A stretch of DNA of 58,765 nt, filler included, from Jimgerdemannia flammicorona (GCA_003990765.1; 2 parts of 2 records of this genome joined end to end with filler, not necessarily neighbours in it), one strand, 5' to 3'. Counted from the whole stretch's first letter, positions 1 through 58,765 are shown. Program-made: numbers and translations. The notes: generated by a model not told the origin, from the letters alone.

Positions 1-323
1 GTGGAGCTTAAGAGTGGCATGCATGGAAAGGAGCTTGCTTTGGATGGTTAGTACATGAATCACTGTTATGTCGGCAACTAACCCCTTTCACGTGATCCGT
101 TTCCGTCTCCAGTTCCAACGGGCAACAGTCACTGAAGCTGGTGTCCAGATTACTGCGCCATACTCGGTGGAAACCGAGTGGGGGTTCGCCGAGGTGGGTT
201 ACGGCGCGTAATGCTACGAAGGAGTCGCTCGATAACCTTGTAGGATTTATAGTGCAATATGAAAATGAATAGTCAATACATCTTTGAGAGTCGATGTAAA
301 GGAGTTTTGGTTGCTATTGTCAT
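1..323 (-). CDS. Possible 5' end of a divergently transcribed spliced gene, product unknown
   Basis: ATG at 323. Putative introns 279-237 and 82-34 (GTTAGT donor, TACTAAC branch site) join an open frame MTIATKTPLHRLSKMLSSDSF...DHVKG|LLSMHATLKLH. Both introns are very short with AAG acceptors, so the model is weak. Confidence 0.25.
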
Positions 324-677
324 GGTTGCCTTATTTGTTATTCGTAGTGGTCGATGTCGATGGAAGTAAATCGTAACCATGCTATAAATTGTCATGCCTT
401 GAGCGGGATCGCTGGGTTGTATCATGACCCGCAAAAATCTTAATCAAGCGAGCTACGCAAGCAAATAATCCACTCCGCGCAACACCTGCAACTCAAAAAA
501 GGGAAGAGGGGGGGGGCGAACGAATCGGCATTCTGCCCATATCGACCCTTATTTGACTGAACGTGCTTTCGCTTCAGCTCTACACGCTGGCTTCTGGATT
601 TCTAAATGTGGCGCGGTGTCAGGTGACTTCAGGGTTCCTTTAGTAAGCACACCTTTGTGTAGGTCGTCAGTACGAAA

Positions 678-1169
678 AGTAAGTTGCCGTTTTGTTGAGA
701 CTCGCTGCGCTCGTTTCTGTCTTGAAGACATTAAGAATGAACTCTGAAGTCACCTCTATCAATGACAATATCTGATTCGACATCCTCCAGTGGCCAAGAA
801 AGCGAAAGCAAGGTATCCTGATCCTTGCATTCTGGGCTATGTATACAAATGCATTGACTTACACACTACGCTGCTTCCCCTATTTCTTTGGCAGAGTTAT
901 CCTCGTCAAGCTCCTCTCTAGCGCCGGCACCGGCTACTTCTACGTCAGGAGCCGGCCCCGCACGTTGCCCAAGCTGTCCTTTATCAAGTTTGATCCCAGA
1001 GGTAGGCGTGCAAAGATCCTTTACCGAAAGTGTGAGGTGGGAAGGCAGAGAGATGGACTCAGCTCCCCCTGACCGATTTCGATTTTGTTCTTCTGCGTTT
1101 TGTTTGCGGCCCTGCGGTCCTGCGGTAGTCAACCAGCGCGTCCTGTTCACCGAAGCCAAGATGAAATGA
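678..1169 (+). CDS. MRPL39: Mitochondrial large-subunit ribosomal protein bL33m (L33 family), 56 aa; coding exons 678, 791-812, 895-1001, 1129-1169
   Basis: Three GT-AG introns (679-790, 813-894, 1002-1128) give a 171-nt frame: MAKKAKARVILVKLLSSAGTGYFYVRSRPRTLPKLSFIKFDPRVNQRVLFTEAKMK*. It carries the L33 signature KLxSxAGTGYFY...KFDPxV...LFxExK. Confidence 0.93.
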
Positions 1170-2090
1170 AGCGACAAGATAGTGTATAGACCGAAAACCC
1201 CTCATGGTCGACATGCCAATAACCCTCATGCTCGACATGTAGCTACTCATCTAAATAGGAATATCTTTATTTCATTGGAGAGGCATGGTTGGGTCGAGGG
1301 TGGTCAGAGAAGAATGAATCAATGACGGGCTGCAATGCTGCATGCAATTTTTTTTTTTCCAATGTGAATGGACTGGGTGTCCGCGATGCCGAGGTGGCGA
1401 CCGCTCAAAAAATCGTGATCAATGTTGACTATCGAAATTTGTTAAAATCACTTGACTAGTCTTGAATAGTCCTTTTTCCATAGCGAGAACGAAAACAAAA
1501 ACAAAATCCACATGCCCGCGTCTCGAGCGCTAAGCAGAAAGCCGATCTCGAGTGGCAAAAGCAACTCCTCCTCAATAAACACCCCCAATACAAGCTAATC
1601 TCAGACATTGGGAGTGGAATCAACTTCAAGAGACCTGGGTTGCATTCCTTATTGGAATGTTCACATTATGGGCTGGTTAAAGATGTATTATTTCCAAGTG
1701 GCATCCATCCATCTTCATCTTTGACATTGATATCTGTCCCTGACTAGTTTTTTATTTAAATATTAGATTGTTCTTACTCAAAGAGATTGTCTTTGTTGCT
1801 TCACCTTTCAACTTAATAGAACCAAAATTGTGATTCTTTTAGCAGATAATCTCTTCTCTGATGATGACTCTAAAGAACTTACAGAGGATATCCTTGCAAT
1901 AAATACTATCTTTATCTGCTGGCTTCAAGGTTGACAGGTAGGCTAATATTAGCAGCTCAGACAGTAGCAGCAATAAGTCCAAACAGTACTATCACAAGAA
2001 GTAACAATTAATGATATAGTCAATAAAAATAAATGTATACTCAAGACAAAATCAATTAATGAGACAATAAATGAGCTATACTAGATAAGT

Positions 2091-2114
2091 TATCATCCTG
2101 ATATCAGGATGATA
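2091..2114. repeat. Perfect 24-bp palindrome
   Basis: TATCATCCTGATATCAGGATGATA equals its own reverse complement. Confidence 0.95.
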
Positions 2115-2502
2115 TATTTATCTTAATATTAATTAGATACTATGTTTAAACTTATTGTTATTTAATATAGTAGTTGCAGATTATCAGTATATTCTCAAAG
2201 ACTACTTAGTATTGATACTTTATAGAAACAGTATTATATAGTGATCGCATTAGTGATCTGGATATGGAATATTATCTAGGATGAGTATTGAGATTGTAGA
2301 TAAATGCTCAAAGATCATATTTATTCTAACTTATATATTTATATATAATATATTCCAAAACTAAACTAATGTTTTATTAAATTTCAAATTTCAATTATTT
2401 AAATAAAAATACTCTATATCCCTTACCCTGTAGTCATATGCAGACAAATTTGTATGACGTTATCTGTATCCCTGTAAATAATGATAATGGTGATAAGAAC
2501 TT

Positions 2503-2766
2503 CTTTAACCTCTTCACATGCTCAAAGATCTCTTCAAAGATCCTAATTCTAAGGTGTAATAGATATATTTTGACTTTATATCGTGCCTGGTTATGATTTG
2601 ACATCTATGGCTCTGATCTGAGCTCTTTAACAGCTCACATGCTCAAAGATCCTTTCAAAGATCCCTCCGAAGGTGTAATCTAGGTATGTAATCAGGTGTA
2701 ATTTGACTCTTTGTGGTGTCTGGTTATGATTTTGACATCTGTGGCTCAAACCGTTTGTAATCTGAG
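2503..2766. repeat. Diverged tandem duplication, two units of ~120-140 bp
   Basis: ctttaac..cacatgctcaaagatc..ttcaaagatcc..aaggtgtaat..tggttatgatttgacatct.tggctc occurs from ~2503 and again from ~2623. Confidence 0.85.
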
Positions 2767-2833
2767 ATTGATCTCACTCTTTCATATATAAAATCTCTTT
2801 TTCGACAATTATGCACCAATCAACATCTTGAAA

Positions 2834-3007
2834 ATGGCACAGGAAGAGCTATCGAATACAGTCTCCAACATCTGCAAAGACCTTCATCATCTTAGTGATG
2901 ACCATCATCGCCTTAATGAAGATCATCTACACCTTGACGAAGACCATCAATGCCTCAACAAAGACCATCAATGTCTCATGGCTGAATTTCAGAAACTAAA
3001 ACAGTAA
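2834..3007 (+). other. Short ORF (57 aa) built from 21-nt repeats encoding LxxDHxx heptads
   Basis: MAQEELSNTVSNICKDLHHLSDDHHRLNEDHLHLDEDHQCLNKDHQCLMAEFQKLKQ*. Whether it is coding is unproven. Confidence 0.35.
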
Positions 3008-3145
3008 TTCTCGTTGACTTCGTCCGTTGGTAACTATTACAGCAATTGTACAATGCTTATGCATTTGTGTGTGATTGACAAGGTCCACGGTGCTTATGCA
3101 TTCATGTCTCAGTGTTTGGAGCATCTGTAAGTAAGTACCAATTTC

Positions 3146-3176
<31 letters not shown>

Positions 3177-3259
3177 CTAGATATATCTTTATTAAATTTC
3201 TACTCAAACTAACTTAGAATGAATGTACAAATATCAAGATAACTAAACTTTAATATTTC

Positions 3260-5160
3260 ATCGTATGATATTCAGTGAAGTAGGTACATTGCTTATTGAT
3301 ACATAATACGACATTACAAGACTGGCAGATGATGTTACTTTATGGTGAGTTCTGCGTATTGATTTCGATGCGACCTATCTTCTCCAGATAACGATACCAG
3401 ATGTACGCCTCACGTTTTTCTTGATATTTCGGGAAATGATCACCAGGGGTAAGTCGGGCCAGATCTAGGTTGTGAGATTTGGTAATGCAATGTTTTTTTG
3501 GTAGCGGATCTGGTATTGTCGTCAATTCTTCCCTTACACGACTGTGTGTTTTTCTTTGTGTTTCGTTTCCGCTTTCTTTTTCATTTGCAAGCTTTATAAG
3601 ATCCCAAGCTATATCGAGCCGGAACGTAACCTGAGTCATTGTCGATCTGACCATCTGATGCACCAGGTATGAATTAACGATTACTGTATCTAACAACCAA
3701 AAGAAAAGCGGCATCCAAGTCCGTTTAGCTTTGATCTGTGTATTGTAATATCCACAACATTGGTCAGCAATGTCAACTCCTCCTATATGATGGTTGTAAT
3801 CATCAATAACTTTTGAAATCACTAGTTTCTTTCGTGCATCATTTCCCCAGGTTTCTTGAACTTGCATGGCATTATTGATGGTGGGTCTTGGACGGCGCCA
3901 GCTGTGCACAATCTTCCATTCAGCTCCAATAAGTTCATGAACAGTCGTTAGCATGGTGACCATGCCATTATCTATCTATACCAATGCTAGAACATTGTCA
4001 ATAATTACATCCAAGGTTGTATTCCAATCATGCATTGCTTTTTTGCCAATCTTAAGCAGTTCTGGGAACTGTTTTGACCTCTGTCTAACTGTTCCACATG
4101 CTCCAATTTCCTTTGATCGTAGATATTTGAATAATGCAATGTTGGAGAAGTAGTTGTCCATATAGATATCGAATACCTGAATATTGAATGGCAACTGTTC
4201 AACAAGATGAACCACAGAAGATACATACTGTTTTGCTAAGCCCCTCAATCCACTCAATTTCTCCATTATTGACGGTGTACGAAGTTGGGAGAAATGTCCA
4301 CATATAACTGTAATCGCATAGTATGAAGATTTTGAAGCCTTCATCGATTGGTTTATGTTTCATTCAGTATGTATCTCTGCTATGGCCTGAAAATCGTACT
4401 ATCATCTTGTCAATGGACATGTTGGAACTTGAGAGATAGATAGATTGGGAAGTTGTTCGGATGTGGGAAAGCAACAGTTCAAGCTTTGCATAGTAGTCAC
4501 TATGTATTGTGAACACCATGCAGGGAGACGTGAAGGAATTATTTAATTTGTTAGAACCGATAACAGGACATATATTCAAGTATTCTATGCACTGGTTTTT
4601 GAACATCGTTATTCCAAAGCCACTCTAGATCCCTTCCTGCACAGAAAATACCAAAGTATATGCAAATGGCAATGAAGATGATGAGCTCCGGTATAGTTAG
4701 ATCTTTCTATGTTCTGCCAGTTTTTCCGGCATCCTTGTCTGCAGCATAGTAATTCGTTCTGTTGACGATAGTTTTCAGCATTATGTCAGGAAAGAATAGA
4801 TGGAAAACATCAATACCGGATGGGGTTTCACCAAGATGATCGGGAAGAGCAGAACATCTTAGGAGAATAGGCTTCATGTGTTTGAGCTATGCAAATTCAG
4901 GAACTGCAGGTAAGTCCTTTTTTTCATTGGGGTCTTGAATGCCAATCGTCACTGTCGATGATTTTTTTTTGGTCCCCTTTGGCATCACCATCGATAATTT
5001 GTTTTTGGACCCCTTTGGTCTTCCTCTCTTTCGTTTGATGCTTTCGTTGATATTTTGTGCCTTCTGTTTTCCCTTTCTTTTGGATTCATCAGATTTATCT
5101 TTGGATTCTTTATCGGGGTCTTGAATGAAGTCGTCAAGCTGCTCAAACTGATGCATGCAG
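3260..5160 (-). pseudogene. piggyBac (DDE_Tnp_1_7 / PGBD-like) transposase, decayed
   Basis: Motifs in order: SIDKMIVRFSG, IYMDNYFSNIALFKYLRSKEIGACGTVR, DYNHHIGGVDIADQ, RTWMPLFFWLLD..IVNSY, and a C-terminal Cys-rich ICQSCNVVLC. N-terminal AT-hook-like KRKRGRPKG. Broken by stops and frameshifts; TIRs not found. Confidence 0.9.
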
Positions 5161-5454
5161 CCAGTAATGAGGTATGCATGCAGCCAGCAATGAGGCATAC
5201 ATGCAACCAGCAATAAGGCTAACATGATTGGCTCTTCAACACTGCAACTTGAGTGCTCGATATCTGTCATCGACATTCTACAACTTGGTCACCTTTCAGC
5301 ACCTGCCCTCTACTCTACATAGGAAATTTATTTGCAATTTGACATGCGCAGGTGCCTTAAAGACTGACAGTACATATATAGGGCATTCATTCTTGATGTG
5401 TCTTGCATTGCATATATTGTACATTTTACAAAGACTCTAATCTTTTTGCATTAT

Positions 5455-5740
5455 ACCGCTCACTGCTCACGGCTCCACCAATCCACCGTTCAACCACTCC
5501 ACTACTCTCCACTCTACTGCTCACCACTTACTGCTCCACTGCTTACCACTCACAGCTCCACTGCTCACCACTCACCCCTCCACCGCTCACCACTCACCAC
5601 TCACCGCTCACTGCTCCACTGCTTACTGCTCACTGCTCTACTACTCACTGCTCACTGCTCTACTGCTCACTATTCCACCACTCACTCACCACTCACTACT
5701 CCACCACTCACTGCTCCACTACTCACCGCTCTACCACTTT
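5455..5740. repeat. Low-complexity CACT/CACTGCT/CAC-rich degenerate repeat
   Basis: Repeated cactgctcac, cactcac and ccactc units. Confidence 0.9.
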
Positions 5741-6064
5741 ACTATTTACCTTGAGTCAGACTCAGATAGAGACAGGATTGGCCATTAATAGCCATTACTA
5801 GCTGGTCATATCATCATAACCAACTGGTTAGACTGCAAAGACAGGGCTTCTTCCCAAAGCCTTGAGCTGCGGCGAGGAAAATGATCGGTCCCCACCGCTG
5901 TGGCTGCCCTTGAGGTCTGGAGCAAGGCTTTTGAGTACTGGAGTCCCAGAGAGAGTTTGCCAAGGACACTTCCGAGGTCACTGAGGGGAGGCGGAGAAAG
6001 GTTGCCAATGACTTGCTACTAATGCTAATAGACCTCAAACATAAGAATAATGGAGATTATACAA

Positions 6065-6320
6065 AGTGGGTGGTTGCTCTCTTTATTAGTTGCTCTATCT
6101 GTTTTCTTTATTTGGTAATCACACTAATATGTGGCTCGTTTCTTCTTGTTAGACCAGCAATAAGATGGGTGTTTCCAGTCCAATGCCTCACTTATTTCTC
6201 CTTTGTTAAAGAAATAATGGGAACAATAAAGGTGGGTGATTGTTCTCTTTATTCATTGCTCGATTTGTTTTCTTTATTGGCTCGTTTCTCCATTGTTAGG
6301 GGAACAATGCGACCAGCAAG
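6065..6320. repeat. Diverged direct repeat pair of ~90 bp
   Basis: gtggg..ttg.tctcttt.att..ttgctc.at.tgttttcttta..ggctcgtttct...ttgttag..accagcaa occurs at ~6065-6160 and ~6231-6320. Confidence 0.7.
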
Positions 6321-6729
6321 TTAACACTATACTAACACTATAAATCTCTGAATATTTTCCATAAGATTTCCAATCAATTTCCTAGATTACAAGCATGATA
6401 GTTGCAAGTATGATAATTGGTAAGATAATGTCTTTCACTAACTTAATATGGTTAGTTTACCTAGATTTTGTTTCCCAACTTAAAAGGCAGTTACTTGACA
6501 ATGACTGTGCAACAGTCCCGATTTAATTGGGCTTATTGCCCTCTTCCTTTTTATTACTTCTTGCCTTCGAGTAACTTTGACACTTCTGATCTTTTGATTC
6601 CTACATACCTCTCTTGACAATAATAGCAACAGAAGATACGTATATCAGTTTTGCTACTTAATGCTTTCTTTTAGTTTAAAATATTTCGCTCTCCTTAATT
6701 TGCCTGTCTTGTTAATGAATTGCAGGATA

Positions 6730-8222
6730 ATGAGTAATGACTATACTTGCCAAGAAGTACCTGGCATCGCCCGCTATTTCGCTACCACATGCTGGCATGA
6801 GTGGAGCTGTGTGAATTTTTTGAAGTCCATCTGGAGTATAAAGGGAATCGATCTCCGGGATAAGGCTTCATTGCATCTCTCATTTAAGGAAAGTCTTTCC
6901 CACATCTGAGCTACTGAACCACCATCTGATGTTGTTAGCCGAATCGATTATCTTACTGATTCCCATCTTAAGATGTGTTCTCTATAAGCATATGATATCA
7001 TTCGGAATACAATTATAATACAGCTTGTCTCTCTTCTAAGAATTCCCAGGAGGAGATTAAAGCATTCTGGAATTCAATCAAGTTTCCTGAGGTATGTATC
7101 TCTTTGTACTGCTTGTGTCATAGTTATGTACCACAAGCTGACAGTTGTATTTTTTTTTTTTTTTTGCAAATATAATCACTAGAGATGAGAGACACCGAAC
7201 GAGAATGATTATGTGTTGGAAAGTGGAGTCAATATTATGACAGTTCTCAGGGGAAAAGATGTCATAGTTGATCTTTCTAGTGAGAAGCCATGTGAGAATG
7301 TCGCCGTGGCAGATTGGAAGGAGATGTAGAGCAATTTCGAGTGTACATTGGAGGTATTGAGAGGGGAGATTTCTTTGAACTATCAAAAAGCCGTCAAATT
7401 TCTCTATAAAGGTATCATAAGTATTTATCTTACTTTATTACATACTTGATTTGTCCACTACTTCATGTGTTAAATACATTTTTCATTCTATTTATCTTTT
7501 TGCAGGGAAACATTAAGGAAATGTGACAGAACCTTTGGAGAGGTTTTGCATCCATGCTTCAAGAAATCGAAGTAGTTGTTGAAGATGACAATGACCTAAA
7601 TGATGACATTTGCGGATTAGAGGGGCTTCACATTACTGCCTGTAATATGTAAGTTTGTTTTTTTCTCTCAATCAGTTTGTGAACTCATGAGTTCGGGCCA
7701 TGGCACCCCTTAACCAGAATTTGAGTCACATACTCAGCCATTCTTCCCTTAATTTTTTTGCTATAGGTTACATTCCTACTCAACGGGTTACGCCATTTCC
7801 AATGAGTTGTCCAAGACAATATTAATTATTTGATTTTTCTCACTGCTCTTTGAGAAAATCATAATGAGTCTATCTGGTAAGTTATTATGGAAGTGGTAAG
7901 ATGTTCTCTAGTTCTCATTGGAAGAGGTTTATGTATCGAATTCCCAGAGGGCACCAATCTAATGTTTCGCCCCGTTTATCCTATTCATAGGGGGGAAAGT
8001 ACACTAATTGTCTCTGTCTCGAGACAGAATAGTGAAATTGAAGATGAGGACTGGGTTCAAATGGGGCAAAGAACGGACATTATTGGATCTCTCTATATGA
8101 ATCAGCTTGAGGTGATGCTCATAGAGTTCTCTCTACCAAGCGAGCAGCTTTACTCGAGCAAAGCATGGGGTGACAGGTCAAAAATTATACAGGGCATGAA
8201 GGATGTCTTGGATAGAATTTTG
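6730..8222 (+). pseudogene. Decayed intron-containing gene with a C-terminal PD-(D/E)xK restriction-endonuclease-like domain (CRN/CR-REase-like); 3' end cut by an LTR-element fragment
   Basis: N-terminus MSNDYTCQEVPGIARYFATTCWHEWSCVNFLKS. Last exon GESTLIVSVSRQN..MGQRTDIIG..LEVMLIEFS..KAWGDRSKIIQGMKDVLDRIL has the GE/D/ExxxxE layout. In-frame stops present. Family assignment is from recall. Confidence 0.5.
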
Positions 8223-9420
8223 CTGATTGCACCAGCATCAGCAATGGTGGCTATATTGAACTTATCTCTGGCAGGTCCTCTGAGGCTGACTGATAGAAGA
8301 GCCAATTGAGCATCTACACCAAGGGCTCATATGGTAGCAAATTGTTCAAAGTCTTCAATGAAGGTCAGGATTGACTCTTCAGTAGTATATCTATAGAATG
8401 TGGGGGGACATATTTCTATCTTATCTTGAATTCTTGCAGGGGTGACTCTTGTAGTCAGGGTGGTTGTTGTGGGGTTGTTTATTTTTCAGCTTGAAAGTGA
8501 GGGATTTGTCTTGAATCACCAGTCAATAGGCACTAAGTTGTTACATAGTGATCGCTGAGTCCTTCAAATATGCCAGATTCTCTTCAAGATATATCTCTTA
8601 GACTAACTCAAGTTTGTTATAAGCAAGTTCTTATTGGAGTACCTTCCCAAGATCTTATAGTTCTCAAACTTCTTATCTTTAACTGTCTTGTTATCTCTTA
8701 GATTGCTTACAAGGAAGTGTGTGTATTGTACTGAGAAGACTGACTTTATTTTAGAGGAAATAAGAGGGGTATTTATATAAAATATAATTCAATGATTACT
8801 AAAATATAAAGCTAAATATAAATTCCAATAACTAAAACTACTAAGTTCTAGGGTTAGCACTGATGGTTGTACAGGTTCAGGATGCTGGTATAATTCAGTA
8901 TTATATCAGAATACTAGTGCTGAAACAATTTCGTGTCACCTCAGAATGCCAGTACTGGAATTATCCAGTGTTACATCAAAATACCGATGCTGGCATTATT
9001 CAGTGTAATAAAGAACTTAGAGCAGAAAGTTAAGGACCATGGGGGCTTCATCATCATCATCATCATTACTGAAGGAGATGAGATCCATGAATTCGTCATG
9101 TAGGTTGCACATTTCACATACTTCGATGTTGCATGGAATGACATCATCACCAATGACATCATCATGTTCAGCAGCAGGGAGGAGGTCTGGGGCTCTCCAG
9201 TCTATAAGGTTCTCTTCCACAAAATAAGAGACAAATGTGGGGTCTTGGGGAGGTCTAATCTGAATGCTTGGGCCTTGGAATACTGAGATCAATTCTTGCA
9301 GAAATTGGTCTAGATTGTCCTGAAGAATGGGATGTCAGAAGTCTTCTACTTTATCACTGTTGAGGGTGATAGTAGACTGAGCTTCTGTGGCCACTCTGAC
9401 TTCTAGTACATTGATACAGC
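8221..9420 (-). mobile_element. 5' fragment of a third LTR retrotransposon ('C'): partial 5' LTR (8539-9420) plus start of gag
   Basis: Minus strand gives gag-like PPTFYRYTTEESILTFIEDFEQFATI*ALGVDAQLALLSVSLRGPARDKF. Candidate LTR end ...GTAACA-act-T(A)GTGCC resembles a decayed PBS. TATAAATACCCC box at ~8766-8777 matches the one in family A LTRs. Confidence 0.6.
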
Positions 9421-11456
9421 TGTAAGTGCACAACCTCCAAGCCACCAAAATTACATGTCACCCTCTGAATAAGCCACTGAAATCACATGTGACCTCTGAA
9501 CAAATCTGGAAATCACCTGCTTGATCATGAAGCTGAGTCAAACCGAAGTCACAGCGCACAAAGCTGAGTCAATATGAAGTCATGGAATACAAGATTTATA
9601 TAAACAGAATCTTACCAATCAGGACCAAATGTATATATACCAAGCACCGAGACACGTCAAAACAGAGAACCAAAACAAACAACAACTATAACTTTCAAAT
9701 ACACAAACATGACCACTGAAATCTATAACTATATCTGTGCTGACATTTGGAATGCCATTGTCAACCGAGCCACACCCCCTCTGCCCCTCTACTTCATGAA
9801 AGCTCGATGGAACGCTCTGAACATGCTTAGTGAGGCCCACCGAATCGGACAAATCTCAAGCTACTACTAGATCGGCCGCCTCCTGGAAGATATGGTTGAA
9901 TACTACCATAATACAGACATTACCCAGATGTCTCAACATCAGAAGCTCATCGCCTGTAAACATCGAGAACTCTTTTATGAGTACAATACCTTTATTTCCC
10001 ACCTCCGAGTCACTATCAGCGAAATAGTTGCTACCCTGTCCTATAGCCAAATCGATAACATAATATAAGAACTCAACCATAAGTATCTCGAATACGTCCA
10101 GACTATAGACAGAACCTTCCCGCACCCTGATGACCATATCCTGCAAATGCCTCAAGTCAGATATGCCATGAAGGACATCTATGATATAATCCACTTCGAC
10201 GAAGATGAAGCAGAAGACAATGATCCCTCTGATGCCAACATGACCTCAAGCCAAGGATCTCTGCCAACTCTGATCATGTCACCAACCTTGCCGATGAACT
10301 TACAACAGTTCATAACCGCATATGAGACTTATTGGGACAATGACCACTGGCACGAATACTAACTTGCGTTTACCCCCGATTACTTTAATTACAATAAAGA
10401 GACTGGAGAACACAACCTGTACCTCCAGACAACTCTCGAGATTGAACCAACAACCCCACCACCTGAGTATGAGCAACATGAACCACAGCCACCAGCTTAC
10501 TACAACCCTGCGACTCATAGTGCTGTAACCTACAGAAGGTATACAGACAGTGAATCCAATGAAAGCGAAGACAATATACCCATCCTTCGCCCACCAACAT
10601 CTTATCCAGCATACGAAACAGACAATACTATCCTGTGGGACAGAGATGAAGTCTCAATGTATTACTACCTCAGCAAACAAGGAAAAGTAATCTGCGAACC
10701 ACTATTCCTAGACAACTACTTTATCAGAGATGATGCTATCGATGGTGATGTCATCGAAGATTACCCAGACAGTGCCTAAACTCATAAATAGCCTAGCAGT
10801 CATAGTATAGTTAGATTAGCTTTGTATGATATGACTGTAAACTGACTTAGCAGTCAGACAATCTCTTGATATATCAGATTACACTTGTACTACGTGACTG
10901 CATTCTGACTCAGCAAGGTACTTAGTGCTACATCCATATTCAGCATAGTCCAGATAGCCCCTCACTAGTATAAATACCCCCTCCCCCAGACCTCAGAATC
11001 TCAGACTCGAATACACAAGAACATTCCTGAATACTTCCCCACAAATATCCCTTCACACAACTACTCCTAGTATAGCAATATCATGAATAGCAAATAAACC
11101 TATTCCATAACTCACAAACTACTCTTAAGTAAATCTGCTCCCTGTTAGGTCCCACTCCTAACCCTGTCACGAAATTTCCTAATTGGGTATTGTCTGCAGC
11201 GATACGCCAATTCAACTAAGCTGGCCTTAGTTTCTTAAACTTCCTGAAATACGGAAAATCCTGAATATCCAGAACTAGTCCAAAAAAGGACTTTGATTGA
11301 GACATCAACCCGAACTTGAAATAAATAAGCGTAGAGGATGTACTCCATATGAAATTGATCTTGACCACAAGAAAATGGTCTTCCAGAACATCCAGAATAC
11401 CCAGAAAACCCTTCCAGAACTACATAACGGTTACCCTAAAAAGTAACCCTCTTACA
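9421..11456 (+). repeat. Family A 5' LTR (2036 bp)
   Basis: Inverted termini TGTAAG/CTTACA; aligns with 17755-19785 and 21174-23214; TATAAATACCCC at ~10969. Confidence 0.95.
9709..10779 (+). pseudogene. Accessory ORF inside family A LTR U3 (consensus 365 aa; this copy has an in-frame 27-nt deletion)
   Basis: MTTEIYN.ICADIWNAIVNRATPPLP...QISSYYQIGRLLEDM...DDAIDGDVIEDYPDSA*. Start and stop are in frame in all three forward LTRs; internal stops are C>T/G>A type and fall at different codons. Confidence 0.8.
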
Positions 11457-11459
11457 ACT

Positions 11460-11470
11460 TGGTAGCAACG
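11460..11470 (+). promoter_or_regulatory. Primer-binding site, initiator tRNA-Met-like
   Basis: TGGTAGCA starts 3 nt after the LTR; same motif at 23218 in copy 2. TGGTAGC is complementary to the 3' end of eukaryotic tRNAiMet. Confidence 0.7.
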
Positions 11471-13483
11471 TTTTACAATCCAATTCCACTTCAAGACGCT
11501 TCCTCACCCCACTACAAACCTTTCTGAGAATTTCTACAAGTTGGTATAAAGCCCAACCTCTGAACTGGAATTTATCCTGAACCATCTGACAATCTGGAGA
11601 GAATTGAACCTAACATACAAGGACAATTTGACCTCCATACCTGCAACAAGTGGGATAAACTTCATTCAAAGAAAGAAGTACTCCGGTTAAACCAGCAAAT
11701 AGGTGAAACCCTATTCACTGAACTCCTTGTACTACACCCAGTAAGTCAAGATGAAGAAGGTCTTATTGAAGTCTTCTTTACTCTTCTCAACAAGAGTTTT
11801 GTCAGCTCCACAAATCTGAGTGACCTAGGACAACCAGCAGTGGTCTTTCTAGCCTTAGTTCCTCATGAAGCCCAAGCCTCTGTAGCCAAGTGGCTCAATT
11901 CTACCAACTTCCACTGTACCAGGATCAAGACCGCCTTATACTACCGATTCCAGAACAGTAAGGCCCGCCATATCCTTAAAGAAGAAGCAAGAGAAACCCT
12001 TCATCAACTACCTGACCCTGAACCTGAAGTAGGCCCCGCTACAGCCCTATCTGAATCTGAAACCAATACCGAACCTGAACTTGACTTTGAATTAAGTCCA
12101 TCTGAAATCAGATATACAACTAATTCTGTCTACTTTGACGCCAAGCAAACCCAATTACACGGGGACCAAACTGAAGAAGAGGAGGAGTATCTTACTGAAT
12201 TCGATCCTGGATACACCACCGAAGGAGATGCCCTTCCATCAGGATGGAATACACCTACTCAGCAACAAATAGCTATCTATCAAGCCCTTACTCCAGATCT
12301 ACAACTACTACTCCAGCAACTTACACAGATCCAAAGAACCCCATCACACTCTGCACCAGTACCTCAAGTAGTACCAGTAACACCACTACCAGCAGTCTAA
12401 CCACCTCCAGTAAACAATATGGCGAACCAACAGATTCTAGACCTCACAGCCCAAGTAGCTATAATGGTAGCAACCATTACTGCCTTAGCTGAACAGACTC
12501 AACCTACTAAAAATCTGAGCCTACCTACCTTCAATGGTACTGTACAAGAAGTCCAAAGCTTCATTAGTGTAGTTGACACCAACTTTGAAGCCAATCAATG
12601 GACCAATGAGCGAGTTGCTGACTGTGTTCTGACAAACAATCAAGACCACACTCTGGAACAACTCTTTGCTACCACTACAGCCTATGTCTGCTAAGTTGTT
12701 ACATTCTTCCGAGGACCTGCCGAATAATAGTGGCGAACCCTTCCTGAAAAACCCCTTACATGGGATACCCAACCTACAGTAGTTGCTCAGAATGTAGCAA
12801 ACAATGCCCCAGGATATGGAGCCCATCCTGCAGCCCCTGGACTTAAACAACTCATGATTACTCAATACCGCAGTGAAACCATGATTGCCAAATCTCAAGT
12901 AAAACTCTGCAACCTCAAATTTGATGTACATGGCAAAGAAGAATTCGAAACCTTCTATACAAAACTCGAGTCACTCCTGAACACTGTTGGCCTAAGATAT
13001 ATTGCCAATGATGAAGCATGAAATAGTACAAGAGCAGACCACTTATTTGATGCCCTGCCTGAATGGCTTACTAGAAAAATCCAAGAACAAGGCCACCCAG
13101 TTGGTTGTGACCATCAACAATAGTGCCTGGCAAGAATCAAGACTATGGTCAAGCGAATCCTAACAGCTGGACCAATTCTGCCCCAAAGACAATTCAACAA
13201 CAAGGAAAAGACTTGGACTAAGAAAGAAGAACCCAAGCATGAAGCATCCCAAGCTCCCTCCACATCTATCTCTTGGACACCTAGAAATCATGAACCTACC
13301 CAGCCAAGTACCTTCAAGAAACTCACTGAAGGTGAAAGAAATGAACTTCGAAGAAGTGAAGCATGCTTCTATTGCTGAAAGACAGGACACATGGCCAGTG
13401 CCTGCCCTAACCAAAAACCGTAAACAGCAATAAGAGCAACTGTTACCACTCTGCACCACCTCAACAATCTGATCACCAGAATA

Positions 13484-13890
13484 TTAAACTTTATCAAGTT
13501 AAGACAAACTGCTAAGACCCCAACCAAAGGAAGCCAAAAAGCAGCTGGATATGACCTATATACAGCCAAAGAAGCTACAGTTTCCAACCAAGAAGTCAAA
13601 CAAGTCTACACAGGAATCAGTATCCAAATCTCTGAAGAATATGTTGGAAGAATATACTGTCACAGCAGCCTAGCATTGAAAGGACTCTCAGTAGAAGGAG
13701 AAGTTATCAATGAAGATTACACAGGTGAAATCATTGTCCTCATCCAAAACCATAGTTGGACACCCTTCAAGATCCCTATTGGTTTCTGCATTGCCCAGAT
13801 CCTATTCGAAAAAATCGAGTCAACCCTGACAGTCAAGAAAGTCCCTGAACTACTGCCCACCATCTGAGGATCTAAAGGATTTGGCTCATC
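13484..13890 (+). pseudogene. dut: dUTPase domain between Gag zinc knuckle and protease (family A copy 1)
   Basis: Five trimeric dUTPase motifs: AAGYDL, GRIYCHSSLA, GEVINEDYTGEI, IAQI, *GSKGFGSS. Confidence 0.92.
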
Positions 13891-16800
13891 AAATAAGGCC
13901 CCAACTCAACCTACCACAAGCAAAGAAGAATAATTCTACAAGAAGATTGAAGATGGATATATACCAAGTGGCTGATGCCCTCATGGCATTGGAATGTACT
14001 CTTCCTGAATAATTGATGATTACTTTTCTTGTATCAATGAACTGGCACAAAGAAGAACCAATAGAAGGAAAGCTCCTACAACTGAAATCACCACCATTGG
14101 ATCAGACAAACTGCTCATACTTAAGGCTTTTGTCAACTGAGCACCTGTCAAAATTATGATAGACAGTGGTGCCTCAGGCAACTTCATCAGTGAAGAGACA
14201 GCCAATAGACTCAAGATCTTCACCTCTCCAGTATAGCAAACTCAAGCAGTTGCTACAGCTGATGGAACCTCACATGTTATTAGTAAAGAAGTCCACAATC
14301 TATCCTTCCGAATTGGTGACTACCGAGTACATGTTACCCTCCAAATTGTACTACTTCCTAACAATGAAATTATCCTTGGAACTCCATGGCTAAAACAAGA
14401 GAACCCCATGATTGATTGAGTAAACCATTCTCTGACCATCAAGAAAGGATGCCACAACTTCAAACTGCAAGACGAAAAGGACCCACTCAATTCTAGTGAC
14501 CCTGGACCAAAGATCACCCACATCAACAAGATACAACTTAGGAAATTGGCCAAGAAATGCCCTCTCTTCACCATCTCCATCCGTTCATCCAAAGGAGAAC
14601 CCGAGAACTCTGAAGAAGATTTTTCCAAAGTTGACAGCCACATCAGACCACTACTCCAGAAATTCCAAGACATATTCCTGAAGAAGCTCCCAAAAGGCCT
14701 ACCTCCTAAATGAGTAATAGACCATGCTATCAAGACTATCCCAGATGCCAAACCAGCCTTCAAGTCAATCTACCACATGTCTTCAAGAGAAATTGATGCA
14801 CTCAAGAAGGAAATCAATGAACTCCTAGAACAAGGATTCATTAGACTAAGTATATCATCCTATGGTACACCGGTCCTCTTTGTAGTCAAAAAAGAAGGAG
14901 ACCTGTGAATGTGTATTAATTATTGTGACCTCAATGAACAGACTATCAAGAACTGTTGCCCACTACCAAGGATCAATAAAATATTTGATAGGCTCACCAA
15001 CCTGCAATTCATGAGCTCCTTTGACCTATGAAATGGTTACTGGCAAATTGCCATGAAAGAAGAAGACATCTACAAGACAGCTTTCCAAACTCGCTATGGA
15101 CACTTTGAGTTCCTGGTTATGCCCTTTGGCTTAACTAATGCTCCTGCAATCTTCTAGACCCTGATAATACCATTCTGCATCTATACCTGGACAAATTCAT
15201 TGTTGTCTATATTGATGACATCCTAGTCTTCAGCAAAATCCTAGAGGAACATCTTGAACACCTTAAACTAGTACTACTGAAACTTCAAGAAAACTGACTC
15301 TTTGCAAAACTCAGTAAGTGTGAATTTCTCCTGAAAGAAATTCAATTCCTTAGACACATTATCACTCCAAATGAAATCAAAGTGGACTCCAGCAAAATAT
15401 CTGCAATCAAGGATTGGCCCAGACCCAAGAAGCTGAAAGACCTCCAGTCATTCCTGGGATTAGCAAACTATTACAGGTGATTTGTTGCCAACTTTGCTAA
15501 AATCACTACTACTCTCAACCAAGCATAGCAAGAAACAAGAACAACCCTGGACCATAAAACAAGAGAAAGACTTCAACAATCTTGTAACTTGGGGACCTGA
15601 GCAAGATACTACCTTTCAAGTACTAAAGGATGCTCTGATAACCACTCCAGTACTTTAAGTGGTAAACCCTGTACTGCCATATGAAGTTACTACTGATGCC
15701 TCTGACCTAGCCCTTAGAGCAGTACTCATGCAAGAAGGACACCCTGTGGCCTACTACTCCCACAAGTTCAATGATGCTGAAATTAACTATGCAATCTACG
15801 AGAAGGAAATGCTAGCCATCATAGATACTCTGATCAAATTGTGACCCTACCTAGAAGGAGCATACTTCACCATATTGACTGACCACAAATCATTAGTCAA
15901 TATCAAGACACAGGCTACCCTTTCTCGAAAGTAAGCCAGATGGATGAAAATCCTCACCAACTTTGACTATGAAATCCAGTACCACTCTGGCAAGGAAAAT
16001 ATTGTTGCTAATGCAATCTCCAGACCACTAATTGAAGAGGTTATCCAAACTCTCACCTTGGTTACAAACTCCATCATGTAACAAATTATCACAGTATGTG
16101 CCGATGATAAAGAAGCTCAAGCACTGTGAGAAATCCTAAATAGTGATAATGCCGACAAGTATACACAGTATCATCAATACCAACTGAAGGATAATGCTAT
16201 CTACTACAAAGACAGACTGTATATCCCAAACAACCGAGACCTCTGAAGGACTATCCTATTTGAATATCATGATGCCCCTACAGCTGGACATTTAGGATTT
16301 GATAAATGTTATGAAGTTATCTCCCGAAACTTCTATTGGCCCTGCATAGCAGATCAGCTCAAAACCTACATCACTTCCTGTGATGCCTGCCAATGAAACA
16401 AGTCCTCAATACTAGCAAAACCCAGCTTACTTCACCCTATCCCAGTACTATCTGTGAATTGGGAACAAATCTCTATAGACTTCATTATACAACTACTCTG
16501 AACCAAGAATGGAAAAGATGCAATTGTTGTCTTTGTGGATTACCTCAGCAACCAAGCCCGCTTTGTGCCTACTACCACTACTGCAATAGCACCAGACATA
16601 GCCACACTCTTATTTGACAACATCTTCTACTATCATGGTCTTCCTAAGATCATAGTTAGTGACTGAGACCCAAAATTCACCAGCCATTTTTGGAAAGCCC
16701 TCCATGCATACCTTGGAACAAAACTTGCACTATCTACAGCCTTTCACCCTGAAACTGATGGCCAAACTGAAAGAATGAACTGAACTCTGGAACAAATGCT

Positions 16801-17740
16801 AAGGAACTATATCTCCTACAGATAAGATGATTGATATGAACATCTCACTGCAGTCGAGTTTGCTTATAACAACAGCAAGCAAGCCTCCCTTGGAATGACT
16901 CCATTCTTCGCCAACACTGGACAAAACCCAAACACCCCCTTGACACTTATCCAAACCACTGAAGAACCCTCGACAGTCGAAGCTGTTGAAGAATTCTTAC
17001 TTTGAATGTGCAATCTAAGCCAGATTGCCATCAAGAATTTATCACGAGCTCAAGAACAACAGTCACAGTATGTTAACCAACACCACTGAGAAGAAACTTT
17101 TGATATTGGAGAAAAAGTTCTACTAGACATCAGAGGATACCGAGTTGACAACCTCAAGCACAGACTATCTACAAAGCTGAACAGCAAGTTCATTGGACCA
17201 TTTGAAGTCATTGCACAAGTCTCTCTAACCTCCTACAAATTGGCACTATCAGACACCATTAAGATTCACCCAGTCTTTAATGTTCAATGTCTCAAGTGAT
17301 ATAATAAGAATGATGACAAGCTATTTCCAAACTGGACCACCAAACCACTTGCACCTATCATTATTAATGACCAAGAAGAGTATGAAGTTGAACAAATCCT
17401 CAATAAATGTGGCAACAAGAGCCACCCTGAGTACCTTGTTAAATGGAAAGGTTATCTGATCCACAATACAACCTGGGAACCCAAGACCAATCTCCAGAAT
17501 GCTACCAACCTAGTTCAGGAATATGATTCCTTGAACAACTAGAACCAAATACTCCATACCTATCTGTACATACTATATATTATCCTTCCAAACATTATAA
17601 TTATTGCAAACCAAACCAAGAACTCAGCAAAACAAGACAAGAATACTGACTCTCTGAAAAATGGCAAAACTGAAAGCAAGTCTATTTCTCCCTATATCAC
17701 TGAACAAAATTAGAAGACCCTGATGAGGACGTCGAAAGCT

Positions 17741-17753
17741 AAGAAGGGGAGAG
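17741..17753 (+). promoter_or_regulatory. Polypurine tract
   Basis: AAGAAGGGGAGAG one base before the 3' LTR. Confidence 0.85.
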
Positions 17754-17754
17754 T

Positions 17755-19785
17755 TGTAAGTGCACAACCTCTAAGCCACTGAAATCACACATGACCTCTG
17801 AATAAATCTGGAAATCACCTGCTTGATCACGAAGCTGAGTCAAACTGAAGTCACAGCACACAAAGCTGAGTCAATATGAAGTCACAGAACACAAGATTTA
17901 CATAAACAGAATCTTACTAATCAGGATCAAATACATATATACCGAGCACCGAGATGTATCAAATCAGAGAACCAAAACAAACAACAACTATAACTTCCAA
18001 ACACACAAACATGACCACCGAGATCTATACTTGTATCTGCACTGACATTTGGAATGCCATTGTCAACCAAGCCACACCCCCTCTGCCCCTCATGAATATC
18101 CATAGCCTAGCACCCCTCTACTTCATAGAAGCCTGATGGAATGCTCTGAACATGCTTAGCGAGGCCTACCGAATCGGACAAATCTCAAGCTACTACCAGA
18201 TTGGCCACCTCCTGGAAGACATGATCGAACACCACCATGATACAGACATCACCCAGATGTCACAACACCAGAAGCTCATCGCCCACAAACATCGAGAACT
18301 CTTCTACGAGTATAGCACCATTATTCCCCACCTCTGAGTTACCATAGCCAAAATGGTTGTTACTCTGTCCTATGGCCAAATCGACGATATGATACAAAAA
18401 CTCAATCACAAGTACCTCGAGTATATTGAAACCACAGACAGAACCTTCCCACATCCCAATGATCATATTCTGCAAATGCTCCAAGTTAGATACATCATGA
18501 AGGACATCTACGATATAATCCACTTCAATGAAGACGAAGCAGAAGACAATGATCCCTCTGATACCAACATGACCTCTAGCCAAGGATCTCTGCTAACCCT
18601 GATCACACTACCAACCTTGTCGATGAACTTACAACAATTCATAACAGTATACGAGACTTATTGAGACAATGACCACTGGCACAAATACCAACCTGCATTC
18701 ATCCCTGATTACTTCAACTATAATGAAGAGACCAGAGAACACAACCTATACCTCCAGACAACCCTCGAGATCAAATCAACCACTCCACCACTCAAGTATG
18801 AGCAACATAAACCACAGCCACCAGCTTACTACAACCTCACAACTCATAATACTGTAACCTACAGAAGATATGCAGACAGCAAATCTAATGAAAGTGAAGA
18901 TAATGTATTCCTCCTTTGCCTACCAATATCTTATTCAGTATATGAGATAGATGATGCCATCTTGTGGGATAGAGATGAAGTTCCAATGTATTATTACTCT
19001 AGTGAATAAGGAGAAGTAATCTGTAAACCCCTCTTCCTAGACAACTACTTCATCAGAGATGATACAATCAATGGTGATGTCATCAAGGACTATCCAGACA
19101 GTGCCTAAATCCATAAATAGCCTAGCAGTTATAGTATAGTTAGATTAGCCTTGTACAATATGACTGTAAACTGACTCAGCAGCCAGATGATCTCTTAATA
19201 TGTCAGATCACACTTGTACTATATGACTACATTCCAACTCAACAAGGCACTTAGTGCTACATCCATATCTAGCATAGTCCAGATAGCCCCTCATTAGTAT
19301 AAATACCCCCTCCCCCAGACCTCAGAATCTCAGACTCAAATACACAAGAACATTCCTGAATACTTCTCCACAATATTCCTTTACACAACTACTCCTAGTA
19401 TAGCAATATCATGAATAGCGAATAAATCTATTCAAATAACCCACAAACCACCCTTAAGTAAATCCACTCCCCATTAGGTCCCACTCCTAACCCCATTACG
19501 AAATTTCCTAATTGGGTATTGTCTACAGTGATACGCCAATTCAACTAAGCTGGTCTTAGTTTCTTGAACTTCCTGAAATACAGAAAATCCTGAATATCCA
19601 GAACTAGTCCGAAAAGGGACTTTGATTGAGACATCAACCTGATCTTGAAATCAATAAGCATAGAGGATGTACTCTATATGAAATTGATCTTGACCATAAA
19701 GAAAATGGTCTTTCAGAATATCCAGAACCTTCAGAAACCCTTCTAAAACTATGTAACGATTACCATAAAAAGCAACCCTCTTATA
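17755..19785 (+). repeat. Family A 3' LTR
   Basis: Colinear with 9421-11456; terminal CA changed to TA. Confidence 0.95.
18011..19108 (+). pseudogene. Family A LTR accessory ORF, second copy (1098 nt)
   Basis: ATG 18011 to TAA 19108 in one frame; ORF-track pieces 17954, 18152 and 18353 are its fragments. Confidence 0.8.
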
Positions 19786-19788
19786 CAT

Positions 19789-21173
19789 ATCTGATATGTC
19801 AAGAGATCATCTGACTGCTGAGTTAGTTCACAGTTATGTCATGTAAGGCTAGTCTAACTATACTATGACTGTTAGACTATTTATAGGTTTAGATACTATC
19901 TGGATAGTCTTTAATAATATCACTATCAATGACATTATCTCTGATGAAGTAGTTGTCTAAGAAGAGTAGTTCACAGATTACTTCTCCTTGTTTGCTGAAG
20001 TAGTAATACATTGGGACTTCATCACCATCTCATAGGATAGCATCATCTGTCTCATATACTGGATAAGATGTTGGTAGGTGAAGGAGTAGTACATTGTCTT
20101 TGCTTTCATCAGATTCACTGTCTGCATATCTTTTATAGATTACAGCACTATGAGTCACAGGGTTATAGTAAGCTGACAGCTGTGGTTTGTATTGCTTGTA
20201 CTCAGGTGGTGGAGTTGTTGGTTTGATCTTAAGGGTTGTCTGAAGGTATAGGTTGTGTTCTCCAATCTCTTCATTGTAGTTGAAGTAATCAGAGGTAAAT
20301 GCAAGTTAATATTTGTACTAGTGGTCATTGTCCCAGTAGGTCTTGTAGATGGTTATGAACTATTGTAAGTTTATCAACAAGGTTGGCAGTATGATCAGGG
20401 TTGGCAGAGATTCTTGGCTTGAGGTTATGTCAGTGTTGGAGGGATCATTGTCTTCTGCTTTATCTTCATTAAACCAAATTATATTGTAGATATCCTTTAT
20501 GGTATATTCAACTTGAGGCATTTGCAGGATATAGTTATTAGAGTGTGAGAAGGTTCTGTCTGTAGTCTCAACATACTTGAGATACTTGTGGTTGAGTTCT
20601 TATATGTATCATGTTATCGATTTGGCCATAGGACAGGGTAGCAACCATTTTGACGGTAGTAACTCAGAGGTGGGGAATAACAGTACTATACTCATAGAAG
20701 AGTTCTCGATGTTTATGAGCAATGAGTTTCTGGTGTTGGGATATCTGGGTAATATTTGTGTTATGGTGGTATTTGACCATGTCTTCCAGAAGGCGGCCAA
20801 TCTAGTAGTAGCTTGAGATTTGTCCAATTCAGTGGGCCTTGCTAAGCATGTTCAGGGCATTCCATCAGGCTTCCATAAAGTAGAGGGGTGCTAGGCTATA
20901 GATATTCATAAGGGGTAGAGGGGGTGTAGCTCAGTTGATAATAGCATTCCAAATATCAGTGCAGATGCAGTTATAGATCTTGGTGGTCATATTTGTTTGT
21001 GTTTAGAAGTTGTGATTGTTGTTTATTTTAGTTCTCTGTTTCAACACATCTTGGTGCTTGGTATATATATATTTGGTCCTGATTAGTAAGATTCTGTTTG
21101 TGTGAATCTTATGTTCCATGACTTTGTGTTGACTCAGCTTTGTGTGCTGTAACTTCAGTTTGACTTAGCTTCA
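19789..21173 (-). mobile_element. Inverted partial family A LTR, including the accessory ORF (20990-19889)
   Basis: Reverse complement of LTR positions ~110-1460; truncated on both sides by forward family A LTRs. Confidence 0.92.
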
Positions 21174-21429
21174 TATAAGCACACAACCTCTAAGCCACTG
21201 AAATCACATGCAACCTCTGAACAAATCTGGAAATCACCTGCATGATTATGAAGCTGAGTCAAACTGAAGTCACAGCACACAAAGCTGAGTCAATATGAAG
21301 TCACCGAATACAAGATTCACATAAACAGAATTTTACCAATCAGGACCAAATATATATATACCAAGCACCAAGACACATTGAAACAGAGAACCAAAACAAA
21401 TAACAATCACAACTTCCAAACATACAAAT

Positions 21430-22527
21430 ATGACCACTAAGATCTACAACTGTATCTGTGCTGACATTTGAAATGCCATTGTCAACCAAGCCACACCCCC
21501 TCTACCCCTCATGAATATCCATAGCCTAGCACCCCTCTACTTCATGGAAGCTTGATGGAATTCCCTGAACATGCTTAACAAGGCCCACCAGATCGGATAA
21601 ATCTCAAGCTACTACTAGATCAGCTGCCTCCTGGAAGACATGGTCAAACACCACTATGATACAGACATTACCCAGATGTCTCAACACCAGAAGCTCATCA
21701 CTCACAAATACAGAAAACTCTTCTATGAGTACAGCACCTTTATTTCCTATCTCTGAGTTACTATCAGTGAAATGGTTGCTATCCTATCCTATGGCCAAAT
21801 TGACGATATGATATAAGAACTCAACCACAAGTATCTTGAATACATTAAAACTACAGACAGAACCTTCTCACACCCTGGTGACCATATTCTGCAAATGTCT
21901 CAAGTTGGTTATGCTGTGAAGGATGTCTACAACATAATCCACTTCAACAAAGATGAAGCAGAAGACAATGATCTCTCTGACACTGACATGACCTCAAGCC
22001 AAGGATCCCTGCCAACCCTGATCATACCACCAATCTTGCTGATGAACTTACAACAGTTCATAACCACATATGAGACTTATTGGAACAATGACCACTGGCA
22101 TGAATACCAACCTACGTTCACCTCCGATTACTTCAACTATAATGAAGAGACCAGAGAACACAACCTGTACCTCTAGACAACCCTCGAGATCAAACCAACC
22201 ACTCCACTATCCAAGTATGAGCAATATGAACTACAGTCACCAGCTTACTACAATCTTGTAACTCATAGTACTGTAACCTACAGAAGGTATGCAGATAGCA
22301 AATCCAATAAAAGTGAAGACAATACACCCCTCCTGTACCCATCAACACCTTATCTAGCATACAAGACAGATGATGCAATTCTGTGAGATAGAGACGAAGG
22401 CCCAATGTATTACTACCTCAACTAACAAGGAGAAGTAATCCATGAACCACTCTTCCTGAATGACTACTTCATCAGAGATGATGTCATTGATAGTAATATC
22501 ATTGAAGACTACCCAGATAGTACCTAA
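21430..22527 (+). pseudogene. Family A LTR accessory ORF, third copy (1098 nt)
   Basis: ATG 21430 to TAA 22527, same length and frame as 18011-19108. Confidence 0.8.
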
Positions 22528-25500
22528 ACCTATAAATAGCCTGGCAGTCATAGTATAGTTAGATTAGCCTTATACGACATAACTGTGAACTGACTTAGCA
22601 GTCAGATGATCTCTTGATATATCAGATCACACTTGTACTATGTGACTGTATTCCAACTTAGCAAGGTACTTAGTGCTACATCTATATTCAGCATAGTCCA
22701 GATAGCCTCTTACTAGTATAAATACCCCCTCCCCCAGACCTCAGAATCTCAGACAGAAATAGATCTAAACAATCCAAACACAACTCCTGAGTACTTCCCC
22801 ACAATATCTCTTTATACAACTACTCCTAGTATAGCAATATCATAAATAGTGAATAAATCTATTTAATAACCCACAAATTACTCTTAAGTAAATCCACTCT
22901 CCATTAGGTCTCACGCCTAACCCCATCACGAAATTTCCTAATTGGGTGTTGTCTGCAGTGATATGCCAATTCAACTAAGCTGGTCTTAGTTTCTTGAACT
23001 TTCCAAAATACAGAAAATCCTGAATATCTAGAACTAGTCCGAAAAAGGTCTTTGGTTGAGATGTCAACTCAATCTTGAAATCAATAAGCATAGAGGACAT
23101 ACTCCATATGAAATTGATCTTGACCATAAGAAAATAGTCTTCCAGAATATCTAGAACTTCCAGAAAACCCTTCAGAACTATGTAATGGTTACCCTAAAAA
23201 GCAACCCTCTTATAACTTGGTAGCAGCAGTTTACAATCCAATTCCACTTCAAGATGCTTCCTCACTCAGCTACAAAACCCCTCTGTAAATTCCTATAAGT
23301 TGGTATAAAGCCCAACCTCTAAACTGGAATTTATCTCAAACCATCTGACAATCTGAAGAAAATTGAACCTGACATATAAGGACAATTTGACCTCCACACC
23401 TGTAACAAGTGAGACAAACTTCATTCGAAGAAAGAAATACTCCAGTTAAACCAACAAATAGGTGAAACTCTATTCACTGAACTCCTTGCTCTACACCCAG
23501 CAAGTCAAGATGAAGAAGGTCTTATAGAAGCCTTCTTTACTCTTCTTAACAAGAGTTTTGTCAGCTCTATAAATCCAAGCAACCTAGGACAACCAGCAGT
23601 AGTCTTTCTAGCCTTAGTTCCTTACAAAGCTCAAGCCTCTGTAGCTAAGTGGCTCAACTCTACCAATTTTCACTACACCAGGACCAAGACCACATTATAC
23701 TACCAATTCCAGAATAGCAAGGCCCACTATATTCTTAAAGAAGAAGCAAGAGAAACCCTTCATCAACTATCTGACTCCAAACCAAAAGCAGGCCCAGCTA
23801 CAGTTCTACCTGAACCTGAAACCAATACTGAACCGGAACTTGACTTCAAATTAAGTCTGTCTGAAATCAGATATACAACTGATTCTGTCTACTTTGATAC
23901 TGAGCAAACCCAATTACACAGGGACCAAACCGAAGAGGAGGAGGAGTATCTTAGTGAATTCGATTCTGGATACACCACTGAAGGAGAAGTACCTCCATCA
24001 GGACAGAATACACCTACACAGCAACAAATAGCTATCTATCAAGCTCTTACTCCAGACCCACAACAATTACTCCAGCAACTTATACAGACCCAAAGAACTC
24101 CATCACACTCTGTACCAGTACCTCAAGTAGTACCAGTAATACTATTACCAATAGTTCAACTGCCTCCAGTAAACAATATGGCAAATCAACAGATTCTAGA
24201 CCTCATAGCCCAGGTAGCCATAATGGCAGCAACCATTACTGCTTTAGCTGAACAGACTCGACCCACCAAAAATCTGAGCCTACCTACCTTCAATGGTATT
24301 GCACAAGAAGTCCAAAGCTTCATTAGTATAGTTGATACTAACTTCGAAGCAAATCAATGGACCAATGAGCGAGTTACTGACTGTATTCTGACAAACAATC
24401 AAGACCACACCCTAGAACAACTCTTTGCTACTACTATAGCATATGTCCACTGAGTTGTTACATTCTTTTGAGGATCTGCTGAAGAATGGTGGTGAACTCT
24501 TCCTGAAAAACCTCTCACATGAGACACCTGATCTGCAGTAGTTGTGCAGAATGCAGCAAATAATGCCCCAGGATATAGAGCCCACCCTGCAGCCCCTGGA
24601 CTCAAACAACTCATGATTGCTCAATACCACAGTAAAACCATGATTGCCAAATCTCGAGTAAAACTCCACAACCTCAAATTTGATATATATGGCAAAGAAG
24701 AATCCGAAACCTTCTATACAAAACTCGAGTCACTCCTGAATACTGTTGGCCTAGGATATATTGCCAATGATAAAGCACGAAATAGTATAAGAGCAGACCA
24801 TTTATTTGATGCCCTACCTGAATGGCTTACTAGAAAAATTCGAGAATAAGGCCACCTAGTTGGTTGTGATCACCAACAATAGTGCCTGGCAAGAATCAAG
24901 ACTATGGTCAAGCAAATTCTAATAGCTGGACCAATTCTGCCTTAAAGATAATTCAATAACAAGGAAAAGACTTGGACTAAGAAAGAAGAACCCAAGTATG
25001 AAGCATCCCGAGCTCCCTCTACATCCACCTCTTAGACACCCAGAAATCACGAATCCAGCCAGCCAAGTACCTTTAAGAAACTGACTGAAGGAGAAAGGAA
25101 TGAACTTCAAAGAAGTGGAGTATGCTTCTATTGCCAAAAGACAGAACACATAGCTAGTGCCTGCCCCAACTGAAAACCCTGAACAGCAATATGAGCAACT
25201 ATTACCACTCTGCACCATCTCAACAACCTGACCACCCAAACATTAGACTTTGTCAAGTTAAGACAAACTGCTAAGGCCCCAACCAAAGGAAGTCAAAAAG
25301 CAGCTGTATATGACCTGTATGCAGCCAAAGAAGCTACAGTTTCCAACCAAGAAGTCAAGCAAGTCTACACAGGAATCAGCATCCAAATCCCTGAAGGACA
25401 TGTTGGAAGAATATGCTGTTACAGCAGCCTAGTATTGAAAGGACTCTTAGTAGAAGGAGGAGTTATTGATGAAAATTACACAGGTGAAATCATTGTCCTC

Positions 25501-25664
25501 ATCCAAAACCACAGTTGGACACCCTTCAAGATCCCCATTGGTTTCTGCATTGCCCAGATTCCATTTAAAAAAATCAAGTCAACCCTGACAATCAAGGAAG
25601 TCCCTGAACTACTACTCACTATCCAAGGATCCAAAGAATTTAGCTTATCAAACAAGGCTCCAGC

Positions 25665-26035
25665 TAGTGCTCCCAATGAATCAAATCGAATTGAATTTGG
25701 CCCAAACTCAATTCGATTTGATTGAATCAAGGGTCCAATTCGATTCGATTCGAATCAAATCAAAGGTCCAATTCAATTTGAAGTTTGATTCAAATCTTAA
25801 TTTTCAAAATGTAATAACTCGACGAAAACGCATCCAAATTTAACGTATTTTAGCTTGTTAGATTCACCGTATTAATGGGATTCTAACAAGATAAAGTACG
25901 TTATATTTGGATGAGTTTACGCTAAGTTATTGCATTTTGAAAATTAGGGTTCAAATTAGACCCTCAATTTGATTCAACTCGTTTAACCCTCAATTTGATT
26001 TGATTCGAATTGATTTGACTCATTTGGGAGCACTA
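25665..26035. mobile_element. Non-autonomous hAT-type MITE (371 bp), fold-back
   Basis: TIRs TAGTGCTCCCAA...TTGGGAGCACTA; exact 8-bp TSD GCTCCAGC (25657-25664 and 26036-26043); absent from the same site in family A copy 1. Confidence 0.95.
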
Positions 26036-29000
26036 GCTCCAGCATAACCTACCATGAGCAAGGAAGAACAATTCTACAAGAAAATTAAAGACAGATATGT
26101 ACTTAGTGGCCAATGTCCCCATGGTATTGGAATGTACTCTTCCCAAATGATTGATGATTACTTCTCTTGTGTCAATGAACTGGCTCAAAGAAGAACCAAC
26201 AGAAGGAAAGCCCCTATAACTGAAATCACTACCATTGGATCAGACAAACTGCTTACACTTAAAGCTTTTGTCAACTGAGTACCTGTTAAGATTATAATAG
26301 ACAGTGGTGCCTCAGGCAACTTCATCAATAAAGAAACAACCAACAGACTCAAGGTCTTCACCTCTCCAGTACAACAAACTTAAGCAGTTGCCACAGCTAA
26401 TGGAACCTCACATGTCATTAGCAAGGAAGTCCACAATCTGCCCTTCCAAATTGGTGACTACTGAGTATATGTTATCCTCCAAATTGTACCACTTCCTAAC
26501 TATGAGATCATTCTTGGAACCCTATGATTAAAACAAGAGAACCCCATGATCAATTGGGTAAACCATTCTCTGACCATCAAGAAAGGACACCATAACTTCA
26601 AACTGTAAGGTGAAAAGGACTCACTCAACTCTAGTGACCCTAGACCAAAGATCACCCACATCAATAAGCTACAACTCAAGAAATTGGCCAAGAAATGTCC
26701 TCTCTTTGCCATCTCCATCTGCTCATCCAAAGGAGAACCTGAGAACTCTGAAGAAGACTTTTCCAAAATTGACAGCCATGTTAGACCACTACTCCAGAAA
26801 TTCTGAGACATATTCCCAAAGAAGCTCCTGAAAGGCCTACCTCTCAAACAAGTAGTAGACTATACCATCAAGACTATTCCAGATATGAAGTCAGCCTTCA
26901 AGTCAATCTACTATATGTCTCTGAGAGAAATCAATATACTCAAGAAAGAAATTGATGAACTTCTAGAACAAGGATTTATCAGACCCAGTGTATCACCCTA
27001 TGGTGCACCAGTCCTCTTTATTGTAAAGAAAGAAGAAGACCTGAGAATGTGCATTGATTACTGTGATCTCAATGAATAGACCATCAAGAACTGTTACCCA
27101 CTACCCAGAATCGATGAAATATCCAATAGACTCACCAACCCACAATTCATGAGCTCTTTCGATCTATGAAATGGTTATTGGTAAATTGCCATGAAAGAAG
27201 AAGACATCTACAAGACAGCTTTCTGAACTCACTATGGATACTTCAAGTTTCTGGTTATGCCTTTTGGCTTAACTAATGCTCCAGCAATCTTCCAGATACT
27301 GATGAATACTATTCTGTATCTATACCTAGACAAATTCATTGTTGTCTATATTGACAACATCCTAGTCTTCAGTAAAACCCTAGAGGAACATCTTAAACAC
27401 CTTGAACTAGTACTACTGAAACTCCGAGAAAACTGACTCTTTGCAAAACTCAGCAAGTGCAAATTTCTCCTAAAAGAAATTCAATTCCTTGGACATATTG
27501 TCATGCCAAATAAAATTAAAGTGGACTCCAGCAAAATCTCTGCAATCAAAGATTGGCCCAGACTCAAGAAGCTGAAAGATCTCCAGTCATTCCTGGGATT
27601 AGCAAACTATTACAGGTGATTTGTTGTCAATTTTGCTAAAATCACCACCACTCTCACCCAAATAACCAAGTATAGCAAGAAAGAAGAACAGCCCTGGACC
27701 ACAAAACAAGAGAAAGACTTCAACAATCTTGTAAATTGGGGACCTGAACAAGATATAGCCTTTCAAGCATTGAAAGATATCTTGATAATCACTCCAGTAC
27801 TTCAGGCAGCCAATCCTGCCCTACCATATGAAGTCACTACTGATACCTCTGACCTAGCCCTTGGAGCAGTACTCATGCAAGAAGGACACCCTGTGGCCTA
27901 TCACTTCTGTAAGTTCAATGATGCTGAAATCAACTATGCAACCCACAAAAAGGAAATGCTAGCCATTGTAGATACTCTGATCAAATGGTGACCATACCTA
28001 GAAGGAGCACACTTCACTGTATTGACTGACCACAAGTTATTAGTCAATATCAAGACACAGGCTACCCTTTCTCAAAAGCAAGCCAGATAGATGAAAGTCC
28101 TTACCAACTTTGACTATGAAATCCAGTACCACCCAGGCAAGGAAAACATTGTTGCCAATGCAATCTCCAGACCACCCATTGAAGAAGTTATCCAAACTCT
28201 CACCTTGGTTATCAATACTATCATAGAACAAATTATCACAACATGTACTAATGATAAGGAAGCTCAAACACTCTGAGAAATTCTGAACAGTGATGATGCT
28301 AACAAGTATACCTGGTACAATCAATACCAACTCAAGGATAATGCTATCTACTACAAGGATAGATTATATGTTTCAAACAATTGAGACCTCTGAAGGACTA
28401 TCCTATTTGAATGTCATGATGCCCCTATAGCTGGACATTTAGGATTTGATAAATGTTATAAAGTTATTTCCCAAAACTTCTATTGGCCCCATATGGCAGA
28501 TCAGCTCAAGACCTACATCACTTCCTGTAATGCCTGCCAATGGAATAAGTCCTCAATACTAGCAAAACCTGGCTTACTCCACCCTATTCCAGTACCATCT
28601 GCTAATTGGGAATAAATCTCTATGGACTTCATTGTATAACTACTCTGAACCAAGAACAGAAAAGATGCAATTGTTGTCTTCATGGACTATCTCAGCAAAC
28701 AAGCTCACTTTGTACCAACCACCACTACTGCAACAGCACCAGACATAGCCACACTCTTGTTTGATAATATCTTCCACTATCATGGTCTTCCTAAGATCAT
28801 TATTAGTGATTGAGACCCAAAGTTCACCAGCTATTTTTGGAAAGCCCTCCATACATATCTTGGAATAAAACTTGTACTATCTACAGCCTTTCACCCTAAA
28901 ACTGATGGTCAAACTGAAAGAATAAACCGAACTCTGGAACAAATGCTAAGGAACTATGTTTTCTATAGATAAGATGATTGGTATAAATATCTCACCGCAG

Positions 29001-29333
29001 TTGAGTTTGCCTATAACAACAGTAAGCAAGCATCTCTTGGAATGACCCCATTCTTCACCAACACTGGACAAAACCCCAATACCCCTTTGACACTCATCTG
29101 AACTACTGAAGAACCCTCCACAGTTAAAGCTATTGAAGAATTCTTACTCTGAATATATAATCTAAGCCAGATCACAATTGAGAATTTATCACAAGCTTAA
29201 GAATAATAGTTACAGTATGTTAACCAATATCACCAAGAAGAAACCTTTGATATTGGAGAAAAAGTTCTACTAGACATCTGAGGATACTGAGTTGACAACC
29301 TCAAGCACAGACCATCTACATTTTTTTTTTTTT

Positions 29334-29433
29334 NNNNNNNNNNNNNNNNNNNNNNNNNNNNNNNNNNNNNNNNNNNNTTAATTAATTAANNNNNNNNNNN
29401 NNNNNNNNNNNNNNNNNNNNNNNNNNNNNNNNN
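29334..29433. other. Assembly gap with artificial linker
   Basis: 44 N + TTAATTAATTAA (stop codons in all frames) + 44 N. Confidence 0.97.
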
Positions 29434-32400
29434 AACTCAAGTTCTCATGGATTTTTTTTATTAGAAGGGAACCTAGACTATATAGGTCAAGAACCTCTTC
29501 CACCCTCACTTCAAGAACTAATTCTCTATTGTTTTAGACTATCAAATTATCTAGCAATTCTACTACTCTAGCTATATATATATTAAATGAGCTAATTCTC
29601 AGACTTGTCTATTAACCAGAACTAGATTATCATATATATGGATATGTGAGAGTACACCTATATATCAGATCCAGCAGTATAAGAACTAGCTCTTTAATCT
29701 TTAAGCAAAAGCCTGAGATAAAGAAAAAACCCCCCAATTAGCTAATAGATAATAAAGACTAGTATACCAAACTTCTCTTCAAAGAACTTATACAGAGGAT
29801 AAAGAATGACCCCTATCCTTCCTCAAGTCTGTAGGCCTTAATTATGTTACTCTATCAGCTCTCAGTTTTAGTTGAGTACTGTCAGAAAGGAAGACTCCAC
29901 TTTCCAAACTTGTGATCCTTGATTGCATCACTATATTACTATATTAGTTCCAGTTAAATACAACCCCACCCTCTACCAATCAATCAAAAGACTCTACTAA
30001 ATCAGTATCTACCATACCCTGATAGCTATTACTAGTCTGACATCTGACTGGTTGATCATTACTACCCTTTCTCTTATCTGTGATAGCTATCTCCTCTTCC
30101 ACTCAATACTATCCAGAAAGCAGTCACTTATGCCAGAACTATGCTCACTAGAAAGCTTGCCAAGACTCAGAGGGCTCTACTACAGATATTGAAAACCTGT
30201 AGATAATCTATACTAACACTTGATACTCATGATCAGCTAGCTTCCTATATAATATATAATATATCCAAATAACTTCTTATTGATGATAATAAGGAGAGAA
30301 AAGTACTATACTAATATAAGTATATCCCAGACATAGTCAGAGATATCAGAAACTGTAAAAAAGTGAAAAAAACACTGATTCAATATCAAAAGAGAGACAA
30401 CTTATCACTATTGCCTATCTTTCACTACTTTATAATGAGTATAGCAAACCATACTAGGGTGAAAGAGATATTAGTTAGAGAAGAACTATATTACTTATTA
30501 TAATTATAATAAGTCTAATAGAGAGGTAAGTGAATATAGAAGTAGACTAGAGTAACAGAAGAGAGAGGCTACTGATATGGTATGAGGATATATTGAATGT
30601 TTTAGATAGTTATTAAATAAGACTTTAACCTATATAAAAAAAAAAATAGAATAAAAAATAAGTCTAGCAATTAAGTACTAATTTATCTAATCTAGTCTTT
30701 TTCAATTTCTATTAAAGAAAATTGAGTAAGTTATAATAGATTTTATAATATAACTTTTTTAAATTAAGTTTAGTATTAATATTATAGTTGTATTCATCAA
30801 TCACTTAATTATGACTTTAGTTGCTAAATCTACTATAATTAATATTATAGTCTCTAATATTATAAGAATCTTTCTCAAGTCAATCTTCTGTCATTATGAT
30901 CTACTATAGGTTATTAGTAGTAATCAAGATTCTAAAAGAAGAGTGAAGAGAGGATTCAGATTGAAGGAGCTGAGGTAGTATTTAATAGATTAGGAGAAGT
31001 GAGGTGAGTAAGAATTGGAGTAGGGTAGAGAAGGGGTAGATAGAGGCTACAGGTGTAGTATAAGAATATAGAACATATTATAGATAGTTAATAAATAGGG
31101 CTATGGTCTATAGAAAAAAGAAAAAAAAAAAATTAATCAAGATTTCAAATTTATTAATCACTTTTGGCAAGCTCTCTTTAATATTCTTGGAACTCAAATT
31201 ACTATGTATTGTAACATGCCTGGCTCAATGGAGGCAAATTATGAGGTTTGGGATTGATATAGTTTGGCTTGAGCCCCCAGATACTTTGTCAAAAGCAACA
31301 AAATGTTCTAAGATTCCTGAGGTCCTTGTTGGTGTTTAGTGGTATAATAGTCAAAACTGAATATCTGTGAATGATTTCTGTGTTGATTTCCTAATTGGGA
31401 CTGTTCTCTGGGTATAGCAGTGATTTGTATGTCTTTTCCTTCTTGGGTCAACTGGGAATTGGTAGGATTTCATGTATAGTCCAACGATCTCCAAAAGTAT
31501 GCAATTTCTGATATGACGATCTTGTGTAGTGCAATGATCTCCAAAAGTATGCAATTTCTGGCAGATAGCTTGATTTTGTGCAGCTTCTCCAAAAGCGGTG
31601 GGCTTCTTGAATGTCACGAATTCTTCTTACTGGGAATTATACTGGTGGCGGATAACTCATAACTCAGGCTTACTGGGAACAATGAATAACTCAGATGTCA
31701 TGGATAATTCTAATAACTCATGTAATTCGGATAACTTGGATGGTGCGGATTCTTCTGAATCAGGCTCTTCTGGGAATAATAACTCAGTGACATGGATTCT
31801 TCTGAATTGGCAGGCTTCAACTGGGAATACAGCTAACTTGAAAATGGCAGCTTCAACTGGGAATACTACTTGGATGGCATGGATTCTTCCTGAATCGGCT
31901 GGCTCTTCTGGGAATACAATAGCATGGATTCTTCCTAAATCAGTGACTTCAACTGGGAAACATGCTGGCAGCTTCTTGGAAAGGGTCTCTTGGCAAAGTT
32001 ACATCAAAGACTGGCTTCATTTGTATGAACAGATCACTGCAAAGTTGCATTAAGAGACTGGCTTATAGCAAGAATAGGTGGGCTCTCTGGAAATGTGATG
32101 AATAACTTAAAGGGTGGTGAAGTTCTCCTTGAACTTGGTGGCAAACTCGGATTCTTCAGGCTTAGTCTGGCAAGCATACCAATAATTCCAAAGGTGGCAA
32201 AGTTCTTCCTTGAACTTTGGCAGCAAATCTTCAGCTTTGTATCAGAATGTGAACTGGAGTGGGGAAATAAGCTCACAATCTCCTAGTAGTGGCTGTAGAG
32301 TTCCTTGTGAAGTGTGGTAGGCAGACTTGTCTTTTGCTTCAATTTCAGACTGAGGTTTATTCACTCTTATTTCTGGGGTAATTTATACATTATGGTTGCT

Positions 32401-32761
32401 ATCTGGTTGCTATGTGGCTAACTATAGATTTACCACTTCTGGTAATGTTTGAGTGTGTCCTCTGGGTACAGGTGTGTCCACAGGACATGAGTGTGTCTGC
32501 AGGACATAAGTGTGTCTGCAGGACATGAGCATGTCCACCAGATACAGGTGTGTCCTCAGAATACAGATTAACAACCATGATCTGATATCTTGGCCAATTA
32601 TAAGTATGGCAGGCATCAGTAACTATGATACACTGAAAGTCATGTCATACTGGGTAAGTATGCTAATTGTTTGCATCATCTGGCTAAGTTATAATTCAGA
32701 TGGTATGTTTTGGTTTATTACATCAGTCCTGACTGAAGGGTAGTCTGTCTCCAACTATTCT

Positions 32762-33264
32762 TCAGTCATCATCCCAATAGGCAAAAGCAGCTTCTGCATC
32801 TATACCTGTTCCATCATTATCATCTGAACTATGGTCACTCCATTTTAGTGGCTCCTCTTCTTCCTCAGGGAATAGGATCTCAACTTGGTGAATGATGCTG
32901 AGATAGGTTGACAGGGTCATCCTTTGGAGGTCATACAGGAAGAACTGGGCCTGGATTAAGACAGAAGGGTTCTGTTTGTAGATTGTATATAGTCTGTCTG
33001 CAGCAGTAGTATTCCTTCTGTTCAGACCAGTGGTGTTACAGATATAGGCTAGGTCTGGGAGGGGAAGATTCTGCAATTGTTCTCCAATTGCATAGTATGT
33101 CTGCAGCTGATGGACCTAGAGTAGTCTCTTGGCCAGAGTGAGGTTTTCTTGATGAACCTGGATTTTCTGAAGGTATGTTCCCAGAACTGTGACAGGGGAA
33201 CTAGTAGGGCTTGAAGGGAACTGAGGATAAGGGTCTGGAGACAGTTGTCAATTCTCTGGTTCAT
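32762..33264 (-). pseudogene. Family B accessory ORF3 (copy 1, one frameshift)
   Basis: MNQRIDNCLQTLILSSLQAL.../QNLPLPDLAYICNTTGLNRRNTTAADRLYTIYK...AAFAYWDDD*; lies between integrase and PPT. Confidence 0.8.
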
Positions 33265-35829
33265 GGTGTGAGAAAAGGTATATCTTGAGGTGATTGATAT
33301 GTATTGGTGTCCTCAGAGTTCATCCATCCATACTTCTTAAATAGATGCTGGTTCCTCTGATATTGTATACAAGGTAAAGTTCTTCCCATTTGGGCTCCAG
33401 TTTGGCAGCAAAGTTTGTTTCAATTATGCTTCTCTTAACTAGTACTTGATCTCCAATCTTGATCTCCTGATCCTTCTGTTTCTGGTTATAATACTTCTTT
33501 TGTCTTTCTTGGGCTTTGATAATCTGATCTTGGGCTTGATTACATAACTGTTCTGCCTTCTTGAGGAGGTCTCCGAGATTCTCATGGTCAGCAGTTCTGG
33601 TTTTCTTAGCAAATATCATTTCAAATGGCTTTTGTTTGGTGGAGGCAGCAGGGGTGTTCTGAATTTCCCATAGGATCTCAGGTAAGCAGAGGTCCCAATT
33701 GGTACAATTGACTTGGGCAAGTCCTTTCTTGATAGTCTGGTTTGTTCTTTCTGTCATACCATTGGTCTGAGGGTAGTATGATGTAGTCCATTTGAGGTGA
33801 ATCTTGTGAATTCGGGTATAACTTGTGATTATATTATAGATGAATTCTGTGCCTTGGTCAGAGATGAGTTCTTCTAGGGGTCCATATCTGAATATGAGTC
33901 TATGGAGAAGGCCTACAATGGTTAAGGCATCTGTGATTTCTATTGGGAAAGCCTCAGACCACTTAGTCAGATGTTCCACAAGTATAAGGATGTATTTTTT
34001 TCTTCTTGGTATAACTAGTAGAGGTCTGATTACATCTATCTCCATCTCTGAAAGATGTTGTCTGATAGTGTAATTGGTTGTAATAGTGCTTGATAGTTCT
34101 TCCTTCCTTAATACTTCTGGCAGGTGTCACATTTCTTGAGTACATTCTGGACTTGTGTTCTGAGATTGGGCCAATGTTGGTATGTTGTTCACAGCTTCTC
34201 TTCTATATTCACCTGTCCCTGGTGGACTTTCTGATATTCTTTTTGGATGAGATCCTCTTGTGCCTTGATGGTTTGAGGAGCTTCCTTTAGGGTGTAGTTC
34301 TTTGGGACACCCATCTTCTGGTTCATTAGAGTTGGTAGGAAAGTACATCAACATTGTTGTGGGCTTTCCCTGCTTTGTGGATGATGGTGATTTGTAATCC
34401 TGAAGAATAAGGATCTAGCAGACAAGGATTCTGGTGGGTTCCTTATAGTTGAATAGCCATTTGAGGGCTGTATGGTCTGTGATCAGACTGAATCTTTTTC
34501 CAATAAGATAATGCTTAAACAGAGTATATGACTGCAAGGCATTCCAGTTTAGTGCTACCATAGTTTATCTGCTGATAATTGGTAGCTCTGCTTGTATAAG
34601 CTATCATATGGTGTTGTTGATCAGGTCCTTCTTGGGCTAGAACTGCTCTGAGGCCATCTTTAGAAGTATCTGTATACAAGATGAATGGCTTCTGTAGATT
34701 GGGGCACACAAGGATTGGTACTGTAGTCATGCAGTTCTTGAGTTCTTTGAAGGCTTTTTCTTGTGATTCTGTCCATTTGAATGATACTCCTTTCTTGAGA
34801 AGAATTCAGATTGGGGTAGAAATTTGAGTGAAATCCTTAATAAATCTTCTGTAATAGGATATCAGTATCAAGAATGATAATGTTTCCTTTGGGATCTTGG
34901 GTGCTGGCCAATTGTTGATCTTTTCAGTTTTTTTTAGGTCTGCATGGGTTCCTTCTTTCAAAACTATGAATCCAAGAAATTCAAGTTTCTGTTTCCCAAA
35001 GTAGCATTTCTTTGCATTCAATCTCAAGTGGTTCTTATGGGTGAGCTTGAAGAATTCTTCTAGATAATGCAGGTATTCTTCAAAATTTGCTGAATAAATG
35101 TTGGAATTGTCCATGTATACAATCAGGCAGTGGTGGATCAAGGGGACATAGACTGAATTCATCATTCTCTGAAAGGTGGGGGGTGTATTGTAAAGTCCAA
35201 AAGACATTTGAAGGAATTCAAACCATTTTCCTAAAGCAAGGAAGGCTGTCTTTTGAATGTCTTTGGGGTCCATGGAGATCTCATAGAATCCTGCAAAAAG
35301 ATCTATACTGCTGAAGTATCTGACATCCTGTAACTGATCCAAAAGGTCATTGATTCATGGCAAAGGATAGACATCCTTTTTGGTGACTGAATTGAGTTTC
35401 CTGTAATCTATACAAAGTCTCCATCCTCCTTTTCAAATATTTTTAAGTGATGGGGTATTCTATAGGGTTTCTGCTGGATGGGTGTTATATTTCCAGTATT
35501 TATACTATATTGGTATGATGGGTTGTATGGCAAGTTGCCATAATCAGTGGTAAAGATATCTTGATATTTGTTGAGAAGTTCTACTAGTTGTTGCTGTTGT
35601 TGAGGTGTCAGTTCTTCTCTGATATTGGTGGAAGGCTTCACTGTCTCCTAGGTCGCAGAGGGGCCTTTCCTTTCTTCTGGGACCTTTTGCCATTTCCCAA
35701 TAGGTTTAGTTTGTAAACTTCCCTATGAGTTCGGTTGAGAAAAGGTACCAGATGTCCTATGATGGTTCCTTTTGGTAAGATAATGGTCTCCCAACTTTGG
35801 TTGGTTGCTCAGGAGTATACTGGATTGAT

Positions 35830-35861
<32 letters not shown>

Positions 35862-38800
35862 AAAGTCACTGGATTGATTTTGTCAGAGAATGTGGGTCCT
35901 TCTATGTCCAGGTGGGGGATATCTTCCTTGGGTTCAAAGAAAAGGTTTCTGGGATCGAGTGGTGCAAAGATTTTGAAGGTAGTTTGTTCTCCAGGCTCTA
36001 GGATGAGATTCTTGTGCAGTTTGACTGGTTGGTGGTATACCTGCTGGGGGGCATTCCTTTTGAGGTGGTTGACTTGAAGGAGGTGTACTTCCTTCTTGTC
36101 TGAGCTTCCAAAACCTTTGGCTTCAGTCAGTTCAGATACTTCCTATAATTGTGGGGTCCTGACCTTCATGAAGACTGCTTGGGTAATCTTCTATCCTCTA
36201 ATGGTTCAGTGCCATTCTGCACTGCTGTTGTATAGGATAACCTTGATTTCACCTATATATCCTGGGTCATTGGTTCCTCCTTTTATGGTTATTTCTTGTC
36301 TGGCAAGTCCAGACCTTGAGGTCAGTTGTATGTAAGCTCCTTGGGGTGGCTGTATGGCTAATCTAGTTCTGATCATGAAGGTTTTTCCAGGCTTGATAGA
36401 TTCATCCTCTAGACTGTGAAGATCATATCCTATATCCTCTGGGTGGGCTTTGGTCAGGGGTTTAGCCTTGGGATGCAGCAGGGCATACTGGGCAATATCC
36501 TTGCTGAGTTCAGGCTGACCTAAGACTGAAGCTCCACTAGCAGAGAGCCTCTAAGCTCTAAGGTTGAGGTGTGGCCATCTGGCTCCAGTAGAGGGGTCTC
36601 AGAGATAGTTGATTTCTCTTCTTCCTGTAGGGTCTAGGGCCTCCATGAAGTTGGTGGCATCTTTTACCCATCCTTGGCAGAATGCATGTCTGATGAGAAC
36701 TCAGATGTCTTTTTCTAAATCATAGATCTCAAGGGTCCTTTTTCCTGGCTTTTTGATTTGGCTTTTTTGGATCTGGCTTTGGTTATCTCCTCTCTTCAAA
36801 GTATGGATAGTAACATCATGACTGAGATAGATCTTCTGATGCCTGCAGTCTCAGTAATCTGGGTGTCTTCTATGGTTGCAATAACCCATTGCTTGGAAAT
36901 AATGTTCCTGGTTGTTGATCTCTTGTTGTTTAGGGAATCAGTATCCATCTTGGTCATAAGTTGGTAGAAGAGTAGATAAGGAGTATACTTCTGTCTGGGT
37001 GAAGAGGCCTTGTCCTCTGAATCAGCTTTGCAACTTAGTGGTAACTCCTTGGAAGATAGTTGACTGTGTAACTATGTTCAGGGGTTCTGGTCTCTGGGGT
37101 CTCTGTCTCTTCTGTTGGTCTAGTAAATGGCACTGATAGCAGTAGTCTCAGGGAGAGTGGAAGACCATTTGGTGTGGACATCTTTTTAGCCAAAAAGCCT
37201 TTTCTTAATGAGTTTCTTTCTTGGAGATAATGGTGATTATACTGGGTCCTTCTTCTGAATTCCAAGGGTCATTGTCTTCAGGTAGTGTCCAGTGAGGATC
37301 ATCCCATGGAATGAGTTCTGGGACTTCTACCGCTTTGGGTACTTCTTGTTCAGGAACTTCTTGGTCTGGAACTTCTTCTTCCTCAGATGATTCTTGTCTC
37401 CAAATTGCTAACACTTCTGCAGCTTCAGCTGCAGGTGTTTCTGGAGCATGTCTGCATTTCTTCTTCTTCTTTCTACATTCTGGGCAGGCTGTGCCAGGCG
37501 ATTTTCTTGTTCCCATGATCTTGGAGGAATACTCAGGACACTTGTGTCTCTTGAGGCAGGTAGGGTATCCTTTAATTTCTCCTGAAATGGCTCTGATGAT
37601 GATAGGGACAGTGTTCTTGGCCCAAAAATTGTCTTCTGGTCTATCATTCACTAGGTTAATTTGGGGGTTGAGTCTGGGATTATTCCCATCTTCAGATTCT
37701 TCTTCCTCTTCTATAGTAGATTCTTCACTACTGGCATATTCTTCCTGAATAGTGATTTTCTTCTTCTTCTTCAATTGCTCATAGCTGGTCACCTTAATTC
37801 TGTACTTCTTGCCTCAGTAGTCAAACTTGAGTACTTGTTGACTAATATCAACGACTGCATTCATTTCCTTCATCCAGTTGGTATCAAGAATTATGTCATA
37901 GGTGACAGCTTCAGTGACAACAGCTTTGGGGATAGAGAACTGAATGTGTCCCAGAGAAATAGTGATGTTTCATACTTCCCCAAGGGGTTGAGTTTGGGCT
38001 CCATCTGCTACTATGATGCTGAGGTTAGATAGTCCATCAATGGGCCATTAGAGGGTGTTCAGGAACCATTTGGCAATGACACAGACAGCTGCTCCTGTGT
38101 TTATGAGGATTTTTGCCTTTTGTCCTCCAATATCTCTATATAGATAGATGCTGACATGTCTTTCAGCTGCTTTGACAGAGATGGGAGCTGGTTCTTGCTG
38201 TGGGATTGGGACTTGGCCAGTGCTAGACCTGGTTGTTCTCAATAATTTTTTTCAAACTCCAGCTAGTATCAGTTGCAGAAACTGCAGGAGAGAGACTTCT
38301 ATCTTGGCCTCTTGAATCTTCTGCCAGACTTCATTGTAGATGTCTCTAGGCATGGTCTTTGGGGTGAACTTCTTTTTGGGCTTTGAAGCAGCAGGTTTCC
38401 ATTCTTCTTGTTCCATTTCTTTATCTTCTAGTAGTAGCTTGTTTGTCTTGGAGACAAAAGGTGAAGGAGTCCAGGGAGGTGTTTCTACTTCCTCCTGATG
38501 TTCTTTATCTTCTTCTTGGATTATTCTTCTGCTGATATTTCTGGATGGCCTTCCTACAGGTCTCTTCCTTTTCTCTGCTGAGTAGACTGTTTTTTAGGTG
38601 GTAACCTTTATAGGATATAAGTCTAGGTCACTGTAGTCTTCTCTGTTGCTTGCTTCTTCGAAATCTTCAACAGAATGGACTTCAGTCTTCTTGTACTGAG
38701 TGTCATTCCTTCAGTTTGGTGGTTCTGAGTCCCTTCAGTCACTTCTTTTGTTGTCACATTCAGTGGTATAGTGTCAGAATTGTCCACAGTAGAAGAATTG

Positions 38801-39657
38801 GACTTGAGCTCTGTCTTGGACATGTTATCTTCTTTCTTCTTACTGGTAATTCCTGTTATCTCTTGGTGGATAACCTTGGCTCCTCTGTGGTGGGTATCCT
38901 CTGTTGTCTTGGTAACTCCAATTTTTGCATGTAGTGAGTTTTTCAATCTATTGAATCAATTGGTCCAACTTGGAGCTGAGGTCTTGGATTTCACTTCTGT
39001 TCTTCTTTTCTTCCTTGGCTGGCCTTCTTTCTTCAGATCTTTCTTGTCCTTGAAGGAGTTCTTGTAGGGCTTTGACCAGGATATCTTCTTTATCTTCTTT
39101 CTTATCATGATCACTTCAGGTAGTTCTTTGTCTAACATCAAAGAATCCTTGGGCTGTATCTACCTGCTCTTCAGACCTTCTAATACCTAGGGTGTAGACA
39201 TACTGGACAATGTTTGGGAGAATTCCATTTATGAAGATCATTGGACCTATTATGTCCTGGTTGGTGGCATTGAACCTGGCAGCATGTATTCTCTTCTGGT
39301 TTCTTATAAAGAAGGCTCTGGGTGATTCTCCAAGATTCATCTTCATTCCTATAATGGATTCTTGAGCCTTGTAATGGGTTTCATTTCCTATATACTTTTC
39401 AATGAGCCAATGGACCATGCCACATACACTAGCTCATAAGACATCACTGCTTATATCTGTCTTATCAGTTCTGAATCTGGCTCATCTGCTGTTTAGTGGA
39501 AAATTCCTCTGGCTGGTTCTCTGAACTGGGCCTTGTAGATGGTGATTTTTCTTTCATCTGAGAGATTCTTCAGGGCTGCAATTCCTTCAATTCCATCAAG
39601 GAATTCTCTGGGATCTTCCTCCAGGTATTCTGCAAAGGTTGGCAATGAGGTGGCCAT
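33250..39657 (-). pseudogene. Family B copy 1 Gag-PR-dUTPase-RT-RNaseH-IN polyprotein
   Basis: MATSLPTFAEYLEEDPREFLD; PR ILINTGAA; dUTPase ~36100-36490; RT YMDN; RNase H LYTDTSKDGL; IN ELISDQGTEF..YYPQTNGMTER. Confidence 0.9.
35819..35883 (-). mobile_element. Minimal poly(A) retro-insertion with 16-bp TSD
   Basis: ACTGGATTGATTTTGT is duplicated at 35819-35834 and 35868-35883 around a + T26 + aaagtc; family B copy 2 has a single site. Confidence 0.8.
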
Positions 39658-42600
39658 TTTGTCATCACTTTCTTCTGATTCTGATTCAGGTCCAGATTCT
39701 GATTCTAATTCACTTTCTGAGCTGTCACTGGAGATGGGGGTGCTTGGGTATCCTGAGGATGGTGTTCTGGATCTTGGATAAAGTAGAATGAACCTAGGTA
39801 TTCTTGTGGGAGCTACTTCCAACTCTGCAAGGGCTTGTGGTAAAGGTTCTATTGGTGAGATTGATAGAACTGGTATGGGGTATCTGGCTGTAAGATCTCA
39901 GACTTGTGTAATAAGATCTTCTAGTTCTTGTGCAAGTTTTTCAAAATCTCCAACAGGGCTGCTTGTGTTGTCTGGTTGATCTGGTTGGGGATTTTGGGCT
40001 GTCCTGTCTTCTGGTTCTGGTTGAGATCCTTCTAATTCTGGGTAGTTGGCAAGTCTTGATGTAATTACTTCTCTTCCTGTCCAGATGCTGGTAATAACTG
40101 GTTCTCCTGTAGTGGCAGAGATTGGTGTTGTATCAAATGTATCCAGTTTGACTCTGGGTTCTTGTGAGCTGAAAAGATGTCAATTTTAAAATCTTCCCAG
40201 TTAAGCCTCCAAATGTAACATGGCTGGCTCAATGGAGGCAAATTACAAGGTTGGGGGTTGATGTAGTTTGGCTTGAGCTCCCAGTTACTTTGTCAAAAAT
40301 CAATAAAATATTCTAATATTCCTGAGGTCCTTGTTGGTGTTTAGTGGTATAATAGTCAAAACTGGATATCTGCAAATTTGTGTGTCGATTTCCTAATTGG
40401 GACAGTTCTCTGGGTATAGCAGTGATTTGTATGTCTTTTCCTTCTTGGGTCAACTGGGAATTAGTAGGATTTTATATATAGTGTGATAATCTCCAAAAGT
40501 ATGTAATTTCTGGCAGATAGTTTGATTTGGCACAGCTTCTCCAAAAGCAGCAGGCTTCTTGAATGTTATGGATTCTTCATACTGGGAATTATATTGGTGG
40601 TAGATAACTCAATAACTCAGACTCACTAGAAACAACAAATAACTTGGATGTCATGAATAATTCTAATAACTCGGGTAATTCAGATAACTTGGATGGCACA
40701 GATTCTTCCGAATCAGGCTCTTCTGGGAATAATAACTTGTTGACTTGATTTCTTCTGAATTGGCAGGCTTCAACTAGAAATATAGCTAACTTGGAAATGG
40801 TGGCTTCAACTGGGAATACTACTCAGATATTGTGGATTCTTCCTAAATCAGCAACTTCAACTAGAAAACATGCCAGCAGCTTCTTGGAAAGGATCTCTTA
40901 GCAAAGTTGTGTCAAAGACTGACTTCATTTGTGTGAATAGATTACTGCAAAGTTGCATTAAGAGACTGGCTTATGGCAAGAATAGGTGGGCTCTCTGGGA
41001 ATGCAACAAATAACTCAAAGGGCAGTGAAGTTCTCCTTGAACTTGGTGGCAAACTCAGATTCTTCAGGCTTAGTCTGGCAAGTATACCAATAATTCCAAA
41101 GGTGGCAAAGTTCTTTCTTGAACTTTGGCAGCAAATCTTCAGCTTTGTATCAGAAAGTGGACTGGAGTGGGAAAATAATCTCACAATCTCCTAGCAGTGG
41201 CTGTAGAGTTCCTCTCAAAGTGTGGTAGACAGACTTGTCTTTTGCTTCAATTTCAGACTGAGGTTTATTCACTCTTGTCTCTGGGGTAATTTATATATTG
41301 TGGTTGCTATCTGATTGCTATAGCTAACTATAGATTTACTACTTCTGGTAATGTTTGGGTGTATCCTCTGGGTACAGGTGTGTCCACAGGACATGAGTGT
41401 GTCTGCAGGACATGAGTGTGTCTGCAGGATATAAGTGTGTCCACTAGACAAAGGTGTGTCCTCAAGATACAGATAAACAACCCTGATCTGGTATTCTGGC
41501 TAATTATAAGTATGGCAGGCATAAGTAACTATGATATACTAGAAGTCATATCATGCTGGGTAAGTATGTTAATTGTTTGCATCATCTGACTAAGTTATAA
41601 TTCAGGTGGTATGTTTTGATTTATTATAGTATTTACTTAAAACAGATGGATTATTTGAATATATACATAAATAGAACTCTTAAACAGATGCTCAGAAACT
41701 ATATTTTTTATAAGTAAGATAATTATGATCACTATTTGATCTATGTAAAATTTGGGTATAAAAATATAGTCCAATTATATATCTACTAGCTTATTTTCCT
41801 TTTAGCTACTTTATAGTCAAGACTCAAAGACTTCTATAAGTCTCCTTTTTAGAAAAGTAGTTAAATATAAGTCTCTACTATTAAGAATCTTATTAATAAA
41901 ATAGATGAGCTACTCAAGATTACTATTATAAATCTACAGAAGACTCAATAGTATCAAGCTAAGTATACTGATAAGAAATGTTATAATATACTATTATTAA
42001 TTAAGTTCTTTTATATATCAAAAAAAGATATAATTACAAATCAATTACTTATCAAACAAATCTAAGTTTATTAAACCTTTTGAGATTATAGAACAAGTCT
42101 TTATATCCTTCTACGGCCTCAAGCTATTTGAAACTATATAAATATATTCAGTATTCTATATATCTTATCTCAAGATCTGGAATCAGTCACTATCTTACTT
42201 TGGTAAAATTTCCAATCTTCTATTTCAGTAATTATTAAAAACTATATTGAGAATAATAGCTAAACAATCAGATAAAAATAATCTTGAGCTCATTCTTCAT
42301 ACCTAGAGTTCAATAGTCTATTTCATTTACTCTAGAATTATATTAAAATATATATACTGTAATGTGCCAGCTCGATGGAGGCAAATTACAAGGTGGGGGT
42401 TGATGTAGTTTGGCTTAAGCCCCCAGTTACTTTGTCAAAAGCAACAAAATGTTCTAAAATTCCTGAGATCCTTGGTGTTTAACAGTATAATAGTCAAGAT
42501 CTGGATACTGTGCAAGTGGTTTCCTTTTTGGGACAGGTTCTTGGGTGTAGTGATGATTTGTGTGTGAATGGACTTCCTTCTTGAGTCAACTGGGAATGGC

Positions 42601-43840
42601 AGAATTTGTGTAGCGAGACGATCTCCAAAAGTATGCAATTTCTGGGTGTGACGGTCTGGCAATTTAGCGGTTCTCCTTCTTGGGTGACGATCTCTGATTT
42701 CTGTGTGACGATCTCTTGTGTAGCATGGTGGGTTCCTTATGCGGATGTTCTGATAATTCAGCGGATAACTCAATTTGGCTCACTGGGAATCGTATGGCAT
42801 AGATTCTTCTATACCGGGCTCACTGGGAATGTAGATAACTTGAAAGTAGTGGACGATGTAGATTTGGTGGGCTTCTTGAAAACGGTGGCTTAACTGGGAA
42901 TTAACTTGGATGGTGCGGACTCTTCTAAATCGGTGGCTTCAACTGGGAATACGGCAGATAGCTTAGAAATGGCGGGTGATGCAGATTCTTCCTGAATCGG
43001 CAGGCTCTAACTGGGAAATGGGATGGCGTGAATTCTTCCTGAATTGGTGGGCTCCAACTGGGAATACGAACAACTGGTGGCGTTCTTTGGGAAAGGGTCT
43101 CTTGGCAAAGTTATGTCAAAGACTGGCTTCGTTTGTGCAACAAATCACTGCGAAGTTGTGTCAGAAACTGGCTTGAGCAAGGCGGCTTTCTTGGGAAGGC
43201 AGAGGATAGGGTTCTTCAGGCTTATCTGGCAAGTGTACCAATAGCACAGCTTATTCCTTTAAGCGGCGGGTTCTTCAAAAGGTGGCGAAGTTCTCCTTGA
43301 ACTTAGGTGGCAAATCTTCAGACTTATCTGGCAAGTGAACCAAAAATGTAACAAACTCTTCTTTGTATCAGAAAGTGGACCAGAGTGGGAATAAGGGGAC
43401 CAATTGCTCAATCTTTAGAGGCTTCTTTGGTTTGTACTTCAATTCAGACTGAGGTTTTATTCACTCTCGCCTCTGGGTTAATTTATACAAGTTGGTTGCT
43501 ATCTGGTTACTATGTGGCTAACTATAGATTTGCTATCTTCAATAATGTTTGGGTGTGTCCTCTGGGTACAGGTGTGTCTGCAGAACATGAGTGTGTCTGC
43601 CAGACATGAGTGTGTCTGCAGGACATGAGTGTGTCCTCAGGACACAGGTAAACAATCCTGATCTGATGTCTTGGCTAATTATAAGTGTGGTGGACATGAG
43701 TAACTATGATACTGGAAGTCACATCATGCTGGGTAAGTATGCTAATTGTTTGCATCATCTGGCTAAGTTATAATTCAGGTGGTATGTTTTGGTCTGTTAC
43801 ATCAGCCCCCACTGAAGGGTAGTCTGTTCCAGACTATTCT

Positions 43841-44350
43841 TCAGTCATCATCCCAATAGGCATAAGCAGCTTCTGCATCTATACCTGTTCCATTATCATC
43901 TGAGCTGTGGTCACTCCATCTCAGGGGCTCTTCTTCTTCCTCAGGAAATAGGGTCTCCACTTGGTGAATAATGCTGAAGTAGGTGGGTAGTGTTATCCTT
44001 TGGAGGTCATTCAGGGAAAACTGGGCCGGGACTAAGGCAGAAGGATTTCGTTTATATATAGTGTATAGTCTGTCTGCAGCAGTAGTGTTCCTTCTGTTCA
44101 GGCCAGTGGTGTTTCAGACATAGACTAGGTCTGGAAGAGGGAGATTCTGCAATTGTTCTCCAATTGTATAATATGCCTGCAGCTGGTGGACTTGGAGTAG
44201 CCTCTCGGCCAAAGTGAGGTTCTCTTGATGAACTTGGATTCTCGGAAGATAGGTTCCATTGGGTTCCTGGAACTGAGGCAGGGGAACTGGTAGGGCTTGG
44301 AGGGAACTGAGAACAAGAGTTTGGAGGTGGTTGTCAATTCTCTGATTCAT
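43841..44350 (-). pseudogene. Family B accessory ORF3 (169 aa, one internal TGA)
   Basis: MNQRIDNHLQTLVLSSLQALPVPLPQFQEPNGTYLPRIQVHQENLTLAERLLQVHQLQAYYTIGEQLQNLPLPDLVYV*NTTGLNRRNTTAADRLYTIYKRNPSALVPAQFSLNDLQRITLPTYFSIIHQVETLFPEEEEEPLRWSDHSSDDNGTGIDAEAAYAYWDDD*; its ATG overlaps the last codons of integrase in another frame. Confidence 0.85.
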
Positions 44351-47300
44351 GGTGTGAGAAGAAGTATATCTTGAGGCAATTGATGTGTACTGGTGTTTTC
44401 AGGGTTCGCCCATCCATGCTTCTTAAATAGATGCTAGTTCCTCTGATGTTGTGCACAAGATAAGGTCCTTCCTATTTTGGTTCCAGTTTGGTGGCAAAGT
44501 TTGTCTCAATCATGCTTCTCCAAACTAGGACTTGATCTCCAATCTTGATCTCCTGATCCTTCTGTTTTTGGTTATAGTACTTCTTTTGTCTTTTCTGGGC
44601 TTTGATAATCTGTCCTTGGGCTTGATTTTGTAACTGTTCTGCCTTCTTCAGGAGGTCCCCGAGATTCTCATGGTCAGCAGTTCTGGTTTTCTTGGCAAAC
44701 ATCATTTCAAATGGCTTTTTTTTGGTGGATGTGGCAGGGGTATTCCGAATTTCCCATAGGATCTCAGGTAAGCAGAGGTCCCAATTAATAGGGTTGACTT
44801 GGGCAAGTCCTTTCTTGATGGTCTGGTTCATTCTTTCTGTCATGCCATTGGTCTGGGGGTGGTATGATGTGGTCCTTTTGAGGTGGATCTTGTGAATTCA
44901 GGCATAACTTGTGATTATATTGTTGATGAATTCTGTGCCTTGGTTGGAGATGAGTTTCTCTGGAGGTCCATATCTGAGTGTGAGTTCATGGAGGAGGCCT
45001 ACAATGGTTAAGGCATCTGTGATTTCCATTGGGAAAGCCTCAGGCCACTTGGTCAGATGTTCTACAAATACAAGAATGTATTTGTTTCTTCTTGGTGTAA
45101 CTGGTAGAGGTCCAATTACATCTACTCCCCATCTTTGAAAGATGTAAGTGGGTGGGGGAATCAGTTGCAGAGGGGCTTGATAGTTCTTCTTTCCTTGGTA
45201 CTTCTGGCAGATGTCACATTTCTGAATGATTTCTCGGACTTGAGTTCTGAGGTGGGGCCAATGTTGATATTGTTTTCGAATCCTGTCTTCTATGCTTGTC
45301 TGTCCTTGGTGGGCTTTCTGATGTTCTTTTCGAATGAGATCTTCTTGTGCTTTGATAGTCGGAGGAGCTTCCTTTATAGTGTGGTTCCTTGGGACACCCT
45401 TCGTCTGATTCATTGGGGCTGGTGGGAAAGTACATCAACATTGTTGTGGGCTTTCCCTGCTTTGTGAATGATGGTGATTTTGTAATCCTGAAGGATAAGG
45501 ATCCAGTGGGCTAGAATTCTGGCAGATTCCTTGTAGTTGAATAGCCATTTGAGGGCTGCATGGTCTGTGATCAGGATGAACCTTTTTCTGATAAGATAAT
45601 ACTTGAACAGGGTGACCACCCATATGACTGCAAGGCATTCCAGTTTGGTGCTACCATAGTTCATCTGCTGCTGGTTGGTGGCTCTGCTTGCATAAGCTAT
45701 CACATGGTGCTGTTGGTCAGGTCCTTCTTGGGCTAGAACTGCTCCTAGGCCATCTTTGGAAGCATCTGTATACAAGATGAATGGCTTCTGTAGATTGGGG
45801 CGCACAAGGATTGGTGCTGTAGTCATGCAGTTCTTGAGTTCTCTGAAGGCTCTTTCCTGTGATTCTGTCCATTTGAATGTCATCCCTTTCTTGAGAAGGA
45901 TTTGGATTGGGGCAGTGATTTGGGCAAAATCCTTGATGAACCTTCTGTAGTAGGATACTAGCATCAGAAATGATAGTGTTTCTTTTGGAGTCTTGGGTAC
46001 TGGCCAATTGTTGATCTTCTTGGTTTTCTTTGGGTCTGCATGAGTTCCTTCTTTTGAGACTACAAATCCCAGGAATTCGAGTTTCTGTTTTCCAAAGTAG
46101 CATTTCTTTGCATTCAGTCTCAAGTGATTCTTGTGGGTGAGCTTGAAGAATTCCTCTAGGTAGTGCAGGTGTTCTTCGAAATTTGCTGAATAGATGTTGG
46201 AATCATCCATATATACAATCAGACAGTAGTGGATCAAGGGGGCATAGACCAAATTCATCATCCTCTGGAAGGTGGGAGGTGCATTGCAAAGTCCAAAGGG
46301 CATTTGGAGGTATTCAAACAGTTTTCCTAGAGCAAGGAAAGCTGGCTTTTGAATGTCCTTGGGGTCCATGGGGATCTTGTGGAATCCTGCAAAGAGGTCC
46401 ATACTGCTGAAGTATCTGGCATCTTGTAACTGGTCCAAAAGGTCATCGATTCTGGGCAGAGGATAAGCATCCTTTTCAGTGACTGAGTTGAGTTTTCTGT
46501 AATCCACACAGAGTCTCCATCCTCCTTTCTTTGGTACAATAAGTATAGGACTGGCCCTGGGGCTGGTAGAGGGTTGGATGACTCTATTGTCTAAGAGTTC
46601 TTAGATGTGCTCTTTTTCAAATGTTTTCAAGTAATGGGGTATTCTATAGGGTTTCTGCTGGATGGGTATTGCACTTCCTGTATTTATGCTGTGGTGATAT
46701 GATGGGTTGTATGGCAGGTTACCATAATCAGTGGTGAAGATATCTTGATATTTGTTGAGAAGTTCTACTAGTTGTTGCTGTTGTTGAGTTGTCAATTCTT
46801 CTCCAATGTTGGTGGAAGGCTTCACTGTTTCCTGGGTCGCAGAGGGGCCTTCCCTTTCTTCTGAGACCTTTTGCCATTTCCTGATAGATTTAGTTCATAA
46901 ACTTCCCTATGAGTTCGGTTAAGAAAAGGCACCAGATGTCCTATGATGGTTCCTTTTGGCAGGATGATGGTCTCCCAACTTTGGTTGGTTGCTCAGGAGT
47001 GTACTGGGTTCATCTTGTCAGGGAATGTGTGTCCCTCTATGTCTAGGTGTGGGATATCTTCCTTAGGTTCAAAGAAAAGGTTTCTGGGGTCAGGTGGTGC
47101 AAAGATTTCGAAAGTAGTTTGTTCTCCAGGCTCCAGGATGAGATTCTTGTGTAGTCTGACTGGTTGCTGGTATACTTGCTGGGGAACATTCCTCTTGAGG
47201 TGGTTGACTTGAAGGAGGTATACCTCTTTCCTGTCTGAACTTCCAAATCCCTTGGCTTGTCTTGTTCCTTCAGTTAGTTCAGAAACTTCCTGTAACCATG

Positions 47301-50300
47301 GGGTCTTGACCTTCATGAAGACTGCTTGGGCAATCTTCTGTTCTCTAATGATTCGGTGCCATTCTGCACTGCTGTTGTGTAGGATAACCTTGATTTCACC
47401 TGTATATCCAGGGTCAATGGTTCCTCCTTCTACAGTTATCCCTTGTCTGGCAAGTCTGGACCTTGAGGTTAGTTGAATATAAGCTCCTTGAGGTGGCTGC
47501 ATGGCTAATCCGGTTCTGACCATGAAGGTTTTTCCAGGCTTGATAGATTCATCCTCCAGGCTGTGAAGATCATATCCTACATCCTCTGGGTGGGCTTTGG
47601 TTGGGGGTTGGCCTTAGGGTGCAGCAGGGCATACTGGGCAATATCCTTACTGAGTTCAGGCTTTCCTAAGGCTGAAGCTCCACTAGCAGAAAGTCTCCAA
47701 GCTCTAAGGTTGAGGTGTGGCCACCTGGCTCCAGTGGAGGGGTCTCGGAGGTAATTGATTCCCCTCCTTCCTGTAGGGTCAAGGGCTTCCATGAAGTTGG
47801 TGGCATCTTCTGCCCATCCTTGGCAGGTTATATGTCTGATGAGAGCTAGGATGTCTTCTCCCAAATCGTAGATCTTGAGGATTCTTTTTCCAGACTTCTT
47901 GGTCTGGCTTTTTTGAATCTGACTTTTTCGGATCTGGCTTCAGTTATCTCCTTTCTTCTAGGTGTGTACTGCAACATCATGACTGAGGTGAATCTTCTGA
48001 TGTCTGCAGTTGTGGCAATCAGGATATCTCCCATGGTTGCAAAATCCCATTGCTTGGAAATGATGTTCCCGGCTATTTATTTCTTGTTGTCTGGGGAATC
48101 GGTACCCATCTTGGTCATAGGTTGGGGGAAGGGTAGACAAGGGGTATATTTCTGTTCAGGTAAAGAAGCCTTGTCCCCTAAATCGACTTTGTAATCTTGT
48201 GGTGACTTCTTGGAAGGTGGTAGACTGTGCAAGAGTAGTTGGGGGTTCTGGTCTCTGGGGTCACTGTCTTTCTTGTTGGTCCAACAGATGACACTGATAG
48301 CAGTAGTCTCAGGGAGAGTGGAAGACCATTTGATGTGGACATCTTCCTAGCTGAAAAGCTTTCTCTTGGTGGGTTTCTTTCTTGGGGATAATGGTGATAG
48401 TACTTGGTCTTTCCTCTATATTCCAGGGGTCATTGTCTTCAGGTGGTGTCCAGCGAGGGTCATCCCAGGGGATGAGTTCAGGGACTTCTTCTTCATTAGG
48501 TGCTTCTCATTCAGGAACTTCTTGGTCGGAAGTTTCTTCTTCCTCAGATGATTCTTGACCCCAAATTGCTTGTACTTCTGCAGCCTTGGTTGCAGGTGTT
48601 TCTGGGATATATCTGCATTTCTTCTTCTTCTTTCTGCACTCTGGGCAGGCTGTGCCAGGTGATTTCCTTGTTCCCATGATCTTGGAGGAGTGCTCGGGAC
48701 ACTTGTGTCTCTTGAGGCATGTAGGGCATTCTTTGGCTTCTCCTGCAATGGCTCCAATGGTGATAGGGATAGTGTTTTTGGCCCACACATTGTCTTCTGG
48801 TCTGTCATCCACCAGATTGATTCAGGGATTGAGTCTGGGATCATTTCCATCTTCAGATTCTTCCTCTTCTTCTGTGGTGGATTCTTCACTGCTGGCATAT
48901 TCTTCCTGAATAGTGACCTTCTTTTTCTTCTTTGATTGCTCATAGCTGGTCACCTTAACTCTATACTTCTTACCTCGATAGTCAAACTTGAGTACTTGTT
49001 GGCTGATATCAACAACTGCATTCATTTCCTTCATCCAGTTGGTGCCAAGAATCATGTCATAGGTGACAGCTTCAGTGACAACAGCTTTGGGGATAGAGAA
49101 CTGAATGTGTCCAAGGGAGATGGTGATATTTCGTACTTCTCCAAGGGGTTGAGTTCGGGCTCCATCTGCTACTATGATGCTGAGGTTGGATGCTCCATCA
49201 ATGGGCTATTGGAGGGTGTCCAAAAATCATTTGGCAATGACACAGACAGCTGCTCCTGGATCCATGAGGATTTTTGCTTTTTGTCCTCCAATGTCTCCAT
49301 GTAAGTAAGTGCTGATGTGTCTTTCAGCTGCTTGGACAGGGATGGAGGCTGGTTCTTGCTGTGGGATTGGAACTTGGCCAGTGCTAGACCTGGTGGTTCT
49401 CAGCAATTTGTTTCGGACTCCAGCTAGTGTCAATTGCAAGAACTGCAGGAGGGGGACTTCCATCTTGGCCTCTTGAATCTTCTGCCAAGCTTCATTGTAA
49501 ATGTCTCTAGGCATGGTCTTCGGAGTATACTTTTTCTTGAGCTTTGTAGCAGCAGGTTCCTGTTCTTCTTGTTCCATTTCTTCATCTTCTGGTGGCAACT
49601 CATTTGTCTCAGGGACAAAAGGTGAGGGGGTTCGGGGGGGTGTTTCAACTTGTTCCTCCTCATGCTCTTCATCTTCTTCTTGAATAATTCTTCTGCTGAT
49701 GTTCCTGAATGGTCTTCCCACAGGTCTCTTTCTTTTTTCTGCTGGGTAGACTGTCTTTTGGATGGTAACCTTGGTAGGGTACAAGTCTAGGTCACTGTAG
49801 TCTTCACTGTTGCTTGCTTCCTCGAAATCTTCAACAGAATGGGCTTCAGTCTTCTTGTACTGGGTGTCATTCCTTTGGTTTGGTGGTTCTGAGTCCCTTC
49901 GGTCACTTCTTTTGTTGTCACATTCAGTGGCGTAGTGTCCGTATTGTCCACAGTAGAAGCATTGGACATGGGCTCTGTCTTGGGCAGGGTACCTTCTTTC
50001 TTCTTGCTGGTAATTCCTGTTATCTCTTGGTAGATGACCTTGGCTCCTCTGTGCTGGGTATCCTCTGTTGTCTTGGTAGCTCTGATTTTCGCATGTAGTG
50101 AGTTTTTCAATCTGGCCAACCAATCGATCTAACTTGGAGCTGAGGTCTTGGATTTCACTTCTGTCCTTCTTTCCTTCCTTGACTGGCCTTCTTTCCTCAG
50201 ATCTTTCTTATCCCTGAAGGAGTCCTTGTAGGGCTTTGACCAGGATATCTTCCATATCTTCCTTTTTGTCATGATCACTCCAGGTAGTTCCTTGCCTGAC

Positions 50301-50822
50301 ATCAAAGAATCCTTGGGCTGCATCTACTTGCTCTTCAGACCTTCTGATGCCTAGGGTGCGGATATGCTGGGCAATGTTTGGAGGAATTCCATTCATGAAG
50401 GTCATTGGACCTATGATGTCTTGGTTGGTGGCATTGAACCTGGCAGAATGCATTCTCTTCTGGATTCTTGTGAAGAAGGCCCTGGGTGATTCTCCAAGAT
50501 TCATCTTCATCTCCATGATGGATTCCTGAGCCTTGTGGCAGGTTTCATTTCCTGCATACTTTTCGATGAGCCAGTGGACCATGGCCTCATATTCTAGCTC
50601 ATCAGACATTGCTGCTTGTATCTGTCTTGCTAGTTCTGAATCTTGGTTTTTTGCTGTTTGATGGAAAATTCCTCTGGCTGGTTCTTTGAGCTGGGCTTTA
50701 TAGATGGCTATTTTTCTTTCATCTGAGAGGTTTCTCAAGGCTGCAATTCCTTCAATTCCATCAAGGAATTCTCTGGGGTCCTCCTCCAAGTATCCTGCAA
50801 AGGTTGGCAATGAGGTGGCCAT
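44334..50822 (-). pseudogene. Family B copy 2 Gag-PR-Cys cluster-dUTPase-RT-RNaseH-IN polyprotein
   Basis: CFYCGQYGHYATEC knuckle; PR ILMDPGAA; RT DYRKLN..YPLPRID..MPFGLCNAP..YMDD; RNase H YTDASKDGLGAVL; IN HHCC and DVIGPLP; GPY module; no chromodomain. The frame stays open for ~180 codons upstream of 50822. Confidence 0.93.
47236..47640 (-). pseudogene. dut: dUTPase domain between protease and RT (family B copy 2)
   Basis: VGYDL, TSRSRLA (RSGLA in copy 1), GGTIDPGYTGEI, KIAQA, RQAKGFGSS. Confidence 0.93.
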
Positions 50823-51387
50823 TTCATCATCACTTTCCTCTGATTCTGGTTCAGGTTCGGATTTGGATTCTGATTTGCTTTCTGAACTGTCACTAGAGAC
50901 AGGGGTGCTTGGGTATCTTGAAGATGGTGTTCTGGTCCTTGGGTGAGGTGGAATAGGCCTAGGTATTCTTGTAAGAGCTACTTCTGGTTCTGCAAGAGAT
51001 TGTGGTAGGGGTTCTATTGGTGAGATTGGTGGGACTGGTGTGGGGTGTCTGGCTGCAAAGTGTTGGGTCTGAGTAATAAAGTCTTCTAGTTCTTGTGCAA
51101 GTTCTCCAAAATCTCTGGCAGGGCTGCCTGTATTATCTGGTTGATCTGGTTGATCTGGTTGATCTGGTTGATCTGGTTGGGGATTTCGGGCTGTACTGCC
51201 TCCTGCTTCTGGTTGGGATCCTTCTGATGCTGGGTAGTTGGCAAGTCTTGAGGTGATTACTTCTCTTCCTGTCCAAATACTAGTGATGACTGGTTCTCCT
51301 GTAGTGGCAGAGGTTGGTGTTGTATCAAATGTATCCAGTTTGACTGTGGGTTCTTGTGAGCTGAAAAGTCACATCGATTTTGAAATC

Positions 51388-51405
51388 TTCCCAGTTGAGC
51401 CCCCA
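51388..51405 (-). promoter_or_regulatory. Primer-binding site, tRNA-Pro-like
   Basis: TGGGGGCTCAACTGGGAA two bases after the 5' LTR; the first 9 nt match the classical tRNA-Pro PBS TGGGGGCTC. Decayed copy at 40194-40211. Confidence 0.65.
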
Positions 51406-52596
51406 AATGTAACGTGCTGGCTCAATGGAGGCAAATTACAAGGTTGGGGGTTGATGTAGTTTAGCTTGAGACCTCAGTTACTTTGTCAAAAAGCAACAAA
51501 ATGTTCTAAGATTCCTGAGGTCCTTGGTGTTTAGCAGTATAATAGTCAAAGTTGGATATCTGTGAGTGGTTTCCTTATTGGGACTGTTCTCTGAGTGTAG
51601 TGGCGATTTGTGTCTTTTCTTCTTGGGTCAATTGGGAATAGCACAATTTGTATAGCGAGGCAATCTCCAAAAGGATATGATTTCTGGGTGACAGTCTTGT
51701 GTAGCGTGATGAACTCTGTGTGTGACAGTCTGGTAATTTGGTAGTTCTCCTTATGTGATTTCTGTGTGATGATCTTGGTGTGACAATCTCTGTGTAGTGT
51801 GGTGGGTTCCTTATGCGGATGTTCTAGTGATTTGGCGGACAATTCAATTTGGCTCACTGGGAATTGTATGGTATGGATTCTTCTGTAATGGGCTCACTGG
51901 GAACAACAAATAACTCGGATGTCACAGATTCTTCTTAGATCAGCGAACTTTTTGAAAATGGCAGCTTAACTGAGAATTAACTTGGGTGGCATGGATTCTT
52001 CCTGAATCGGCAGGGTTCTTCTGAGAATGTGGTGGGTAACTTGAAAATGGCAGATGACACAGATTCTTTCTGAATTAGCAGGCTTCTGGGAAATAACTTG
52101 GGTGGTGCGGATTCTTCTAAATCGGCAGCTTTAACTAGAAATATGAACTACTGGTAGTGTTCTTTGGGAAAGGGTCTCTTGGCAAAGTTACATCAAAGAC
52201 TGGCTTCATTTGCATGATGAATCACTGCAAAGTTGCATCAGAAACTGGCTTGAGCAAGGCGGCTTTCTTGGGAAGACTGAGGATAACTTGGAAATGGTGG
52301 CTTATTCCTTAAGTGGCAGGTTACTCAAAAGGCAGCAAAGTTCTTCTTGAACTTAGGCAGCAAATCTTCAGGCTTATCTGGCAAGCGTACCAATCAATCT
52401 TTGTATCAGAAAGTGGACCAGAGTGGAAAGGGGACCAATGCTCAATCTTAAGAGGCTTCTTTGGTGTTTGTATTTTGGACTGAGGTTTTATTCACTCTCA
52501 TCTCTGGGGTAATTTATATAAGTTGGTTGCTATCTGGTTACTATGTGGCTAACTATAGATTTGCTATCTTCAGTAATGGTTGGGTGTGTCCTCTGG

Positions 52597-52730
52597 GTAC
52601 AGGTGTGTCCACAGGACATGAGTGTGTCCGCAGGACATGAGTGTGTCCTCAGGACATGAGTGTGTCTGCAGGACATGAGTGTGTCCTCAGGATATGAGTG
52701 TGTCCACAGGACATGAGTGTGTCCTCAGAA
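52597..52730. repeat. 20-bp tandem array in family B LTR
   Basis: (caggacatgagtgtgtcYNN)n; shorter arrays at ~32469-32560, ~41375-41465 and ~43569-43645. Confidence 0.9.
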
Positions 52731-52974
52731 CACAGGTAAACAATCCTGATCTGGTGTCTTGGCTAATTATAAGTGTGGCAGGCATAAGTAACTATGATTC
52801 ACTAGAAGTTACATCATGCTGAGTAAGTATGCTAATTGTTTGTGTCATCTAGCTAAGTTATAATTCAGGTGGTATGTTTTGGTCTGTTATAATATCAATA
52901 ACTCTATTTAATCAAAAGTAATTAGCTATATTCTTCAGCAGAATTTAAAAATTGACTCATTTACTAGATTGTAT

Positions 52975-54144
52975 GTACAGATCAATTATTCACAACTATC
53001 AAGAGTGACCAGTTACATAGTATCTTTGGCCTCCTTAAGTATGATTTATATCTGCTAAGTACAGATACTATTTACAAAGATATTCTGGGGACCTATAGAA
53101 AGGAGTATAACAAGCTTTGCCAATACTTCAGATAAAATAATCAAATAAGGGCAATACTATAACTATTGCAAGCTTAATTATATATATATAAAAAGCTCAC
53201 TAATTTAATCTCACATTTAATAAATAGAATTCAGCAGGCAGAATTTTATTTACAATAAATACTAATTTCTGGGCATTACCAGTCATTAAATTGATCTCAA
53301 TTTGTAACTTTAATCTCTTACTCTTGACTTCATCAAACTCACTGATTCTCATTTAGGAGAAAATATTACAGATGCTTTTATTAGTTGTATCCAGGAGCTT
53401 GGAATCACAATCTAGATAAAAAAGGGAGAGCTTGCTATCTGGTTAGTATTTTGAAGGAAGTCTTAAAACAAAATAGATTTTAATGGTTATTTATTTTCAC
53501 ATAAATTTGTCAATAGAAAATTTCATGTACAGATTTTGATCATTATAATAGATTATGTTACAATTTAGTAGCCAACCTTTAATAGAAAAATATGGTCTTC
53601 AGTACAGAAAACTACTATATACATTATCAGGCCCATATACTGAATCTCACTGTTCATAATTATCTTACATATATAGATAAAACATCTGGAAGTGAGAGAA
53701 CTCTGAGTATTGTTTCCAAGCTGCATAAACTGGTTATATTGGTCTGATCATCTCTCACAATAATGGGACAAATTTGCTATATAGTGTAGGGCAATCAGTT
53801 TAGTCCTGAAAGAGTTGATATTGGATATCTATATATGTTAGAAATCAATATTTACAATAATCCAGTGTACTGGAATTTGCTATAATATATGCTCTTTTTT
53901 CAGTTGGCTGAAGTAAATTGTTTCAGAAGACTGAGAATTATTAATTAATTAATTTCAAATTAGATTTTTTTTTTTTTTTAAAAAAAAAAAAAAGGCAATA
54001 GATTCTACAGTTCCTGCTGATAAGGAAAAGTGAGGTGAGGCTATAGATAAAAGTAAGTGAGATGTACTAAGAAATGTTGTTAGAGTTTTGGAAGTAAGTA
54101 ATGATTGCTTTAGCTCTATATTCATTTTATCTACCTCTATACAG
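52975..54144 (+). pseudogene. hAT transposase relic, strongly decayed
   Basis: LDFIKLTDSHLGENITDAFISCIQELGI (~53323-53410), AHILNL (~53631), IVSKLHKLVILV. 53994-54140 aligns with the minus strand of ~58590-58735. Confidence 0.75.
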
Positions 54145-54285
54145 TAGTGCTCTGAACAAATGGAGTTGATCTGGATGAGATTTGATTCAGATTCATCATG
54201 TGATGGATTCGAATCAACTCGGATTGGTCTCATGATCTGATCTAGATTGATCTGGATTGATCCAGATTGATCCATCCAGATTGAC
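54145..54285. mobile_element. Probable single terminus of a hAT-type element
   Basis: Starts TAGTGCTC like the MITE at 25665, followed by GATC/GATTC subterminal repeats; abruptly ends the hAT relic. Partner TIR not found. Confidence 0.5.
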
Positions 54286-55259
54286 ATCTTTGGTGACATC
54301 ACTCTTTCTTTTGTTCATTTCACTCTTGTTTTTTTTTTCCTGTTGCACTTTGGTGATATCACCCTTTCCTTTATTCTCTCTCTTTTCTTTGTTCTTTTTC
54401 TTTGTTCTTTCCTGCTGCATCATGAGCAAACAAAACAGCAGTCCTTAATTCATATGTTGGTCCAGTCTATTCATTTTTCACCTTATAATTATTGTCAAAA
54501 GAGGGAGTATTTGAGGTAGAAATGTACTCTCTGCTGACAATGTTAGATTCTTCCTCATATGGGCAGCACACAAGCTGCTCATTGAGAGCCAAAGGGGTGA
54601 TGGTAGTGGCAGTGGCAATGGCAATAGCAATGGCAATGGCAATGGTGATGGCAGAGATGAGGGTGAATTCTAGCAACAACTTATGGCAGCCCTTCAGACC
54701 TTGGAATTTACAGACCTCACAGCTATGTATGTAGCAGTCTTTTTGGAGCAGCCAGTAGTAGATGTAGGTTGCTCTTTTCTTCTGCTACTTTTTACTTGTT
54801 TAAATTCCCCCAGCATGACCCAATTTACGTCATGCTCTTCTTAGAGTCCACAGCTCTATGGCAAGATCTGCTGACTTTATTTGCAATATCTGGTCAAGAT
54901 AAAGAAAGGTTGGAGGACATTGCAGGGCATGTCTTTGGTGGCTGAGCTGTTGAGTCAATGCATTGCATGGTGGAGGTCTCAAAAGGAACAGAAGCAAGTC
55001 TTCATAAGCAATCTTGTGCAACTCATGCAACTTATCGGCATGCAACTTGTTGGTATACAGCTCACTCACTTACTCACTCACACTCTTTTTCTGAAATACC
55101 CATCTCTGTGTTTTATTTAATTTCATTTTTTATGTGGTCTCCACCTAAAAAACACCCACACCCATATGCAACCCATCTACATGCAACCTGTCCACAAGCA
55201 ACCCATCTGCATGCAACCCATCCACACACTTATCTCAGTCCCTCAGATCAGGGCTCAGT

Positions 55260-56507
55260 TCTTTTGGAAAGGAGAGTTCAAAGTTACCCAAGTTCAACCA
55301 CATCCAGTGTCTGATCAAATAGAGAAATTCAAGGGCAAGATGTTCAGCATGAGCAGTACCAGCATTGTCATCAAGGCTTGGGGGTCTATATTCAAATCAG
55401 AGCCAATCATTCTCTACTAAGGGGTCTATTGGCCAGCAGAAGTAACCAATGATGAAGAGAACCATATCTTTATTAATGAATGTAGAGAGGTGGTTGTGAT
55501 GGTGGTAAGGAACCTCTATAGTGACAAGCTTTGCCACCACATTAACAAGATTTATAAGGATTGCATCAAATACTGGGTGGTAGGAAAGAGGGGGCAAAAA
55601 AAGCAAGGAGGGGGGGTTTGGATGGGAATTGGGTATACTGCAACACTGGTGAAGGGTGGGTTCCAGAGTTCCAAAATCCCCTGCACTAGTCTCCCTTTTT
55701 TTTTACTCCTCTACAGATAAATCACACTCTTTGCCGACATACTTTTTTTGATACAAATCCAGAGATGCACAAGATTCTGTACCCCTACCAGAACTTTAGA
55801 AGTGCCATCAAAGAGCAAACTGCATGTGAGCATGACACAGTCTGTGCAGTGATGGTGGCTATGATCTATGGTTCCTTGAGCAGATTGGTAGAGCATACAG
55901 CAGACCAGCTTAGTGGTGATCTCAGTGCAGCTGTATGTACATTCTTGGCACAATTTAGCATGCCATATGAGGTGAGGAGCTCTGCTTTTTTGGAGTGCTG
56001 CAGCTTGGGGGGGTTCTGCAGCCTGGGGGGTTTCTGCAGCCCAGGGGGTTTCTGCCCCCCCACATGCAAAAAGGACTGACCAGTTGCTGTCCGTTTTGGC
56101 AGGTTTCCAAGCTGGGGCTCCTCGGGCTGGACCAAGGGCAGGTATCCACCAGCACAGCCTGGCAGTATGAGGTCCTGGGCCAAGGGTTCACCCAACCATA
56201 TACTTATGACACATAAGGATATATTGGGTGCAACCTTTCTCTGCCTATACACACAGACAACAATGTCACCCTAGTAATGTTTTACATCCTGGAAAGAAAG
56301 GGCCCAACCTGGGAGGATAGCAGCAGAGTCTGGTATGACCTCACCTATAGTTTCAGGGTCCCATTTGCAGCCAACACAGCCATCCTCTTCCAACCACACA
56401 ACTACTATAGCACCATCACCTTTGAGGAGAGCCTGGACACAACAGTTGTTGCACTCACAACAGATGATAGGCTCATCAAGGCCTAGAACTGGTGGGAGGA
56501 GTAGTTT
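55260..56507 (+). pseudogene. Spliced, decayed gene resembling a TET/JBP-type 2OG-Fe(II) dioxygenase
   Basis: Phase-0 intron 55972-56102 joins open frames. Last exon reads GCNLSLPIHTDNN (HxD), then FRVPFAANTAILFQPHNYYSTIT, where TAT AGC could derive from H-G by C>T/G>A. The final 2OG-binding Arg is not evident. Confidence 0.4.
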
Positions 56508-56764
56508 TTGTAAGGATTAGGCAATCTTTTGTGAGGGATAGACAGTCTTTCATGAGGGTTAGGTAGTTATTTTGTGTGGGTTGGACAGTCTTATGTGGGG
56601 GGTTGGGTTGGGTGCCTCTTCTGTAGCACTAGCTTAGCTGTTATGTAGGGCCCTACCAGCCCCTTGGCTCTGCTCTGCAGTGCCACTGGTGTGGTGTTGT
56701 AGCACAGGACCAGGGTGTCCATGGAACCCAAACCAGCAATGGGGCCTGAATCTGTAGTAGACTC

Positions 56765-57530
56765 CAACTGCCAGAAATGCCCTCTAACTGCCAGAAGCAC
56801 CCTCCAACCACCAGAAGCACCCTCTAACTGCCAGAAACACCCTCTGCCCCAGACTCCTTGGCAGCTTGAGGCTGCCCCTACACTGCTGGTGGAGGGCTGC
56901 AAATTGTGCACACTCCCTCTGTCTGCCCCACCTGTCCCAGACACTTGCAGCTTGGGGCTATCCCTTGCTGCTGGTAGAGGGCCACACTCTCTTGCCGACC
57001 CTGTGCCCACCAACCCTGCTGACTGACCCCACCTATTGACCCAGATGCTGACAGCTTGGGGCTGCCCCTTGCTGCTAGTGGAGGGCCACAAATTTTGTAT
57101 GCTCTCTCTGCCTACCTTGCCCATCCAAGACACTTGTGGCTTGGGGCTGCCCCTTGCTGCTAGCAGAGGGCCACAAATTTTGTGTGATCCCTCCACTGAC
57201 TCCACACCCACCAACCCTGCCGACTGACCCTGCCTACTGACCCAGGCACTGATAGCTTGGGGCTGCCCTCTCACTGCTGGCAGAGGGCTGCAAGTTTTGC
57301 ATACTCCCTCTACCAACCCCCCAACCAGGACACTTGCAGCTTGGGGCTGCCCCTTGCTGCCAGCAGAGGACTGCAAATTTTGTATACTCTCTCTGCTGAC
57401 CTGCCCACTGACCCAGGCACTGACAGCTTGGGGCTGCACCTTACTGCTGGCAGAGGGCCACAAACACTGCGTGCTCCCTCCACCACCACTGCCAACCCCA
57501 CCAACTGCTGCCCACTTGGGCTGCAAACTC
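56765..57530. repeat. GC-rich complex tandem repeat array
   Basis: Recurring gcagcttggggctgccc(c)ttgctgctggcagagggccacaaa units about every 80-115 bp, preceded by actgccagaagcaccctc repeats. Confidence 0.9.
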
Positions 57531-57651
57531 TGGGCTGAGTTCTTGGAGTTTTTTACCTTTTTATTATTTTTTGAAATGTATTAAATATTCCACAAGGCCA
57601 ACCAACTTATCTGCGAACCCCAGGACCTGCCAAATTTTAGCAGCCTGAGCC

Positions 57652-58737
57652 CTACCAAGACTTCAGATACATACATGCCCAGATTGTCTCAGCATTCAGC
57701 ATATACCTCTTTGGGGCATTGAGGTCTACCCCACCTGAGAACATCTGCTCAACTGGAGTGCTGAAGGCAGGAATTTTCAGGTAGTCCTGAGCCATGCCAC
57801 ATAGGCTGAAGAAGTCTGTTTAATGCAGCTGCATGCCCCAGTGGGTAGAGCAGTAGGTAGAGTGGTGGTTAGATTGGTGGGTTAAATTGGCCCAATGCCC
57901 ACCTGACAACCCACCTTCCACCAGTTGAGTACCTCTGTGCCCTCCAGCAGGATCATATGGTCGCTGGTGAGGCAAATGGTAAGTTTGTCTATTAATGGCA
58001 GCTCTTCCACTGACAGCTCCCTCTTCCTCTTTCTGCTGAAGTAAATGTGGAACAGGAGGGATCCCTCAGCATATTCATCTGGACTTCAGCTGGAACCTTG
58101 CAGTGGCACATAGTTTTTCTGATACACTTTGATTACAGTCAGCTTGGTTCTCTCAATGAAGTGCTGCTCTCAGCCCTGATCTTTATAGTTGTAGCTTTAA
58201 GCATGGGTCTAGCACTATTCAAAGGAGAGGAGAGAGTGAGTTTTTGCAGGGATTTCTCTGTTTTGGAAGGGGCAATGGCCACATACTGACATTGATACAC
58301 CTGTACTAATTGAGTATACAGTGGTATCTGTTTGGGAGTAGTACTTTCTGAGCTTACTAAGAGTGACCTCCACAGCATCTCTCTGATCCAGACTCAACCG
58401 TAAATCACCACAATCCTCCAGTCTTTCCTCAAGCTTATTCTCTAGCCAGTCAATCAGAAGGTTGTATACTGGTATTGCCGAGCTTATGGTTGGGGTCATT
58501 TGTTTGACTATATCCTTTGTACAATTGTCAAAACACTAGCAGTTATATGTGTTGCGGTATTGCATTGTGCAGAGGTAGACAAAACGAGTGCAGAGGCTGA
58601 CAAAATGAGTGTGGAGCCAGAGCAATCACCACTTACTTCCAAAACTCTGACAACATTCCTAAGTACATCCCACTCACTTTCACCTAGAGCCTCAGCCCAT
58701 ATTTTCTTGTCAGCAGCCACTGTTGAATCTATTGGCT
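57652..58737 (-). pseudogene. hAT transposase C-terminal half with hATC dimerization domain, intron-containing, decayed
   Basis: SEWDVLRNVVRVLE; TPTISSAIPVYNLLIDWLE; KLRKYYSQTD; LDP; GMAQDYLKIPAFSTPVEQMFS...LNAETIWACMYLKSW*. Confidence 0.88.
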
Positions 58738-58765
58738 GTTTTTTTTTTTTTTTTTTTTTTTTTTT

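Follow-up and report, generated by a model that had tools for sequence, protein, structure and literature searches.

Several retroviruses carry additional genes in the 3' U3 or overlapping it, among them sag of MMTV, nef of HIV and SIV and the tas/bet region of the foamy viruses, and foamy-virus Tas combines an acidic activation domain with an internal promoter of its own. Within the plant Ty3/gypsy elements, ORF1 of Ogre, which is located upstream of gag, and the 3' ORFs of Tat represent lineage-specific extra ORFs, and we know of no such plant ORF that resides inside an LTR. An additional ORF of the env-like type has been described for the plant Ty3/gypsy element Athila. Fungal Gypsy elements and chromoviruses that bear a dUTPase include PosPlaTy3 of Postia placenta, elements of Phanerochaete and Tmt1 of Tuber (PMC2864245); according to the accessible part of this source, chromodomains occur, the dUTPase is located either ahead of PR or between PR and RT, the elements reach up to 13 kb, and a figure legend mentions an 'additional ORF with unknown function'. 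The accessible part of a further study (PMC3248453) contains nothing on extra ORFs. LTR retrotransposons of bdelloid rotifers similarly have a dUTPase in pol and family-specific ORF3s after pol; as far as the accessible part of that report extends, ORF3s of one and the same type are found in unrelated lineages, and the ORF3s are usually separate transcription units with spliced messages (PMC5408684). In the open-access literature searched, no account of a fungal LTR that harbors an ORF was found. Such extra genes of LTR retrotransposons provide raw material for retrovirus-like regulation and have barely been described in fungi. The locus analyzed here contains two orphan accessory genes that are well supported as former genes, with a defined anatomy, past purifying selection and no known domain.

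The window, i.e. the whole stretch of DNA that was analyzed (58,765 nucleotides, filler included), contains nested and decayed copies of two dUTPase-bearing Ty3/gypsy LTR retrotransposon families, A and B, which are distantly related. Both display the characteristics of Ty3/gypsy elements (Metaviridae), namely direct LTRs with TG..CA ends, a PBS after the 5' LTR, a PPT ahead of the 3' LTR and, based on Pfam positions, the pol order PR-RT-RNase H-IN. The elements are arranged as follows:

9470..11456, plus strand: A1 5' LTR with a blurred 5' edge, 85-87% identical to 17772-19783 and 21191-23214 (self-BLAST); it ends in ..CCCTCTTACA, and the PBS ACTTGGTAGCA comes next, at 11457
11457..17741, plus strand: A1 internal region with gag (CCHC), dUTPase, PR, RT, RNase H, IN, SH3 and chromodomain (Pfam)
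about 13511-13891 and about 17381-17527, plus strand: A1 dUTPase and A1 chromodomain, respectively (Pfam)
17742..17753, plus strand: A1 polypurine tract AGAAGGGGAGAG
17755..19785, plus strand: A1 3' LTR, TGTAAG...CTTATA, of the TG..CA type
19789..21174, minus strand: inverted partial A LTR
21174..23214, plus strand: A2 5' LTR, followed by the PBS at 23215
23215..29320, plus strand: A2 internal region, reaching scaffold gaps (N, 29334-29377 and 29390-29433)
31210..41626, minus strand: element B1, with LTRs at about 31210-32720 and 40214-41626
42358..52889, minus strand: element B2 with gag (CCHC), PR, dUTPase (about 47236-47604), RT, RNase H and IN (Pfam); its LTRs have the ends TGTAAC..GTTACA

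A preliminary description of this DNA had distinguished two Ty3/gypsy families, and they are indeed distinct, as the RT sequences are 35-43% identical and the IN sequences can hardly be aligned. The differences it had listed also hold and concern the PBS, the LTR length (about 2.0 kb in A, 1.45 kb in B), the chromodomain and the place of the dUTPase, which is ahead of PR in family A and between PR and RT in family B. Pfam matches are strong in both A1 (dUTPase 1.2e-28, RT_RNaseH 1.3e-28, Integrase_H2C2 4.7e-18) and B2 (RVT_1 1.7e-30, RT_RNaseH 1.8e-34, dUTPase 1.1e-23). Family A is a chromovirus, with a chromodomain (PF00385, E 8.4e-14) after SH3_Tf2-1 at the integrase C-terminus. In family B no chromodomain was detected by Pfam at E<=0.01; thus, it is not a chromovirus member.

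In family A, the accessory ORF and the putative transcription signals occupy the following positions:

9709..10779, plus strand: ORF in the A1 5' LTR, 356 codons with three internal stops, lacking nine codons of the other copies
18011..19108, plus strand: ORF in the A1 3' LTR, 365 codons plus stop, with four internal stops
21430-22527, plus strand: ORF in the A2 5' LTR, with nine internal stops
start at 20990, minus strand: ORF in the inverted LTR, with five stops within 128 codons and a frameshift near 20606
17936..17941, plus strand: TATATA of the A1 3' LTR, 70 nt ahead of the ORF start codon
19297..19307, plus strand: GTATAAATACC, putative promoter TATA of the element, 190 nt after the ORF stop
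19420..19428, plus strand: GAATAAATC, putative poly(A) signal with AATAAA at 19421, located about 120 nt past the TATA

All six ORF starts previously given, four in family A (9709, 18011 and 21430 on the plus strand, 20990 on the minus strand) and two in family B (44350 and 33264, minus strand), were correct, and so was the location of the A ORF inside the LTR, given the PPT at 17742-17753, the LTR at 17755-19785 and the PBSs at 11457 and 23215, downstream of the 5' LTRs. The frames are not open in the window: every copy in both families carries stops or a frameshift, and an ATG-to-stop listing of the window (at least 120 aa) includes none of the six. The A copies all start with MTT(E/K)IY and span about 356-366 codons. 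Stops at codons 42 and 109 are common to three of the four copies, which may have transposed with the gene already broken, unless CGA>TGA changes recurred. Among the singleton changes in the A ORF, 223 of 239 are transitions, and the per-site C>T rate declines from CpG (0.19) through CpA (0.12) and CpC (0.085) to CpT (0.033). As this rate peaks at CpG and not at CpA, classical RIP was ruled out as a label; the decay is of the cytosine-deamination type, with no narrower class.

The arrangement within the A LTR corresponds, by motifs alone, to that of a U3-embedded gene such as sag or nef, with the PPT (17742), the ORF (18011-19108), the TATA (19297) and AATAAA (19421) in succession. The PPT is upstream of the gene, which therefore lies inside the 2-kb LTR and is, in this sag/nef-like layout, duplicated in both LTRs. 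The TATA sequence GTATAAATACC occurs in three of three A LTRs (also at 10968 and 22716), and GAATAAATC is exact in two of three (also at 22851), the third having AATAAA at the matching place. Since the ORF is ahead of TATA and AATAAA in all three LTRs, it probably belongs to U3, with U3, R and U5 assigned from these motifs only. The second motif, TATATA, is also found 74 nt upstream of the ATG in the A2 5' LTR (21351) and, in two copies, 72-107 nt upstream in the A1 5' LTR (9597 and 9632), and might be an ORF-specific promoter of the A gene. Alternatively, a transcription start of the element at TATATA, near the LTR 5' end, would place the ORF in a very long R, so that it would be a 5' leader gene and the first cistron of the genomic RNA, a layout similar to that of Ogre, whose additional ORF precedes gag. 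The recurrence of TATATA shortly ahead of the ATG in all three LTRs is in line with this, as is the fact that a transcript starting just past the motif would have the ORF AUG as its first. However, R would have to measure about 1.5 kb, each of the three LTRs has, downstream of the ORF, a stronger TATA consensus with AATAAA 120 nt further on, and an upstream and a downstream promoter could coexist. We consider a leader gene unlikely and favor the location in U3.

In family B, the additional frame, ORF3, is located outside the LTR:

43841..44350, minus strand: B2 ORF3, 169 codons with one internal stop
32762..33264, minus strand: B1 ORF3, in which a 10-nt deletion shifts the frame after about codon 28
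43805..43814, minus strand: purine-rich tract CAGTGGGGGC of B2, adjoining the 3' LTR edge at 43801

Its proposed location between integrase and PPT was confirmed in B2, where the ORF3 stop (43841-43843) is followed by the PPT and the LTR edge; with the PPT downstream, the B gene, of 169-172 codons, is internal. Both B copies start with MNQRID. In B2 the ATG is five codons ahead of the pol stop, with an overlap at 44334-44350; this pol/ORF3 overlap amounts to 17 nt in both B1 and B2 and takes the form ATGA in the metagenome locus L001. A start within the last five codons of pol, or overlapping its stop, might indicate that ORF3 is a C-terminal extension of integrase produced by programmed frameshifting, potentially a targeting module in an element that has no chromodomain, and in the database protein P0005 the ORF3 frame is open for 41 codons upstream of the ATG. 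However, a 1-nt indel gives pol and ORF3 another frame relation in L001 than in B1/B2, so that no fixed frameshift is conserved, and the ORF3-frame stretch upstream of the ATG contains stops in B1, B2 and L001. In addition, the start M(N/T)QR(I/V)D is found in B1, B2, L001 and seven of nine B-family database proteins (P0002-P0010), the exceptions being P0005, which begins 41 codons upstream, and P0010, a C-terminal fragment. An integrase extension is accordingly very improbable. The two genes had been described as occupying different positions in A and B. This is true relative to the PPT, and the contrast mostly arises because the place of the PPT differs. Should the TATA past the A ORF be the promoter of A, both genes would directly follow pol in the RNA, as the first gene after it in the transcript.

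The A ORF and B ORF3 are former genes that were once under purifying selection, as concluded from stop-free relatives and from an excess of synonymous changes in the ORF frame only. Between-copy substitutions were subjected to 2000 context-matched permutations per ORF. The A ORF has 96 synonymous changes (67.8 +/- 6.8 expected) and B ORF3 61 (34.4 +/- 4.7 expected), values reached in 0 of 2000 permutations in either case; the other two frames of both ORFs displayed no synonymous excess in this test, and the IN control yielded 127 against 75.2 +/- 7.0. Nei-Gojobori dN/dS values of 0.17-0.26 were set aside in favor of the permutations, since transition bias and the C-richness of third positions confound them. 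For A, one of 424 database candidates matched, the stop-free P0001 (247 aa, 62% identity to the A ORF); P0001 as query returned nothing beyond itself among 81 candidates, and pattern searches yielded 28 matches from metagenome contigs and 27 from viral ones, none of them confirmed as a relative. For B, five of 132 candidates matched and an exhaustive search gave six matches, with P0002 and P0003 (171-172 aa, 67-70% identity to B ORF3) and P0007 (about 50% identity to P0002) free of stops. P0011 was rejected as a spurious repeat protein, a single metagenome locus (L001) carries a relative, and none was found in viral contigs. Given the damage in every window copy and the lack of any known domain, it might be argued that the ORFs arose by chance within repetitive DNA and at no time specified a protein. 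This is already contradicted by the synonymous excess confined to the ORF frame; moreover, the stop-free relatives (50-70% amino acid identity) retain frame, start and end, and the stop at codon 218 of the 18011 copy (TGA, 18662-18664) is a Trp codon, TGG, in nearly all related soil-metagenome contigs aligned. Chance frames are thus an explanation to which we attach almost no probability.

Both proteins are soluble, and in each a helical N-terminal part (about 140-150 residues) precedes a tail that is strongly acidic and contains aromatic residues. This tail comprises 33 residues in B and about 215 in A, where it is Tyr/Pro-rich and probably disordered; in P0002 it has 15 D/E and no K/R in 36 residues. 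The helical part is mildly basic in B (pI 9.6) and acidic in A (pI 5.7). The assumption that neither protein is an Env was corroborated by the absence of a TM segment in all copies and relatives (maximal 19-residue Kyte-Doolittle mean 0.9-1.4) and of matches to Pfam Env families. As also stated earlier, the ORFs are unannotated. Neither matches a known domain in Pfam or PDB sequences: Pfam-A at E<=10 returned noise only (LST1 0.062, Peptidase_C21 0.2), and among PDB chain sequences the A profile had no match and the B profile a best E of 0.33. AF2 models (mean pLDDT 41 for B, 32 for A) are of too low confidence for comparison, and the helix patterns alone resemble each other. Protein Atlas models reached a pTM of 0.68 for P0002 and a pLDDT of 0.39 for P0001; there, P0002 matched unnamed clusters only (TM <=0.37), and P0001 gave no usable match. 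No DNA- or RNA-binding feature was found in either protein. PPxY motifs in the A tail were dropped as a candidate feature, as PPAY occurs in two of three full copies, PPEY in one and neither in P0001.

The preliminary description had further proposed that the two families share this gene, provided that profile or structural similarity is significant. With hhalign probabilities of 1-2.5% (P 0.005-0.05) the proposal is not supported in this form, and kinship of the A and B sequences is not demonstrated. Between Met1 and the FP-acidic boundary, hhalign recovers the colinear alignment observed by eye; the statistics are borderline and not significant. There is nevertheless some chance, which we regard as the lesser one, that the N-terminal ~215 residues of the A ORF and B ORF3 are true homologues from an ancestral or exchanged family of helical accessory proteins; A would then have gained its long C-terminal tail, and the PPT would have moved upstream of the gene. 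The hhalign comparison covers 136 columns with a score of 24.6 (P 0.005), which was reached by 0 of 300 column shuffles and two of 246 eight-column block shuffles, but a reversed A profile scored 23.9, the probability for the pair is only 1.1-2.5%, and the score is mostly derived from one block of about 25-45 residues. BLASTP gave E 0.009 (15/53 identities) and, at best, E 0.002 (14/46) against P0007, and global alignment z-scores range from 2.4 to 4.3. When the six frames of the window were searched with the B HMM, the four A copies, in the correct frame, were the best non-self matches; yet the HMMER scores were 5-8 bits (E 0.12-0.8, 786-chunk database), unrelated PDB chains score 12-14 bits with the B profile, and the reciprocal A-HMM search ranked B2 second among non-self matches, at E=2. 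By Smith-Waterman comparison with 1470 windows, the A N-terminus was top or tied top for two of three B proteins, while for P0003 the A ORF was outside the top eight. PLPL and YYxIG occur at nearly equal residue numbers in both proteins, both have an acidic tract and then YWD(N/D)D, and the two genes share their place directly after pol in the predicted RNA. Against homology, the A majority residue matches B at 7 of 41 B-invariant and 22 of 86 variable columns, i.e. with no identity enrichment at invariant columns (one-sided P 0.90), and the pair had been chosen by eye from the same data. A relic of the A C-terminal tail was not detected in the B LTR (best non-self E 1.7). Either the two families acquired their genes independently, or the genes are related but have diverged too far for kinship to be proven.

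We regard it as rather probable that each family carries an orphan gene of its own 3' of pol, in U3 in A and internal in B; these genes may encode trans-acting adaptor proteins. The protein would be made from the 3' end of the element RNA. In A, the mRNA might start at the TATATA 70-75 nt upstream of the ATG (72-107 nt in the A1 5' LTR) and end at the LTR poly(A) signal, and if so, every LTR would be a self-contained gene; B ORF3 might be translated from a spliced message or by ribosomes that reinitiate at the pol stop. The protein would act in trans as a non-enzymatic adaptor. Judging from its composition, it might be speculated, with considerable reservation, that it serves as a Tas-like activator of the element's own LTR via the acidic-aromatic tail. 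Equally tentative is the idea that A and B are very diverged homologues, whose ancestor was an old accessory gene at the 3' end of fungal-type Ty3/gypsy elements with a dUTPase, and that the A LTR is a gene cassette. A shift of the PPT would then have carried the gene into U3, TATATA, ORF and LTR poly(A) signal would constitute a complete gene, and both LTRs, and even solo LTRs, might express a trans-acting protein that promotes the family or weakens silencing by the host. If a selected gene indeed fills half of a 2-kb LTR, then LTRs, including scattered solo LTRs, can be protein-coding units, and a move of the PPT would suffice to convert an internal gene into an LTR gene. Sharing of the gene between A and B, if true, would mean that the accessory function predates the split of distant Ty3/gypsy lineages.

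As in the fungal elements of PMC2864245, the place of the dUTPase varies between the two families and a chromodomain is present in A; in the accessible part of that source the extra ORF is given without sequence or position, and no LTR-embedded ORF is described. The shared ORF3s of rotifer elements are clearly homologous according to the accessible part of PMC5408684 (GDSL esterase, DEDDy exonuclease, Env), whereas the A and B ORFs are orphans. Similar to the extra ORFs of plant Ty3/gypsy elements, to which no similarity was detected, both are lineage-specific and adjoin gag-pol. From the retroviruses, A differs in that the host looks fungal, the ORF takes up about half of the 2-kb LTR, the element has no env, and the gene has no sequence or fold match in Pfam or among PDB sequences. 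Nevertheless, the predicted A protein is, like retroviral accessory proteins, non-structural and non-enzymatic, and its gene is placed like sag, nef and tas: after pol and the PPT, inside the LTR and upstream of the putative promoter TATA.

Self-comparison of the window, together with Pfam scans of translations read through stops, revealed two LTR retrotransposon families, A and B, both of the Ty3/gypsy type; the PPT, PBS and LTR ends of both were read directly from the sequence.

Features of families A and B in the window, with strand and method
~9470-11456, plus strand: 5' LTR of element A1 (self-comparison)
13511-13891, plus strand: dUTPase of family A (Pfam)
17755-19785, plus strand: 3' LTR of A1, the internal region lying between the two LTRs (self-comparison)
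19789-21174: inverted partial A LTR (self-comparison)
21174-23214, plus strand: LTR of element A2 (self-comparison)
up to 29320, plus strand: internal region of A2, followed by two N runs (self-comparison)
31210-41626, minus strand: element B1 (self-comparison)
42358-52889, minus strand: element B2 (self-comparison)
47236-47604, minus strand: dUTPase of family B, at a different place in pol from that of A (Pfam)

According to Pfam, the domains of family A are ordered gag (CCHC, weak), dUTPase (E 1.2e-28), PR, RT, RNase H, IN, SH3 and chromodomain (E 8.4e-14), and those of family B, whose LTRs of ~1.45 kb end in TGTAAC..GTTACA, gag (CCHC), PR, dUTPase (E 1.1e-23), RT, RNase H and IN; no chromodomain was found in the read-through translations of B. 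In tblastx comparisons, the RTs of A and B are 35-43% identical and the dUTPases 34% over 79 residues, and IN matches only as scraps of 20-26 residues, indicating that the families are distant. The two dUTPases are consistent with independent acquisitions as discussed in a study which also describes variable dUTPase placement in fungal Gypsy elements (PMC2864245). The internal region of A2 gives way to two stretches of 44 N each (29334-29377 and 29390-29433) separated by TTAATTAATTAA, apparently a scaffold-join linker; this element is therefore interrupted by a scaffold gap and not necessarily truncated. The window also holds a decayed piggyBac-like transposase at ~3660-4810 (minus strand), with pieces of PF13843 (DDE_Tnp_1_7) scattered over all three frames (E 8e-18, 8.8e-10 and 6.1e-06), and short diverged direct repeats (56859-57485 and 5455-5731, 72-76% identity), the former within the most GC-rich part (0.535).

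The accessory A ORF starts 256 nt from the beginning of the LTR and stops ~675 nt short of the LTR end, while the B ORF3 ends 26 nt from the purine tract preceding the 3' LTR. All six ORF starts named in the preliminary description are correct, but no copy in the window has the open frame that it described: internal stops interrupt all three full-length A copies (3, 4 and 9 of them) as well as B2 (one), B1 is disrupted by a 10-nt deletion, and in the inverted A copy a frameshift follows 5 stops within 128 codons. Compared with the ORF in the A1 3' LTR (18011-19108), that in the 5' LTR (9709-10779) is missing 9 codons and has no stop at codon 42 or codon 109, two stops which are common to the A1 3' LTR, A2 and the inverted copy. 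All A LTR pairs are about equally diverged (82-84% in the ORF). The two A1 LTRs are not sister copies, and the mismatch could be due to elements having recombined with one another, to gene conversion or to CGA>TGA changes that arose repeatedly.

Despite this decay, the A ORF and B ORF3 are genes, or once were. The sole database relative of the A ORF, P0001, is a stop-free fragment of 247 residues which is 62% identical and spans the C-terminal two thirds; a database search with P0001 as query returned P0001 alone. B ORF3 has nine relatives (P0002-P0010), including stop-free proteins of 171-172 residues that start and end as B ORF3 does, and a more distant subgroup (P0007 is ~50% identical to P0002). 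Because differences between copies are nearly all transitions, chiefly C>T and G>A, and the C>T rate depends on context, plain dN/dS is misleading here. Selection was therefore assessed by reassigning every substitution seen at random among sites of the same base and neighbour (2000 permutations). Synonymous changes numbered 96 in the A ORF frame (67.8 +/- 6.8 expected) and 61 in the B ORF3 frame (34.4 +/- 4.7 expected), values reached in 0/2000 permutations each; the same context-matched permutation gave no synonymous excess in the other two frames, and the integrase control behaved as the ORFs did (127 versus 75.2 +/- 7.0 expected). At the TGA stop in codon 218 of the A1 3' copy, nearly all related soil-metagenome contigs have G where the copy has the A that creates the stop.

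Per-site C>T rates in the LTR copies (9470-23214 and 31210-52889) are highest at CpG (0.19-0.20), where sites are scarce, followed by CpA and CpC (0.07-0.12) and CpT (0.03-0.04); classical CpA-dominated RIP was rejected, as the rate peaks at CpG. Contigs from two soil-metagenome runs, each belonging to a different study, contain family A (9400-29330) in many copies, with 10410 pieces at least 80% alike in run X1 and 1826 in run X2; 1491 pieces in X1 are at least 99% alike. The metagenome pieces differ from the window mostly by T>C and A>G, and therefore the window copies bear extra C>T decay.

The preliminary description had further proposed that both families share one accessory gene. The colinear alignment on which it drew was reproduced by hhalign, from Met1 to the FP-acidic boundary (128-136 columns), but at a probability of just 1-2.5%, and we regard homology of the A ORF and B ORF3 as possible, while leaning against it. 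The hhalign P values (0.05, 0.019 and 0.005) vary with the alignment used, and the score was matched by 0/300 column shuffles and 2/246 block shuffles; however, a reversed A profile scored 23.9 versus 24.6 for the real one, and a short block, PLPL...Q(I/L)xxYYxIGxxL, supplies most of the score. BLASTP (E 0.009 and 0.002) and global alignment (z-scores 2.4-4.3) point towards kinship, as does a search of the six window frames with the B HMM, in which the four A copies were the best non-self matches, although HMMER A-B scores (5-8 bits) fall below those of unrelated PDB chains with the same B profile (12-14 bits). Among 1470 windows ranked by Smith-Waterman, the A N-terminus came first or tied first for two of the three B proteins, but A was outside the top 8 for the third. 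Moreover, A matches B-invariant columns (7/41) no better than variable ones (22/86), and a sequence search found no relic of the A C-terminal tail in the B LTR. AF2 models (pLDDT 41 and 32) are too poor to compare; their helix patterns are similar, which carries little weight for all-helical proteins.

A strong TATA, GTATAAATACC, lies 190 nt past the ORF stop in all three A LTRs, with AATAAA ~120 nt beyond. If this motif is the element promoter, the A ORF lies in U3, and the genomic RNA would read gag-pol-PPT-ORF-R in A and gag-pol-ORF3-PPT-U3-R in B. The two genes would then share one position, immediately after pol, and would differ only in whether the PPT precedes or follows them. A TATATA 70-75 nt upstream of the A ORF ATG (72-107 nt in the A1 5' LTR) is a putative promoter which could yield an LTR-only mRNA for the A ORF. 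In B1 and B2, the ORF3 ATG is five codons ahead of the pol stop.

Overlap of the ORF3 start with the pol end
44334-44350, minus strand: 17 nt, B2
33248-33264, minus strand: 17 nt, B1
L001:1180-1236: overlap as ATGA, the pol TGA overlapping the ATG

The metagenome locus L001 is 79% identical to B2, and its pol-ORF3 frame relation differs from that of B1 and B2 through a 1-nt indel.

Neither protein has a TM segment, in agreement with the earlier view that they are not Env-like, and neither matched a known domain in Pfam or PDB. The B protein consists of a helical part of ~135 residues (pI 9.6) and a tail of 36 residues that includes Trp, Tyr and 15 D/E, lacks K/R and terminates in YWDDD; in the A protein, a helical part of ~150 residues (pI 5.7) is followed by an acidic tract, then YETYWDND and a Tyr/Pro/acidic tail, which is predicted to be disordered in the Atlas model (pLDDT 0.39 for P0001). 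Both might be trans-acting, non-enzymatic accessory proteins expressed from the 3'-terminal part of the element RNA. Foamy-virus Tas activates its own LTR; by analogy, the role we prefer, though on balance an unlikely one, would be activation of the element's own LTR via the acidic-aromatic tail. Alternatively, the proteins may serve as adaptors to host factors or in anti-silencing.

The initial observation is thus partly confirmed, and the claim of a gene common to both families is unproven. What remains is an orphan gene under past selection inside a 2-kb LTR. An 'additional ORF with unknown function' is reported in fungal Gypsy elements (PMC2864245), and ORF3 types common to unrelated retroelements are documented in bdelloid rotifers (PMC5408684). 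In the open-access literature searched, we found no description of a gene inside the U3 of a fungal-type retrotransposon. Genes within U3 are familiar from retroviruses, and the LTR motifs make the A ORF a candidate U3 gene.
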